Assembly (NCBI GenBank): GCA_965216785.1
Contig: OZ244197.1
Span: 1,280,001-1,344,000, forward strand
Source of the DNA: Thermodesulfobacteriota bacterium
Lineage (GTDB): Bacteria; Desulfobacterota_D; UBA1144; Nemesobacterales; UBA2774
DNA: 64,000 bases
Direction of reading: 5' to 3'
Shown piece by piece: positions 1 through 64,000 of this stretch. Under the pieces are notes generated by a model. That model was not told where the DNA came from and ran no database searches. It was given only the letters and a program-made list of their open reading frames with translations. The position numbers were made by a program, and so were the translations under genes. The stretch's first letter is position 1. Every line of letters begins with the position of its first letter.

Positions 1-1925
1 TGTGAAGTATCTTTCAACACATTAATAATAGTTTCGCTAAGCACCTCTATTCTATAAGGTTTTTTTACAATAGCATTGAAACCAAATTTTTGATAATCCG
101 ACAACACTGGGTCATTATAGTATCCGCTCGAAACAACAGCTCTTATATTCGGATCTAATGATCTTAGAATTTTAATTGCTTCACTGCCCCCCATACCACC
201 TGGAATGGTAAGGTCCATAATTACAACGTCGAAAGGATTATTTTCTTTTGCCTGTTTATATTTATCTATCGCCTCTACACCGTCTGATGCGTAATCTACG
301 TCATAACCAATTTTCTTTAACATGCGTCCGGTTGCTTTCCTTATTAACGCTTCATCATCCATTAATAGTATTCTGCCTTTCCCATACGAAACGCTCTTTT
401 TGGGGCTACTTTTACTTTTGGCCAATTTATCACTGGAAGGGAGGTAAATATGGAATTTAGTTCCTACACCAAGTTTTGATTCTACATCTATATTCCCTCC
501 ATGATTTGTTACTATTGAATACACACTTGAAAGACCAAGACCGTGTCCCTGCTCCTTTGTTGTATAATAAGGATCAAATATCTTATCCAAATCTTTTTGA
601 TCTATGCCTATGCCGTTATCCTCAATTGTGATTTTAATATACTTGCCACTCCCTGGTTGAATTTTATCGGTTTTTTTTACTAATAGATTAATTACGTTCA
701 CTTTAATAGTCCCACCATCTGGCATAGATTGTTGGGCATTTATTACTATGTTTTCAATCACCTGACTTATATGACTTTCATCTAGTTCAATATTCCATAA
801 ACCATCCTCTATGCTAAATTCACATTTTGATTTTGATCCGCTTACAGCAAAATTCGCTACATCACATATAAAGTCGTCAAAGTTGGAGACCAGCTTTTTA
901 ACTGGGGCACCTCCCTTTGAAAAAGTTAGAAATTGTGCTACTAAATCAGAAGCTCTATCTGTAGCATCTTCTATTTCAGAAAATAATTGAAGTAACTGAT
1001 CGTCAATCTTAGGGTGAGTCTTTGCAATGCTTAGATTCCCAATAATTGAAGTTAAAAGATTGTTGAAATCATGTGCTATACCACCCGCTAGAACTCCAAG
1101 GGACTCTAGCTTTTTGGCCCTGAGCAATTCTTCCTCTATGTTTTTTCGCTGCGTGATGTCAGCTACAAAACCGACCATTCTTGATTTTTCCTCATCACTG
1201 TCCATAAAGAAAAATCCTTTGTCTTCCACTACTATATAGTCCCCCCCCTTTTTTCTCACTCTGTACTCTAAGTTAAATGGTTCTTTTTTGTTTACCACTC
1301 TATCTAATTCATCTTGAAATTGTTCGATGTCTTCAGGGTGGATAAGCTCTAACCAATGATTTAGATCGTCTTGAATTTCGTTTTCAGAGTAACCTAGTAT
1401 CCTTTCCAAGTCTCCGCCGTAAGTAACTTTATTCGTTAATGTATCCCAATCATATAGAAGCTGGCTGCTTGCATTAATAGCTGCCTCGTAGCGGTTCCTC
1501 CACTCTACAACGGAGGCTTTTGCTTTTTTCTGCTCACTAATATCTTCGCAAATTATAAATATGAATTTTTGACCATCTTCTGAAATCACACGTGCACTTT
1601 CTTTAACCCAGAGGACATTCCCATCTTTACGAATTTTGCGTAATTCCCAATTGTGTATTTTATTTGGTTCTTTTAGGCACTCTCTGATTTGTTTGAGTAC
1701 TAGCTTTTTATCATCAGGATGAAAGACATCAAGAACCTGTTGACCAATAAGTTCATCATGCTTATAACCAAGTACTTTCGCCCCGTTTTTATTTGCCGAA
1801 AGAACATAACCTTCTGAATCAATGATGAAGTGCATCAAAGGACTAAATTCATATAGCTCACGAAACAAATTATCGTTAAAGCCTACTCGGTCCTTTCTTT
1901 TTATATTTTTAATATTTTCAGCCAT
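1..1925 (-). CDS. PAS-PAS hybrid sensor histidine kinase/response regulator (runs off window start; missed by ORF track)
   Basis: Manual translation from ATG at 1925: MAENIKN..., two PAS/PAC repeats, H-box LAGGIAHDFNNLL, HATPase (FDPYYTTKEQGHGLGL), receiver (IMDLTIPGGMGG...KKPY); no stop before position 1. Confidence 0.9.
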   Translation of the reverse strand, partial: MAENIKNIKRKDRVGFNDNLFRELYEFSPLMHFIIDSEGYVLSANKNGAKVLGYKHDELIGQQVLDVFHPDDKKLVLKQIRECLKEPNKIHNWELRKIRKDGNVLWVKESARVISEDGQKFIFIICEDISEQKKAKASVVEWRNRYEAAINASSQLLYDWDTLTNKVTYGGDLERILGYSENEIQDDLNHWLELIHPEDIEQFQDELDRVVNKKEPFNLEYRVRKKGGDYIVVEDKGFFFMDSDEEKSRMVGFVADITQRKNIEEELLRAKKLESLGVLAGGIAHDFNNLLTSIIGNLSIAKTHPKIDDQLLQLFSEIEDATDRASDLVAQFLTFSKGGAPVKKLVSNFDDFICDVANFAVSGSKSKCEFSIEDGLWNIELDESHISQVIENIVINAQQSMPDGGTIKVNVINLLVKKTDKIQPGSGKYIKITIEDNGIGIDQKDLDKIFDPYYTTKEQGHGLGLSSVYSIVTNHGGNIDVESKLGVGTKFHIYLPSSDKLAKSKSSPKKSVSYGKGRILLMDDEALIRKATGRMLKKIGYDVDYASDGVEAIDKYKQAKENNPFDVVIMDLTIPGGMGGSEAIKILRSLDPNIRAVVSSGYYNDPVLSDYQKFGFNAIVKKPYRIEVLSETIINVLKDTS

Positions 1926-2091
1926 GAGCTTCAGGTATTTTTATTAATCCATTCATTATTAGTTGTTCAATATAAGCCTTTATACTGAATACCCTTATCT
2001 GAGCATGTCAGTATCTCAACTAAATCACATCTAAGATACCTTGTTTCAATCTATCTTATTTAGTTTAGCAGAAATTCTAAAATTTAGTAAC

Positions 2092-2211
2092 TATACTGCT
2101 CCCCATTAAGAAGTGAGTATAGTTAAGTTGGAAAAAAAGCTATACGGAGGGAGCAATGAAGCGAAGAAGATGGGATTCTAAAACAAAGACTAAGATAGTA
2201 CTTGAAGGTCT
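2092..2211 (+). pseudogene. IS3-family left end plus truncated orfA (MKRRRWDSKTKTKIVLEGL)
   Basis: TATACTGCTCCCCATTAAG...GTTAAGTT and first 19 codons match the complete IS at 43502. Confidence 0.9.
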
Positions 2212-2255
2212 TGTACTGCACCCCTTCTTTTGTCAAGCTCAGATTAAGTTGGAAT
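2212..2255 (+). repeat. Solo IS3 right-end (IRR-type) repeat
   Basis: TGTACTGCACCCCTTCTTTTGTCAAGCTCAGATTAAGTTGGAAT; 28 nt identical, inverted, to the copy at 4165-4205. Confidence 0.85.
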
Positions 2256-2442
2256 ACTGAAGATTGTGCACTCTTCTAAGCCAATCAAATGACTTCCTGT
2301 ATATAGGGTTTTCTGGCAGTAGTCCAAAATGGTAGAGGAAAATAATTTCTTGACTGGATATTCCACATTGTGATACGATGAGATTTTGTAGGAGTCATTT
2401 AATAGACTCTGCTTTTATTCCAATTGGCTAATGGAGGTACCC

Positions 2443-2682
2443 ATGCCAAAGTTTATAGATGTACATGATATGGAGCCGTTCACTGCAGAACAGCTTAAAG
2501 AACTTCAGGATGCACCTGCAGACGAATTTGGAGTCACGCATCATGATATTCTATTTAACGAGGGTGAAAACAGGATTTACTGCATCCTGGATGCTCCCAA
2601 TGCAGAAGCGATTCACAAGCATCATGAAAAGGCTGGCATCAAATGTGAATGGGTCCATGAAGTGAAGTCGACACGAACCTGA
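2443..2682 (+). CDS. DUF4242 / SCO4226-family small nickel-binding-type protein
   Basis: MPKFIDVH...YCILDAPNAEAIHKHHEKAG motif; SD GGAGGT before ATG 2443. Confidence 0.8.
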   Translation: MPKFIDVHDMEPFTAEQLKELQDAPADEFGVTHHDILFNEGENRIYCILDAPNAEAIHKHHEKAGIKCEWVHEVKSTRT

Positions 2683-2714
2683 CTGGTCCTTGGTGGTTTC
2701 ACCACCACAATCGA

Positions 2715-2807
2715 CCTTTTCGTCAAGCTGCGTAAAAGTGGAGCAGTATAATCTGCCCACTATAATAGGTCCATAAGTTAAGTTAGATTTTTATGGAGAG
2801 CAGGTCA
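2715..2807. repeat. Collapsed IS3-end remnants / mini-element
   Basis: CCTTTTCGTCAAGCT, AAAAGTGGAGCAGTATA and TAATCTGCCCAC...TTAAGTTAG...GGAGAGCAGGTCA resemble the IS ends. Confidence 0.6.
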
Positions 2808-2892
2808 AATACTATTGAAAATATATCCACCTGTGATACTATTATAGTTGCTAAGTTGTTAAATTTAGAAATCTGTATTATAGGGGGATATA

Positions 2893-4083
2893 ATGAAAAA
2901 GTTTATAATTAGTATACCCGTTTTACTGTTGTTGACCGTATTTTCCGTCCGTGCCAATGCCGATTTCGGCGATCTTTTTATCCAGGTAGAGTTGAATACC
3001 TCTCCTCAGGGATGTTCGATATTGAAAGTAGATCCGGCTGGAGGACTTTCTGAGTTTATTTCTAATGCCGAGATTCTAACTGTTTCTGGAGCTGCTAGTG
3101 CTGACTGTGATGACGCTGGACTTGCCGCAGGCTTGGATGGAAAAGTTTATTTCAATGAGGACATCTCCGACAATATATTCGTTGCAAATCCAAACGGACA
3201 GCTAGGACTATTCATCTCTGACGATGTGGTAGACAGTATAGTGCCTGGTAATGATGATGTTGATTGGGATAACGGGCTCGCTGTGGGCCCTCGATCCGGA
3301 GACCTTTTCGCGGCCGATGAGGACAATGAGATAATATTTAAGTTTTCTACGAATGTACCCACTCCTATTATAGACACGGCTTTTATAGATATATTAGCGA
3401 CTGAAGCGGATTTTGAAGCTCTTGTTTCAACAGCAGACCTTGAAGGTGGAATTGCTGTAGATTTCGAGGATAATGTCTATATCACTAACGACGGCGGCGG
3501 TACTTCTGACGTTATATTTAAGTTAAGCCCACTAGGTGATGTCTCTATACTATGTACTAATGCGGAGCTAGAAGCTGTTACAGGTGGGGATATTGATCTG
3601 GACGTAGGCGCGGTATTCGGCGGCAGCTTGTTCGTTAGTGACGACGGTGATTGCGACTGTGTCCTGGAGATTGATACAGAATCCTGCAACCCAAGGGTTA
3701 TAATTACTGAGGATGATATTACTGCGGCCACGGGGAATTCATCTGCAGACCTCGAAGGCGGTCTGTGTATAGGTCCGAATAGAGCTTTGTTTATTGGGGA
3801 CGACGCTTCAAGTGGTAATGGCGACATACCTAATATTCTGAAGTCGCCCATTACTGAGCGCTCGGGAGTCTCGATCTTTGTGTCTGACACTGCAATCGAT
3901 TCTTTTTATGCTATAGCGGAGCCGGGTTCAGATCCACAGCTGAGGGGCTCATGCAGTGTAGAGGGAGGTTTTGATAGACAGGCTTCAATCCCCACACTTT
4001 CGGAATGGGGTCTAATAGCAATGGCTGGATTATTAGGAATTATTGGTCTATTGGCTATTCGTAGAAAAAGGGTGACAGCTTAA
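2893..4083 (+). CDS. IPTL-CTERM sorted surface protein, acidic beta-propeller-like repeats
   Basis: Signal peptide; repeated D-D-GLA/GGIA blades; C-terminus IPTLSEWGLIAMAGLLGIIGLLAIRRKRVTA. Confidence 0.85.
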   Translation: MKKFIISIPVLLLLTVFSVRANADFGDLFIQVELNTSPQGCSILKVDPAGGLSEFISNAEILTVSGAASADCDDAGLAAGLDGKVYFNEDISDNIFVANPNGQLGLFISDDVVDSIVPGNDDVDWDNGLAVGPRSGDLFAADEDNEIIFKFSTNVPTPIIDTAFIDILATEADFEALVSTADLEGGIAVDFEDNVYITNDGGGTSDVIFKLSPLGDVSILCTNAELEAVTGGDIDLDVGAVFGGSLFVSDDGDCDCVLEIDTESCNPRVIITEDDITAATGNSSADLEGGLCIGPNRALFIGDDASSGNGDIPNILKSPITERSGVSIFVSDTAIDSFYAIAEPGSDPQLRGSCSVEGGFDRQASIPTLSEWGLIAMAGLLGIIGLLAIRRKRVTA

Positions 4084-4119
4084 ACTTAAACAAAACTAAA
4101 CAATACAAATTGTATATAG

Positions 4120-4143
4120 AAAGGGGAGCTTCGGCTCCCCTTT
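4120..4143 (+). terminator. Rho-independent terminator, conserved IPTL-associated type
   Basis: AAAGGGGAGCTTCGGCTCCCCTTT, UUCG tetraloop. Confidence 0.85.
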
Positions 4144-4164
4144 GTGTTTTGAATTGATATCCTA

Positions 4165-4205
4165 ATTCCAACTTAATCTGAGCTTGACAAAAGTGGAGCA
4201 GTCCA
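4165..4205 (-). repeat. Solo IS3 IRR-type end
   Basis: Reverse complement TGGACTGCTCCACTTTTGTCAAGCTCAGATTAAGTTGGAAT. Confidence 0.85.
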
Positions 4206-4252
4206 AACTTACCAACTAGCAGGTTAAGAGTAAGACTTCATGGCCTGAGTTC

Positions 4253-4383
4253 TGACATGCCCCCCATAATAGTCCATAAGCTAGCTTCTTGAAAGGAAAC
4301 CATACGTACAGAATATCATCAGAATCACCACTAAACGTAGCATTCTAGCTTAAACCGATCTTGACGAAAGGAGGAGCAGTACA
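4253..4383. mobile_element. MITE-like internally deleted IS3 derivative (~130 bp)
   Basis: TGACATGCCCCCCATAATAGTCCATAAG at left; CTTGACGAAAGGAGGAGCAGTACA at right. Confidence 0.6.
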
Positions 4384-4559
4384 ATAGTTCCTTCAAATTA
4401 ACTATTAATATAGAAAAATTATGGCTCTATCAAACTAGACATAAGGCTCAATAATTATCCTCTGCATTGTAGAATTATTCTTAGAAAATACTTAGAAATG
4501 AAACAGGGGCTAACGGGTAGCCCCTATAATGTTAGTGAGAAATGTTTGAATAATGCAGC

Positions 4560-4667
4560 TTACATGTTTTCAATCTCACAATACGATAGATTAATTTCTT
4601 CGGCTTTATTTGTTTTCATCCATTCTTCTACCTCACTCAGCTTGAATCGGATTAATCTGCCAATTCT
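4560..4667 (-). pseudogene. Excisionase-like HTH (HTH_17) C-terminal fragment
   Basis: Translates RIGRLIRFKLSEVEEWMKTNK...; in-frame stop upstream, no start. Confidence 0.65.
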
Positions 4668-4713
4668 TTAGAGAAAATTTGAGGTTTGTCCGGATTTGCA
4701 CAACTTGACAGAT

Positions 4714-5454
4714 TTATAACTCGCCTTCTCTCTTTTTGCTTCTATCGGTGTCTCTAAACGATACCAGATATGCGGTTCCACTATACCATTCTATCTGCAC
4801 TACTTGCATCTCCATTACTACGTTAAGGCCGCATTTGTGACTGATGTTGACTTTTGTCCTTTTGCCCGTATTCAAAGGAAAATCAAAATAACTTCCGTGC
4901 ATTTCTTCTTCATTACGGCCAAAGAGAAGCTCGGCGGCGGCGTTGATATATTGGACGTATCCATTCTTATTTACTATTACTAAGCCGTTGGGGTTACCGT
5001 GCAGTGCATTAAGGAAATAGTCTACGCCCTCCGGGTCTGATACTTTAGAGTGTCTATTACTTTCCATCATGAATCTGAGGTAAGAATGTAAAATGCTGCG
5101 TGCCAGATTCACAGTCTTTATCTCGTTTTTTATAAGGTAACCTTGCGCACCCATCTGAATTGATTTTATTGCCATTACTTCATCTTCATTTGCCGTCACG
5201 ATGATAATTGGTGTATTTGGTGCGTGCTTTTGCAATTTGATAAATGTATCAATTTCTTGACTATCCGGGAGATTGAGATCTAAAAGAACCAAGTCGATAT
5301 TTTCATGTGTCAGTTGTTTAAGTCCTTTTGAAAGACAATCAGCCCAATCCACTTCGAATGTTACCAGTTCTGACTTATGAAGCTTTCTTTTAACTATTTG
5401 TGAGTAATCATAATTGTCCTCAATCAATAGGACTTTTATATATTCGTTTTGCAT
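4714..5454 (-). CDS. Response regulator receiver + PAS domain protein
   Basis: VLLIEDN...LVLLDLNLPDS...GYLIK receiver, then PAS (NAAAELLFG). Confidence 0.85.
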   Translation of the reverse strand: MQNEYIKVLLIEDNYDYSQIVKRKLHKSELVTFEVDWADCLSKGLKQLTHENIDLVLLDLNLPDSQEIDTFIKLQKHAPNTPIIIVTANEDEVMAIKSIQMGAQGYLIKNEIKTVNLARSILHSYLRFMMESNRHSKVSDPEGVDYFLNALHGNPNGLVIVNKNGYVQYINAAAELLFGRNEEEMHGSYFDFPLNTGKRTKVNISHKCGLNVVMEMQVVQIEWYSGTAYLVSFRDTDRSKKREGEL

Positions 5455-5494
5455 ATGGCTTGCTCCTCCATTAATGTTCGTTATGTGCTTTCTG

Positions 5495-5538
5495 TGTACT
5501 GCTCCCCAGTATGATGACCAAATTAAGTCGGAATTATG
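5495..5538 (+). repeat. Degenerate solo IS3 end
   Basis: TGTACTGCTCCCCAG...TTAAGTCGGAAT. Confidence 0.65.
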
Positions 5539-5660
5539 AAGTTTACATTACTCATTCTAGAGCCTTATGTCCTAGGTTGTAAACACTCTTTCTGAAGTGA
5601 ACAGACAGAAATGGCGACGGTAAAAGATATAGCTCGGAATCGCCTGACTCTATATAGATT

Positions 5661-8600
5661 TTAATGCTCTGGCGACATAACCACATCGTGTAAAACTTTA
5701 CTCACATTATTAATATTATAAGGTTTTGGCATGAAAGCTTTAAATCCATATTTATCGTAATTGGATATGCCTCCGTTCTCAGAGTATCCACTTGATACAA
5801 TAGCCTTAAGATTCGGGTTTATGTCGAGCAATTTCTTCAAGGTCTCTTTTCCTCCGATGTCTCCGGGAATAGTCAAGTCGAGAATCACCGCATCCAATCT
5901 ATCGCCGGATTCTACGGATTCATTGTAGATTTTTATTGCTTCGGAACTGTTTTTAGCTAATATAGGATTGTATCCGAGCTGTGTTATCATTTCACTAAGA
6001 GTTTCTCTGATCTTCAACTCATCATCCATTATTAGTACATTCCCTTCACCTCTCTTGAGATTAAATTCTTTATCCTCCAACTCAGAGGGAGACTCTTTGA
6101 TTGCGGGAAGATAGATAGTAAATGTCGATCCTTCGTTTACTTTAGAGTCTACGGTTATATGTCCGTTGTGCTGTTTTACAATGGAGAATGAAGACGCAAG
6201 CCCAAGGCCGCTCCCATGTTCTTTTGTGGTGAAAAAAGGATCGAATATCTTCTGCAAGTGCTCTTTGGGTATACCGCCTCCGCTGTCTTTTACGTTTACC
6301 TCTACATATTCCCCCTGCGGCAGATTTAGATTATTTCCTTCCTCTAATATAACGTTTTTTGCTCCCACTTGTATTGAACCACCATCGGGCATTGCATGCT
6401 GGGCATTTATAATAAGATTATTGATAACCTGGTTTATCTGTCCCTCGTCAATCTCTACCGGCAGTAGGTTGTCTTCTATAGAGAAATCGCATTCTACGTT
6501 TGAACCTCTAAGGGCGAATTTTGTTGAATCTTCTAGTATTTCATGAATAGTCATAACTTTTACATTAGGCTCACCGCCTTTAGAGAATGTAAGAAGCTGC
6601 TGAGTTAACCCAGTTGCTCTTTGAATTGCGTCTTCTGCTTCCGAAAGCCATTTGGACATATAATCATTCGGGTCCGTTTTAGGCTCACATTACCCAAAAC
6701 TATAGTTAAGAGATTATTAAAATCATGCGCGATACCGCCAGCAAGCAGGCTCAGTGATTCCAGTTTTTGAGATTTTAGGAGTTCTTCTTCCATTTTCATG
6801 CGCTCAGTGATGTCTGTTGAATAAAGAACAGCCCGAGTCTCCCCGGACGAGGTTGTAAATGGTGTACCTGTGCTTTCAAGCCACCTATATTCCCCATTTT
6901 TATGTTTGTATCTAAGGTGCTGGATACCAGCATTAGAAAAATTCTCCAGTCCGGTAATCATACTATTAAATACGGCGTTTTTGTCTTCTGGATGAATATT
7001 ATCAAATACACTTGTGCCAATAAGTTCCTCAGGGTCATAGCCCATTTGATCTTTATGATTCTTGTTTACGAATAAAAATTCGCCCTTTGTATTTATTTCA
7101 ACTATTAAATCATGTGAGTACTCAACTAAGGCGCGGTACCGTTCTTCAATCTCCCGCCTCTTTTCTTCCTCAAGTTTACGCTCGGTAATATCACGAGATG
7201 TTATAACGCCTCGATCTTCTCCACTTGCTGTTTTAAATAACTTGCCGATGCTATTGAGCCACCGCCAGGAGCCGTCTTTATGCCTATATCTAAAACTTAC
7301 TTCATTGCTGGAGGTTAAGGTATTCTTCGCGTGAATAAATTTACTAAGTACATGGTTTTTATCATCAGGATGGACGAAATCGAAAATACTTTTGCCTATA
7401 AGCTCTTCTGGGTCATAGCCCAGATATTCTTTATGATTCTTGTTTGCGAATAAAAATTTACTGTCTGCACTGACTTCTACAATCAAATCGTACGAGTGCT
7501 CAACAATTGTGCGATACCTGTTTTCGCTTTCTATTAGCGCATCTGACTGTTTTGTATTACCGATTGCGGTTTCGACCTGCTGTGCAACTATATTCAGAAG
7601 GTATATTTCATCGTCACTAAATGCGTTTTTCTCAAAAGAATGCAAATTAATGCAACCTATTACCTTACCCTTGTAATGGAAGGGCATGGACAAATAACTC
7701 CTTGTTCCGACCTCTCTCCCGGCGGGTCCAATATATTCGTCCTGGTCTACATCCGGACAATATCTCAGCTTCCCTTCCATCAATACCTTCCATGTAAAGC
7801 CCTTAGGGTAGGGAATTTTTCCTAACCGCTGAACAAACCATTCTGGCAATCCTTTTGAGGTTTTTAATACGGCATCATCCCCCTCAATCATAAAAATTGA
7901 TACGTGTTCAGCTATTTCCATATTCCTGCTAAGTGATTGAGCCGCATTTTCTAGAACGTCTTCTAGCCTGGTTGATTTGTGCACGTTACGTGTAATCAAG
8001 CTGATAATAGATTCATACTTACTCTTTTTATATAACCTATTGAAGTTTCCCTTTATTTCGTTTTCCGCAATCTCTTGATCTATGCGCGTGGCAATCATAT
8101 TAGCAACGGATTGCAAGAAATTAATGTCATCTTGAGTGAAATTTCTTAGCTTTTTAGTGTGAGCGCCTATGACGCCATAAATTTTTTCTTTGCACTTGAT
8201 GGAGGTGCTGATCCCGCTTATAACGCTATGATCGTGAAGAAGAGCAGGTCCTGAAAATCTTTCTTCTGTTTGCAGGTTTTTTACTGTAACTGGATGTTCT
8301 GAATACAAGGTATAACCGGCCTGGGAATCGTCGCCGCCCGGAACGACGGTCTTACCCACACTTCCGTCTTTCCATCCGATGCCGGCAACAAGCAGAAAAT
8401 CCTCACCGTCCGGTAGGAGCTTTAGAATCTTGCAGTATTCAATTCCTAAGCCCCTAGCAACTAAGTTTACTGTTTTATCCATAAATTCCGAAAGATCATT
8501 GATAGATAAGGAAGATTGTCCGAGATTTGCAATTATCTCATTCTGGTAAGCCCGGATTCTTAGCTCATCTAAAATCTGTTTCTTTTCTTTGATTTCATTC

Positions 8601-8836
8601 TTAAGTTTGATTCTATGACGAACTGAGAATATGAATATGATGAAAAAAAATAATGCCGCTGTACCTATAAATTCATCTAATTCCCACGGTTCGTAACTAC
8701 TAATTAACATGTGGATTATTTCAAATAAGTCGAAATACGAGGAAATGATATAAACGGACAAGAATAAAACTAATAAAGCTGCTGGTTCCTTGTTATTGTT
8801 TGCAAATTGGAAAATTCTGTCTTTAAAATTAGTCAT
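5661..8836 (-). pseudogene. Membrane GAF-GAF-PAS-PAS hybrid histidine kinase split by a frameshift just after the H-box
   Basis: ORF 6605-8836 ends after AHDFNNLL...GNVSL; ORF 5661-6659 continues the HisKA/HATPase/receiver in another frame. Confidence 0.85.
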
Positions 8837-9018
8837 AATATGCTGTTTTGCTTAACTCACCAGACGGTATTGGTTACGCCATCCTTTTCCCTCTGTACAT
8901 CTGGCTTGTTCAACCTTTATTCTTTAGCCTCATAACTTTAATATTTTTGAAAAAGCAGAGTAAAAAATTTATGCTAACACCTACAAAAAATTAAATCGCA
9001 CATTACATAGAATGTATC

Positions 9019-9035
9019 TGCAATCTTTATGCCAG
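9019..9035 (-). promoter_or_regulatory. Sigma54 promoter for the hybrid kinase
   Basis: CTGGCATAAAGATTGCA (TGGCA-N6-TTGC); palindromic GACAAAGTTTGTC enhancer-like site ~9119-9131. Confidence 0.7.
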
Positions 9036-9186
9036 TTGATCTAGGATTTGTAAGAGACTAGAATTATTACACATTGATGATAAAACCTTATTGCTATCTA
9101 TTAAAGATGTTTAAGGGCGACAAAGTTTGTCACAATATAATTCACTTTTTTGTCAAGAGTGGTTAAAGTTGGAGTTTTTAAGACTT

Positions 9187-9227
9187 TGTACTGCACCCCT
9201 TTTGTCAAGCCTGATTTAAGTTTGATT
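9187..9227 (+). repeat. Solo IS3 IRR-type end
   Basis: TGTACTGCACCCCTTTTGTCAAGCCTGATTTAAGTTTGATT. Confidence 0.85.
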
Positions 9228-9415
9228 GAAGAATATTTGAACGAATTAAAAGGTCTTGCCTAATCATAGTCTAAATAACTTAATTTCTGTAACTCACTTT
9301 CGATACCAATAACTTTATCTTATAGAGAATGTAAATAATCTATATAATATCCTTGGCTATACCGGATTAGCCTATATAATTTAATCCATAGGCTATAAAA
9401 TATATTGAGCAAAAA

Positions 9416-10057
9416 ATGCAATCAACCGCATACAACATAGATAGAGAAAAGATTTTAGACCTTGAACAAAGAGCAAAGCTATTAAAAACATGTAAGGACA
9501 AAGCTGAACTGGATTTATTACATGGTCGGGAAACATGGATAAAACGTTACATGTTAGTAGATTTGGCTCTATTTACTGGATTACGTGTTGCCGAGATAGC
9601 CAATTTAAAAATTGGGGATTTCGATATAAAAGCTAAAGATCCCTATCTAATTGTTAGAAAAGGGAAAAGGGGTAAAAAAAGAGATGTTTATTTGGATAAA
9701 GAACTCGTTAGGCATATAAAGGCTTTTATTAGTTGGAAGAAGAAAACAATGAGAGAAGAAGTTGAAAATGATAGTCCTTTTTTTACTGGTAGAGATGGAA
9801 AACACTGTGCAGTTATAACTCTTATGAAATCATTTAAAAGGGCAATCCAAGACTCAAACTTACCTTTACATTTCTCTATACACAGTGCTCGTCATACATA
9901 TGCCACTTTCTTACTACATGCAACAAATAATCTTAGATATGTTCAGAAACAGCTTGGCCATAGTAAAATAAGTATGACTGCACTTTATGCGGATGTTTTA
10001 CCATCTGAAAATGGTAACCTAGCTAATAAGATTAGAGAAAATAATCTAACAGATTAG
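9416..10057 (+). CDS. Short tyrosine recombinase (catalytic domain only)
   Basis: TGLRVAE, KGK, HSARH, LGH, LY: full R-K-H-R-H-Y set; 213 aa. Confidence 0.9.
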   Translation: MQSTAYNIDREKILDLEQRAKLLKTCKDKAELDLLHGRETWIKRYMLVDLALFTGLRVAEIANLKIGDFDIKAKDPYLIVRKGKRGKKRDVYLDKELVRHIKAFISWKKKTMREEVENDSPFFTGRDGKHCAVITLMKSFKRAIQDSNLPLHFSIHSARHTYATFLLHATNNLRYVQKQLGHSKISMTALYADVLPSENGNLANKIRENNLTD

Positions 10058-10100
10058 CACACATACGGTTGTATTAAGCGTACTTAATTTATATTGATTA

Positions 10101-11615
10101 TCATTTTTCTGTAATCATATTTCTCCTAATCCATCCCTCAGCTTCAAAGGCATGTACGTAATCCATGTAACTTACTAGACACCATCCATCTTCTTCTCTG
10201 ATTAAAGTGACTACCATATTAGGCTGCAATATTCCCAGTGGTTTAGCATCATAAGAATTGGCTTCCATAACCTCAGATTTCTCTATTACTACATAGTCGT
10301 CAAATTGGCTCTTATTCTCCTCTTCTTCGCACGTATTTTCCATGTGTTCTTTCAATTCATTGAACTTTTCTTGTTCATAAATTCTATCTCTTTCTTCCAT
10401 CTCTTTTAGTTCTTCAATGAGTAGTTCCCTAGTAACCACATGTTCTTGACTCATTTTTTCTATTATTTTATTAGTGGATTCCTGAGACACATAGCAGCTA
10501 TGTGATAAGCTAATAAATAAAAATACTGCCGATACAATCACGTTAAGTATCAGAGGGTTTTTAGTACTTTTATCCCAAACATTCTTTATAAATTCAAAGA
10601 AGCTATCTCTTATCTCATTACGTTCTGACTCTTCTTCTGCTGTTAGGATTCGGGAGCAATATTCTGTGTACTTATTGCCAAATGTATTTTGGAATTGTTC
10701 GAATAAATCCTGACTGTCAACTAATTTGTTAAGATAGTCTCTAGCATAATTTATTGGAATGTTATTAGCAGTAACCATATTTATTGCATCCATCATATTA
10801 CGTTTGGCTTCTAATGCTTCTTCAAATTGAAGTGCGGCCGTTGATGGTATATCAAACGCATTAAAGGTCTTGGAGAGTAAATCATTTGTTTCTTTTAATG
10901 TCCTAAGTGTTTCAGTATCCAAAGTTATTTGATTAGGTACTAAATATCCCCGACTAAGGCCTGCAACTAATCCGATATCAACAGCAGCTTGTTGTGCTAG
11001 TTTGATTTGGTCCTCAAACAAGTCACGTTGTTGAAATATTGCATCGCTTAACCCGTGATCTGCGACCAATCCCATATTTGATGCAGTCTTTTGTGCTAGT
11101 TTGATTTGGTCTTCGAACCACTTGGGTTGTTGCAATAGTGTATTTTCAATATCCATCATCTCTATTTGCTTACTAACGGATTGCAACGTTTCTAATTGGG
11201 GAAATGTATACCTCTTCATTCTTTCACTTAGGTCTTTAAATGGTCCCATCAATTTCTTATCGTAGTCTTTAAAAACTTTTCTGAGCTTATCGAAAAAATT
11301 TCCATATTTATGTTTATTTTTTATTTTGTTGTAACGAGTCTTAAGTGCATGACTGTTTAACAAAATTATTCCAATATTTTTCAATTGATACTCTGATAGC
11401 TCAGATAATTTATCTCTTGGTAACTTAGGTTTGATTAGTAAGGAATGTGCAAGGTCACGAAATGCCTCTCTCGCATTTTTTCTACTAGATGCAAACTTCT
11501 GTATGATATTGTGTTGCTTTAAAGTAGGATAACGAAACTCTAATTCACCAATGTTTTTAGTTTTAATTTTGAATGACCCAGGAATTTTTACTTCTAAGTC
11601 TTTGATATCTACCAT
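10101..11615 (-). CDS. Hypothetical single-TM protein with C-terminal SH3b-like domain
   Basis: TM (LILNVIVSAVFLFISL); C-terminal LGILQPNMVVTLIREEDGWCLVSY...EGWI; internal FEDQIKLAQ..A...GLVA duplication. Confidence 0.7.
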   Translation of the reverse strand: MVDIKDLEVKIPGSFKIKTKNIGELEFRYPTLKQHNIIQKFASSRKNAREAFRDLAHSLLIKPKLPRDKLSELSEYQLKNIGIILLNSHALKTRYNKIKNKHKYGNFFDKLRKVFKDYDKKLMGPFKDLSERMKRYTFPQLETLQSVSKQIEMMDIENTLLQQPKWFEDQIKLAQKTASNMGLVADHGLSDAIFQQRDLFEDQIKLAQQAAVDIGLVAGLSRGYLVPNQITLDTETLRTLKETNDLLSKTFNAFDIPSTAALQFEEALEAKRNMMDAINMVTANNIPINYARDYLNKLVDSQDLFEQFQNTFGNKYTEYCSRILTAEEESERNEIRDSFFEFIKNVWDKSTKNPLILNVIVSAVFLFISLSHSCYVSQESTNKIIEKMSQEHVVTRELLIEELKEMEERDRIYEQEKFNELKEHMENTCEEEENKSQFDDYVVIEKSEVMEANSYDAKPLGILQPNMVVTLIREEDGWCLVSYMDYVHAFEAEGWIRRNMITEK

Positions 11616-11657
11616 ACGCCTAATATAACCAAATTTTTAGGAAAAGTTTATTTAATA

Positions 11658-11775
11658 TGTACTGCTCACAATTACTATTAAGTTTTAAGAATCATACTTC
11701 CAACTTAATCTTTGCTTGACAATAGGGGAGCGGTGTACTGCTCCCCTTTTGTTTAGTCGGATGTAAGATGGAATC
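11658..11775. repeat. IS3 mini-element (11658-11737) fused head-to-head with another IRR-type end (from 11734)
   Basis: TGTACTGCTCAC...TAAGAATCATA (matches the orfB 3' end)...CTTGACAATAGGGGAGCGG|TGTACTGCTCCCCTTTTGT. Confidence 0.75.
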
Positions 11776-11855
11776 TTGAATATCTATACTAAGAAAAAGA
11801 AGCCGGCAAAAATAGTACTAAGCTAGCTTATTTCATTTATTATATTAATAATAAG

Positions 11856-11899
11856 TGGCTCCTACGGGATTCAAACACGAATAACAGCCTTGAGGGGAC
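11856..11899 (-). pseudogene. Degenerate tRNA-Glu(CTC) 3'-half (att-site scar)
   Basis: Reverse complement CCCCTCAAGGCTG...TTTGAATCCCGTAGGAGCCA resembles the tRNA-Glu anticodon arm, T arm and acceptor 3' strand. Confidence 0.55.
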
Positions 11900-11962
11900 T
11901 ATATCAACAGCCTTTATCTGATTACCGATAGCATGATAGATTAATAATATTATATAGATAAT

Positions 11963-12059
11963 CTACATTTTCTATCAAATAGCGTCATATTCTGATATAT
12001 TGCCATCAGAAAATGGCAGTCTTGCCAATAAGATAAGAGAAAATAATCTAACAAATTAG
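11963..12059 (+). pseudogene. Remnant 3' end of a paralog of the 9416 recombinase
   Basis: YSDILPSENGSLANKIRENNLTN* vs YADVLPSENGNLANKIRENNLTD*. Confidence 0.8.
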
Positions 12060-12104
12060 GACAATATAGCTGATTGGATGGGAAAAAATAATAATTATTT
12101 TGAA

Positions 12105-12707
12105 CTAAGATCGATCTGCCCAATTGTCATCAAACCAAATACGGGGAATACCGACCTTCTTTGAGGCTTGATATAAAGTTTCTTGTACATCATAAAACTT
12201 TTTCTTTGTATCAATTTCTTTAATAGCATTAAAGGGTAAATTATATTTGAGCTTCTTGAGTTTTTTCATCACGATCCCATCGATTGGGACGTAAAGATAA
12301 TTACTGAGTCTTGCCACTTCATTCTTTGAGAAACGACGACTGTGTAATACCGTATCGCGAAGGATAAGACACAAGATTTTTGTGCCATGCCCCCATTTAT
12401 AACCAGGGTAAATTGAGGGTTTGTCAGCCTGAGGACTCGTCCTTTTTATAACTTCAGCAAATTTAGATAAATTTTTCTCAAAATATGCCTTAAATTGTCG
12501 CTGACTTTTGATAGATTGAAGTTCCTTAACATCAATTTTGATTAGCGCATCAACCAACTTGTTCTTTGTGCCACTTTTAAACACTCGTATTATTGATCCA
12601 CCTAGATTTATGCGTGCAAAGAAGTATAGTTCAGATTCCCAATGGTGCTTTTTTATACGCTTGTACTCTTCTTGTATCAACTCGTACTCTTGTATCAATT
12701 CGTTCAT
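12105..12707 (-). CDS. Hypothetical protein, possibly HhH-GPD-like DNA glycosylase fold
   Basis: WGHGTKILCLILRD ... LYVPIDGIVM (K...P-x-D pattern); basic 200 aa. Confidence 0.6.
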   Translation of the reverse strand: MNELIQEYELIQEEYKRIKKHHWESELYFFARINLGGSIIRVFKSGTKNKLVDALIKIDVKELQSIKSQRQFKAYFEKNLSKFAEVIKRTSPQADKPSIYPGYKWGHGTKILCLILRDTVLHSRRFSKNEVARLSNYLYVPIDGIVMKKLKKLKYNLPFNAIKEIDTKKKFYDVQETLYQASKKVGIPRIWFDDNWADRS

Positions 12708-12839
12708 TTCCGCCTCCCATTATAATTGATAAAAATCAAACTATAAATATTAAAGAATAAAACTGAAATAATATAGAGGGGGACGGCAGGTTAAAAGTTA
12801 TAAGAAATAATTTGATTTATTTCTTCTCGTTATGATATA

Positions 12840-14117
12840 TTGAATAAAATGTACGAATTGAAGTTCCTTCATTGTGCAGATCTTCATATCGATAGTCCTT
12901 TCAAGGGCCTTTCATCTGTAAATACTGAATTAAGGGATATTCTCCATGAATCCACATATAGGTCTTTTTTAAATATCGTAGATTTAGCCATAAACGAAAA
13001 GGTTGATTGTGTCTTAATTTCTGGGGATATATATGATGGAGCCGATAAAAGTCTGAGAGCTCAACTGAGATTTCGAAATGGCTTACAGAAACTCTCAGAT
13101 GAGGACATACTAACTTTCATAATACATGGTAATCATGATCCATTAGATGGTTGGTCAGCAACAATAAAATGGCCTGAATTAGTTGTCATTTTTGGTGGTG
13201 ATAAAGTACAAAAATATCCAGTCATAAAAAATGGACAAGTTATAGCCAATATCTTTGGTATAAGTTTTGCAACTCGTGATATATACGAAAATTTAGCGTT
13301 ACAGTTTGAGAACCTTGAAGAAAATATTCCTTCAATTGCCCTCTTGCATACCAATATAGGAGAAAATACTGGCCACGAACCTTATGCCCCTGCATCTGTT
13401 GAAGATTTAATATCAAGAAAAATGAGCTATTGGGCATTAGGTCATGTGCATAATCATAAGATATTAAAAAACGAATACCCAGCAATTGTTTACCCCGGAA
13501 ATACTCAAGCGAGAAATTCTAGAGAAATAGGAGAAAAGGGATGTTGTATTGTTACATTAACATCTCAAGGAGAATGCAATATTAGTTTTGTGCCAACAGA
13601 TGTTGTTAGGTACAGCACTCATACCCTAGACATTTCAGAAATTGGGAATATTGATGATTTAATTGAAGCTGTGAAAGAGAAATGTGAAGAAATAGCTCAA
13701 GAAATGGATAAACGCCATACAATAATTCGGCTTAAAATTATTGGCAGAACAGATTTACATCATGAGATTAATAAAGAAAATGTTTTAGAGGACTTAATCG
13801 TATCTATTAGAGAACAATTTGAAGATGCAGATCCAATAATTTGGCTGGAAAAATTATTGATCAATACCAATGGTATGTATGATCTAGACAAAATAAGAGA
13901 AGGCAAGGATTTTATTGCAGATATTGTTAGGTTGTATGATGAACTTAATGTACCTGAGCAGATAATTCTGGATGAGTTGAGGGAGGAACTGAGTGTTCTA
14001 TTCTCATCCTGGCAAGGGGCAAGAAAATATTTAGATCAATTGTCGGACGGGGAACTATTAGAAATAGCTAAGCAAGCTAGGGACTTAACACTAGATGATA
14101 TGTTAACTATAGAATAA
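12840..14117 (+). CDS. Mre11/SbcD-like metallophosphoesterase nuclease (YhaO type)
   Basis: ADLH, SGDIYD, GNHD, LLH, YWALGHVH, YPG motifs. Confidence 0.9.
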   Translation: MNKMYELKFLHCADLHIDSPFKGLSSVNTELRDILHESTYRSFLNIVDLAINEKVDCVLISGDIYDGADKSLRAQLRFRNGLQKLSDEDILTFIIHGNHDPLDGWSATIKWPELVVIFGGDKVQKYPVIKNGQVIANIFGISFATRDIYENLALQFENLEENIPSIALLHTNIGENTGHEPYAPASVEDLISRKMSYWALGHVHNHKILKNEYPAIVYPGNTQARNSREIGEKGCCIVTLTSQGECNISFVPTDVVRYSTHTLDISEIGNIDDLIEAVKEKCEEIAQEMDKRHTIIRLKIIGRTDLHHEINKENVLEDLIVSIREQFEDADPIIWLEKLLINTNGMYDLDKIREGKDFIADIVRLYDELNVPEQIILDELREELSVLFSSWQGARKYLDQLSDGELLEIAKQARDLTLDDMLTIE

Positions 14118-14118
14118 T

Positions 14119-16860
14119 ATGGAAATTCAAGAAGTCATAATAGATGGTTTTGGCAAATTCGCCAATATAAGAATTTCTGGTTTCAAAAAGGGTGTTAATA
14201 TCCTTTATGGACCTAATGAATACGGTAAAACAACTTTATTGAATTTCATTAGGCGAATGCTATTTGGATTTCCTAGGAGCTCCCCCAACGTAAATCCCTA
14301 TCCTGCTTTGAATGGTGGATCCTATGGAGGCAAGTTAATTTGCAAGCTGGATAATGGGGATGCTGTTATTATATCTAGGACCGAGGGGCCTCACGGTGGA
14401 AAAGTTTCAATCCAAAATAACTCCTCTGAATTAAATGATCAAGATGCATTGAACAGGTTGCTTGGCAATGTTAGTGGAACTTTATATCAAAAAGTATATG
14501 CAATTAGTCTCGATGAACTACAAGCTATTCAATCGTTGAGCACCGAAGAAGTAAAAAGTCGCATCTATGGTGCCGGACTTGGTTTAGGAAACAAATCTCT
14601 CACAACAATTAAAAAAGATTTATTAACTCATCAAGAGAATATTTTTAAGCCCAGGGGCTCCACTCAAAAAATTCCCAAATTATATAATGAGATTAGAGTA
14701 TTAGAAAATGAAATCAAAGAAATGCAAGAAAATTTATCAAATTATGATGGTTTAGTTGAAGAATTTAATAAATCTAAGAATGAAATTGATACACTTAAGA
14801 TTGAAATAACTAACCTCGAAGCAAAGAAAAATTTATCAGTAAATCAAAAAAAATTGTATCCAACTTATATTGATATTATTGATTCAGAATCTACTTTGTC
14901 TCAACTTGGAAAATCTGAGAATTATCCTGATAATACAATAGAAAGATTAGACAATTTAGAAATTGAGCTGACTGGCATACATAAACGTATTGATGAGCAT
15001 AAGAGTGATCTTGATTTCTTGAATAGTAAACAGGAATCCATTAGTTTCAACAAAAAACTTATAGAATCTGAATCAGATGTTATTGCTCTTCAACAATCTA
15101 TAGAGAACTTTAGGACAGCTACAAAAGACATTGAATTAGAAGAATCAAATAGAAGTGCATTAGTTGATAATATCCAAAGAGAAGTTAATCAGCTCGGAGA
15201 GGGGTGGTCTCTTAGTCAAATAGAACAGTTTCAACTAACCCACGAACAAAAAGAAACTATCAACTCTTTTAAAGATAGATTTATTAATGAAAAAGACAGG
15301 GCGCGGACTATAGAGAACAAATTAGAACTTTATAGGGATCAAAAATTAGCAAATTTTTCTAAAGGTTTTATAGGGCCAGAGTTTTATAAGTATGCTATTT
15401 ATGCAATAATTCTTATTGGGTTATTAGGTGTAGGTTTTGGTCTTTATTCTTCACAAATTAACCTTAACAATATTCCTTCTCTCATAAATTCACAACATAT
15501 CTATCTAATTGGATTTTCTTTTCTTATTTTTATTATTGGAAGTGTAATAGCATGGCATATGAAAAGTAAGAGCACTTTAGATTCAATTGATCCTTTAGAA
15601 CAGGCTTACTTAAATGAACTTCAAGAACAAGAAACAACTTTGACAAACATTAACATGGAATGGAATAGATTTCTTAGTACTTTAAATCTGGAAGAAGGTA
15701 CAACGGTAGAAACGGTTTTAGATATTGTTGCTTCGATAGAATATATAAAAAAGCAAGTTGCTACTTTAGATCAAAATGAAAAAAGGATTCTTAATTTGGA
15801 TAATATTATCAATAATGTTAAACAAATACATGACAAAGTTATCAGTGTTATAGAGGAACCAGCCGTTAGCACTGAGATAAGTGCTAACATAGAATATATT
15901 CAAAGAAAATTTGCAGAAAGTGCTGATAATAAGAGACAGAAAGAAAATAATGAGAAACTTATTACAGAGTTAGAAAATAAAATCGATAATCTTAGTAGCG
16001 AAAAACAATCAAAACTTATAGAAAAGCAAAATTACATTAGATCACTTAATGCGAATGATGAGGATGACCTCAAAAATAAGTACAAAATATTCAAAAAACG
16101 AGAAGAAATACTCGAAAAGATTAATGGGTATAAAAAAATCATACAATCAAATGTAGGAACCAACAAAGATTATGAAGATTTCCTAAATTACCTAAAAGTC
16201 ACTAACCCAGAGACGATAGAGAATGAACTAAATAAGATTATATCCCATTTAGACGAAATCAAAGAAGAACGAGATACTAAAAACCAATATATTGGGGAAC
16301 TTAATAACAAAATTGATGACATAGCGTCTCATCAAGATTTGTTGGTTAAGCAGAACGAAATTGAAGTGAAAAAGCAGCAATTGAACGATCTTTCAGTCGA
16401 ATGGACTAAATTTCAAATAGCTGGAGTAATGCTTAATAAAGCTATTTTTAAATATGAAAATACACGTCAACCAAACGTAATCAAAGCGGCAGAGGAAATA
16501 TTCTTTCATCTAACGGATAAATCCTATACTAATATTACTAAACCAATTGAAAAGGACGATCTTTTTATAAGTGATGAATTTGGAAATAGAAAAGGTGTGC
16601 TTGAATTGAGTAGAGGTACTAAGGAGCAGCTATATTTTGCTATGAGACTCGGCTTAATTAAGGAATATGAAAGTCAGTCAGAATCAATGCCAATAATTAT
16701 GGATGATATATTCGTAAATTTTGATGATGATAGGGGACCATTAGCTATGGAAGCATTACATAATTTTGCATTATCGCGTCAGGTTATTGTACTCACATGC
16801 CATAAAAATATGTGTGAGTTATACAAAGGTTTAGGCGTAAATGAAGTTGCAATTATTTGA
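14119..16860 (+). CDS. Rad50/SbcC-like coiled-coil ABC ATPase with two central TM helices (YhaN/AAA_27 type)
   Basis: Walker A GPNEYGKTT, signature LSRGTKEQL, Walker B IIMDD, TCH; long coiled coil. Confidence 0.9.
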   Translation: MEIQEVIIDGFGKFANIRISGFKKGVNILYGPNEYGKTTLLNFIRRMLFGFPRSSPNVNPYPALNGGSYGGKLICKLDNGDAVIISRTEGPHGGKVSIQNNSSELNDQDALNRLLGNVSGTLYQKVYAISLDELQAIQSLSTEEVKSRIYGAGLGLGNKSLTTIKKDLLTHQENIFKPRGSTQKIPKLYNEIRVLENEIKEMQENLSNYDGLVEEFNKSKNEIDTLKIEITNLEAKKNLSVNQKKLYPTYIDIIDSESTLSQLGKSENYPDNTIERLDNLEIELTGIHKRIDEHKSDLDFLNSKQESISFNKKLIESESDVIALQQSIENFRTATKDIELEESNRSALVDNIQREVNQLGEGWSLSQIEQFQLTHEQKETINSFKDRFINEKDRARTIENKLELYRDQKLANFSKGFIGPEFYKYAIYAIILIGLLGVGFGLYSSQINLNNIPSLINSQHIYLIGFSFLIFIIGSVIAWHMKSKSTLDSIDPLEQAYLNELQEQETTLTNINMEWNRFLSTLNLEEGTTVETVLDIVASIEYIKKQVATLDQNEKRILNLDNIINNVKQIHDKVISVIEEPAVSTEISANIEYIQRKFAESADNKRQKENNEKLITELENKIDNLSSEKQSKLIEKQNYIRSLNANDEDDLKNKYKIFKKREEILEKINGYKKIIQSNVGTNKDYEDFLNYLKVTNPETIENELNKIISHLDEIKEERDTKNQYIGELNNKIDDIASHQDLLVKQNEIEVKKQQLNDLSVEWTKFQIAGVMLNKAIFKYENTRQPNVIKAAEEIFFHLTDKSYTNITKPIEKDDLFISDEFGNRKGVLELSRGTKEQLYFAMRLGLIKEYESQSESMPIIMDDIFVNFDDDRGPLAMEALHNFALSRQVIVLTCHKNMCELYKGLGVNEVAII

Positions 16861-17155
16861 CGCCTTGTTGCTGTTAAGTATTGAGTAGTATTATCAATAT
16901 AGAAATAATGAAGTATTATTTCTGAAGTTTTCAACATATTAATGTTTTAGTTTCAAGTTCTTCATTTCCACAGATCATGGTCTATATATAGTTTCGTATC
17001 TAAATAATCGATAGTGAACAATATCCACAATATTGAAGTTGTAATAAATTATATGTATTAAAAATAAACATTAACTTATAGTTATACTATTCAAGAGGGG
17101 ACCTCCCCAACTTGTTAGGAACTGCCTACTACGTAGAATCGGGTGTTTAACTCAC

Positions 17156-17728
17156 TTATTCAGGAGTCTCAATGCTACAGGCCTTGCCCTCTCGTTCTTT
17201 ACGAGGGACGTAAATGTCAGGTTCTCCACCTTTATATATACTCTTTGTCATGTAATGTATTGCACCCTTTTTAGGGTCGTAAGTATCTATAACTGCGTGT
17301 CCGTTAACAATCCTATTAAGCAAAGTTCCGTTCTTCTGTTGCCCATTACACTTCCAAAGTTCAGCCATATACTCCCAATAAAGCTCACTTAGCCCATCAG
17401 CACCTAGCAAAGCGTGAATGTGAAGGGTCCCCCTCTTCTGGGTTTCGTATACGACTGCATAGCGAATACCACGACCTCTTTGTTTGTATCGCCTTCTAAA
17501 GAGTTTTTTGTTAAGAGAGTCAATCCACTTCTCAAATCTCAACTTAACCAACCCAAATTCTGTATCTTCTCGAAACGTTAAGGTAACAAATAAGTCGTAT
17601 TCATAGCGTGAGATAAGTTCTATCCAGTACTTCTGCCGTTCACTCTTTTCAGAGTACAACTTTCTAGATTTATATTTTTCAAGTCTACGCCTACAGTCTG
17701 CTACAACTTTACCAGCAAATGAACTCAT
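17156..17728 (-). CDS. HUH rolling-circle replication initiator-like endonuclease
   Basis: Motif I FVTLTF, motif II LHIHAL, motif III YMTK. Confidence 0.8.
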   Translation of the reverse strand: MSSFAGKVVADCRRRLEKYKSRKLYSEKSERQKYWIELISRYEYDLFVTLTFREDTEFGLVKLRFEKWIDSLNKKLFRRRYKQRGRGIRYAVVYETQKRGTLHIHALLGADGLSELYWEYMAELWKCNGQQKNGTLLNRIVNGHAVIDTYDPKKGAIHYMTKSIYKGGEPDIYVPRKEREGKACSIETPE

Positions 17729-17733
17729 AATTA

Positions 17734-17961
17734 CTATCCTCCCAGCTTTCGCTTTTGGCTTATAATCACATTAAGTCTAGAATGTTCTCGAAGCCAGTTA
17801 TTTAAATCCTCTGGAATTATTAAACAACGTTTTCCCACTCGAGAGACAGGCAATCTGCCCTCCGCCGAGAGACGATACAGATATGAAACACTAAGACTAG
17901 TGAGCTCTGCTACCTCTGGGATGGTATAAGCAAGTTTCTCATTTTTATGACTTTCATTCAT
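17734..17961 (-). CDS. Excisionase-like HTH_17 DNA-binding protein
   Basis: YTIPEVAELTSLSVSYLYRLSAEGRLPVSRVGKRCLI. Confidence 0.85.
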   Translation of the reverse strand: MNESHKNEKLAYTIPEVAELTSLSVSYLYRLSAEGRLPVSRVGKRCLIIPEDLNNWLREHSRLNVIISQKRKLGG

Positions 17962-18057
17962 TTTAATACCTCCTATTTGATAATATCAACTACAATGTGT
18001 AGAATATAACACAAAATACCACATATATATAGTATTTATGGTACAATATTACACACA

Positions 18058-18972
18058 ATGGAAAATCGGCTCTCAAAATCAGATACAGAATACATAGCGG
18101 ACAAGTTTAATTGGTCAGCAAATGAAGCTAGCAACGCTGTGATAGAGTTTTTGGAAAAACCTTCATTTGCCAATAGTGAAGAGATATTGAGGATATGTAT
18201 TGATGCTAAGACCCCTGATGAAAGAAAAGGAACAATATATGAAAGTTTAGTAAATGCTCAATGTAATGATTTAGCAGAACACGTCTGTAATCAAATTGTT
18301 CGTCCAGACCCTTGTTTTGATATACTTGCCACTTTCAATATTAGTGAACTAAACTCGCCATTTATTACATTAAAAAAGAGGCCGAATAAAGGACCATATG
18401 AAGCCTCATTCTATTTAAGAAACATAACTCCTGGACATATTTTGGTAAATCCAAGTTTGGGCTCTAACCTTGTTTATTCATTATGCTATGAATATTTGGA
18501 TAAGCTTTTAAAAATAAAATTTAGACAAGGATTAAATTCTGAATCATTACTTACAGATATTGTATCAAGAGTGGGCTTCAGGGCATTTGAAATAACTTGT
18601 CTAAAAGATATGGCAGTTTTCTATAGTGCGGTCCCCGTTTTAAACGATAAGGCGACTCGATTAGCTAGAGCTATTGCATCGGCGATAGACAAAAAAGAAA
18701 TAACACAAATGGGTTACTGGTTATATTACGTAGTTATAGAAAGAAATAGAGAACAATATGGTTTAAGAGGGGCGTTCAGGGAACTAGCAAAAGTAACAAG
18801 TCAAAAAACAAGTACAATACACACTACATACTTTGATAGAAAAAAGATAGCAAAAAAAGAAGGTTTAACTCTTGATGATATAATCCATAAATGTTCACTT
18901 CAAAAACCAATACTTGAGATCGAACAAACGTTGCAGAAAATGTCAGTGGATTTGTCAGTAACTGAAGAGTAG
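18058..18972 (+). CDS. Hypothetical protein, possible C-terminal HTH regulator divergent from xis
   Basis: 304-aa ORF; AFRELAKVTSQKTSTIHTTY HTH-like segment; TGTCAGT direct repeats at 18941 and 18953. Confidence 0.6.
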   Translation: MENRLSKSDTEYIADKFNWSANEASNAVIEFLEKPSFANSEEILRICIDAKTPDERKGTIYESLVNAQCNDLAEHVCNQIVRPDPCFDILATFNISELNSPFITLKKRPNKGPYEASFYLRNITPGHILVNPSLGSNLVYSLCYEYLDKLLKIKFRQGLNSESLLTDIVSRVGFRAFEITCLKDMAVFYSAVPVLNDKATRLARAIASAIDKKEITQMGYWLYYVVIERNREQYGLRGAFRELAKVTSQKTSTIHTTYFDRKKIAKKEGLTLDDIIHKCSLQKPILEIEQTLQKMSVDLSVTEE

Positions 18973-19087
18973 AATCTGTATAATGCTATATGAAGACATA
19001 TAAAGCAAATTCTAAATATCGTGTAATAACGGAGGGTTGTAACAACTCTATATCAACACATATAAAGTGATATAATAGAAAATCAGT

Positions 19088-19132
19088 ATGGCATTCATGA
19101 GGTCGAGGGTTCGAATCCCTTCGGCTCCACCA
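19088..19132 (+). repeat. tRNA-Ala(GGC) 3' half, attR-like
   Basis: ATGGCATTCATGAGGTCGAGGGTTCGAATCCCTTCGGCTCCACCA; no D-arm or 5' strand upstream. Confidence 0.85.
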
Positions 19133-19207
19133 GTAATTTCAGGAACTTTGTGCAACCTCACTCACATACTCTATAAATATAAAGTCCATGTGATATATAA
19201 TTAGTCT

Positions 19208-20263
19208 ATGTGCCGGATTGTAACCATCGCATTTGTAATGCTGTTTTTATCGCTGGCAAGTACAAGCGAAGCGCAAAACTCTGCTGAGAAGAGATGTGAT
19301 ATACCAGGGGAGCTTACATTTGACCGGCCCGATCCACAAGGGACTCCCACGGTCGTAAACATAGAGCTATACGTTATAGATGTAAATCAAATTAAAGACG
19401 CGAACCAAACTTTTCTGACCGACTTTATTTTCACGCTCGACTGGAAAGACCCGCGCCTGTCTGAAGCCTCGTTGGGCAAGTCCCTTGAGTATTGCAGAAT
19501 CGATATTAACAGCGTGTGGAATCCGGCAATTAATCTTGTTAACATGTCCTGGCCTATCAAAACGTTCTATGACGACGTCGTAACCGTGGATGCCGAAGGT
19601 AACGTTCAGTTCTATCAGCGGACACTGGGATTTTTAGAGTCTCCCTTAAATATTGAGAAATTCCCATTCGACAGACAGATACTACCGATTACTTTTGCGT
19701 CGATTGACTATAACCCCCGGCAATTGACCCTGAAAGTAGACTCTAAAGACAGCGGAATGAGAGAGAAGCTCTCAATTGTGGGATGGGATATAAATCCTGA
19801 GCTTGGTTTTGAAAATAAAAATGAGAGTGTGCCGGTTTTGGGTGAAGTGCCGCTCGTAGAATTTCAAATTAGCGCAAAGCGAGTGTCGAGTTATTTTGTT
19901 TTGCTGTTCATGTTTTCACTCAGTCTCATTGTTTTGATGGCGTGGTGCGTGTTTTGGATCGATCCCTCGCAGCTAGGACCGCAGATCGGCATATCTACCG
20001 CCTCGGTATTCACTCTAATAGCTTTCCGTTTCGCGATATCAAACCAGCTGCCGAAAGTCTCATTTTTAACCGTTATGGATAAATTCGTTTTGTTCAGCAC
20101 TATCCTGATTTTCCTGGCGCTTGGTGAATCTATACTCGTAAGCAGGATTGCCAGGCAGGGTAATGAATCATTGGCGCGAAAAATTGATAGTACCGCAAGA
20201 TGGGTCTATTTAGGATTTTTTGCTATCTTACTGCTATATATATTCATTCTTTCCCGCAGTTGA
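19208..20263 (+). CDS. Prokaryotic pentameric ligand-gated ion channel (GLIC/ELIC-like)
   Basis: Signal peptide, W-x-DPRL, WNP, FPFDRQ Pro-loop, four C-terminal TM helices, LPKVSFLT. Confidence 0.9.
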   Translation: MCRIVTIAFVMLFLSLASTSEAQNSAEKRCDIPGELTFDRPDPQGTPTVVNIELYVIDVNQIKDANQTFLTDFIFTLDWKDPRLSEASLGKSLEYCRIDINSVWNPAINLVNMSWPIKTFYDDVVTVDAEGNVQFYQRTLGFLESPLNIEKFPFDRQILPITFASIDYNPRQLTLKVDSKDSGMREKLSIVGWDINPELGFENKNESVPVLGEVPLVEFQISAKRVSSYFVLLFMFSLSLIVLMAWCVFWIDPSQLGPQIGISTASVFTLIAFRFAISNQLPKVSFLTVMDKFVLFSTILIFLALGESILVSRIARQGNESLARKIDSTARWVYLGFFAILLLYIFILSRS

Positions 20264-20328
20264 TTCTCGGGCGTTTCTCACAAGTTCTCATATCTTGGCA
20301 CAATTAACCAAAATTCCATAAAATAGGA

Positions 20329-20373
20329 ATGGTATTCATGAGGCCCATGTTTCGAATCCCCTCGGCACCACCA
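20329..20373 (+). repeat. Second, degenerate tRNA-Ala 3' half
   Basis: ATGGTATTCATGAGGCCCATGTTTCGAATCCCCTCGGCACCACCA. Confidence 0.75.
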
Positions 20374-20495
20374 GTTTCACTCGATACTCTCTTTCAGGAT
20401 CATTTTTGATCATTTAATACAATATATATTGTGCCACCTGGCACTTTATATTTGTGCCTATTTCATAATCATCCATAATCATTGCTTATTATCTT

Positions 20496-20512
20496 TTGGC
20501 ACAAGATTTGAA
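20496..20512 (+). promoter_or_regulatory. Sigma54-like promoter upstream of the di-heme gene
   Basis: TTGGCACAAGATTTGAA; palindrome GTGCCACCTGGCAC ~65 bp upstream. Confidence 0.55.
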
Positions 20513-20592
20513 TAAAAGTATTAATAATATTGATGCGAGGCCGCAGTCAAGAGAGGGTCTTTCATATTTAACACTTACAGGGGGGAATACAT

Positions 20593-22221
20593 ATGATGTC
20601 ATGCAAAAGAGTGATAGCAGTACCGCTTTACGTTTTGCTTAGTCTTTCTTTTGTTCTCCTATCGGATTTCTTTCCCATACCTAGCGCACATGCTCAGCTT
20701 ACCGATGAGACGCAGACTTTCCCGAACGTCCCGGGCGGGACAATCGGGAAATCGCTTGAAGAGCAGATAGGCGCTGGCACTGGTGATGAGTTTACACCGG
20801 GCTCTTCTACCTATCTTATTAAGCGCGATCCGGCGCGCTCAATCCGCCGCGGGCGCCAGCTCTTTCAGCGTAAGTTCACTGAGGCCCAAGGCCAAGGACC
20901 GCGCGCGAGCGAAGATTCCGCTGGAAACATACGGGAAATGCGTGAGCTCGGCGCTGGGCTTGCCGATAGCTGCGCCACTTGCCACGGACGCCCAAGGGGA
21001 GCCGCCGGGTTTGGCGGAGACGTCGCTACGCGCCCGGACAGCCGTGACGCCCCTCATCTTTTCGGACTCGGGCTTGTGGAGATGCTCGGGGATGAGATCA
21101 CCCGGGACCTTAGAACCATAAGGGGCGAAGCCATCACCCAAGCCGAGGTGCAGGGAAGCGCCGTTACACTTGAGCTTAAGAGTAAGGGAATCTCATACGG
21201 CTTCATTACCGCAGTGCCCGACGGGAGCGTCGATACGACGCAAGTAGCCGGCGTAGACGAAGACTTGAGGGTACGCCCGTTCTTTCACGAGGGAGGTACA
21301 ATGTCGATACGCGAGTTTATCATAGGCGCTTTTAAGGCAGAGATGGGTCTTGAGACCCCGGATGACCTTCTTTGCAGAGCGACAGACCCTGATAACCCTG
21401 AGCTTGTAATTACCCCTTCAGGGATGGAGTTTGATCCCGAGCTCGATACGATTGAAAGGCCTCCAGTGTGTGACGCCGCTGAGGACGGGGACGGAGACGG
21501 CGTGGTTAACGAGATAGACCCTGCGGTTGTGGATCATTTGGAGTTTTATCTCCTTAACTACTTCAAGCCCGGTACCGGGAAGATGACAAAACGCGCTGAA
21601 AAGGGACTCGAGCTTATGGAAAGTATAGGCTGCACCTCTTGCCACGTGCAGAGCTTGACTGTCGAGAATGACAGACGTATAGCAGATGTGGAGACCGTTC
21701 ACGACCCTGAAAAAGGGATATTCAACCGTCTGTTCGCGACAGCAACGACATTATTTAAAACAGTTGAGGACGGTGAGGAGTTCCCTCAGCTTCTCCCCAA
21801 TGAAGAATCTTTTGAGGTAAAGAATATCTTCACCGATTTAAAGCGCCACGATCTCGGCCCCGCGTTTCATGAGCGGGAATATGACGGCAGCACGGTAACG
21901 GAGTTTATGACAGAGCCCCTTTGGGGTGTAGCCACCACAGCCCCTTACGGTCACGACGGGAGGAGTATAAACCTTGAAGAGGTGATCCTCCGCCACGGCG
22001 GCGAGGCTGAGGAATCAAAGAGAAAATTTGCGAGATTGAATGCTAACCGGCGGGGTATGGTGCTCGAATTCCTGAGAGCCCTTGTTCTGTTCCCGCCTGA
22101 CGACACGGCCTCTAGCCTGAACCCCGGAAACCCCGGGACTGCTAACCCGCAGGACCCTGTGGAGCACGGATCCATTAATCTGGGCGCGCTCTTTCAAATT
22201 GAGTCCGAGGGCGGGGAGTAG
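20593..22221 (+). CDS. Secreted di-heme oxidoreductase (DHOR/putative peroxidase family)
   Basis: Two CxxCH (CATCH, CTSCH), APHLFGLG, TDLKRHDLG, TEPLWG...PYGHDGR. Confidence 0.8.
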   Translation: MMSCKRVIAVPLYVLLSLSFVLLSDFFPIPSAHAQLTDETQTFPNVPGGTIGKSLEEQIGAGTGDEFTPGSSTYLIKRDPARSIRRGRQLFQRKFTEAQGQGPRASEDSAGNIREMRELGAGLADSCATCHGRPRGAAGFGGDVATRPDSRDAPHLFGLGLVEMLGDEITRDLRTIRGEAITQAEVQGSAVTLELKSKGISYGFITAVPDGSVDTTQVAGVDEDLRVRPFFHEGGTMSIREFIIGAFKAEMGLETPDDLLCRATDPDNPELVITPSGMEFDPELDTIERPPVCDAAEDGDGDGVVNEIDPAVVDHLEFYLLNYFKPGTGKMTKRAEKGLELMESIGCTSCHVQSLTVENDRRIADVETVHDPEKGIFNRLFATATTLFKTVEDGEEFPQLLPNEESFEVKNIFTDLKRHDLGPAFHEREYDGSTVTEFMTEPLWGVATTAPYGHDGRSINLEEVILRHGGEAEESKRKFARLNANRRGMVLEFLRALVLFPPDDTASSLNPGNPGTANPQDPVEHGSINLGALFQIESEGGE

Positions 22222-22268
22222 TTAGTAAGATTGACAACCGGGCATGACTGAGGTTAGATAGTCACGCT

Positions 22269-22814
22269 ATGGCACAGAGCGACAGAGAGCGGCTTAAGGA
22301 GATACTGAAAGAAAAATCGATACTCCGGGGCGAGTTCACCCTAGCCTCGGGCAAAAAGAGCGACTATTACATTGACGCCAGGCTCACCACGCTCGACCCT
22401 GAAGGCGTTTACCTGATCGGGAAAATATTCCTTGAAGAGATAAGAAAGGACTCGGACATCAGCGCCGTTGGCGGCCCTACTATGGGGGCTGACCCGATCG
22501 TCGGCTCTCTTCTGGTCCTAAGCCACCAGAGCGGCTCCCCGCTTCCGGGGTTTCTTGTCCGCAAGCAGGAAAAGGGCCACGGCACGGGGAAATTGATCGA
22601 AGGGAACTTAAATCCGGGTGATATAACCGCCGTTGTAGAAGACGTTGTAACCACTGCGGGCTCCGTGATCAAAGCCATACACGCAGTGCGTGAGGCGGGC
22701 GCAGAAGTGAAAAAAGCTCTCGTTATTGTAGACAGGGAAGAGGGCGGACAAGAAAAATTCAGCGAGATCGGCGTCCCGTTATACTCCATATTTAAAATCT
22801 CAGAGCTTCTTTAG
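22269..22814 (+). CDS. pyrE: Orotate phosphoribosyltransferase
   Basis: FTLASGKKSDYYID, RKQEKGHG, VVEDVVTTAGS. Confidence 0.95.
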   Translation: MAQSDRERLKEILKEKSILRGEFTLASGKKSDYYIDARLTTLDPEGVYLIGKIFLEEIRKDSDISAVGGPTMGADPIVGSLLVLSHQSGSPLPGFLVRKQEKGHGTGKLIEGNLNPGDITAVVEDVVTTAGSVIKAIHAVREAGAEVKKALVIVDREEGGQEKFSEIGVPLYSIFKISELL

Positions 22815-22817
22815 ACC

Positions 22818-24200
22818 TCAAGGGGCTGCGATGTCGAACTCTTCGAGCTTTCGTCTGAGAGTAAGGCGGTTTATTCCAAGAGTCCTTGCCGCCTGAGAGC
22901 GGTTCCAGCCGCTTGCCTCTAGCGCCTCTACGAGCATTATCCTCTCGGACTGTTTTATTATACGCTCGTAGACGTTCGTGTTGTCCCCTTTTCTGATGAG
23001 CGCCTTTACGGACTGCCTGAGCGAGTCCTGGTATGAAGCGGGCTCGGGCGCAAGCTCGCGGGCGGGCTTTAGATGTATATCGAGATCAAAGGAAGTTAAG
23101 TAAGGGGTTTTGGTAAAAGCGATAGCTTTACGTATGACGTTTTCTAGCTCCCTGACGTTCCCCGGCCAGTCGTACTCAAGGAGTCTTTCCTGAAACTTTT
23201 CCGTGACGCCGTGAATATCTTTCCCGATCTGGTTTGCGTGCCTTCTGGTAAGACACTCGGTCAGAAGGGCTATGTCTTCCTTTCTTTCTTTAAGCGCCGG
23301 GAGCTTAATATTTACGACGTTTATTCTGTAGTAAAGGTCCTCTCTGAACCTCCCTTGAGAGACGAGGGTATCGATGTCTTTATTTGTAGCTGTAATGATT
23401 CTTACGTCAACGGACTGCTCCGTGTTACTTCCCAGTCGGTGAAACGCGCCGCTCTGTAGTACACGCAGCACCTTGGCCTGGAGCGAGAGCGACATATCGC
23501 CGATTTCATCCAGAAAAATAATGCCGCCGTCGGCCTCTTCGAATTTCCCGATCCTTGACGTATCAGCCCCTGTAAACGCGCCCTTATTGTAGCCAAATAG
23601 CTCGGCCTCGAGAAGGTTCTCCGGGATCGCGGCGCAGTTAAGCACTACAAAAGGCTTCTCCCATCTTGTGCTTACTTTCCACACGGACTCTGCCACAAGC
23701 TCTTTTCCTGTTCCGCTCTCGCCTGTAATGAGCACGGGGACGTCCACCCTGCCTACCTGTCCGATGAGCTTGCATATATCCTGGAGCATCGGAGAGTCTC
23801 CGACTATCGCGCACGTGACGCTAGAGCCCTCTACCTCGCCCGGAAACTTTATTACGCTCTCTTTGGTCTCTGAGTTAATACCGAGCGCCCGGTTTACGGA
23901 TTCGGCCAAATGGGAAGACTTAAGTGGTCTAAAGACACAGTCAAACGCTCCGAATGTCATCGATTCTATCAGATACCTGGCGCCTTTCTCGGCGGTTATT
24001 ACGACTACAAATGCCTTTTTCTTTAAGCTGTCGAGTCCGCTTAATCCGGCGCTGTCCACGTCCAAAAGCACTACGTCGGTGTCCTTTATATCTTCAATAC
24101 ACTCAAAGACGGATATCTCGATTGAGCCAAGTATCCCGTTTATTTCCGCGATTAATCCGGTATCTTTACTAAGAATCGATACTTTTCCTGGTTTAGACAT
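22818..24200 (-). CDS. Sigma54-dependent Fis-family activator with atypical receiver domain
   Basis: [29 protein letters not shown]-terminal HTH. Confidence 0.92.
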
Positions 24201-24302
24201 AATGCACCCTTGACTGTTACAAAAATATACAAGCTGATTACAAAATAATCAAGGACTTGCAGTATCTTCTTGAAAACCGGCTTAAATCCCTTATATTAGC
24301 AC

Positions 24303-24319
24303 CTGGCACTTTAATTGCC
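24303..24319 (+). promoter_or_regulatory. Sigma54 promoter for permease-cysH
   Basis: CTGGCACTTTAATTGCC, perfect TGGCAC-N5-TTGC. Confidence 0.8.
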
Positions 24320-24400
24320 TAAAGTATTCGGATTCGGAATCTATATATATAAAATCATTATCATAACTCTTATGCAATATAACTCACAGGAGATAAGTAG

Positions 24401-25414
24401 TTGGAATTGATACTGCCCATAGCGCTTGTGCTCTCGGCGTTTCTGGCATTGAATATAGGTGCTAACAACTCAGCCGCCGCTATGGCTACCTCTTACGGTG
24501 CCGGGGTAAGGTCAAAGAGGCAGGCCACTATACTTATAGCCATATTCGCCTTACTCGGCGCGGTGGTAGCAGGCGCCCCGGTCGTCAGCACGCTCGGAAA
24601 GGGGCTTGTACCCAGCGACGTACTGTCCGCTCACGTCGGGCTTGTATTAATAATATTCGTAATCGCCATATTATTCGTATCCTGGGCCAATGTGGCTCGC
24701 GTGCCTATCGCTACCACACATGCGATAGTGTGCGCTATAGCGGGCGTAGGTATATACTCGAGCGCACTAAACGGCCAGAAATTTATAGAGATAATCATTT
24801 GGTGGGTATGCGCTCCTATTATCGCGTTTGTAATTAATTTTGTTGTAGCGAGATACCTGTATTTCAGAACGCTTAAGTATCTGACAGACCGTTACTCGGA
24901 GACGAATATAAACCGCATTCTTACTATTTTGATTACGGTTTCGGGTACGTTTCTGGCATTCTCCGCGGGGGCCAATAACTCGGCCAACGCCGTTGGACCT
25001 ATAGTGGGGCTCGGGCTGATCAGCTCTTACTGGGGAGCGGTGATCGCGGGTGTCGCCATGGGCGTAGGAGCCATATTGTTCGGAGGCCGGGTGCTTGATT
25101 CTGTGGGAAAGGAAATAACCGAGATTTGTATCTTAAGGGCTGTTTCGGTTGAATTTACCGCGGCTGCGCTCATACTGATAGCGTCGGTGTCCGGTATTCC
25201 CGTATCTATAGCGGAGATCGTGACATCGGGTATAATTGGTTTTTCATGCGCTCAACAGGGTTTTGGTGTTACGGCGCGGAACCGGCATGTAATGAGGATC
25301 GCGTTTTTCTGGATTGTGATTCCGTTCATAGCCGTCGGTATGGGTTACGCATTATCGTCCTTATATTTTAACTATAACGTCGGGGAGATAATAAGTATGA
25401 GTATCGGTCATTAG
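24401..25414 (+). CDS. PiT-family anion permease, probably CysP-like sulfate permease
   Basis: Two GANN motifs; TTG start with AGGAG SD; adjacent to cysH. Confidence 0.85.
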   Translation: MELILPIALVLSAFLALNIGANNSAAAMATSYGAGVRSKRQATILIAIFALLGAVVAGAPVVSTLGKGLVPSDVLSAHVGLVLIIFVIAILFVSWANVARVPIATTHAIVCAIAGVGIYSSALNGQKFIEIIIWWVCAPIIAFVINFVVARYLYFRTLKYLTDRYSETNINRILTILITVSGTFLAFSAGANNSANAVGPIVGLGLISSYWGAVIAGVAMGVGAILFGGRVLDSVGKEITEICILRAVSVEFTAAALILIASVSGIPVSIAEIVTSGIIGFSCAQQGFGVTARNRHVMRIAFFWIVIPFIAVGMGYALSSLYFNYNVGEIISMSIGH

Positions 25415-25461
25415 ACCTTGTGCTCATATCATAAGCTTTTTCTGTACGGAGGTGCTTTACT

Positions 25462-26250
25462 ATTAACGTTGAAGCGGATTTATCTAAGGATTCCCTTGGC
25501 TCTGATAACACGGGCATAAGGTTTAACGCCGAGCAGGTAAGTGAGCTGAACCACGAATTTAAGGACAAAAGCCCGCACGATGTACTAGAGTGGGCTCTTG
25601 AAACCCTTCACCCGAGGCTTGCCATGGCATCGAGCTTTCAGTCCCAGGGTGTCGTGCTCATTGATATGTTCATGAAAGTCAGCAATGAAGCCAGGATTTT
25701 CACTCTGGACACAGGAAGACTGAACCAGGAAACCTACGACGTTATGGACAGGATAAGGAGCCACTATAGTACACAGATCGAGGTTTTGTTCCCTGATAAA
25801 GACGAAGTGGAAAAGATGGTTACCGAGCGTGGAATGAACCTTTTTTATAAGAGTAAGCAGAACAGGTTCTTATGCTGTGAAGTAAGGAAGGTCTACCCTC
25901 TCAAACAGTTTCTGGTCGGTCTAGATGGTTGGGTAACCTCAATCAGACGCGGGCAGACAGAGAACCGGGCCCAAGCCCAAAAGTTCGAAATAGACGAGCT
26001 TCACGGCGGCATATTAAAGATCAATCCGCTTGTAGACTGGAGTTCCAAACGTGTGTGGGACTACATAAACGAGCACAAGGTTCCTTACAATAAGCTCCAT
26101 GATCTCGGCTACCCCAGCATCGGCTGCGCGCCGTGCACACGCGCCGTAAAAGAAGGCGAGGACTCTAGAGCAGGCCGCTGGTGGTGGGAAAGCGACTCGG
26201 ATAAAGAGTGCGGCCTCCATATCGAGCACGATATAAGTACACCCAAGTAA
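25462..26250 (+). CDS. cysH: APS/PAPS reductase (4Fe-4S APS type); probable ATT start at 25462
   Basis: LDTG, CCEVRK, SIGCAPC, ECGLH; frame open from 25435 with N-terminal DVLEWALE helix; SD GGAGGTG 7 nt before ATT. Confidence 0.9.
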   Translation: MNVEADLSKDSLGSDNTGIRFNAEQVSELNHEFKDKSPHDVLEWALETLHPRLAMASSFQSQGVVLIDMFMKVSNEARIFTLDTGRLNQETYDVMDRIRSHYSTQIEVLFPDKDEVEKMVTERGMNLFYKSKQNRFLCCEVRKVYPLKQFLVGLDGWVTSIRRGQTENRAQAQKFEIDELHGGILKINPLVDWSSKRVWDYINEHKVPYNKLHDLGYPSIGCAPCTRAVKEGEDSRAGRWWWESDSDKECGLHIEHDISTPK

Positions 26251-26281
26251 TCACGCCGGACTCCTGAGCTGCTAATTCCTA

Positions 26282-26719
26282 TTATTGAAGATTAGAGTTT
26301 TCCCCGGACTCATCTGACTCTGTGGTAAAGGGAACGGGAGAGGCGTGGTGGATCAGCATAAGCCATCCTGAATCGGTTTTCTCAAAAATGTTTGTCGATA
26401 CCGAGACGTTCATCATTACAGGGTCTCTTCTGATATAGGTAAGCTCCTGGATACAGGTGACCCAGGCGGAATCACCTCTTAAGTCGACGGTGACGTTATG
26501 AAGGTTTATATGAAGTTTGTCCTCAGGGTCGAAAACGTTCTCCCAGCTTTGAATTATTGCGTCGTATCCCCTAAGCATAATCCACCCTGGGTGTGTGCAG
26601 CCTGCCCTCTCATCAGGGACGAAGACTGTTTTCATAAGCTCGAGGTCTCTGTCGCCCAGAGCTTCGTAAAACCGGCTGTTAGATTTAATGATCTGGTCTA
26701 TATCATGTTTGTCTGTCAT
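26282..26719 (-). CDS. SnoaL/NTF2-like protein
   Basis: NSRFYEAL, CTHPGW, TNIFEK, HHASP. Confidence 0.85.
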   Translation of the reverse strand: MTDKHDIDQIIKSNSRFYEALGDRDLELMKTVFVPDERAGCTHPGWIMLRGYDAIIQSWENVFDPEDKLHINLHNVTVDLRGDSAWVTCIQELTYIRRDPVMMNVSVSTNIFEKTDSGWLMLIHHASPVPFTTESDESGENSNLQ

Positions 26720-26768
26720 TTGCCTTTCTAATTTATACCCGATTAATCAACAAAATTCTTATAGTTTG

Positions 26769-27695
26769 TTATTGATATAGGGCGAGATAAGCGAGCACTG
26801 CTTTGGGTGACCTGCCGATCTGGTTCGGGGAAAATGTCCTGTCGGGGGTACGGAATTCTATATCGAAACCTTGTTTTCGGAGCTCTAAAAAGGCCGAGGC
26901 CACACGGCTAATTTGGCGCTCTAGCAAGCCTATATCCTTATGGGGAACAAATTTCAGCACGGCTTCTTTGTTCTCCGTCTCTTCCTCAATCTCTCTCACC
27001 ATCACTCTCCCTGTCTTAGCCGTAGTCTTCCAGTGAATAAGCTTTGGGTTGTCTCCGGAGTTATACTCTTTAATAGAGCGAATATCCTCTCCCGATCCGC
27101 TTCTTTGTTTGCTGCTTCCTTCCTGATCGGGGTTTCTGTGCTCAGGATTTTTTCTTATGTCTTCATAATCCAGTGAGACGTTTTGCAGTCTCGGATAGAC
27201 CAGAACATTATTTTCTCCAGTGTCTACCCTAATCCATTTTCTAAAGAATCCGAACGGGAACCTCGTAGAGAGCCTTGCCTCGGGGATTTTATTCCAGCCC
27301 CTGCGTCTGAATAAATAACTTACACCTACTATGCTTTCTTTTTTCGCCGGTAGGTAGGGTATAAATACTTTTTCGTTTTCAAGCTCAATAGATATGGAAT
27401 AAGAGGGTATCAAATACTTCTCGTTCCTAATAGAGAATTTAAGTTTTGAAGCTGATGCGGCAAACGCGTCTCCGGTGGGTTTCACTGTGACTTGGATCCT
27501 GGCGAGATTGATCATGGACATCACGCCCGAAGCTACTATGAAGCTGAGCATCATTCCGAAAGCAAGATACAGTAGGTTGTTGCCGGTATTGAGCGCCGCG
27601 AACCCAACGAAAAGGCTCAGTCCCAGGAACACCATTCCCTCTTTGGTCGGACTCGTCCTTGCCCAGTTGTCTTTTCCCAGCCTTAGAAGACCCAT
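26769..27695 (-). CDS. DUF58 family membrane protein
   Basis: AALNTGNNLLYL, TRFPFGFF, KEYNSGDNPKLIHWKTTAK. Confidence 0.85.
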   Translation of the reverse strand: MGLLRLGKDNWARTSPTKEGMVFLGLSLFVGFAALNTGNNLLYLAFGMMLSFIVASGVMSMINLARIQVTVKPTGDAFAASASKLKFSIRNEKYLIPSYSISIELENEKVFIPYLPAKKESIVGVSYLFRRRGWNKIPEARLSTRFPFGFFRKWIRVDTGENNVLVYPRLQNVSLDYEDIRKNPEHRNPDQEGSSKQRSGSGEDIRSIKEYNSGDNPKLIHWKTTAKTGRVMVREIEEETENKEAVLKFVPHKDIGLLERQISRVASAFLELRKQGFDIEFRTPDRTFSPNQIGRSPKAVLAYLALYQ

Positions 27696-27784
27696 TTTCT
27701 TAGTTTAGACCCGGCGCTTGTGATTAAGCTTGTACCCGCGTGGTTCTATATAGGAAATTATACAGCCACAGCGGTTTTTCCGCC

Positions 27785-29386
27785 CTATTGCTTTAGCACG
27801 TCCACTATCCTGTTAAAGGAGTTCAAAAGATCCCCTTTGACTCTTGATATGTCGTTGTAAATAGCAAGGAACATGATAAAGATCAGCAGCGTGAGCCCGA
27901 TCTTCTGGCTTATTTCCATTGAGCGCTGACTTAGCGGCTTTTTCTTAATGGCTTCAATCGCCAGGTACACAACATGACCGCCGTCTAGCATCGGTATAGG
28001 GAACAGATTGATTATCGCAAGGTTTATGCTGATAAAACATGTGAACTGCAGAAGCTGCGCGATGCCGCTCTCTGCGGCAGAGCCTGAGACCTTGGCAATA
28101 AGTATGGGACCCGCCAAGCTCTTACCCGCCGTACCCAGGGCTATCTTGCCCGTGACCAGCTTGTAAAGGAACCCGAACAGAAGCACAATAACTTCTATTA
28201 TCATTTTTGCGGCTTCTTGTACGCCTTTTACTATCGATTCGAAGAACCCGTACTGCTTTACCACCTCTTCAGTGTAGATCTGTATGCCGATAGCGCCCGC
28301 ACCGTCTTCCCCCAGGGGCTCTGGCGTGATTGATATGTCAAAAACTTCCTCTCCCCTTTCAATAGCCACAGTTAGCTCGTTTCCTGCGTTTTGTTTTATA
28401 ATAGACGCCATCTGGTCCCAGTCCGCGATACTGACCCCGTCTATCTCCGCAATCCTGTCACCTTTTTCAAGTTTCACGGCGTCGGCGGGTGTGCCGCTTA
28501 CCACGCCTCCCACTTTTGCCGGAATCGGCTCGCTGAACCCTATTGCCACTACACCTTCGGGCGATGCCTTAGCTATTACAGGGATCACCTGCTCCGTGCC
28601 GTCTCTGTCGATCTTGATATCAATCTCTACATCCGGGTTTGTTTGTACTGCGATATTGACGTCCCGCCAATTAGAGACTTCACTGCCTTCGATTTCAAGT
28701 ATCTTGTCCCCTTTTACAAAACCTGCTTCAGCGGCGGGAGACTCGGGATTTATGTAGCCGATCTCAGGCGCGCGCTCCAGATAAGCCGGCACCGTAATAC
28801 CGATCATGAATACCAGCGGCAGGAATATAAAAGGGAGTAGGAAATTCATAAAGGGTCCTGCTACCACTATTGCAAGCCTGTTCAGGATAGGCTGTGTCGA
28901 GAATCCGCGCGGGTATTCTTTCTCAGAGTATGTATCATTGCCTTCCAGGTCTCTTGCCTTTACCTGGATCTCAATTGGTTTTCCGTCCCTTTCCACAGTT
29001 ACTTCGTAATCCCTTTCAGGTTCTTTTTCAAGAACGGCTTCAAGCTGTTTCCACCGCTCGTATTCCTTGAGATCGAGCCCCTCGACATTCACTATTCTGT
29101 CGCCCGATTTAAACCCGCATCTCTCGGCCACGGATCCAGCTTCTACCTTATCTACTATGAAGTTGCCCTCAGAGCCCTCCCCATACATCTTAACGTAACC
29201 TCCGAGAGGGAGCATGCAGACCAGGTACTCAGTCTCGCCCCTTGTAAACCCGAAGAGCTTTTTCCCGAACCCGAGAGAAAACTTTTCGACCCTCACACCG
29301 CTCCACTTGGCTACCAGGAAATGCCCTAACTCGTGTATGAATACCAAAATCCCAATTACAAAAATAAAAGCTATTATTGCAGTCAT
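27785..29386 (-). CDS. rseP: RIP metalloprotease RseP with three PDZ domains
   Basis: HELGH, GGYVKM, AGP, NLFPIPMLDGG. Confidence 0.93.
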   Translation of the reverse strand: MTAIIAFIFVIGILVFIHELGHFLVAKWSGVRVEKFSLGFGKKLFGFTRGETEYLVCMLPLGGYVKMYGEGSEGNFIVDKVEAGSVAERCGFKSGDRIVNVEGLDLKEYERWKQLEAVLEKEPERDYEVTVERDGKPIEIQVKARDLEGNDTYSEKEYPRGFSTQPILNRLAIVVAGPFMNFLLPFIFLPLVFMIGITVPAYLERAPEIGYINPESPAAEAGFVKGDKILEIEGSEVSNWRDVNIAVQTNPDVEIDIKIDRDGTEQVIPVIAKASPEGVVAIGFSEPIPAKVGGVVSGTPADAVKLEKGDRIAEIDGVSIADWDQMASIIKQNAGNELTVAIERGEEVFDISITPEPLGEDGAGAIGIQIYTEEVVKQYGFFESIVKGVQEAAKMIIEVIVLLFGFLYKLVTGKIALGTAGKSLAGPILIAKVSGSAAESGIAQLLQFTCFISINLAIINLFPIPMLDGGHVVYLAIEAIKKKPLSQRSMEISQKIGLTLLIFIMFLAIYNDISRVKGDLLNSFNRIVDVLKQ

Positions 29387-29419
29387 ATTAATACGCTCTC
29401 CAATCGTTATTTATATATT

Positions 29420-30571
29420 CTAGTTTTTGATTAAATCCGCCGCCTTCTCTCTTGCCCATGTATCGCTTTGTATTACGGCTTCAAGTGTATCCGCCTTAGC
29501 TATTTTGTGAAGCTCCATAACCCTGTCCACTGTTTTTACTATATCAGTAAACCCGATCTTTCCTGTAAGGAAAGCCTCAACCGCCACCTCATTGGCTCCG
29601 TTCATTACTGAAGGCATTGTTCCGCCCTCTTCGAGTGCTCCGAACGCCAGAGCAAGGGACGGGAATTTTTTAAAATCCGCCTCCCTGAAGCTAAGCTCTG
29701 AAAAATCTCCCGGCCTGGCATCGTCTCTTCGCATGTCAGTCCTTTCTGGATACGAAAGCGCGTAAGAGATCGGAATCCTCATATCCGGTATACCCATCTG
29801 CGATATAATCGAACCGTCTATATATTCTACCATAGAGTGTACAATGCTCTGGGGATGTATCCAGACAGATATTTTCTCAGACCCTAAGCCAAAGAGCCAT
29901 TTTGCCTCTATTATTTCAAACCCCTTATTCATAAGTGTAGCTGAGTCTATAGTGATTTTCTTCCCCATCACCCAGGTAGGGTGGTTGAGCGCAACCTCGG
30001 GGGTGACGTTCGTGAGCTCCTCCTCCGGAGTGTCCAGAAAGGGCCCGCCCGAGGCCGTGAGTATCAGTCTCTTAACATCTTTTTTCTCTCCGCACTGAAG
30101 CGCTTGAAAGAGCGCGCTGTGCTCGCTGTCCACCGGCAGGATAGTGACGTTACTCGCCTTTGCCTCTCTGGTTATAATCTCCCCCGCGATCACCAGGGTC
30201 TCCTTGTTGGCAAGCGCAATATCCTTGCCTGCACGCACGGCGCTAATCGTGGGTTTTAGTCCTGAGGCTCCGACCATGGCCGACACTACAGTGTCCGCGT
30301 CCTCAATCGATGCCACTTGGGACGCCCCCTCATCTCCGTGCACAATCTCGGTCTCAGAGCTGTTCACCGCGGACTTAAGCGCGGAGGCAAGCCCCGGGTC
30401 TTTTACAGAAGCTACGGCGGGCTTGTATCTGAGTATCTGCTCCATAAGTAACTCCAGATTTTCCCCGCACGAAAGACCCACGACATTATACTTGTCGGGG
30501 TTGTCCGAAATTACTTCGAGGGTTTGTCTGCCGATTGAGCCGGTTGAGCCCAGAATGGAGATGTTTTTCAA
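29420..30571 (-). CDS. dxr: 1-deoxy-D-xylulose-5-phosphate reductoisomerase
   Basis: LGSTGSIG, LANKE, PVDSEHSA, TASGGPF. Confidence 0.97.
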   Translation of the reverse strand: MKNISILGSTGSIGRQTLEVISDNPDKYNVVGLSCGENLELLMEQILRYKPAVASVKDPGLASALKSAVNSSETEIVHGDEGASQVASIEDADTVVSAMVGASGLKPTISAVRAGKDIALANKETLVIAGEIITREAKASNVTILPVDSEHSALFQALQCGEKKDVKRLILTASGGPFLDTPEEELTNVTPEVALNHPTWVMGKKITIDSATLMNKGFEIIEAKWLFGLGSEKISVWIHPQSIVHSMVEYIDGSIISQMGIPDMRIPISYALSYPERTDMRRDDARPGDFSELSFREADFKKFPSLALAFGALEEGGTMPSVMNGANEVAVEAFLTGKIGFTDIVKTVDRVMELHKIAKADTLEAVIQSDTWAREKAADLIKN

Positions 30572-31320
30572 ATGACTTCCCTTTTTTGGACCTGCTCTCC
30601 GGTGAGGCCGAATCTGCGTTCGCGTCTTTGGTAATTGAGAATGGCTTTTATCAGGTGGCGTTTTCTGAAATTAGGCCAGAGAGTTTTTGTGACATAAATC
30701 TCCGTATACGCAAGCTGCCAGAGCATAAAATTTGATAGCCTCATCTCTCCGCTAGTACGTATCAGGAGGTCGGGCTCAGGGAGATCATCGGTGTATAGGT
30801 AGTTTGAGAAATTCGATTGATTTATTTTCTCAGGGGATATTTTGCCGTTTGAAGCGATTTTTTTTACGGCGTCCACTATTTCCTCTCTGCCCCCGTAGCT
30901 CAGAGCCAGGGTAAGCGTAAGGTCTTTGCAGTGGCGGGTTTTCTCCATAGTTTCTGTGAGAACTTCGTACACGTCCTCGGGAAGCTCCTGGAGCCTGCCA
31001 ATTGCGTTAAGCCTGACGTCGTTTTCCACCAGTCTTTCCCCCTCTTTTACTAGATACTGTTTAAGAAGCTCCATAAGAGCCTTTACTTCCTCTTTGGGTC
31101 TATTCCAGTTCTGAGCCGAAAACGCGTATAGAGTAACGTGCTTGATGCCCAAATCTCTTGCCCCTTTCATAACGGCACGCACCGATTTCATGCCTTCTTT
31201 ATGCCCGCTGATACGGTCAAGATTCTTCTTCTTGGCCCACCTGCCGTTGCCGTCCATTATGATGACCACGTGCTGGGGGAGTTTTTTAGGATCGACGTAC
31301 GATTCGAGTTTCCCTTTCAT
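30568..31320 (-). CDS. uppS: Undecaprenyl diphosphate synthase
   Basis: IMDGNGRWA, SYGGR, IRTSGEMRLSNF. Confidence 0.97.
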   Translation of the reverse strand: MKGKLESYVDPKKLPQHVVIIMDGNGRWAKKKNLDRISGHKEGMKSVRAVMKGARDLGIKHVTLYAFSAQNWNRPKEEVKALMELLKQYLVKEGERLVENDVRLNAIGRLQELPEDVYEVLTETMEKTRHCKDLTLTLALSYGGREEIVDAVKKIASNGKISPEKINQSNFSNYLYTDDLPEPDLLIRTSGEMRLSNFMLWQLAYTEIYVTKTLWPNFRKRHLIKAILNYQRRERRFGLTGEQVQKREVI

Positions 31321-31419
31321 CGAACTTGTAATTATAACACCTGAGCCATATTAACAAAGTAGGCACCGCTGGTGGAAAATCGCGAGTGATATATTTGAGA
31401 GGTATGAGCAAAAACAGAA

Positions 31420-31641
31420 CTATTTAAAGAACATATTTGAGATGAAGGAAATCGGCCGTGCTATAAAAATAACAATTAACAGCACGCCCGCAATTACAAA
31501 GAACGCGAGAAAGTAGATTAAAAGCGAGACAGGGATAAATACAATCTTATAGAGAATAAACCAGTCCTTTGAGACCTCGAGCACGACGGAGGTATAGCTT
31601 CCGATAAACCTGCTTATTACTGTGAATACCATATTCAGCAT
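31420..31641 (-). CDS. Small hypothetical membrane protein
   Basis: 73-aa hydrophobic ORF in an intergenic gap. Confidence 0.45.
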   Translation of the reverse strand: MLNMVFTVISRFIGSYTSVVLEVSKDWFILYKIVFIPVSLLIYFLAFFVIAGVLLIVIFIARPISFISNMFFK

Positions 31642-31824
31642 AGTGTCTTTTCCGATAAGTAAAATATATTATCCGTCCGATAAGATCAAGAAAGCGAAAA
31701 CTAAATACTACTAAATAATGATACTTTGACCCCCCCTTTTTTTTAATTTTTATATTGAAGTGTCCCCGGTTATATATGGGTGTTGGTGATATACTCATAA
31801 ATAATAATTAATAGGAGAATGATA

Positions 31825-31983
31825 ATGGACATAGATGAAAAAACCTATGCCGAGATAGCTAAAATGATTCATAGTGACGATAGTCCGGTTGGTATAGATG
31901 CCAAAAAGACCCATATCTACATTATTTACAAGCTTACTCAGATCGAAAAAAGGCTGGAAGCCTTGGAAAAGGAACAAAGTTAA
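31825..31983 (+). CDS. Small hypothetical protein (52 aa), below ORF-track cutoff
   Basis: AGGAG SD; MDIDEKTYAEIAKMIHSDDSPVGIDAKKTHIYIIYKLTQIEKRLEALEKEQS. Confidence 0.7.
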   Translation: MDIDEKTYAEIAKMIHSDDSPVGIDAKKTHIYIIYKLTQIEKRLEALEKEQS

Positions 31984-32104
31984 ATCTGGGCCGTTATTTG
32001 AAAGAGTTAACCATACTCAAAATAACTGCCATGAAAGACTGCGGCGGCAAAGCGAGATTTAAATGGGACAAATGGCAATTGACCGCTAAAGAAAATTAAA
32101 AAAT

Positions 32105-32127
32105 AAGGAGCTTCGGTTCCCTTTTTT
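32105..32127 (+). terminator. Terminator of the IPTL-associated family (no IPTL gene attached)
   Basis: AAGGAGCTTCGGTTCCCTTTTTT. Confidence 0.65.
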
Positions 32128-32233
32128 CTTTCATCAATCTTTAGACCCACTCAGGGCTAAACATATTATTAATACGAAAAATTATATTTGCGAGCTTAAG
32201 CATGTTTAGTTACCCTGTTCATAGGAGCTAAAT

Positions 32234-33376
32234 ATGAAAAGACTCGTTTTAATACTTGCTATTTTTCTTGTTTTAAGCGCCGGTGCGCGTGCGGACGAAG
32301 CCGTATATCAGGGACTTTCCAACTTTACCAGAGTGCTTGATCTGATAGAGCGCAATTACGTGGAAGAAGTAGACTCAGAGCAGCTTACAGAGAGCGCTAT
32401 AGAAGGAATGCTGAGAACGCTGGACCCCTATTCCGCATACCTTACTCCTGAGCGTTTCAGGGAGCTTGAGATCGGTACAACCGGAGAGTTCGGCGGTGTG
32501 GGGATGGAGGTTACAGTCGAAGACGGGGTGCTCACGGTAATTACGCCTATAGAAGGCACGCCCGCGGAAAGGGCCGGAATTAAGCCAAGGGACCAGATCT
32601 TAGAGGTAGACGGTAAGCCCACAAAGGGTTTGGTCGTGCAGGAAGTAGTAAAACTCTTAAGAGGCCCCAGAGGGAGCACGGTAAATGTAACGGTTAAGAG
32701 TGAGGGCGATAAAGAGCCCCGTGTGGTAACTCTTACAAGAGACAAAATAATAGTTAAGAGCGTTAAACCCGAGCTTTTACCGGACGGGATCGCTTATATA
32801 AAGCTTTCACAGTTTCAGGATAATACTTCACTTGAGCTTAAGCAGGCTCTCACAAAGCTTGAATCCAATAACAGAGGCAACTTAAAGGGTATCGTACTTG
32901 ACCTTAGGAATAACCCGGGCGGGCTTCTCAGCGAAGCCATACAGGTGGTGGACGAGTTCGTCGATGACGGCCTTATCGTAAGCGTCAAAGGCCGCTATGA
33001 GGGGCAGTCAAGAGAACACTACGCGACAAAGAACGGGGATTATGAGGAGCAGCCAATAGTAGTGATTGTAAACGACGGCAGCGCAAGCGCGTCAGAAGTT
33101 GTAGCGGAAGCGCTCCAGGATTCAAAGAGAGCCACCATACTGGGCACTACCACTTTCGGCAAAGGATCGGTCCAGACCATAATCAAGCTCGAGGACGGTG
33201 CGGGTCTTAAGCTTACGACGGCTAAGTTTTACGCTCCGAGCGGAAGATCGATAAGCGAAGTAGGCGTAACTCCGGACATAGTTGTAGAGAACGAAGAAGA
33301 CGCGGACAAACAGCTCGAAAGCGCAGTGAAAATCATAAAGACCTCTAAAGCCCCGGGCGGCGTTCCCAAAGGCTAG
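32234..33376 (+). CDS. ctpA: S41 carboxy-terminal processing protease
   Basis: LDPYS, PDZ, DLRNNPGG, SASASE, TFGKGSVQ. Confidence 0.93.
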   Translation: MKRLVLILAIFLVLSAGARADEAVYQGLSNFTRVLDLIERNYVEEVDSEQLTESAIEGMLRTLDPYSAYLTPERFRELEIGTTGEFGGVGMEVTVEDGVLTVITPIEGTPAERAGIKPRDQILEVDGKPTKGLVVQEVVKLLRGPRGSTVNVTVKSEGDKEPRVVTLTRDKIIVKSVKPELLPDGIAYIKLSQFQDNTSLELKQALTKLESNNRGNLKGIVLDLRNNPGGLLSEAIQVVDEFVDDGLIVSVKGRYEGQSREHYATKNGDYEEQPIVVIVNDGSASASEVVAEALQDSKRATILGTTTFGKGSVQTIIKLEDGAGLKLTTAKFYAPSGRSISEVGVTPDIVVENEEDADKQLESAVKIIKTSKAPGGVPKG

Positions 33377-33390
33377 GGAGATTCCTTTTT

Positions 33391-34713
33391 TTGCCGACTA
33401 AAAAAAATACGAGCAGGAAACCCAGAAGAACGAGAAGAAAAAAAAGCGCGAAGCTGACGCGGATTGCCCTATTCACCCTTGGGTTTTTACTCGTATTATT
33501 CATAGGCGTATACGGTTTATATCTGGCTAAAGACAAGGCTTCAGGTCCCGGCATTTCTCAATCCGAGCTTAATGACTCTATAGAGAGCACAGACTCCGAT
33601 TTGAGAGGAGCCTATTTCGATATGGGCATTTCCTCTGAGCACGTACTCTCTGAGAGAGCTCAGAATAAATCCCGGGACAATTTATATTGGGAATTCAAAG
33701 AAATAGTAATCCAAGCCCCACAGAAGCTTTCTCAAAAAGAGGTTAAAGAGACTATGAAAAAGTCCTTCTCAACTGTAGCGGGTCTGGATAGCGAGTTTAA
33801 GGAGCGCAAGGACTCAATCACCGCTTTACTAACTATAAACGGCCTGGAAACACACAGAATAAAGTTTAATTTCAAGCCGCCTGCGGACACTCAAAAGATT
33901 GTAAAAAAACAATCTGAAGAAACCGCTGAGGAAACTAAGAAGCTGCAAGATCGGGACAAGAAATCCGCGAAGCTACAAGAGCATATTCAGGAGTATAAGC
34001 AGTCCGCATCCGTTAAACCAAAAGTAGTGATTATAGTAGACGACATAGGTATGAGTAAATCCTCCATAGACAAGCTCCTTCAGATACAAGCGCCCCTTAC
34101 CCTTGCCGTCCTCCCGAATCTGCCTTATTCGGAATATGCCGCAAATGAGGCCCATAAAAAAGGCAGGGAGGTTATGCTTCACCTTCCTATGGAGCCTAAG
34201 GAGACATCGGGATATACGGCTGTTGACGCGGGCGAGGACGCCCTTATCGTCGGACTGCCTAAGTCTGAGATACAAAGGAGGATCGATAAAAATCTATCCT
34301 CAATCCCCCATATTCAAGGGGTCAATAACCACATGGGCTCAAAATTTATGGAAAGCGGGGAGCTTCTTGAGCTTGTGATGAGGGAGATTAAGGCTAAGGA
34401 CCTGTTTTTTGTGGATAGCATGACCTCGGGCGCGAGCATGGGCTCTGAGGCAGCTTCTAAATTCGGCGTACGCTCAGCGGAAAGGGACGTGTTCTTGGAC
34501 GACGCATCAAAGGGCTCATCCTATGTTAAGTCACAGCTCAGACACCTGATAAAGGTGTCTCAGAAAAAAGGTTACGCAATTGGAATATGCCACCCATATC
34601 CGGACACGGTTAAAGCCCTTTCCGAGATGCTGCCCAGGATGCAGGAAGAGGTAGAGATAGCTTCTGTGTCTACTCTCCTTGACCACTCGCTTCAAATAGG
34701 AAAAAATAACTAG
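33391..34713 (+). CDS. Divergent polysaccharide deacetylase (YibQ-like)
   Basis: IVDDIG, LHLPMEP, GVNNHMGS, DVFLD, IGICHP. Confidence 0.9.
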   Translation: MPTKKNTSRKPRRTRRKKSAKLTRIALFTLGFLLVLFIGVYGLYLAKDKASGPGISQSELNDSIESTDSDLRGAYFDMGISSEHVLSERAQNKSRDNLYWEFKEIVIQAPQKLSQKEVKETMKKSFSTVAGLDSEFKERKDSITALLTINGLETHRIKFNFKPPADTQKIVKKQSEETAEETKKLQDRDKKSAKLQEHIQEYKQSASVKPKVVIIVDDIGMSKSSIDKLLQIQAPLTLAVLPNLPYSEYAANEAHKKGREVMLHLPMEPKETSGYTAVDAGEDALIVGLPKSEIQRRIDKNLSSIPHIQGVNNHMGSKFMESGELLELVMREIKAKDLFFVDSMTSGASMGSEAASKFGVRSAERDVFLDDASKGSSYVKSQLRHLIKVSQKKGYAIGICHPYPDTVKALSEMLPRMQEEVEIASVSTLLDHSLQIGKNN

Positions 34714-34764
34714 CGATTTCGATTGCGTAATTAGCATGTATAATATTCTAAGGAGTTTGTTAAT

Positions 34765-34938
34765 ATGGGTCTTATAGACGATACGAGAAAAAGAAGGGAT
34801 TCCTGGATTACGCGTTTTGAAGAGATGCGTCAGGAAGAAGAATATGAGCCTGATAAAAGGAGCGCTGAGGAAGTGGAAAAGGAAATCCGGGAAAACTGCA
34901 GCAAGGTTGGAGTGTTTCCTAAAGTTGACAACAATTAG
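34765..34938 (+). CDS. Small hypothetical protein (57 aa)
   Basis: AAGGAG SD; MGLIDDTRKRRDSWITRFEEMRQEEEYEP... Confidence 0.55.
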   Translation: MGLIDDTRKRRDSWITRFEEMRQEEEYEPDKRSAEEVEKEIRENCSKVGVFPKVDNN

Positions 34939-35068
34939 TTAAATACTATTGATTATATTGTTCCGGGACGGATGCGGTACTTGACAAGTAGGCAGCTTTA
35001 CATTAATTTTTCATAGCGCGATTCTAGAATGTCCCGCGATCAAAAATATAGCTGGAGGGGTATTATTT

Positions 35069-35260
35069 ATGCCAGGAATTGTGGTCGGAAATAACGAAAG
35101 CATCGACAGCGCCCTTAAAAGATTTAAAAAACAGGTTGAAAAGGGTGGTGTGCTGTCAGAAGTAAGAAGAAGGGAATACTACGAAAAGCCGAGCGAGAAG
35201 AAAAAGAAGAAGCTTTTCGCAGCTAAAAAACGTGTTATTAAGCGCACGAGAAGGAACTAA
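35069..35260 (+). CDS. rpsU: 30S ribosomal protein S21
   Basis: ALKRFKK...[10 protein letters not shown]. Confidence 0.97.
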
Positions 35261-35393
35261 TAACTAATCTTCAGTGTAAAGATACAATACCGGAAGGGGG
35301 ACACCGAATTGTATTTATTTAGAAGTCAAATTGAATCTTTAAGCCATTCCTATACAAATCCGAATAGAACTATACAACCGCAATCATTTATAG

Positions 35394-37130
35394 ATGGACA
35401 CTTTTAACAATGATGTAATTGTTAAAGAAATAAAAGGGAGGTTGAGTATTATTAACCTCATAGAGAGTTACACATCTGTAAAAAAATCAGGCCGGGGTTT
35501 TGTGGGATTATGCCCTTTTCACGATGACAAAAACCCGTCCATGCACATAGATGAGGACAAGGGCCTGTTCCATTGCTTCAGCTGTGGGGCGGGCGGCGAT
35601 ATATTCGGATTTTATATGCGCTACAATAATCTCTCATTCCCTGAAGCTTTAACGGAGCTTGCAAAAAAGGCTAATGTTGAGATCTCAAAAACCCCCGTTA
35701 AACCAAAAGTCAGTTCCCGTCTCGGATCCCTGTATAAGTTAAATCAAGCAGTGCTCAGATTTTATCAGAAAACTTTGGCCCTTAAGGAAAAGGGTAAGGC
35801 GGCCAGAGAGTATCTGAAGAAAAGAAGTATGCCCGAGGAGCTAATAGATGAGTTTTCGCTCGGCTATGCTCCTTCTGAATGGGACGCTCTGGCTAAGTTC
35901 TTGGCTAAGAATAACATTCCGCTCAATCTGGCGGAAAGGGTTGGACTCATTGTAAAGCGCAAACAGGGGGATGGGTATTACGACAGGTTCAGGGACAGGA
36001 TAATGTTCCCGATAAAGGACCTTGAGGGAAAAGTGATTGGCTTTGGGGGCAGAGTGATAAAAGAGGATGAGCAGCCAAAGTATATGAACTCTCCCGAGTC
36101 TCCCGTTTACAGCAAGCGTAGAAGCTTCTACGGGGTAGATAAATCAAGGGATTACATAAGGCGGGAAGGCAGAGCCGTATTGGTAGAGGGCTACACCGAT
36201 TTTCTGGCGCTGTACGCTTCGGGCATTAAGAACGCAGTCGCAACGCTCGGCACTTCACTTACGCACGACCACGGAGTAATTCTCAGGCGATACACAGAAA
36301 ATGTGGTTGTCCTGTTTGATAGTGACGAGTCTGGAATCAAAGCGTCTCTCCGATCACTAGATGTACTATTAGAGGAGGGGCTAATGCCGCATGTAGCGCC
36401 GCTTCCTTCCGGAGAGGATCCGGATTCCTTTATTAAAAAACACGGGGTAGAAAAGTTCAGAGAGCTTATCGAAAACTCAGAGAGCTGGATTGATTTCTTC
36501 ATAGACAGAACGCTAAACCGCTACCGTGAAGGCTCTCTAACCATGAACCAGCTTGTAAAAGAAGTGTCCGAATTATTAATAAAAGTGCAAAACCCCGTAG
36601 AGAGGAGCCTCAATATTAAAAAGGCCTCTGAAAAACTGGGTATTAGAGAAAACGAAATACTTTCATATGTAAAACACGGAAAGGGCAGAGGACGAGAAGG
36701 GGGCGGTAAAACCGCTTCTTACTCAAGCCACGAGAAGCTTTTACTCACCGTGCTTCTCAAGTTCCCTGAGCTATCGAGCATGATCGCAGATAAGAATTGG
36801 CAGGAATTTATAGAGAATCCTGAAGTTAAGTCAATTTTAGAGCAAGTAGTTTCGGGTGGAGCGCACGATGTCTCAAATCTTCTGGTACATTTTAATAACC
36901 TCCCTGAGCAGGATTTGATATCGGAGTTTGTCCTCTCTTCGGATGGGATTACAGACGCCGATACTGCGGGAAACATGCTTGAGAGCTGTGTTCGAAAGTT
37001 AAAAGCCGGCAAGCGCGACTCCAGATTAAAAGCGCTCAGGTTAGAGATTGACAAAGCTGTAAAAGATAAAGATCAACAAGCTGAGAAAAGATTGATCAAA
37101 GAGTATTCTGACTTGAGGAAGCAAAAATAA
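35394..37130 (+). CDS. dnaG: DNA primase
   Basis: CPFHDDKNPS...CFSC zinc finger, KYMNSPE, VEGYTD, TOPRIM. Confidence 0.97.
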   Translation: MDTFNNDVIVKEIKGRLSIINLIESYTSVKKSGRGFVGLCPFHDDKNPSMHIDEDKGLFHCFSCGAGGDIFGFYMRYNNLSFPEALTELAKKANVEISKTPVKPKVSSRLGSLYKLNQAVLRFYQKTLALKEKGKAAREYLKKRSMPEELIDEFSLGYAPSEWDALAKFLAKNNIPLNLAERVGLIVKRKQGDGYYDRFRDRIMFPIKDLEGKVIGFGGRVIKEDEQPKYMNSPESPVYSKRRSFYGVDKSRDYIRREGRAVLVEGYTDFLALYASGIKNAVATLGTSLTHDHGVILRRYTENVVVLFDSDESGIKASLRSLDVLLEEGLMPHVAPLPSGEDPDSFIKKHGVEKFRELIENSESWIDFFIDRTLNRYREGSLTMNQLVKEVSELLIKVQNPVERSLNIKKASEKLGIRENEILSYVKHGKGRGREGGGKTASYSSHEKLLLTVLLKFPELSSMIADKNWQEFIENPEVKSILEQVVSGGAHDVSNLLVHFNNLPEQDLISEFVLSSDGITDADTAGNMLESCVRKLKAGKRDSRLKALRLEIDKAVKDKDQQAEKRLIKEYSDLRKQK

Positions 37131-37146
37131 TATTTAAGGAGCGTAA

Positions 37147-38757
37147 ATGAGTAAGAAGAAAAAGACCGGATCCAAGCCCAAAGCTTCCAAGAAGAAGCTT
37201 GCAGACTCCATAATAGAGCTGTCTCAAGAAAGCGATGTAGACGGCGAAGATGATTTCCTTAAGGAAGGTGAGGCTCAGCAGCTCGAAACCTCCAGGGAGG
37301 AAAACGGTGGTGAGTCTGAGAGCAAAGGGTCCAGCACTGGTTATGTCTTCAATCTCGGTAACGCTCAAAATAACGTTAACGAATATGATTTGATAAGATT
37401 TTATCTTCATGAGATAGCCGACCATTCCCTTCTGTCCCGTGAGCAGGAAATTCATATAGCAAAGGAAATAGAGACCGGCAAAAGAATAATCGCCAAATCG
37501 ATACTGAGCTCATCGCTTATGCTAAAAGAGATATTCGAGCTAGGTGAAGAGCTTCGAAACGGCAGCCTGAATGTGCGAGATATAACGAACCTTCTGGACG
37601 AGTCCGACAACATATTGGAAGAAGAGGTACAAATTGGAATAAATAATTCGATAAACGCGATTAACGAGCTGCACAAAGACAATGAGGTTACCAAAAAAGA
37701 GATTGAGAAAGCTTCCGCAAGAAAGAAGAAAACCCTACAACAAAAGGTCAAGCGCAATAAAACCAAGATGGTCGAGTATTTGGAGGAAATAAATTTAAAC
37801 GGCTCTCAGATCGAGAGAATACTCTCAGCGGCTCAGGGTTACGTTGACCGGCTCGAAAAACTGAGAAAAGAATTCAATGATATCAAGATCAAAGGTACTT
37901 CGAAAGTAACTAAGACGAAAAAAGATATTAGGAAACGAATGGGCGAGTTCTTAGAAGAAGCGGAGGTGAACACCGGAAAGCTCAAGAAGTCGCTAAAGAG
38001 AATTGAGCTCGGTGAGCAAGTTACATATCAAGCCCGCAGAAAACTCATCGAATCGAATCTCCGTCTAGTGGTAAGTATTGCCAGACGTTACATAAACCGA
38101 GGTCTCCCTTTCCTGGACCTGATTCAGGAGGGCAACATGGGGCTCATGAGGGCGGTAGAGAAGTTCGAATATAACAGGGGTTATAAGTTTTCAACCTATG
38201 CCACTTGGTGGATCCGCCAGGCTATCACTAGAGCGCTTGCGGACCAGTCTAGGATTATCAGGATTCCGGTGCATATGACCGAGACCATAAACAGAATTGT
38301 AAGGACTTCAAGACTGTTGGTGCAGGAGCTGGGGCGCGAGCCTCAGCCAGAGGAGATCGCAGAGAGGGTGGGGCTACCGGTAGATAAAGTCGCACGCGTG
38401 CTTAAGATATCAAAAGACCCGATCTCCCTTGAGACTCCGATAGGGGATGAAGAGGACAGTAAGCTCGTAGACCTGATCGAGGACGCGAACACCACTTCGC
38501 CCTCCAAGATCCTTGAGATGAGTGAGTTAAAAGAGATCATAAACAGCGCTCTCTCCTCAGTACTCAATACGAGGGAGGAGAGCATTGTGAGGCTCCGTTT
38601 CGGTATTGACGATGAAAAGGAACATACGCTTGAAGAGGTGGGACAGGAGTTTCAGGTAACTCGCGAGAGGATAAGGCAGATAGAGGTAAAAGCCATCAAA
38701 AAGCTAAAGCGCGCTGGCCGTGTGTATCCCTTTAAGAGCTATGTCGAGAAGACGTAA
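37147..38757 (+). CDS. rpoD: Primary RNA polymerase sigma factor
   Basis: [39 protein letters not shown]; in rpsU-dnaG operon. Confidence 0.95.
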
Positions 38758-38853
38758 GCACAGGGCTTAGGGCAGTTAGGGGCAGGGGGATGGCAACATA
38801 GCATGCCCTGATTTATTTGCAGCACTATTACGTTACATCAAGAGAGCTTCTTC

Positions 38854-39723
38854 TTACTTTTTCTTAAATTTTCTCTTACTCTCTTTAGCTTCCTCAAAAT
38901 AAACAAGCGCGGACGCAGTGGTTTTGAGCCGTAGCATCTCCTTTACTTCCGAGACGCTCGCGCCCCCTTCTATGGCGAGTATTGCCGCAGTGTGCCTCAG
39001 GCTATAAGGGGTAATGCCTTCTCTTTTAATTCCCGCAATCTCAAAGTAGTGGTTGACCCGGGCCCTGATTCCACGGGTTGTGACTCTCAGGTTTTTGGCC
39101 CTGTTTCCTATACCCCAGAATAATGGTTCTTCAGCATCAGAGTCTGCGCGCTCGGACAAATATTTGTTCAGAGCCGCCGCGACTTCAGGGCCGAGCGCTA
39201 CGTATTCATCTTTTTTATCTTTGCTCTTGCCCTGTACGTATATCACGGTTTTTCCGCCCCTTCGTTTTACATCCTCTAAGTTTGCCCTTATTATCTCAAT
39301 CTCGCTCAGCCCAGAGCGGACCATCAGGTTCAGCATGGCGCTGTCCCTGACCCCTATGTCAGAGGACAAATCTATTGCGCTGAAAAGTTTATGGACCTCA
39401 AGCTCGGTTAACGGCTTGGTCAGGTGTCTCTTGGGCCTTGAGCTCCCCTTTATTTTTTTAGCCGGATTCTCCGATACTTTCCCATTATTAAGAAGGTGCT
39501 CGTATAATCTCCTTACCGCAGTGAGGTAAGCAGACATGGAAGTGGGCGAGAGGTTCTTTGAAATAATGAAATCCTTGTACCTCTCAATGTCCTTTGAGGT
39601 GAGGCCCACTGGGGATGTGCCACCGAGCCATTTGGAAAATTCTCTTAATGCTTTTCTGTACGTCTCCTTTGTTGTCTCGCGCCTGTTTAGGGAGTCGATG
39701 AAGTCGTCTATGTAATCTGCCAT
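38854..39723 (-). CDS. Xer-like tyrosine recombinase homolog with degenerate active site
   Basis: Core-binding N domain + catalytic fold; SGLSEIE, YSLRH, MLRL replace TGLR, HxLRH, LGH. Confidence 0.8.
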   Translation of the reverse strand: MADYIDDFIDSLNRRETTKETYRKALREFSKWLGGTSPVGLTSKDIERYKDFIISKNLSPTSMSAYLTAVRRLYEHLLNNGKVSENPAKKIKGSSRPKRHLTKPLTELEVHKLFSAIDLSSDIGVRDSAMLNLMVRSGLSEIEIIRANLEDVKRRGGKTVIYVQGKSKDKKDEYVALGPEVAAALNKYLSERADSDAEEPLFWGIGNRAKNLRVTTRGIRARVNHYFEIAGIKREGITPYSLRHTAAILAIEGGASVSEVKEMLRLKTTASALVYFEEAKESKRKFKKK

Positions 39724-39808
39724 TAAGGAGAATTAAAGCATTATTGGGGTCTTTTTTCAAACCTAGAGGCAATAAAGCATGGCAATAAATGTTTTTTCCT
39801 GAAAAGTC

Positions 39809-39836
39809 TTGACATGGTATTGAAGCACTGTAATAT
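39809..39836 (+). promoter_or_regulatory. Sigma70 promoter of the orphan 5S rRNA
   Basis: TTGACA-16 nt-TAATAT ending 6 nt before the 5S start. Confidence 0.75.
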
Positions 39837-39842
39837 ATAAAG

Positions 39843-39960
39843 CCTGGGTGGCAATGCTGAAGAGGTCACACCCGGTCCCATATCGAACCCGGAAGTTAAG
39901 CTCTTCGAGGCCGATGATACTGCTCTTGTACAGGAGTGGGAAAGTAGGAAGCTGCCCCGA
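39843..39960 (+). rRNA. rrf: 5S rRNA (standalone)
   Basis: CACCCGGTCCCATATCGAACCCGGAAGTTAAGC...GCCGATGATACT...GGGAAAGTAGG...GCTGCC; ~118 nt. Confidence 0.95.
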
Positions 39961-40091
39961 CTTTTTTTTCTTCCCTTAGGGGGGTGAGACGAGCCCTCCA
40001 TTCAACCTAGCGATCACAATAATATTGTTTTATTTATTCTATTGATGTAGTATTCCTTTTCGTTTTCAGATAACACTGCAAAGGGCCGTCT

Positions 40092-40676
40092 ATGTCAGAT
40101 ACTAAAAGATTATGCGTGTTTGTTTCAGGGAGCGGTACTAACCTTCAGGCTATGCTCGATGCCGATATCGAGCCTGCCGAGATTGTGCTCGTGTTCAGTA
40201 ATAACCCCGAAGCCTATGCGCTTGAGCGCGCCCGAAATCATAATATCCCAACTGAGGTAATCAACCACAAAGGCTACGGTACAAGAGAAGAATATGAAGA
40301 GGATATCATAAGGACGATTGAGCCTTACAATATCGATCTCATAGCTCTTGCGGGGTTTATGCGTATCCTTTCCCCACTATTCGTAAGGCACTATAAAAAT
40401 AAGATATTGAATATACACCCGGCGCTCCTGCCATCATTCCCCGGTATTCACGCTGCACGGCAGGCCCTTGAGTACGGGGTTAAATTTACGGGCTGCACAG
40501 TTCATTTCGTGGATGAAGGGGTAGATACTGGCCCTATCATACAACAGTCGGTAGTTGAAGTATTGGAAGACGATACCGAAGACTCTTTGCAGGAGAGGAT
40601 TCAAAAAGAGGAATACAGGATTTATCCCGAAGCAGTCCGAATGGTCGCCGAAGGCAAGGTTAAGCCAAAGGAATAA
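40092..40676 (+). CDS. purN: Phosphoribosylglycinamide formyltransferase
   Basis: SGSGTNLQA, LAGFMRIL, NIHPALLP, GCTVHFV. Confidence 0.97.
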   Translation: MSDTKRLCVFVSGSGTNLQAMLDADIEPAEIVLVFSNNPEAYALERARNHNIPTEVINHKGYGTREEYEEDIIRTIEPYNIDLIALAGFMRILSPLFVRHYKNKILNIHPALLPSFPGIHAARQALEYGVKFTGCTVHFVDEGVDTGPIIQQSVVEVLEDDTEDSLQERIQKEEYRIYPEAVRMVAEGKVKPKE

Positions 40677-40779
40677 TACAACGGCAATAACCTTTAGGCG
40701 ATATTCTAGTGCCGCTATTGCCGCCAGCTATGTCCTCTTGTATTTGGGGTTTGGCTGCTAAGTTATAGATGTTATCAGT

Positions 40780-41799
40780 TTATAAATCCCTTCCGACAGC
40801 TTTCGCTACAGGCGCCGCCTTTTCCATGAGCTCTTTAAACTTGCGGGGCTTAAGCGACTGACCTCCGTCACTCACGGCAATTTCAGGGTTGTTGTGGACT
40901 TCTATGATTATCCCGTCCGCCCCTGCGGCAATCGACGCGAGCGCCATTGGGGTTACGTACTGCCAGTAGCCTGTTCCGTGGCTCGGGTCTGCGATGATAG
41001 GCAGGTGGGTTCTTTCTTTAAGCACAGGGATGGCGTTTAGGTCAAATGTGTTTCTGGTTGCCGTCTCGAAAGTCCTGATACCCCTTTCGCACAGCATTAC
41101 ATTTTCGTTACCTTCAGAGAGAATGTACTCCGCGCCCATCAAGAACTCTTTAATTGTGGTAGACATACCGCGTTTCAGAAGCACGGGCATTTTGGATTTG
41201 CCGACTTGTTTTAAAAGCGCGTAGTTCTGAGAGTTTCTGGCGCCTATTTGAAGGACATCGGCGTACTTTGTTACAGAATCCAGATCGTGAGGGTCGAGTA
41301 TTTCGGTCACAATCGGGAGCCCTGTCTCTTCCCTCGCCGCGGCAAGGATCTTAAGCCCCTCAACGCCCATACCTTGGAAAGTGTAGGGTGAGCTTCTTGG
41401 TTTATAGGCTCCACCTCTGAGCATGCTTGCGCCTGCTTCTTTTACGGCGCGCGCGATCTCCATGACCTGCTCTTCGCTCTCGACCGAGCAGGGCCCTGCA
41501 ATAACAGGAATTTTATTGTTCCCAACTACTACGTCTCCAACTTTTATCTGTGTGGCTTCGGGGCTAAATTCGCGACTGGCAAGTTTGTGCGCGGGAAGGA
41601 TCGGTATGACTTTCTCCACCCCGTGTAGTATGCTTAGCGCTTCGACGTCTTCGGGTTTTCCCCTTTCGTCTCCTACTGCGCCGATGACGGTCCTGAGCAC
41701 GCCCTCGATCGGGTGCGGCTGATAACCGAGCTCGATCATCGTGTCCTTTGCGTTTTGAATTTCCTCGGGCGTTGCGCTACTTTTCATTACAACAATCAT
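40780..41799 (-). CDS. aroF: DAHP synthase type I-beta with N-terminal regulatory domain
   Basis: [30 protein letters not shown]. Confidence 0.93.
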
Positions 41800-42019
41800 T
41801 ACCGTAAAACCTCCGCGTCGTTAAAAATTTTTGATTTTTTTAGACCCATAGATAAAGGTGCTAGGATACATGAAGACCTAATGTTGTCAACACGCAAAAG
41901 CCTCAGTGAAAAGGGTATGAATCGCTGATTTTACTAATCCCTTGGAGAACGGGGATATTTCTTGGCCTAGGCTCTTGATTCTTGGCTTATAAGATAGAAT
42001 AATATAGTCCTTACCCCAA

Positions 42020-42083
42020 GGGCGGGTGGTGAAATTGGCAGACACGACGGCCTCAAAAGCCGTTGGACTCACGTCCGTGGGGG
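42020..42083 (+). pseudogene. Truncated tRNA-Leu(CAA): first 64 nt only
   Basis: Identical to 50257-50320 but stops before the T-loop TTCGA. Confidence 0.9.
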
Positions 42084-42313
42084 CAATAAACTACAAATTT
42101 CATTCTTGTCTAATTATGAGCCCACTCAGTTTAAGGTCAGACATTGAAATGCGTTTAAATCTTAAATTCTTATACGATAATTACGGCATATCGACGTATC
42201 CGTGATATTTCATATGCTGCCGAAGCCTATTAAAAACCATCTTTCCCCATAACAAAACAAATATTCTCATTAATTCGAGATAGTTAAGAAGATTTGTTAA
42301 CTGTTTTAACAAG

Positions 42314-42330
42314 TTGGCATCCTATTTGTA
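42314..42330 (+). promoter_or_regulatory. Sigma54 promoter of the cupin operon
   Basis: TTGGCATCCTATTTGTA. Confidence 0.6.
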
Positions 42331-42369
42331 CTACTGTCATATTAAAAATATCACTAGGAGGTGATAAAT

Positions 42370-42867
42370 ATGTCAGTAAATAATTCTGAGCAGTCAATGA
42401 ATAATTTTGAAGAAGGCCAAGCTTTAGAGCAGCAGCCTATTGTTGTACTTCCGAACGCAGGTGAAAGTTTGGTTATAGGAGGAGGAGAATTTATCCATAA
42501 GGTAAAGAGCGGAGATACGAATAATGTGTTTTCTGTTATTGAGATTATAACTCCTCCCGGGCAAGGCGTATCGGCTCACGTACATGAAAAGGAAGACGAG
42601 CTCGTCTATCTATTGCAAGGCGAAATTGAGGTAACACTCGGTGATCAGACAATGAAGGCGGTTCCTGGTGTTATGGCGCTCTTACCTCGTGGAATACCTC
42701 ATAGTTTTGTAAATGTGGGGGACACCCATAGTATCATTATAGATACGATACTGCCCGGAGCATTCGACAACTACTTTGTAGAAATGGCAGCTCTATATGA
42801 ATCGGGAGAGCCGACGCAGGAACAAGTCGATGCGCTTTCAGTAAAGTACAGCATCAAATATGTATAA
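42370..42867 (+). CDS. Cupin domain protein
   Basis: HVHEKEDE...PRGIPHSF; SD GGAGGTG before ATG 42370. Confidence 0.88.
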   Translation: MSVNNSEQSMNNFEEGQALEQQPIVVLPNAGESLVIGGGEFIHKVKSGDTNNVFSVIEIITPPGQGVSAHVHEKEDELVYLLQGEIEVTLGDQTMKAVPGVMALLPRGIPHSFVNVGDTHSIIIDTILPGAFDNYFVEMAALYESGEPTQEQVDALSVKYSIKYV

Positions 42868-42920
42868 ATGGGTATATAGCCGTTGTAGAATATCAAAATC
42901 TTATTTGGAGGTAGTCTAAT

Positions 42921-43274
42921 ATGAAACGTTTGAATCTTGTATCAATGTCTTTGGTTTTAGGAATTATATTTTCAGTTGTTATTTGTACTTTCAGTTATGC
43001 AGAAGATGAAGGTACTAAGAGCATACAAGGTAATGTAATATGTCTCATACCTGATTATGCCCATGGAACGGTTAAGCCGGTTATAGCAACGCATCCTTGC
43101 GACGGGCTGCCAACACATCAACATGTTCTGGTAACTGAAGATACTGTTTATTCTCTTCAAGGACTGCAGGACGGTTTAAGGAAGATTGAGCAAAATCCTA
43201 ATAGAACTGATGTGGTGATTGCCGGAAAAGTTAAGGGAAGTGAACAAACAGGTTGGGTTCTTTTTGTAAATTGA
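42921..43274 (+). CDS. Secreted hypothetical protein with Cys/His residues
   Basis: Signal peptide; VICL...HPCDGLPTHQH. Confidence 0.7.
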   Translation: MKRLNLVSMSLVLGIIFSVVICTFSYAEDEGTKSIQGNVICLIPDYAHGTVKPVIATHPCDGLPTHQHVLVTEDTVYSLQGLQDGLRKIEQNPNRTDVVIAGKVKGSEQTGWVLFVN

Positions 43275-43355
43275 TATAAATTGCTGAGGTGAGATAGCCC
43301 GTCTTGTGTTCCCTAAGTCTATGATTAAAGCAGATGCATAGAAAGCTTATAAGAC

Positions 43356-43391
43356 AGAGGACTCAGTACCTTACAAAGTATTGAGTCCTCT
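43356..43391 (+). terminator. Long stem-loop, probable terminator
   Basis: AGAGGACTCAGTAC-loop-GTATTGAGTCCTCT. Confidence 0.6.
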
Positions 43392-43575
43392 TCATTTCTA
43401 GTTTACACCCTACAAACTCGTATTCTTCAAAATAACTTAAATACTCAACGGTTCTTGCAGTTCTGATACTAAGTACTAAGATAGTAAAACAGCATCTTTA
43501 TTATACTGCTCCCCATTAAGAACGAAGTATAGTTAAGTTAGTAAAATATCGGTAATACACAGTGGGAGAGCAGCT

Positions 43576-43851
43576 ATGAAACGAAGGAGATGGGACTCTA
43601 AAACCAAGACCAAGATAGTACTCGAAGGATTATCTGGTAGACCCGTATCAGAGATATGCAACGAGTACGAAATACATCAAAATCAATACTACAGCTGGCG
43701 GGATAAATTCTTATTTGAAGCACATAAAGCGTTTGAATCTAAAAAAGATGGTGGAGAAGTAAGTCGTCTTCGTAAGAAGAATCAGGAGCTAACCCAAATA
43801 ATAGGTTCACTCACCGTTGAATTAAAAAAAATAGAGGAAGACATCATATGA
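43576..43851 (+). CDS. IS3 transposase OrfA
   Basis: HTH + leucine zipper; ELKK at the slippery site. Confidence 0.9.
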   Translation: MKRRRWDSKTKTKIVLEGLSGRPVSEICNEYEIHQNQYYSWRDKFLFEAHKAFESKKDGGEVSRLRKKNQELTQIIGSLTVELKKIEEDII

Positions 43852-44618
43852 GAAAGAAGTCTGACTCTGTATCCCTTCGAAACGAACACTTACTTGAAAG
43901 AATAAAAGATATAAAAGCAGAACATCCCTTCTGGGGTTATAGAAGAGTATGGGCATATCTAAGATATATAGACGGATTAATAGTAAATAAGAAGCGTGTA
44001 TACAGGCTTATGAGAGAGCATAACCTTACTGTCCAACCGAACACTAGACTAATAGCAAAGAGAGTATCAGAAAGACCAAAGCCCAGAGCAGATAGACCTA
44101 TACAGTGGTGGGGCATAGATATGACAAAGGTCATGACTGAGAGTGGCTGGGTATATGTAGTAATAGTACTGGACTGGTATACGAAGAAGTTAATAGGTTA
44201 CTACAGTGGAACAAGAGCTACAAGCAGAGATTGGTTAGAAGCTTTAGAAAAAGGACTTAACAGGGAGTTTACCGGGGGAGTAATGGGACATGGATTAAAG
44301 CTTATGAGTGATAACGGAAGTCAGCCTACTTCACTCAATTTTATGAAAGCCTGTTCTAATCTCGAAGTGGAGCAAGTATTTACCAGCTACAACAACCCAA
44401 AAGGAAATGCAGATACAGAGAGGATGATAAGAACAATGAAAGAGGAGCTCTTTTGGCGTAGGGAGTGGGAGGGAGAAGCAGAGTCAAATAAGGAACTGGA
44501 TAAATGGGTTGATTATTACAACAGACATTACCTTCATTCAGCACACGCATACCGAACACCGATTCAGGCAGAAGAAGTGTATTATAAGAATCATAGCTCA
44601 CATAAAAACGCTGCCTGA
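43848..44618 (+). CDS. IS3 transposase OrfB (DDE)
   Basis: WGYRR, WGIDMT, SDNGSQ, ERMIRTMKEE, YNRHYLHS. Confidence 0.92.
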   Translation: MRKKSDSVSLRNEHLLERIKDIKAEHPFWGYRRVWAYLRYIDGLIVNKKRVYRLMREHNLTVQPNTRLIAKRVSERPKPRADRPIQWWGIDMTKVMTESGWVYVVIVLDWYTKKLIGYYSGTRATSRDWLEALEKGLNREFTGGVMGHGLKLMSDNGSQPTSLNFMKACSNLEVEQVFTSYNNPKGNADTERMIRTMKEELFWRREWEGEAESNKELDKWVDYYNRHYLHSAHAYRTPIQAEEVYYKNHSSHKNAA

Positions 44619-44908
44619 AAATAAGGGGAGCAGGTCACCAACATTACAGAAATTGAGATAGGCTGTGCCTTCTCCCATACTATTTTTCCGAAATGCCTCT
44701 AACAATAGCTTCTAGAAAAAAGCAGTGACGACCCTTGAATATGTTGTATTGACCTAGTTTTGACAAAGTTCAGATATAGAGTACTTTTTATAAATAAGAA
44801 AACTAACCTTTGAGAAGTATAGAACTCTCCAGACGATTGAACACTCCTTTCCTGATAACGTAAGAAGTTGCGACAACCGAAAAGGGAATTTTTCTTAAAA
44901 ATATCCCT

Positions 44909-46105
44909 GTGATAAATACTCGAAAAAAGATAAACGTGCTCCAAGTAGCTACCCTAAACCGGCCTATCAAGCAGGATTTGGGTTACGGTCCTATCGAATC
45001 GGTTATTTACAATATTGATAAAGGCCTACATAAGTCAGGTCATCGTTCGATTGTCGCCTGTTCCGGTGATTCCCGTGTTATCGGAGAACATTACACGACT
45101 ATTGACAAAAGTTTCAGTGAGTACTGGAGTAAAGACACAAATGTACAGCGTGAGAATATGCGCAGACATCTTGACCTATCACTACAAAGGGCAAAAAAAG
45201 GGGACATCGATATCATCCACGTACATGATGCCAATATGGCTGAATTTATTTATAAGGGAGTTTTTAAAAGCCCGGTTCCCATTGTTATGACGCTCCATGT
45301 GCCTGCTGAAGACAAAGGAGCATTCAAGCGGTGGAATGAATCGCTCACTTCCAATTCCGACGCATATTTTGTCCCGATCAGTAAATATCAGAGAAAACAG
45401 CATGCGGGGTTAATCAATGCGCAGAAGGTTATTAGTCACGGTATTGACGTGGAAGATTATCCATTTAAAAGCAATCCGGGAGAACAGGAATATTTGTTCT
45501 CGATCGGAAGAATCACCCAAGATAAAGGGCAGGATAAGGCCATCGAGGTAGCTAAAAGAACGGGTTCTCGGCTTATCCTCGCAGGCAATGTCCAAAACAA
45601 AGAAAAAGACCGGGCATTTTTCAAGGGACTGGAAAAATCATTCGACCTTGTGACCGATGAGGGCAAACCTTTCGTAGGTAGCGAGTATTACGAAAAAGTC
45701 ATGAAACCTATTTTGGATTCGGACAAGCAGATAATCTATATTGGTGAAGTTGACAGCGCCCAGAAAAGACTGTGGTACCGGCACGCTCAGGCGACACTCT
45801 TTCCTATTCAATGGGGCGAACCCTTCGGACTTGTCTTGATTGAATCCATGGCCTGCGGCACACCGGTGCTGGCCTTGAATAAAGGCTCGGTCCCGGAAAT
45901 TGTCATTCATGGCAAAACAGGCTTCGTCGTAGATTCAGTCCATGAAATGGCTGAGGCTGTGAAAGAGATACACCTTATAGATCCCAGTGACTGCCGCAGT
46001 CACGTTAAAGATAATTTCTCAGTCGCCAGTATGGCCGGGAAATATTCCGAGTTGTATCAGCATATTATGGGGGTAAGCGCTTCATGCCAAAAGACATACC
46101 AGTAA
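44909..46105 (+). CDS. GT4 glycosyltransferase
   Basis: YGPIE, GRITQDKG, WGEPFGLVLIESMACGTPV. Confidence 0.9.
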   Translation: MINTRKKINVLQVATLNRPIKQDLGYGPIESVIYNIDKGLHKSGHRSIVACSGDSRVIGEHYTTIDKSFSEYWSKDTNVQRENMRRHLDLSLQRAKKGDIDIIHVHDANMAEFIYKGVFKSPVPIVMTLHVPAEDKGAFKRWNESLTSNSDAYFVPISKYQRKQHAGLINAQKVISHGIDVEDYPFKSNPGEQEYLFSIGRITQDKGQDKAIEVAKRTGSRLILAGNVQNKEKDRAFFKGLEKSFDLVTDEGKPFVGSEYYEKVMKPILDSDKQIIYIGEVDSAQKRLWYRHAQATLFPIQWGEPFGLVLIESMACGTPVLALNKGSVPEIVIHGKTGFVVDSVHEMAEAVKEIHLIDPSDCRSHVKDNFSVASMAGKYSELYQHIMGVSASCQKTYQ

Positions 46106-48048
46106 GTAACGGGTCCTTTCTTTTGAATTTTGATTCGGACTATCAGATCCGAGACGTTTATTTCCCCTATATCGGGCAGGAAAACCATTCAAGCGGACAT
46201 CCATTCGGCTTTGGGATATGGGCGGACGGACGGTATTCGAAGATTGGGCCGGAATGGGTAAAAGATTTAAGATATCGTCACAATAACCTAGTAACTGATG
46301 TATTTCTAAAAAATGAAGCCTTGGGTTTGGAGCTCCGATGCTCGGATGTAGTAGATTTGGATTTGAACATCTATATCAAAAAAATCGAGGTTATGAACCT
46401 TAAAGACGAATCTCGTCAAGTCCGGCTCTTTTTCAGTCATTACTTTTCTCTTTATGGAAATGACATCGGGGGTACGGCTTATTTTGATCCCCGCAGTTGT
46501 TCGATTGTCCATTACAAAATCAACCGGTACTTTCTGATCAGCTCCTGGGCGCATGACCAATGGGGTGTGCAGCATTTTGACTGTGGTAGAAGAGATGCTT
46601 CGGGAAGTATGGAGACCGTTAAAAAGACAGGAAACGGAGAACTTAGCGGGGTGGCCGCCGCATGGGGCTCGCCTCATTCCACCATCGGCATTTGGCTGGA
46701 ATTGCCCGCCGGGGGCTCAACAAATGCATATTATTGGATGGTGGCGGGCACAACCTATGCTGAAGTCGCTAAGCTCAATTTGGAAGTCCACGATAAAACG
46801 CCTGAAAAACTCCTTAAGCGCTCGTCGAAATACTGGCAAACATGGATACATAATGATTCGTTGAAGCTTCAAGGCTTGCCTAAATCCATGACCGACATTT
46901 ATAACCGAAGCCTGCTTATATTAAGAACGCAAATTGACAACCATGGAGCCATTATTGCCGCCAATGATTCTGAGATTATTCGATTTGGAAAAGATACTTA
47001 TTCCTATATGTGGGGACGGGATGGCGCTTTTGTCGCAGCCGCTTTATCAAAGGCGGGTTACTCGCATCCGTGTATGAAATATTTTGATTTCTGCGCGCGC
47101 ATTTTATCTGACGAAGGCTATTTATTCCAGCATTATAATCCGGACGGATCCCTTGCAAGTAATTGGCATTCCTGGTTAGTCGAGGGCAAAGAGGTCCTTC
47201 CCATCCAGGAAGATTCAACCGCCTTAACTATTTGGGCGCTATGGAAATACTATGAGAGCATGAAAGATGTAGAATTTATTAGGCCTCTTTACAGTAAGCT
47301 CATTAAAAAAGCCGCCGACTTTTTAGTCAGTTACCGTGACCCCCAAACTCATTTGCCTTTACCTTCCTATGATCTTTGGGAAGAACGTTACGCGTTGCAC
47401 GCTTATACGGTTGCATCAGTGATCGCCGGTCTTAGAGCGGCCGCCAATTTCGCGAAGCTCTTTAAGGACACCTCGTTGGCTGAGAAGTATGACTCCGTGG
47501 CCGATGAAATGACGGAGGGAATTATTCAACACCTATACCATAAAGACCTAAAGCGATTTGCCCGTTCGGGCTCCAGAATAGAGGGAGGGTATAAACTTGA
47601 TGAAGTCATTGATATTAGTCTGTTAAGCTTGGCAACACTTGGAGTTTTGAATTCCGATGACCCGCGAATGATTGAAACAGCCCAAGCTATTCACGAGCAG
47701 CTATGGCTTAAAACTCCTATTCAAGGTTGCGCCAGATACCAGGGTGATTTCTATCAGCGTGCGGATGATAGCCCAAAGGATATTCCCGGTAATCCATGGT
47801 TTATTTCGACACTTTGGCTGGCAGAATATTTTATCGATAAGGCTGGGAATCAAGAGCAGCTTCAAGAGACCCTTCCATATCTTGAATGGTGTGTTGAAAA
47901 TTCACTTCCTTCAGGCGTTCTTGCCGAGCAAGTACATCCTGTTACCGGTTCACCTCTTTGTGTTTCGCCTCTCACTTGGAGTCATTCCGCTTTTGTTTGG
48001 ACTGTTCTGCGATACACTGAAAAGGACAAGACGCTCAGAAAACAATAA
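46084..48048 (+). CDS. GH15 glucoamylase/trehalase-like glycoside hydrolase
   Basis: YSYMWGRDG, QEDST, YDLWEE, LAEQV, PLTWSH. Confidence 0.9.
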   Translation: MPKDIPVSNGSFLLNFDSDYQIRDVYFPYIGQENHSSGHPFGFGIWADGRYSKIGPEWVKDLRYRHNNLVTDVFLKNEALGLELRCSDVVDLDLNIYIKKIEVMNLKDESRQVRLFFSHYFSLYGNDIGGTAYFDPRSCSIVHYKINRYFLISSWAHDQWGVQHFDCGRRDASGSMETVKKTGNGELSGVAAAWGSPHSTIGIWLELPAGGSTNAYYWMVAGTTYAEVAKLNLEVHDKTPEKLLKRSSKYWQTWIHNDSLKLQGLPKSMTDIYNRSLLILRTQIDNHGAIIAANDSEIIRFGKDTYSYMWGRDGAFVAAALSKAGYSHPCMKYFDFCARILSDEGYLFQHYNPDGSLASNWHSWLVEGKEVLPIQEDSTALTIWALWKYYESMKDVEFIRPLYSKLIKKAADFLVSYRDPQTHLPLPSYDLWEERYALHAYTVASVIAGLRAAANFAKLFKDTSLAEKYDSVADEMTEGIIQHLYHKDLKRFARSGSRIEGGYKLDEVIDISLLSLATLGVLNSDDPRMIETAQAIHEQLWLKTPIQGCARYQGDFYQRADDSPKDIPGNPWFISTLWLAEYFIDKAGNQEQLQETLPYLEWCVENSLPSGVLAEQVHPVTGSPLCVSPLTWSHSAFVWTVLRYTEKDKTLRKQ

Positions 48049-48263
48049 TTATCAGAGAAGGAAATATGTTTTTGCTTGATTTGTGTTATGTAGATGATTT
48101 TTGCTTCTTTTCATCCAGGGAAAGAAGACGGGCAGCCCCCCTGGCAAGATGTTTCTTTGAAACTCATTTACTTTAGTTTGGTCTCACCCAAAAGCTGTAC
48201 CGTGCAAATTAGAGATTTCTGACGTTTTTGAATACCTTTTCATATAATCCTCCAGTGTGATTA

Positions 48264-48304
48264 AATCCAACTTAAACCGAGCTTGACAAAAGGGGTGCAG
48301 TACA
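48264..48304 (-). repeat. Solo IS3 IRR-type end
   Basis: Reverse complement TGTACTGCACCCCTTTTGTCAAGCTCGGTTTAAGTTGGATT. Confidence 0.88.
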
Positions 48305-48436
48305 TTATCTACATCTACCTTAAGCAGATTTCCCAACTTATTTAGTAATTCACAGAAATTACAGTTCTATTGCGCTTACAACGTAATTGTGATTATATAA
48401 CTAAAGGTAGGTAAAACTTATGAATAATAGAGAGTT

Positions 48437-50038
48437 ATGATGAGTAGCAATATATCTACAGATAAAGAATCCCTACAGCTATTTACATCTGATGGGGAAT
48501 TCTCTGATGAATCTGTGAAATTGCTGATTGAAAAAACTATTTCTGTTACAGGTAAAGACTTTTTTAAAATTCTTGTGAAAAACCTCTCAGAAGTATTGGG
48601 AGTGAATTACGTCTTTGTATCAAAATGTCTAAATTTGGAAAAAACAAGAGTAAAAACTCTGGCTTTTTGGGAAAATAACAAATTTGGTAAAGAGTTGGAG
48701 TATGACCTTGAGGGTACCCCTTGTCGGAATGTTATATCAGGTAAGTTTTGTTGTCATGATGATAATGTCATAAGTTTATATCCTAATGATAAGGATTTAA
48801 TCTATTATAATGCTAAATGTTATTTAGGTATCCCCATTTATAATTCAAAAAGTTTAGTCGAAGGACACTTGGCTATATTTCACGATGAATCTTTTAAAGA
48901 TATCTCCAGATATTATTCGATTTTGCAAATTTTTGCTCTAAGAGCTGGTGCTGAAATGGAAAGAATTGAAATAGAAAACTCATTAAACCAGAGCCATGCT
49001 AAATTGGGAAAAGCATTTGAGGAAATTGAAAAACTAAAAGACCAGCTTGAAATGGAAAATCAATCTCTTCAAGAAGAGATAAAGGAATCCCATAACTATG
49101 AAGAGATAATAGGCGATAGTAAGGTTCTAAAAAATGTTTTAAGCAAAGTTGAACTGGTATCTGATACAGATTCCACAGTGTTAATCAGAGGAGATACCGG
49201 AACAGGAAAGGAGCGTATTGCAAGGGCTATTCATAATCTGAGTTCGAGAAGTAAAAGAGCTTTAATCAAAGTTAATTGCCCCGCTATCCCATCAGCACTA
49301 ATTGAAAGTGAATTATTCGGACACGAAAAGGGGGCATTTACAGGAGCACTTGCTAAGAAAATTGGAAAATTTGAGTTAGCTGATGGCGGTTCCATATTTC
49401 TTGATGAGTTAGGAGATCTTCCGCTCGATGCCCAAGCAAAACTGCTTAGAGTACTTCAGGAAAGGGAATTTGAAAGGGTTGGAGGCACTGAAACACTAAA
49501 TGTGGATGTCCGGATTATCGCTGCAACTAATAGGGATTTAGAGACTGCCGTAAAGGACGGGACGTTTCGAGCGGATCTGTATTACAGATTAAATGTGTTC
49601 CCGATAGATGTTCCTCGACTCGAAGAACGCAAGGAAGATATCCAACTGCTCGCTACGTATTTCACACAGAAATATGCACGTAAAATTGGTAGAAAGGTAA
49701 AGTCAATAAAAGAAAAGGATATCAAGAGGTTGAAGTCTTATTCATGGCCCGGAAATATAAGGGAATTGGAAAACATAATTGAAAGAGCTGTCATTCTTTC
49801 AAAGGGTCAAAACCTTGAGATAAGCGAAGACTTCTTTAGTGCCTTATCAGATGCGCCCGGTTTAGAAGCAAGGAGTTTGAAATTGGATGACAATGAGCGA
49901 AATCATATTATCAACATTCTAAACAAAACCAAGTGGCGTATTCATGGGGATAAGGGAGCAGCAAAAATATTGGGCATAAACCCAAATACCCTAAGAAGCC
50001 GTATTGTAAAATTAGGGATCAAAAAAGAAGAATTATAG
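48437..50038 (+). CDS. GAF-domain sigma54 activator (FhlA/HyfR-like)
   Basis: GAF (YDLEGTPC), GDTGTGKE, GAFTGA, WPGNIREL, HTH. Confidence 0.92.
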   Translation: MMSSNISTDKESLQLFTSDGEFSDESVKLLIEKTISVTGKDFFKILVKNLSEVLGVNYVFVSKCLNLEKTRVKTLAFWENNKFGKELEYDLEGTPCRNVISGKFCCHDDNVISLYPNDKDLIYYNAKCYLGIPIYNSKSLVEGHLAIFHDESFKDISRYYSILQIFALRAGAEMERIEIENSLNQSHAKLGKAFEEIEKLKDQLEMENQSLQEEIKESHNYEEIIGDSKVLKNVLSKVELVSDTDSTVLIRGDTGTGKERIARAIHNLSSRSKRALIKVNCPAIPSALIESELFGHEKGAFTGALAKKIGKFELADGGSIFLDELGDLPLDAQAKLLRVLQEREFERVGGTETLNVDVRIIAATNRDLETAVKDGTFRADLYYRLNVFPIDVPRLEERKEDIQLLATYFTQKYARKIGRKVKSIKEKDIKRLKSYSWPGNIRELENIIERAVILSKGQNLEISEDFFSALSDAPGLEARSLKLDDNERNHIINILNKTKWRIHGDKGAAKILGINPNTLRSRIVKLGIKKEEL

Positions 50039-50256
50039 ATCTATTTGAAACCAAATATTCTGATATCTCAATGTACTAAGAACTTTCATGTTTGTATCCG
50101 TATTTCTGATTCTTAATAGATTAAAGCACTTGTATAAAGGGTAAAGCCGGAAAAGATAGAAAAACTCCTAGTAATGATATATTATATAAGACCCTAAAAA
50201 TCAAATTCAGAGATTTTAGTTAGCTGCGCAGTTAACCTATCTAAAAAAGTCAACAA

Positions 50257-50340
50257 GGGCGGGTGGTGAAATTGGCAGACACGACGGCCTCAAAAGCCGT
50301 TGGACTCACGTCCGTGGGGGTTCGAGTCCCCCCCCGCCCA
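50257..50340 (+). tRNA. tRNA-Leu(CAA), intact, CCA not encoded
   Basis: GGGCGGG/CCCGCCC acceptor, ACGGC-CTCAAAA-GCCGT anticodon arm, long variable arm, GGGGG-TTCGAGT-CCCCC. Confidence 0.95.
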
Positions 50341-50390
50341 GATTCAAACATGATTCGTGATATAAAATACATTATACAGAATTAAAAGGC

Positions 50391-50457
50391 TGGATCCTGA
50401 AACAAGTTCAGGGTGATAGTATATATGGATAGGTTCCGGGTCGGAGTCCGGAATGAC
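50391..50457. repeat. Two REP-like palindromes
   Basis: GGATCCTGAAACAAGTTCAGGGTGA and TTCCGGGTCGGAGTCCGGAATGAC. Confidence 0.6.
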
Positions 50458-50463
50458 AAACAA

Positions 50464-50487
50464 AAAAGGGAACCGAAGCTCCCTTTT
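50464..50487 (-). terminator. IPTL-associated terminator
   Basis: AAAAGGGAACCGAAGCTCCCTTTT. Confidence 0.8.
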
Positions 50488-50519
50488 AGTGTTCTGAATG
50501 ATTTGGATTTAAATTCTGT

Positions 50520-51008
50520 TTAAGCGGTTACTTGCCTGCGGCGTATTACGAAATAGCCTACTACACCAAAGCCCAGAACCAGTGCTATAGCCCCCCACTC
50601 TGAAAGCGTCGGAATCGTCTCTGTTCTGGAATTTATAAAAGTACAAGTAGCATTAGCATTTCCATCGCACGCGATAGTAACTCCTGAATTGACAATGGTA
50701 GTAGTTACATCATCTTCTTCCCCAAACTCGCAGTCTATGTCTCTGAGCACCCATCCGTCAACGGCTCCCTGCGTGACCGTTACGGTTTCGTTAATCAGTA
50801 AGAATGCCTTACCTATGCCAAGCGGTTGAAGAGTGAACTCTTCTGTAACAGCACCCGTAACTGTGAACGGGAACTCCGTTTCACTCTCGGGTATGGTTTC
50901 TACATCTAATAAGATAGCACAACCCTGAGCCTTTACGTCAGCGCTAAATAGGAGCGCGCCGGATGACGCAATAACAGCTACAAACAAAATACTTATTATA
51001 TATCTCAT
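50520..51008 (-). CDS. IPTL-CTERM protein with Ig/prealbumin-like domain
   Basis: Signal peptide; GWVLRDIDC...CTFIN; IPTLSEWGAIALVLGFGVVGYFVIRRRQVTA. Confidence 0.85.
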   Translation of the reverse strand: MRYIISILFVAVIASSGALLFSADVKAQGCAILLDVETIPESETEFPFTVTGAVTEEFTLQPLGIGKAFLLINETVTVTQGAVDGWVLRDIDCEFGEEDDVTTTIVNSGVTIACDGNANATCTFINSRTETIPTLSEWGAIALVLGFGVVGYFVIRRRQVTA

Positions 51009-51099
51009 AGTACCCTCCTTTATTTTATTGCACTCTATTATAACACGGCTTTACATAATCAAAATTCTTGTAACCTCGGCTAACAAGGCTATATGATAA

Positions 51100-51120
51100 A
51101 AAAGGGAGCCGAAGCTCCCT
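51100..51120 (-). terminator. Orphan IPTL-type terminator
   Basis: AAAAGGGAGCCGAAGCTCCCT with no IPTL gene upstream on the minus strand. Confidence 0.7.
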
Positions 51121-51239
51121 GTATGTTTTAATTTCCCTATTGCAATATTCTTCTCTCTGTAGTATTTATAATCAATACCAATATTCATTAGAAGCAGAGA
51201 AGGCGGGTAAGAGAAATAAAGTCTAAAGGGGGACTCACT

Positions 51240-52148
51240 GTGAGAGCCATATTCTCTAAACAACGCGCCAATATTTCTCTTGGAATCTTAGGTGTTTTCT
51301 TAACTTCATTATTCATACTTTCAGTCTGCTACCAACAAACAGCAACTGTCCACGCACAGCCAAATGAACAAACGGACATTTGCGTTTTACAGCAGAACGC
51401 TCAAAGCCCAATTTGGGTTAAAGACGCTACACCGATGAAAAAAGTGGCCGTGCTGACTGGACTCATTAAGGGCCGGGACACCCTTAAGGGCGGGAAGTGC
51501 GCCGGGACTGAGGTTGGTATCAACCCCCACAGAAAGATCATAACCCTGGTAATGAATGAGGAGGGCGAAAAAAAGGGAGAGATATATATTCCGCCAACAT
51601 CGGCATACAGTGGATTCATGCAGATGGTTGACCTGGCGAGCTGTGAGGCAGGGGATATAAAAAATATTATATATACCGACACTAAGCCTGGGGATAGCTG
51701 TGTTTATTCATTCCCCGGCATCGAAGATGTGGAAATGACGTTTTCCGGCCAAGTTTCCGCCACCGGCACAGTATTCCAAAGCAAGCCTTTCTGCGCAAGC
51801 GCGCTGAACATAAGTGGAGATGCCGCCATCACGATCTCTGGTGGAGAAGCCCAAGTTGTACAAAACCTTACCAGAGTATTCGGAACACCAGGAGACGGCT
51901 GCTACGCGGGATTTACCGATAATTTCCAAAGTACCTACAGTCTCAATGTTGAAAAAGTAAAAGGGTCTGTAAGTACAAAAGGAGTTTTAAAGGGTCCTGA
52001 TGATACGTATAGTTGGTCGTTGACCGGTGATGAACAAAGCCTGTCGGGGTCCTTTGTCAATGACCACCATTATTGCTGCGGGAGGGGCAATCATACCGGG
52101 ACCGCTACGGGAGATGTTACATTGCCCAGACAAAACCAGGGCGAGTAA
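51240..52148 (+). CDS. Secreted Cys-rich hypothetical protein
   Basis: Signal peptide; beta-rich; HHYCCGRGNH near C-terminus. Confidence 0.7.
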   Translation: MRAIFSKQRANISLGILGVFLTSLFILSVCYQQTATVHAQPNEQTDICVLQQNAQSPIWVKDATPMKKVAVLTGLIKGRDTLKGGKCAGTEVGINPHRKIITLVMNEEGEKKGEIYIPPTSAYSGFMQMVDLASCEAGDIKNIIYTDTKPGDSCVYSFPGIEDVEMTFSGQVSATGTVFQSKPFCASALNISGDAAITISGGEAQVVQNLTRVFGTPGDGCYAGFTDNFQSTYSLNVEKVKGSVSTKGVLKGPDDTYSWSLTGDEQSLSGSFVNDHHYCCGRGNHTGTATGDVTLPRQNQGE

Positions 52149-52192
52149 GCCTGTCTAAAATCTGTCTTATACGCACATAGAAAAGAAATAAA

Positions 52193-52214
52193 AAAGGGAG
52201 CCGAAGCTCCCTTT
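52193..52214 (-). terminator. IPTL-associated (bidirectional) terminator
   Basis: AAAGGGAGCCGAAGCTCCCTTT. Confidence 0.8.
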
Positions 52215-52237
52215 GTGTATTGTTGTTGAGTTTCTAG

Positions 52238-53182
52238 TTAAGCTGTTGCTTTCTTTCTGCGGATCGCCATAACCCCAACGATTCCAAGAATACCGGCCAT
52301 TGCGATAAGACCCCACTCGGACAGGGTTGGGATGTTTCTTGCTATAGTTGCCACACCGCAATCAAAAGCCAATCCCTTAGCTTCATGGTCCATTTCACCA
52401 ATGAATGTGAAAATACCATCTGTAGTTATAGAGTGTAGTGCGTTTGGGATGCCAGCCGACTCTCTTTCTCTCTGGGATGAGAGCAAGATATTTCCAGACT
52501 GATGCACAAGAGCGAGCTGCTCAAATAAAGTAGAAGTGTCTCCTGATAGGTTAATCTGATTAACATCCATATTAAGTGGATTTATAGACTCAAAAATCCA
52601 ATCTACGTTTAATACATCGCCAGAACCTGACATCCTATATAAAAGTCCGTCATTGGGATTGAATGCTAAGGTTTCACCTGGATCATCATCGTTATCTAGA
52701 TTCTGAACAAATGTAGACGATCCATTTTGTTTGCTAAGTATCACAAGTTTTGGTATGAATGCATCATCTCCATCACCAGTAATACCGTATAGAGTGTCCC
52801 CGGTTTTATTAAAAGCTAAGCCCGCAATACGCTCCCCTGTATTTCCAACCAGAGTGGCGACCCCCGTATTATGATCTATTGTCGCCAAAAGTCTTTGAGC
52901 ATTTCCGCCGGTACCATCCCCACCTGAACCCGGTGTTGAAAATGCAATCCAGCACACACCGGTGAACGGGTCTTTTGCCAGTCCGTTACAACCCCTTATA
53001 TTTACTCCTGGTAGGATTATAGGGGTTGTTGTTAGCGTAGCTCCTGTATCGGGATCGATGGTATGAAGCAATGGTAAACCATTTGGCGACTCGCAAGAAT
53101 ATAAAGTTTGTGCATACGATGTGCCATATGAAAGTAAAAATAGAGTAATGATATAAAATGATAGTTTTAATAATTTCATCAT
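52238..53182 (-). CDS. IPTL-CTERM beta-propeller-like surface protein
   Basis: SD AAGGAG; GLAKDP/GLAFN/LAFNP blades; IPTLSEWGLIAMAGILGIVGVMAIRRKKATA. Confidence 0.87.
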   Translation of the reverse strand: MMKLLKLSFYIITLFLLSYGTSYAQTLYSCESPNGLPLLHTIDPDTGATLTTTPIILPGVNIRGCNGLAKDPFTGVCWIAFSTPGSGGDGTGGNAQRLLATIDHNTGVATLVGNTGERIAGLAFNKTGDTLYGITGDGDDAFIPKLVILSKQNGSSTFVQNLDNDDDPGETLAFNPNDGLLYRMSGSGDVLNVDWIFESINPLNMDVNQINLSGDTSTLFEQLALVHQSGNILLSSQRERESAGIPNALHSITTDGIFTFIGEMDHEAKGLAFDCGVATIARNIPTLSEWGLIAMAGILGIVGVMAIRRKKATA

Positions 53183-53544
53183 CCACTCTCCTTTAGAAAA
53201 CAATTATTCTTAGTTCTTAAAATAACACATATACAGAGAGATTTTCAACACTCGACGAAAATCCGTCTCAATCGCACACAGATGATACTTATAGCGTACG
53301 TAGGCATGGGGCCTGCTCAGTACCCCAGAAGTGTGCAGGCTTGCAGATTCCCCACCCAGACTTCAGAGTTTTCATTACCGTAATAAACCGCTCAAAGATA
53401 TTCGGGCTGCTGTAAACATTGTATCTTTTTCCGCAACTTTTTTAGTGGCGAATTTAGGAATTACTAAGTATTTTTGATATGAGTTTCTATTAAACCACAT
53501 GGCGGCAGTGAGTAGATAATCTACAAATAATAGGAGGGATAACG

Positions 53545-53943
53545 ATGACAAGAGAAGAGGCGGTGACTTTTCTTGATAAGATGTTTCAGGAAGTATTCAC
53601 AGAGTCCGGTAAGCCTGAATACGCCGACCGTTACTTCAGCCAAGACTATCGGGCCGAAAGTAATTGCAACTTCCTTGACCGTAAGATGTTCGACGACCAC
53701 GTCTTGGCACTACAGAAAGATATTCGCGTGCTTGAATGTGCGTACGGTGACGTAATTACAACACCAGACCGCATTGCGGCAGTGCTGACATTTACAGTTC
53801 ATAAAACGGACGGGAAAACGGCTAAAGTCCGCTCACACGCGTTCTATAGTCTAGAAGACGGGAAGATTGCCAGGTTGCAAGAGCTTACGCACGTAATAGA
53901 GGGCGGAAGCGAAGACACGGACATAGCTTCACGTACCTCATGA
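53545..53943 (+). CDS. SnoaL/NTF2-like protein
   Basis: RYFSQDY, EDGKIARLQELT. Confidence 0.75.
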   Translation: MTREEAVTFLDKMFQEVFTESGKPEYADRYFSQDYRAESNCNFLDRKMFDDHVLALQKDIRVLECAYGDVITTPDRIAAVLTFTVHKTDGKTAKVRSHAFYSLEDGKIARLQELTHVIEGGSEDTDIASRTS

Positions 53944-54007
53944 CCTAGGCGCATAAAACGAAGAAGGGTGCTGCCTGCTTAATTGTGTAAAAGATTATGC
54001 CTGATCT

Positions 54008-54487
54008 TTATGATGCTTCTGGCTCTTTATCCTTTTCCCTTTGTATTTCCGGTTCCTGGTTGGGGTTATCGTCTGCTTCTTGTATACTGCCCACGTAGGT
54101 GTAGATCATCGGGTCCTGGCCTTCCTTGGACCATATAAATGTCCCAGTGATGTTGTCACCTTTGACAGCTCCTTCCCATTCTGCTTTTCCCTCTTTCTCG
54201 CTGGTGAGAGTGGATTTGAACAATGTAGCTCCGCCTTTTGACTTTGATTCATACTTAGCGGGTGTAAAGCCGTATTGTTCGCAGTCTGAAGACATGAATT
54301 TCCCATCTTGAAAAGTTAGGCTGTCGTCCATGGGCTCACCGTCTTTATTGTGCTCTGAAATTTTGACTGAAAATGTCTTTCCATCCAGAGAGTCGCCTGC
54401 GGACGCGGTGTTCTGGCCCGCGCCGATTACAGATAGGCTTAAGCCAAGGACAAAAAGGTATACTGCTGAAATTAGTATAAATCTCAT
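54008..54487 (-). CDS. Secreted hypothetical protein
   Basis: Signal peptide; LDGKTF, DSLTFQDGKFMSSDCEQYGF. Confidence 0.75.
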   Translation of the reverse strand: MRFILISAVYLFVLGLSLSVIGAGQNTASAGDSLDGKTFSVKISEHNKDGEPMDDSLTFQDGKFMSSDCEQYGFTPAKYESKSKGGATLFKSTLTSEKEGKAEWEGAVKGDNITGTFIWSKEGQDPMIYTYVGSIQEADDNPNQEPEIQREKDKEPEAS

Positions 54488-54575
54488 AGTTTCCCTCCAA
54501 CTAACCTGTATTTTGACTGTAAAGTGATTCTACTAGAGTTTGCGGAGCAGTGTCAAGGAGGTAGTGCTTAAATAA

Positions 54576-54597
54576 AAAGGGAGCCGTAGCTCCCTTT
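54576..54597 (-). terminator. IPTL-associated terminator
   Basis: AAAGGGAGCCGTAGCTCCCTTT. Confidence 0.8.
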
Positions 54598-54620
54598 GTA
54601 TATTGTTATCTAGTTTCTGG

Positions 54621-55316
54621 TTAAGCGATTGCTTTCTTTCTTCGTATTGCAAAGAGGCCGATTATACCTAATACTCCCGCCATCGCGATAAGCCCCCATT
54701 CCGATAGGGTGGGGATAGGTCTGGCTGCTATAGTACCAGGAACATAAACAATACGCTCATATTGGCCCGTATTATTCAGGTCTTCTGTCGCACCGCATCG
54801 ATACCCGCCAACATCATCCTGTAAGTGCCAGCACAGCCTTTGATCGTTAGCGCCGCTTGTATCAATATCGCAATTGAATTTTTGTACAGTATCCCCTGCT
54901 CTCACAAACCCCCACGCGTTTTCGCCAGATTCAGAAGCATCACCGCCTGCGAAATTAAAATACCAACCAACACCATTGGCTATATGCGTTATGTTACTAT
55001 TGGCACCCGTATCATTAGTAACATCACTTCGCTCACCTTGGGCAAGCAGGGTCAGGGTAGAGCTTCCCCTAACTCTACAGGCCAGCATCAATCTATCACC
55101 AGTGCATTGAGAAAGAACTACGTCAGGGTTTAAAAATCGATTGCCATAGGCATCCCTGTAACACTCAGTCCATCCGCCTGTGATTACTTCTTCGACTGCC
55201 ACATTTGTCTGCGGTCCAACAGGTAGATAGTCTTGAGCGTTTGCTTTAAGGTTTAAAAAGGTGAGAGTCACCAACAGAAAAAGTAATAACTGTAAACTTT
55301 TGATAGTATATTTCAT
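54621..55316 (-). CDS. IPTL-CTERM protein with Cys/Trp-rich domain
   Basis: SD AGGAGG; PVGPQTNV...GWTECY...RLCWH...GYRCG; IPTLSEWGLIAMAGVLGIIGLFAIRRKKAIA. Confidence 0.87.
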   Translation of the reverse strand: MKYTIKSLQLLLFLLVTLTFLNLKANAQDYLPVGPQTNVAVEEVITGGWTECYRDAYGNRFLNPDVVLSQCTGDRLMLACRVRGSSTLTLLAQGERSDVTNDTGANSNITHIANGVGWYFNFAGGDASESGENAWGFVRAGDTVQKFNCDIDTSGANDQRLCWHLQDDVGGYRCGATEDLNNTGQYERIVYVPGTIAARPIPTLSEWGLIAMAGVLGIIGLFAIRRKKAIA

Positions 55317-55491
55317 TTCCATCCTCCTAAAGATTCTCAATTGCTATTTGATGATTATAATTCAAACATGAATTTTTTACAATACACCCGAAAAACCAAG
55401 TCTCATCGTATTGTGAAAGAGACTCTATGTGTAAGTGATCTGGTTATTATTATGTTAAATTTTAGTAATAAGAAATCCTAAAACTCGGATT

Positions 55492-55905
55492 ATGGGAAAT
55501 AGAATGCTAATGGCGTCAACATGGTTTCTGAGGATCGCGCTTGCGGCGGCGTTCCTGTCAGCGGTGGCGGATAGGTTTGGTCTGTGGGGAGGGCCGGGGG
55601 CTGACGGTATCGCTTGGGGGGACTGGTATTATTTCCTTCTGTATTCTGAGGAGCTGACGGGGTTTCTTCCCTCTTTTATGCAAGAGCCGGCAGCCTGGGT
55701 CGCGACAGTAGCAGAGGTCGTGCTGGGCATCGGGCTTCTGATAGGCTGGAAGCTCCGCTACTTTGCAGCGGCGAGCGGAGTGCTGCTGCTCATATTCGCG
55801 CTTTCCATGACTCTTGCCTTCGGTATTAAGTCGCCGCTTGATTATTCCGTGTTCACTGCCTCGGCGGGTTCGTTCCTCTTGGCGGCTATTCCTGACGCTC
55901 CGTAG
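55492..55905 (+). CDS. DoxX-family membrane protein
   Basis: RIALAAAFLSAVADRFGLWG, EVVLG, KSPLDYSVF. Confidence 0.85.
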   Translation: MGNRMLMASTWFLRIALAAAFLSAVADRFGLWGGPGADGIAWGDWYYFLLYSEELTGFLPSFMQEPAAWVATVAEVVLGIGLLIGWKLRYFAAASGVLLLIFALSMTLAFGIKSPLDYSVFTASAGSFLLAAIPDAP

Positions 55906-55986
55906 CTGAAACGGGTTGCATTTAATCACCCAATATATTAAACATATTATAGAGTCTGATTTGTGTTGGGTGCGGAGGGAAATCGT

Positions 55987-56448
55987 ATGACTCAGAATAG
56001 TAATGAGTTATCTATAAACCACTCACCTTGGGAGCGGATGTCTCCATCAACGAGAAAGAGGCTCGTTTGGAGTCTATGGTTTATAACGTGGCTTGGCTTG
56101 ATGGCGGGGTATTTTTACCGGAATTTCTATGATTATGTAGTGATTTTCAGCGCGTTTCACGTCTTGCTTTTCTTTTTCCTCTTTCAATATCAAGTAAAAC
56201 CGTTTCCCGTACAGTTAAGGCTCGTGTATCTTGTTTGGGTTATCATAGGAACGTACGTCCCGCATATGGTGATACTGATGTACATAACCACGATCGGGCT
56301 AGCTTCAAACCTATTTTTAAATTACTGTCCGCTTGCCAGGATGATGTACCTTCTGCCGTGGAACAGGGAAGAGCCTTTTTCTTTTAATCTTTTGATGCGG
56401 GTGATTCTTACCCCTCCGGTCCCGGGTCGTTTTAAGCCGGTGTCCTGA
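55987..56448 (+). CDS. Hypothetical membrane protein
   Basis: SD GGAGG; multi-TM; YCPLARMMYLLPWNR. Confidence 0.7.
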   Translation: MTQNSNELSINHSPWERMSPSTRKRLVWSLWFITWLGLMAGYFYRNFYDYVVIFSAFHVLLFFFLFQYQVKPFPVQLRLVYLVWVIIGTYVPHMVILMYITTIGLASNLFLNYCPLARMMYLLPWNREEPFSFNLLMRVILTPPVPGRFKPVS

Positions 56449-56545
56449 ATCCTTATCAAAATTTATCTATAGATAAAATGTCTGATCAATATTATTGTTC
56501 TCTTCTTGATATAAATCGGTCTATTCGTGTAGTATTGCTGAGATA

Positions 56546-57223
56546 ATGATACGATGGGAGAATCTGTTACCAGAGGATCTGTGCCGAGCGTTCAATCGGT
56601 ATCCTTATAAACTGCTCGTATTGTTAGTAGCCGCAGACTTTGTGTTTGTAGTATTGCATATACTGACCATAAACACGGATTTAATTCACCGTAAGTTGTT
56701 CTTAATTGGCAAAGACTACGGCTATGCCGAGGTATATCAGTACATAAAGGAGTTTTGGGTAGTGGTACTCCTGTTTTATCTTTTCGTTAGAAGGCCCTCT
56801 TATCTTCTTATATCCTGGTGTTTTGTGTTCAGTTATATATTCGTTGACGACGCATTCAGAGTGCATGAGCAGGTGGGCAGCTTCCTCACAGAATATTTCG
56901 GTTTCACAAGGGCTTTAGGTCTTCCGGGATATCAGTACGGTGAATTTGTCTTTGCGACTATTGTCGGCGCTGTGATATTGATAGTGCTCGGAGCATCATA
57001 TTTTCTGAGCGACAGAAAGCATAGGGGCGCGTCAAATAGCCTTTTATTTTTGTTAGCAGGGTTTTTCTTCTTCAGTTTCTTCATCGATTTTATACATGAA
57101 TTTTTTATGGATGCAGAGCTGGGGTGGGTATTCACAGCTATAGAGGACGGAGGCGAGATGGTGGTTATGAGCGTGGTTGCCTGGTACGTATTCTATTTGG
57201 AGCCGGAGGATATGGGTACCTGA
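56546..57223 (+). CDS. Hypothetical membrane protein
   Basis: Multi-TM; DDAFRVHE, EDGGEM. Confidence 0.75.
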   Translation: MIRWENLLPEDLCRAFNRYPYKLLVLLVAADFVFVVLHILTINTDLIHRKLFLIGKDYGYAEVYQYIKEFWVVVLLFYLFVRRPSYLLISWCFVFSYIFVDDAFRVHEQVGSFLTEYFGFTRALGLPGYQYGEFVFATIVGAVILIVLGASYFLSDRKHRGASNSLLFLLAGFFFFSFFIDFIHEFFMDAELGWVFTAIEDGGEMVVMSVVAWYVFYLEPEDMGT

Positions 57224-57289
57224 TCCGGTATAGGTCAGGGTCTCTTAAAGTTACCGGTACTGTAGCTGTATTGTTGCGCCAGCAAAAAC

Positions 57290-57820
57290 TTAATACTCTT
57301 CCGGGTCTAGCTTGAGCGCTTCGTTAAAGCGGTTGATCATGTTGTAGAGCGCCGCTATGGCTGTGATCTCGACTATCTGAGACTCGCTGAAATATTGTTT
57401 CAGGTCCTCGAACACTTCATCAGGGATGTCACCCGGGTTTACCGTAAGAGCTTCGGCGTATCTGAGCGCTGCCTTTTCGGACTCATCTATATTCGCTGTA
57501 ACAGGGTTATCCATTTCATCGATCTCTTCTTCTGAAAAACCCATCTTGGCGCTAATTTGCCTGTGAGCGTGTGAGCAGTAAGCAGAGCAGTTTATTCCCG
57601 AGACTCTGAGAATGATCCTCTCCTTGAGCTTGGGATCGAGCTCGTCGGGCTGCTGCACAGAGGCAACAAATGGCCCGATGGTCTTGAGTATATTGGGTTT
57701 ATGGGCGAGCGCCTTATAGATATTGGTGACCTTGCCCCTTTTTTCTATCATTCTCCCGTACGCTTCCTGAATGACGGGATTGTCGGACGCGCCTTCCTCT
57801 ATATATTTGACTCTTGCCAT
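57290..57820 (-). CDS. AhpD/carboxymuconolactone decarboxylase family protein
   Basis: ERIILRVSGINCSAYCSHAH; NMINRFN. Confidence 0.85.
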   Translation of the reverse strand: MARVKYIEEGASDNPVIQEAYGRMIEKRGKVTNIYKALAHKPNILKTIGPFVASVQQPDELDPKLKERIILRVSGINCSAYCSHAHRQISAKMGFSEEEIDEMDNPVTANIDESEKAALRYAEALTVNPGDIPDEVFEDLKQYFSESQIVEITAIAALYNMINRFNEALKLDPEEY

Positions 57821-57922
57821 TCTTAAACCTCCTCAAGTTGTGATAAATATGATTTTAATTCGGATGCGGTAATATGACAAGGGAGATAATCTGTTGCTTG
57901 GGTCATTCACAATGACGGCTTA

Positions 57923-57999
57923 TCACCCCCTCCTTAATCCTCCCCCGTCAAGGGGGAGGAAGTTATTGTATCACCCTTCGAGAGCCTCAGGGTGAGCGG
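57923..57999. repeat. Two REP-like palindromes
   Basis: TCCTCCCCCGTCAAGGGGGAGGA and TCACCCTTCGAGAGCCTCAGGGTGA. Confidence 0.65.
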
Positions 58000-58002
58000 G
58001 GA

Positions 58003-59292
58003 TTAAGTGCCTTTGTCCTCTTCCCTGGCGATTTTTACGCCTTCATCGACGTTTACGCGGGTGAGCAGAATCGTGCCCGCAAGGAAGAATATAACGATCG
58101 CTACGATGCTGAATCTGGTGTTGCCTGTGATCTGAGCTACCAGCGCGAATACAAGTGGGCCAAGGAACCCCCCTATCCGTGAGCTCATTCCGTAAAATCC
58201 GAAAAACTCAGCCGTTCTGGACTTGGGTATCATAGAGCCGTAAAGCGAGCGGCTAAGTGCCTGCGCCCCTCCCTGCACCGTTCCGACCATGAACGCCAGT
58301 ATCCAGAAGTCTATGGGTTTGGTAATGAAATATCCGCCTATGGATATTAAAGTGTAGACGGAAAGGCATATGTAAATACATCTCTTTGCGCCTATATGCT
58401 TTGCGAGCCAGCCAAAGAAGAAAGAGAAAGGCACGCCTACTATGAGAGTAAGCAGAAGTGCACCGATGAGTGTACTCATACCGAGCCCTAGATCGGCGCC
58501 GTAGATGGTGGCCATGCGTATGATGGTGCCGATGCCGTCGTTGTAGACGAGGAACGCTATTAGGAACAACAGCAGCTGCCGGTAACGCTTAATGTTCTCA
58601 AATGTATTTCTTAAAAGCCTGTAGCCCGCGAGTACTGTGCTGTCTCCAGGGGATAGGCTGCCGTCAGCTTTTGGCTCCTTTACATTTAATATGAGAGGGA
58701 TAGTGAAGACGGCCCACCAGATGGAGACACTTAAGAAAGAAAGTCTAGCGGCAAGCCCTTTGTCCGACATAAGCTGAATCATGGCGATATTTATGGCGAG
58801 TAGAATGCCGCCTCCCATATAGCCAAACCCGAACCCCCGGGTCGATACTCTGTCGATGTCCCCGGGTTTCGCCACATGGGGGAGAAGGGAGTCGTGCATG
58901 ACGTCAGCGAGAGCAAACCCGGTGTTGCTTATAATGAATATCAAAGAAGCCATGGCCCAGTCGCCTGTTTTTACAAAGTAAAGGAATACTGTAGTAAAAA
59001 TGCCTATGGCCGCGAAAATGAGAAGGAGCCTTTTTCTGAGACCCATGAGATTAGCAAGGGTGCCAAGCATCGGGGCGAGGAGGGCAGCCAGGATTACTGT
59101 GATTGTGGTGCTGTATCCCCAGTACGCGGTCGCAGTGTTGGAGCCGAGTGTCGACGCCGCTACGTGGCTGTAATATACGGGCAGGATGGCTGAGACTATT
59201 GTGGTCGAATAACCGTTTTCCGCCCAGTGATAAAGCGCCCAGGAGTTTACGGATTTTTTGTAGGTTATTTCATTTTCTTTAGGGCTTGCCAT
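58003..59292 (-). CDS. MFS transporter, UMF1/Atg22-like
   Basis: WALYHWA, QGGAQALSRS, EFFGFY; ~12 TM. Confidence 0.88.
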   Translation of the reverse strand: MASPKENEITYKKSVNSWALYHWAENGYSTTIVSAILPVYYSHVAASTLGSNTATAYWGYSTTITVILAALLAPMLGTLANLMGLRKRLLLIFAAIGIFTTVFLYFVKTGDWAMASLIFIISNTGFALADVMHDSLLPHVAKPGDIDRVSTRGFGFGYMGGGILLAINIAMIQLMSDKGLAARLSFLSVSIWWAVFTIPLILNVKEPKADGSLSPGDSTVLAGYRLLRNTFENIKRYRQLLLFLIAFLVYNDGIGTIIRMATIYGADLGLGMSTLIGALLLTLIVGVPFSFFFGWLAKHIGAKRCIYICLSVYTLISIGGYFITKPIDFWILAFMVGTVQGGAQALSRSLYGSMIPKSRTAEFFGFYGMSSRIGGFLGPLVFALVAQITGNTRFSIVAIVIFFLAGTILLTRVNVDEGVKIAREEDKGT

Positions 59293-59373
59293 CTGAATTA
59301 CTCACTAACCTTAAAGCGAGAGAGTTACCAGCTAATACTAATAGGAAACCGGGAGAAAATACAATAGCGGGCG

Positions 59374-60450
59374 CTATCTCAAAACCTCAAGCGCTTTACA
59401 TTCGTGAAGGGCGCGGAATATGCGGGTGATCATAGCTTTGAGGAGCGGGACTCCTCTTGATCCTTCGTGCGATATAAGGTGGTGGGCGGTAACTGGCACG
59501 TAGGTATAGAATAGCAGGGCGCTTCTGTAATCGCGCCACGCCCCGCCGAGCGAGTAATCACTTACCCCTGAGCCTGCTAGCTCGTCATACCACATATCTA
59601 CAAACCCCAGGTGATCTTCATAGGAGATTTTATCTTTAAGGCTGCCGCACACTACTCTTGCGACGTCAAACGCGCCTGCTGATCTGCACGCGACCTGCCA
59701 GTCGAGCACAAGCACTTGGCCCTCTCCCTTAAACATGAGGTTGTCTGCCCGAAAGTCCGTGTGCGCTATTGTCATCGGGGCGGAGTGGAGAAGCTCTTCT
59801 ATTTTCTCGCCGCTATTGGATATGAGATCGCCTGCCTCGATATCCCGCTTACTAAGGACGTCTCTGTGCTCTTCTTTAAATTCAGGCCAGTTCTCCTTGT
59901 AGGAATCTCTAATATTACGGTTTTCACGAGGCATCCAGTCAAGGCTCTTAAGGTCGTCCGATTCCCACCAAAGGGCATGAAACTTCGAAATTTCCCGCAC
60001 AGCTGTCTCCACCCGCCCGCGGGATAGCCCCTCCACCTGGTTGCCGGGCTCCCAGTCTTTTTCGTCTTCGAGCACAAGAGTGTAATTTTTGGTTTCATCG
60101 TCCAATACGCTGTAATAGCATTTGGGCACTCGTACGGGGGAGCTTGGGGCGATCTGCCGGTAAAACAGAAGCTCTCTTTCATTCGCGCGGAATGTCTGAG
60201 CGAATTCCTTATTTATCTCTTCCGCCGGGGGAAACTTAATTACGTAGCTTCCCGGCATACCCGGCTCAAGCGAGTCGTAGCTGACATTTACTCTGCAAAT
60301 AGAGCTAAGAAAGCCCAATACAGCTCCATCCAGAGGCTTTACATCGATTGCGATTACCTGGCTGTTTTTGCAGACTCCGGCTTTTTCCAGCGCAAACCCG
60401 ATCCAGTCGCGGGTAATTTCGTCTGCAGTTATTGGATGATCTATACTCAC
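59374..60450 (-). CDS. Aminoglycoside/ecdysteroid-kinase-like phosphotransferase
   Basis: VIKFP, ELLFY, HTDFRADNL, LDWQ. Confidence 0.85.
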   Translation of the reverse strand: MSIDHPITADEITRDWIGFALEKAGVCKNSQVIAIDVKPLDGAVLGFLSSICRVNVSYDSLEPGMPGSYVIKFPPAEEINKEFAQTFRANERELLFYRQIAPSSPVRVPKCYYSVLDDETKNYTLVLEDEKDWEPGNQVEGLSRGRVETAVREISKFHALWWESDDLKSLDWMPRENRNIRDSYKENWPEFKEEHRDVLSKRDIEAGDLISNSGEKIEELLHSAPMTIAHTDFRADNLMFKGEGQVLVLDWQVACRSAGAFDVARVVCGSLKDKISYEDHLGFVDMWYDELAGSGVSDYSLGGAWRDYRSALLFYTYVPVTAHHLISHEGSRGVPLLKAMITRIFRALHECKALEVLR

Positions 60451-60539
60451 AAGTACAGCCCCTTAATAGTTAAGAGAATATTTAGCCTTTAATAATAAGT
60501 ATCTTATAATACTTATAGTAACTGATCACGGAGGGGGCG

Positions 60540-61037
60540 ATGACAAATATATATATTAGGCTGGCATTGGTTTTAATAATTATCACAATTCCTGCTGTTT
60601 CTTCGTTTGCGCAAGAGCAGGGTATAGACGGCACGTATGTTCTCGAATCCAGGGTGCTCGCCGACGGCACCGTGATGAAGCCCCCCGAGCTTATGGGGCT
60701 TTATAACCTAGAGGCCGGATACATAAATTTCAATCTCGTGAATAGAGACAGCGGCGGCAAAGTGCAGTCTGTTTCGTACATTGGCAAGTATAGTTTTAAC
60801 GGAGATCAGTACTATCAAGAAATACTTTTCGTTAGCGTGAGTAATGAAATAGACGGTGTGCCTGCAAGTTACGATTTTGAAAAAAAATCAGGCACTTCGG
60901 AGGTTAAAACCGAGGGCGGCCGGATCGAGTTTACCTTCCCTCCTCAAAACCAGATCAAGGCGGTATTTGATTCCGGAACATTTAAAGCTCAAAGAGTAGA
61001 CGGCGCGTATACAGACAACTGGAAAAAGATCGACTGA
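60540..61037 (+). CDS. Secreted lipocalin-like hypothetical protein
   Basis: Signal peptide; IDGTYVLESR...SYIGKY...DNWKKID. Confidence 0.7.
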   Translation: MTNIYIRLALVLIIITIPAVSSFAQEQGIDGTYVLESRVLADGTVMKPPELMGLYNLEAGYINFNLVNRDSGGKVQSVSYIGKYSFNGDQYYQEILFVSVSNEIDGVPASYDFEKKSGTSEVKTEGGRIEFTFPPQNQIKAVFDSGTFKAQRVDGAYTDNWKKID

Positions 61038-61123
61038 GTCAAACCCCCATCACACAATATTAGTTGAAGCATGTATATAAAAAAGGAGCTTTCTGTCGTT
61101 TACCCGGACATTGTGCCAAGCGG

Positions 61124-62245
61124 TTAATAATCGTGCACATATGTCATTTTAAGATCCCAATTTTGTGAGTCTAATAAATTTAAGCCTTGATGTTCACATC
61201 TATTATTATCTTTGCCTAATGATTTGATCAAGATAGTTTGAGTAAAATCTTTAACGCTTTTTCTCAAGTTGCCCTCTATAAATCCTTGTGAGATCAAATA
61301 ATCGATACAGTCTTGGTCCAGCATTCTTTCCCAAACCGATATTGTTCCAGAATCCATCATCTTTACAAGATGATTCAAGAGTTCTATTTTTATTTGGGAA
61401 TTAGCCGCTTCTAGTTCAAAAATATTGTACGTATCATAATCTCCCATAAGAAGCCCGTTATTTCCTAAAACCAAATAACCCTTTAATCCTTCGTCGTAGA
61501 GGTATAGGAATATATATTTTGACATCGGATTACTGTATCTCCAGCTAAAGTACGTTTCGTCCCTGATCAGAGTAATTTTATTTATCGGTACGAGGTCTTT
61601 TACGAGAATTGCCATTTCTTTAGGCTTTGGTCTATCCTCAACGACTAATCGTGATTGAGGCTCCGTTTTTGATCGTTGATGAATCCTGTTGATCGATTGC
61701 CTCATACCCAGCAAATCTTTAAGCCTCTGAGCAGCTCCCGTCTTCCACAGTATCTGTCTAGCAAATTTAATGGGGCCGGGCTCATTTCTTTGGATTTGTT
61801 TCGTCATCATAATAGAATGAATTTCTCCGATACTTTTCCAGCCCATTGCAAGAGAGTTCAGTAAATTAACAGTGCCTGCGCTGAAGTTAAATACATAACC
61901 GTAACCCCTTTCGTTAAGATCGCGCAAAACGAAGTTCATCAAATTCGTATATATTCCCTTGTTTCGATGGTCTTCATGTATATGTAAGTCCATAGAGGAT
62001 AAGGCTATAAAACGATTCGGAGTTCCCCCTATTTGCCAGTGCATATCGTGCATTCCCCTGAACCCAATAAGCTTGCCTGCGCTAAGAACTAAATAAATTT
62101 TGGGTGATTCGGAAACCGGGTTATCAATGTACTTCCATTTGAAGTAGTTATTGTTTAAGTTTGAATCGGCAGTCCAGAGTGGTTTTTGAAATTCACAAAT
62201 CTCATCATCGTACTTCTCGTCATATTTAATGATTTTGTAATCCAT
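61124..62245 (-). CDS. GNAT-family acyltransferase (double GNAT-like)
   Basis: WKYIDNP, IHEDHRNKGIY, RDETYFSWRY. Confidence 0.8.
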   Translation of the reverse strand: MDYKIIKYDEKYDDEICEFQKPLWTADSNLNNNYFKWKYIDNPVSESPKIYLVLSAGKLIGFRGMHDMHWQIGGTPNRFIALSSMDLHIHEDHRNKGIYTNLMNFVLRDLNERGYGYVFNFSAGTVNLLNSLAMGWKSIGEIHSIMMTKQIQRNEPGPIKFARQILWKTGAAQRLKDLLGMRQSINRIHQRSKTEPQSRLVVEDRPKPKEMAILVKDLVPINKITLIRDETYFSWRYSNPMSKYIFLYLYDEGLKGYLVLGNNGLLMGDYDTYNIFELEAANSQIKIELLNHLVKMMDSGTISVWERMLDQDCIDYLISQGFIEGNLRKSVKDFTQTILIKSLGKDNNRCEHQGLNLLDSQNWDLKMTYVHDY

Positions 62246-62453
62246 AATATTCTCTCTTACTTGTGCTTATGTAGTTATTGCTGTTACTTGTCGTGGAATG
62301 TGCGAAATTGACTATACAGTCTAGGGTATCCCACTCTTGGGCAAAATCCACGGTAGTCAGATCAAGCAGTACTCCGATTTCCTCTTCTGACATAAACGCG
62401 ATCCAGTCACGGATTGTATCGTTTATTGAATTGGGGTGGATTAGAGTTTCCAA
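62226..62453 (-). CDS. Small acidic hypothetical protein (75 aa)
   Basis: Fills the gap between the ATP-grasp and GNAT genes, abutting one and overlapping the other. Confidence 0.45.
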   Translation of the reverse strand: METLIHPNSINDTIRDWIAFMSEEEIGVLLDLTTVDFAQEWDTLDCIVNFAHSTTSNSNNYISTSKREYYGLQNH

Positions 62454-62454
62454 G

Positions 62455-63696
62455 TTAATAAATCCTTCTGATTAACGGTAACCTTTTAAATTTATACATA
62501 AATAGATCGATCATATCGTATATAAATGGAACTGGATCACGCAGAGACAGTACTGCAAAACTTTTAACTCCATAAATTGACTTGAGCGATTCTGATAAAG
62601 TTAACCTTCTTTGGAGATAGTTGGCCCAGGATGCGAGAAGGTATGTGCGTATACATATCCATTTAGCACCTCGCTTCTTAATCTTAATGCCGTTTTCTAG
62701 GGGTAAGTTCAAAGCATCGCAATAAAGAGCGTGCAGAATTGGCACCCCTACTGCTTCAACGAGTCCGATGCTGGTGTTAGGTCTCGAAACATCCGGTTCG
62801 ATAATATAATGATTACCATTTTTTTCATCAATCTTTATTTCAAGGGATGTAATACCTATAAAACGTATAGTAGAGTAGAATTTGAGAGCTTCTTTGATGA
62901 GAATTTCATTATGATTATCCTCGACTAAACATGCCTCTCCCATATCAACGGGCCATTGCCTTATCTTACGGGAAGTGTAGCTGAGTAAGGGTTTATGATT
63001 GGTATCGAAGTAGAAATAGCATTGATAAATATTCGATTCTTCACCCTCAATCCACTCCTGCAGGATTGGCTCAACACCGGAGTTTAAGCATAGCCCCAAC
63101 GATTTATATAATTGCTCAGGGTTATCTATCTTAATAGCTTTATGTTCAAAGAGTGACTGCCATTCTATATCGTTCTTTTTAGGTTTTAATATGCAAGGAT
63201 ATTTGATAACACGTTCTATATCATCGAGGTCTGATTCGTTTTTCGGGAAAAATGTTGACGGGATGGAATAATTATTATCAATGCAATATTTATATAGTTT
63301 TTCCTTATCGGTTAATAACTCTAGCGTATCGTGTTCCGGAAGGACGAAATGAAACCATTCCTTCAATTTTTCTCTATGAAGTGATATGACATTTATGCTA
63401 TCATCACTACAAGGAATAAGTACAGACTTTTCACTTAGCGTTTTTCCCAAGCCAATCAGAGTCTGTATCAATTCTTCATTCGATGTTTTTGAGGCAATTA
63501 CTCTCTTACACGAATTAGTCTTGCAGCAATAGTGATTAGGATTGTCTGCAATGCCAATTACCGGTATTCCGTAGCCTGCCAGTATCCTCGAAGTTTGCAG
63601 TCCTGTGGTGTAGTCAAGTTTTATTATTATGGCGTGTGGATATTGCATGTTGTTTGATTTTGCCGAGTTGAATTTATGCTGTTTTACTTTGCTCAA
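62455..63696 (-). CDS. ATP-grasp carboxylate-amine ligase (D-aspartate ligase-like)
   Basis: DKEKLY, YPCILKP, LQEWIEG, RKIRQWP, IIEPDVSR. Confidence 0.85.
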   Translation of the reverse strand: MSKVKQHKFNSAKSNNMQYPHAIIIKLDYTTGLQTSRILAGYGIPVIGIADNPNHYCCKTNSCKRVIASKTSNEELIQTLIGLGKTLSEKSVLIPCSDDSINVISLHREKLKEWFHFVLPEHDTLELLTDKEKLYKYCIDNNYSIPSTFFPKNESDLDDIERVIKYPCILKPKKNDIEWQSLFEHKAIKIDNPEQLYKSLGLCLNSGVEPILQEWIEGEESNIYQCYFYFDTNHKPLLSYTSRKIRQWPVDMGEACLVEDNHNEILIKEALKFYSTIRFIGITSLEIKIDEKNGNHYIIEPDVSRPNTSIGLVEAVGVPILHALYCDALNLPLENGIKIKKRGAKWICIRTYLLASWANYLQRRLTLSESLKSIYGVKSFAVLSLRDPVPFIYDMIDLFMYKFKRLPLIRRIY

Positions 63697-63728
63697 TAAA
63701 CCCTTTATGAGTAATGTCTGTCGGGCAA

Positions 63729-64000
63729 CTAGAAATCATGCATATAAAGCATTTTGAGATCCCAGGATTCAGGGTTGAGTAAATTGATGTCCTCGTACTT
63801 AAAGCTATTGCCACCCAAAGGTTTAACTAATACGGTCTGAAACCCGTCCTTAACACTTTTATTGGATATTTGTTCCGTAAATCCTTTTGCTTTCATGTAC
63901 TCCAAATTGTTTATATCCAGCATGCTTTCCCAGACTGATATTGAGCCGGGATGCATAATCATCATCAGATGGTTCAATAGTTCTATTTGTACAGATGCAT
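63729..64000 (-). CDS. C-terminus of a GNAT paralog of 61124-62245 (runs off window end)
   Basis: ISVWESML...KSVKD.FQTVLVK.LG...NLL...WDLKM.Y.HD matches the downstream paralog. Confidence 0.8.
   Translation of the reverse strand, partial: ASVQIELLNHLMMIMHPGSISVWESMLDINNLEYMKAKGFTEQISNKSVKDGFQTVLVKPLGGNSFKYEDINLLNPESWDLKMLYMHDF

Follow-up and report, generated by a model that had tools for sequence, protein, structure and literature searches.

The roughly 40-base motif that recurs in the window (the whole 64,000-nucleotide stretch of DNA analyzed) is probably the distal right end of an IS3-family element, at which the transposase would cut so as to move itself and its passenger genes as one. 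We call this distal right end R' and the old right end, which overlaps the orfB stop codon, R0. Cutting at R' is likely because 4-bp duplications enclose the left end, the transposase, R0, the passengers, and R'. In the window the whole cargo-carrying element occupies 43502–48304 on the plus strand (4803 bp) and is flanked by TTAT at 43498–43501 and 48305–48308. An earlier note on this DNA had described 43502–44637 as a complete IS3 element; that interval has no duplication, and the pairing of ends in the note omitted that the autonomous element itself bears cargo and closes at 48304. We assign the element to an IS3-family transporter IS (tIS) lineage.

The left end of the window unit (IRL, 43502–43541, plus strand) has a tip that starts with TA, the tip hexamer forming a −10-like box. 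It is followed on the same strand by orfA (43576–43851, 91 amino acids, HTH_Tnp_1) and by an open orfB (43848–44618, 256 amino acids) with a DDE transposase domain whose residues D91, D155, and E191 are invariant across the 256-amino acid OrfB homologues. The decayed R0 (44598–44637, minus strand) lacks an inner box and has no duplication. Two plus-strand passenger genes lie beyond it, coding for a GT4 glycosyltransferase (44909–46105, Pfam) and a GH15 glycoside hydrolase (46084–48048, Pfam and NCBIfam). The working right end, R' (48262–48304, minus strand, 50.9 bits), has a TG tip, the inner box, and an outward −35 box at 48283–48288, with the duplication immediately outside its tip.

The transposase is a DD35E enzyme of the IS3 type, and OrfB scores 173 bits against NF033516 (cut-off 160). 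As judged from the reading frames, orfB overlaps orfA in the −1 frame at a slippery run (A8 at 43824–43831); this run is present in 21/21 duplication-bounded units, and a frameshift is predicted. The ends are imperfect inverted repeats of about 40 bp and the duplications are 4 bp, within the 3–4 bp of the family. R' starts with TG in 117/129 cases and the left end with TA in 138/145, as in IS2, an exception to the TG rule. The likeness of the window OrfB to the IS2 TnpB profile is weak (58.9 bits, cut-off 597). This genome has one intact orfB copy, and orfB is broken in 9 of the 21 duplication-bounded units.

Facing left-end/R' pairs had a 4-bp match in 10 of 45 cases, compared with 54 of 9692 unlinked pairs, and left-end/R0 pairs in 0 of 7. 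In a larger, partly overlapping set from the close lineage, the duplication lay at R' in 21 of the 33 elements with a distal R' and at R0 in 2 of 57 (Fisher p 3.7e-10); a shuffle control for the former gave a mean of 0.33 and a maximum of 4 in 20000. Twelve of the 33 lacked a perfect duplication at R', three of these matching at 3/4 positions. Where at least 2 kb of downstream sequence was available, R' was present in 24 of 28 elements. Two elements (L153 and L244) have two R' each, and the duplication sits at the outer one. R0 is sometimes live, duplications being found there in L206, L207, and the mini-element L066. The distant relatives are plain IS, with the duplication at the end adjoining orfB in 6 of 11 testable cases and a 3/4 match in two more; that no distal end was seen in this group carries little weight because the scan profile was lineage-specific.

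R' is a separate right end and not the end of 43502–44637. The motif had been equated with the end at 44637, and the outer ∼23 nucleotides do match, but the inner half is different. Comparison of 120 solo ends with 14 orfB-linked ends gave two distinct types. In the 21 units, R' matched the tip consensus at 15–16 of 16 positions and R0 at 4–13, and the inner box was found in 19/21 R' and 0/21 R0. These differences bear on an improbable alternative, that the units are decayed composite transposons and every R' represents the terminal ∼45 bp of another IS copy that lay downstream; such units would arise afresh each time, without any special lineage. There is a precedent in ISApl1-mcr-1 units whose downstream IS is reduced to its last 42 bp and which show putative duplications (PMC5821093), and the conservation of R' does fade after about 45–50 bp. 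Nevertheless, R' and R0 are distinct types, which argues against R' being what is left of another copy of one and the same element. Moreover, none of the 60 commonest C-termini listed for 120 OrfB homologues resembles R', per-position counts favoring another ending; a second IS3 element, IS-B, has a right end different from R'; and the distal R' is the rule in the lineage rather than a rare derivative. A composite may have been the first source of the lineage. In a midpoint-rooted tree of 64 rows, from which close-lineage rows with neither duplication nor R' and rows under 50% identity were omitted, R' bearers were set apart by a branch with 96/100 support; three long-branch rows also lay inside and the root was a midpoint, so a single origin of R' bearers is left unsupported.

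A profile scan recovered all eight motif copies that the earlier note had listed (2212+, 4205−, 4383−, 5495+, 9187+, 11734+, 11737−, and 48304−), and the best score in the reversed-genome control was 10.3 bits, control scans giving no motif copies. Genome-wide there were 25 solo R', none within an ORF of at least 120 amino acids, as expected from the claim that the copies are intergenic; the surrounding DNA was GC-poor (median 41% versus 46.5%). The 20.5–42-kb core was correctly said to be free of ends, none being detected between 11737 and 43502. The R pattern was present in 18/41 genomes, all 18 also having an OrfB match, two of these distant only.

The solo ends at the start of the window are mostly orphans of left end–cargo–R' units, since they have no partner with a duplication; nested insertions would account for others. 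A left end with about 19 orfA codons (2092–2211, plus strand) is cut by a solo R' (2212–2252, plus strand, 41.5 bits) whose flank matches the tip at 2750 (minus strand) in 3/4 positions. Between them lies a gene for an SCO4226-like small protein (2431–2682, plus strand). A scrambled remnant in which an R0-type inner piece is joined to an end tip (2704–2750, minus strand) overlaps the left end of IS-B (2749–2790, plus strand). An IPTL-CTERM surface protein gene (2893–4083, plus strand), with the family terminator, is directed into a solo R' (4168–4205, minus strand) whose flank match with the left end at 2092 is only 3 bp. A 131-bp hybrid of the IS-B left end and R' follows (4253–4383, plus strand; R' tip at 4383, minus strand) and has no duplication. 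Farther along are a degenerate R' (5495–5535, plus strand, 18 bits), a partial R' at 9135 in tandem with a solo R' at 9187 (9135–9226, plus strand, 13.9 and 46 bits), a tyrosine recombinase gene (9416–10057, plus strand), and a head-to-head R' pair, 11737− and 11734+, with a 4-bp overlap (11698–11773). Four left-end remnants had been reported here: that at 2092 is a left end of the lineage, those at 2749 and 4253 belong to IS-B, and that at 11658 is a tip only, undetected by all three profiles. Across this genome, 2/25 solo R' had a perfectly duplicated left partner, and a search for degenerate left partners gave 2 perfect cases among 38 candidates, both already known.

The earlier note had proposed that any two inward-facing solo ends, R'/R' pairs included, form a cassette moved in trans. 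The ends do adjoin whole genes and lie between ORFs, and transposase-less left-end/R' units with duplications exist. However, duplications were found in 0/14 inward R'/R' pairs and in 0/34 IS-B-left/R' pairs, and an R'/R' junction would be expected to lack a −10 box at the tip, which makes this model very unlikely. The 14 include the two pairs singled out before: 2212/4205, which share 29 identical nucleotides (28 had been claimed), and 9187/11737, between which the supposed SH3 gene gives a sub-threshold match (E 0.011). What survives of the idea that the ends are handles is that they function around whole genes and are not random decay, the working pair being the left end and R' with cargo between. 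We give hardly any credence to the motif being a site at which the tyrosine recombinase encoded nearby recombines an integron- or pdif-like cassette array. The recombinase gene does sit between two ends, and 33/148 R' have a neighbor in the same orientation 0.2–7.5 kb away. Against this, the motif is homologous to an IS end, starts with TG, and co-occurs with the transposase; the recombinase is not an integron integrase (76 bits against TIGR02249, far under the cut-off of 265); and, where an integron would have an integrase and attC-bounded cassettes, the boundaries bear transposase-type 4-bp duplications.

IS-B has a right end of its own, which rules out R' as the right end of IS-B, and no IS-B transposase was found in this genome. 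There are 14 IS-B-left/R' hybrids, 4253–4383 among them; the lack of duplications in IS-B-left/R' pairs led us to reject the hybrids as free MITEs. Separately, 3 of the 14 show a 4–5-bp match at a 1–2-bp offset, a post hoc observation not used as evidence.

The 21 duplication-bounded units carry 20 distinct cargoes, with one to five whole genes between R0 and R'. Because the passengers vary between copies and the duplications enclose the transposase together with the passengers, the element likely serves to capture genes, exchange them, and carry them to new sites. The GT4–GH15 pair occurs at other loci in 6/40 relatives, in four of these six with no detectable end. For IPTL-CTERM genes we claim enrichment among passengers only, since in G015 there are 38 of these genes but the element has no match, and G036 has 14 ends and 0 genes. 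The element was accordingly rejected as the driver of IPTL-CTERM expansion. The idea that the element favors the hairpin of the IPTL terminator as a target was also rejected, one case having been noted by eye (G000 867932) and the pattern occurring in 0/136 left flanks.

Five transposase-less left-end/R' units have duplications (G000 1967341–1968632, L032, L067, L077, and L088), in agreement with the earlier claim that non-autonomous units exist. The first three have the architecture of a mobile insertion cassette (MIC); no MIC-type unit was found inside the window. A deletion derivative occurs with the identical breakpoint at 11 loci, six of them in one genome. On the indirect evidence of these units and this derivative, movement in trans appears likely, albeit unproven. 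In no case did a transposase-less cargo unit turn up at two loci; the transposase may therefore also have been lost after insertion.

In IS2 the right end is the sole donor, the left end is the recipient, and the junction promoter requires a 1-bp spacer (PMC3299598). The R' lineage is IS2-like in its TA/TG tips, in the 16 bp from the −35 box to the tip, and in four head-to-head junctions with exactly a 1-bp spacer among 400 ends. IS2 makes a 5-bp duplication and carries no cargo, whereas the R' lineage carries cargo and makes a 4-bp duplication. By analogy with IS2 and IS3, we infer that frameshifted OrfAB would use R' as sole donor and join it to the left end 1 bp apart; the resulting circle would then insert. 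Its junction would build a promoter, with the −35 box in R', a 17-bp spacing, and the −10 box at the left tip. R0 may have been taken into the orfB stop region, losing the inner box common to the left end and R', and the next downstream R' would be chosen because R0 lacks this box. The weakest step is cargo turnover, which could proceed by end-skipping: an element landing upstream of an orphan gene–R' would use the outer R', the inner cargo being deleted later. Orphans would arise by loss of the left end and transposase. A tentative extension, which we consider possible but doubtful, is a system analogous to the integron but driven by a transposase. R' would be a portable cassette delimiter, a head without its own right end would have to carry a gene, gene–R' arrays would grow and be trimmed by end choice, transposase-less heads would move cassettes in trans, and IS-B-left hybrids would deliver R' behind new genes. 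If so, the host's orphan gene–R' pool, rich in surface proteins, would be a re-mobilizable gene library.

Reviews name a few tIS families beyond IS1595 and IS66. The TnCentral preprint restricts tIS to these two (10.1101/2021.05.26.445724); tIS are IS-like elements with passengers inside the ends and the duplication around the whole (10.1101/2021.05.26.445724; PMC9330008). All 21 units have this architecture, with the transposase also inside the ends. Their IS3-type transposase lies outside the two families that the preprint names, a matter of catalogue and not of architecture. The window lineage also differs in that R0 persists between transposase and cargo and in its near-unique cargo (20 in 21). 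No IS3-family transporter lineage was found in the literature searched, a scope that excluded ISfinder and most subscription journals. The single-ended Tn6330 derivatives (IS30 family; ISApl1-mcr-1 with a 42-bp IRR remnant) have, like R' units, the order IS, cargo, short distal right end. They are ten in number, rare, and confined to one cargo, with a distal end identical to the IS end (PMC5821093). In the R' lineage, by contrast, this form is usual, the cargoes are many, the distal end has its own consensus, and the inner end is decayed. IS231-MIC231 of the Bacillus cereus group (IS4 family) is also a size-variable family in which passenger genes lie within the ends and which includes cassettes without a transposase (PMC2266710), and MICs are mobilised in trans (PMC4133298). 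IS231-MIC231 moves by IS4 cut-and-paste, has extra DNA between the left end and the transposase, and makes a 10–12-bp duplication, whereas the R' lineage is of the IS3 family, with cargo downstream and a 4-bp duplication. ISEcp1/IS1380 transposition units move genes beyond the transposase via a farther right end. TMos do the same (PMC9330008); in both, the far sites are chance look-alikes, whereas the R' lineage has a full, conserved far end of ∼45 bp.

IS3 elements are regarded as bare, and annotation would cut an R' element at the wrong end and lose its cargo. A lineage with a different intact gene in nearly every copy shows the passage from plain IS to unit transposon, for which relatives of plain type, copies of mixed type, and derivatives without a transposase are all available. 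Its numerous natural copies with clear duplications of 4 bp also bear on the open mcr-1 question of whether units of IS, cargo, and lone right end move, and they bring the choice of ends during copy-out transposition within reach of tests. The element is, in addition, a candidate means by which accessory genes flow in this uncultured lineage of environmental bacteria.

Positions 1–11982 and 42600–49200 are each covered by a single contig of sequencing run X1, possibly the source of this DNA. Runs X5–X7 yielded no long coverage of 1–13500, which carries no weight either way. The search for circle junctions suggested in the earlier note gave no circle joint in the contigs of the runs examined, the four 1-bp head-to-head junctions being an indirect sign of a copy-out circle, and neither those contigs nor the relatives had the target of the window unit in a cleanly empty state. 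In G003 the flanking genes of the window unit are present with two other ORFs between them, and in run X5 the window unit lies at the identical place.

No target duplication surrounds 43502-44637, which the earlier note had taken as a complete IS3 element. TTAT lies on either side of 43502-48304, a unit comprising the left end, orfA and orfB, the right end adjoining orfB (R0, 44637), a GT4-GH15 cargo pair and a motif-type right end distal to the transposase (R', 48304). Ends facing each other at up to 12 kb were tested for a perfect 4-bp match, which was found for 10 of 45 left end/R' pairs (a further 5 matched at three of four positions), 0/7 left end/R0 pairs and 0/34 pairs of R' with the left end of a second IS3 element, IS-B; the background among unlinked end pairs was 54/9692. 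The proposal that inward-facing R'/R' pairs are cassettes moved by IS3 transposase in trans found no support in these pairs as mobile units, with a duplication in 0/14.

A larger set combined 46 genome loci with the 80 top-ranking of 327 metagenome matches. The close lineage (OrfB identity at least 73%, plus one frameshifted copy) comprised 92 loci, 61 of them non-redundant with a left flank, and five overlapped with the facing-pair set. Of the close-lineage loci, 57 were testable at R0, and 2 of these had a duplication there; at distal R' it was 21 of the 33 having R' (shuffle control: mean 0.33, maximum 4 in 20000), the other 12 lacking a perfect duplication. R' was present in 24/28 close-lineage elements with at least 2 kb downstream. 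R0 was used in three cases. In the 21 units with a duplication at R', R' tips matched the 16-base consensus at 15-16 positions, compared with 4-13 for R0 tips; the inner box occurred in 19/21 R' and 0/21 R0. We therefore consider it likely that this IS3 element is closed by the distal R', with the cargo enclosed. The relatives farther off, from Zixibacteria, Chloroflexota and Planctomycetota, are plain IS; their orfB-adjoining end showed a duplication in 6 of 11 testable cases, a 3/4 match in 2 and none in 3. One Chloroflexia genome has four plain copies of identical sequence, two of which (L138 and L139) show a 3-bp match and a one-sided extra base, perhaps a 1-bp junction spacer carried along.

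The part of the earlier proposal that required transposase-less units fared better. Five left end/R' units lacking a transposase had perfect duplications, three of them longer than 1 kb. In 22/180 cases a left end ran straight into a right end or the tail of orfB; 11 of these share a breakpoint (judged by eye), are 60-84% alike and have different flanks, six of them lying in one genome. From sequence, this derivative at 11 loci is best read as having spread in trans, though among the transposase-less units no individual cassette with cargo recurred at a second locus.

The identification of the motif as the IS3 right end held for only the outer ~23 bases, which are common to R0; the remainder differs. 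R0 overlaps the orfB stop codon. Right ends from the source genome and the loci fetched fell into 14 attached to the tail of orfB and 120 without this linkage (R'); the inner half separates the two kinds, and the box that R' carries there is also present in the left end. No R'-like reading was seen among the 60 commonest C-termini of 120 OrfB homologues. The supposed remnants of the window IS3 at 2749 and 4253 are both IS-B left ends. IS-B occurs whole, with a separate right end, in relatives; no whole copy was found in the source genome. Hybrids of an IS-B left end and R' numbered 14, including window 4253-4383, and the DNA at the R' tip differs in 13. Five IS-B copies with both ends (L044, L045, L046, L048 and L027) have no target duplication.

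All eight motif copies reported in the window (2212, 4205, 4383, 5495, 9187, 11734, 11737 and 48304) were present. The closed 3.12-Mb source genome was scanned with profiles of three end types, giving 47 hits of at least 12 bits (30 right-type, 9 left-type and 8 second-left-type); maxima in the reversed genome were 10.3-11.5 bits. The core is indeed free of ends, with no hit from 11737 to 43502. With a 14-bit cut-off, 25 solo right ends were retained; none falls within an ORF of at least 120 aa, in line with the intergenic position that had been claimed, and they sit in low-GC DNA. Where an inner gene lies within 600 bp, the nearest one is aimed at the right end in 17 of 23 cases (p 0.035). 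The right-end pattern was present in 18 of 41 genomes, all 18 with an OrfB match (distant only in two), and is thus limited to transposase-bearing relatives. The closest transposase relatives are titled Dadabacteria or Thermodesulfobacteriota.

The window transposase is intact and of IS3 type, with an A8 run as predicted slip site; in 9 of the 21 units the transposase is broken. Left ends start with TA and R' with TG. Because R' carries a -35 box 16 bases inside its tip, and a -10-like hexamer forms the tip of the left end, a 1-bp spacer yields 17-bp spacing, and four head-to-head junctions had exactly this spacer. IS2 shows the same junction behaviour, and only its right end acts as donor (PMC3299598). 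Copy-out transposition would start from R'. Both units with two R' had the duplication at the outer one, and the intervening DNA was thus captured; 33/148 R' have a same-direction inner neighbour within 8 kb. A new gene would first be joined to R' and the inner cargo later lost, a cargo-swapping route that we rate as less probable than closure by R' itself. No circle joint was seen in contigs of the sequencing runs examined; this, the 12/33 loci lacking a perfect duplication, the three uses of R0 and the nine broken transposases all count against the proposed mechanism.

Each of the 21 units encloses between one and five whole ORFs, the cargo spanning 0.7-5 kb, and a single pair shares cargo at the DNA level. 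The 28 cargo proteins scanned include methyltransferases, a lipase, an alkyl sulfatase, a lectin, a ligand-gated channel, beta-propellers and five IPTL-CTERM surface proteins. An IPTL-CTERM gene precedes 6/25 R' in the source genome, against 56 of ~2800 ORFs genome-wide (p 6.5e-6), and the number of these genes per genome is independent of the element. Four of the 56 lie in the window (2893-4083, 50520-51008, 52238-53203 and 54621-55340). A terminator hairpin with a ~70% alike 3' tail is common to 31/56, accounting for 31 of 45 such hairpins in the genome; hairpin and tail could serve as homology in exchanges of domains or cargo. A pentameric ligand-gated ion channel gene at 19208-20263 has a relative that is a passenger in another element locus (L244, 9673-10674). 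The GT4-GH15 pair occurs in 6/40 relatives beside neighbours differing from the window's: one (G009) has an orfB piece upstream and R' downstream, another (G018) has R' downstream, and no end was detectable in the other four. A further repeat inside the cargo right before R' (48183-48252), with a second copy at 1152650-1152697 of the source genome and matches in several relatives, resembles in sequence the terminus of a different mobile element.

The window unit, a cupin and a sigma-54 activator gene share an 8.2-kb island. At its two edges (42017-42083 and 50254-50320) the 5' part of tRNA-Leu(CAA) is repeated exactly over 67 bp in direct orientation, and this part of the tRNA is the integration site; no integrase was seen within the island. 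In one relative (G003), checked for an empty site, the unit is absent between the same flanking genes, where two other ORFs lie. In a sequencing run of a near-identical strain (X5), it occupies the identical place with nearly identical cargo and a diverged, partly deleted transposase region. That region (window 43683-44556) is a mosaic with dozens of differences and a 384-bp replacement, which, beside near-identical cargo, suggests recombination between element copies.

The distal-R' element has the architecture of a transporter IS and works alike; it belongs to IS3, whereas the transporter families listed in the available parts of the sources (TnCentral preprint; PMC9330008) do not include IS3. 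The closest structure is the single-ended form of Tn6330, which retains 42 bp of the downstream end and whose mobility its authors, in the part available, left to experiment (PMC5821093); the closest family-wide parallel in the portions available is IS231-MIC231 (PMC2266710; PMC4133298). No IS3 lineage of transporter kind was found in the literature searched, of which coverage was partial. This lineage is a variant of a known transporter-type architecture in a family not listed for it. Both the motif observation and the cassette interpretation of the earlier note thus stand in part.

Besides one cut left end and a head-to-head pair, the cluster at 2092-11737 contains eight right ends and two IS-B left ends. 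For none of them was a partner seen that shares a perfect duplication, contrary to the reading of the cluster as cassettes bounded by R' pairs; these ends belong to the distal-R' system as orphans and as nested insertions. Within it, ORFs for a PAS/GAF sensor (5661-6659) and a kinase-receiver (6605-8836) overlap in different frames at ~6605-6720 and are probably a single hybrid kinase split by a frameshift. A 70-100 bp repeat at 11946-12070 has six other copies (window 9316-9350 and 9986-10061; source genome 1152500, 864650, 870950 and 1163400), several adjoining recombinase genes, and these are possibly island attachment or regulatory sites. An SbcD/SbcC-like phosphoesterase and AAA ATPase pair at 12840-16860 (GC 30-33%) precedes an ORF resembling a rolling-circle Rep (PF23343) at 17156-17728.
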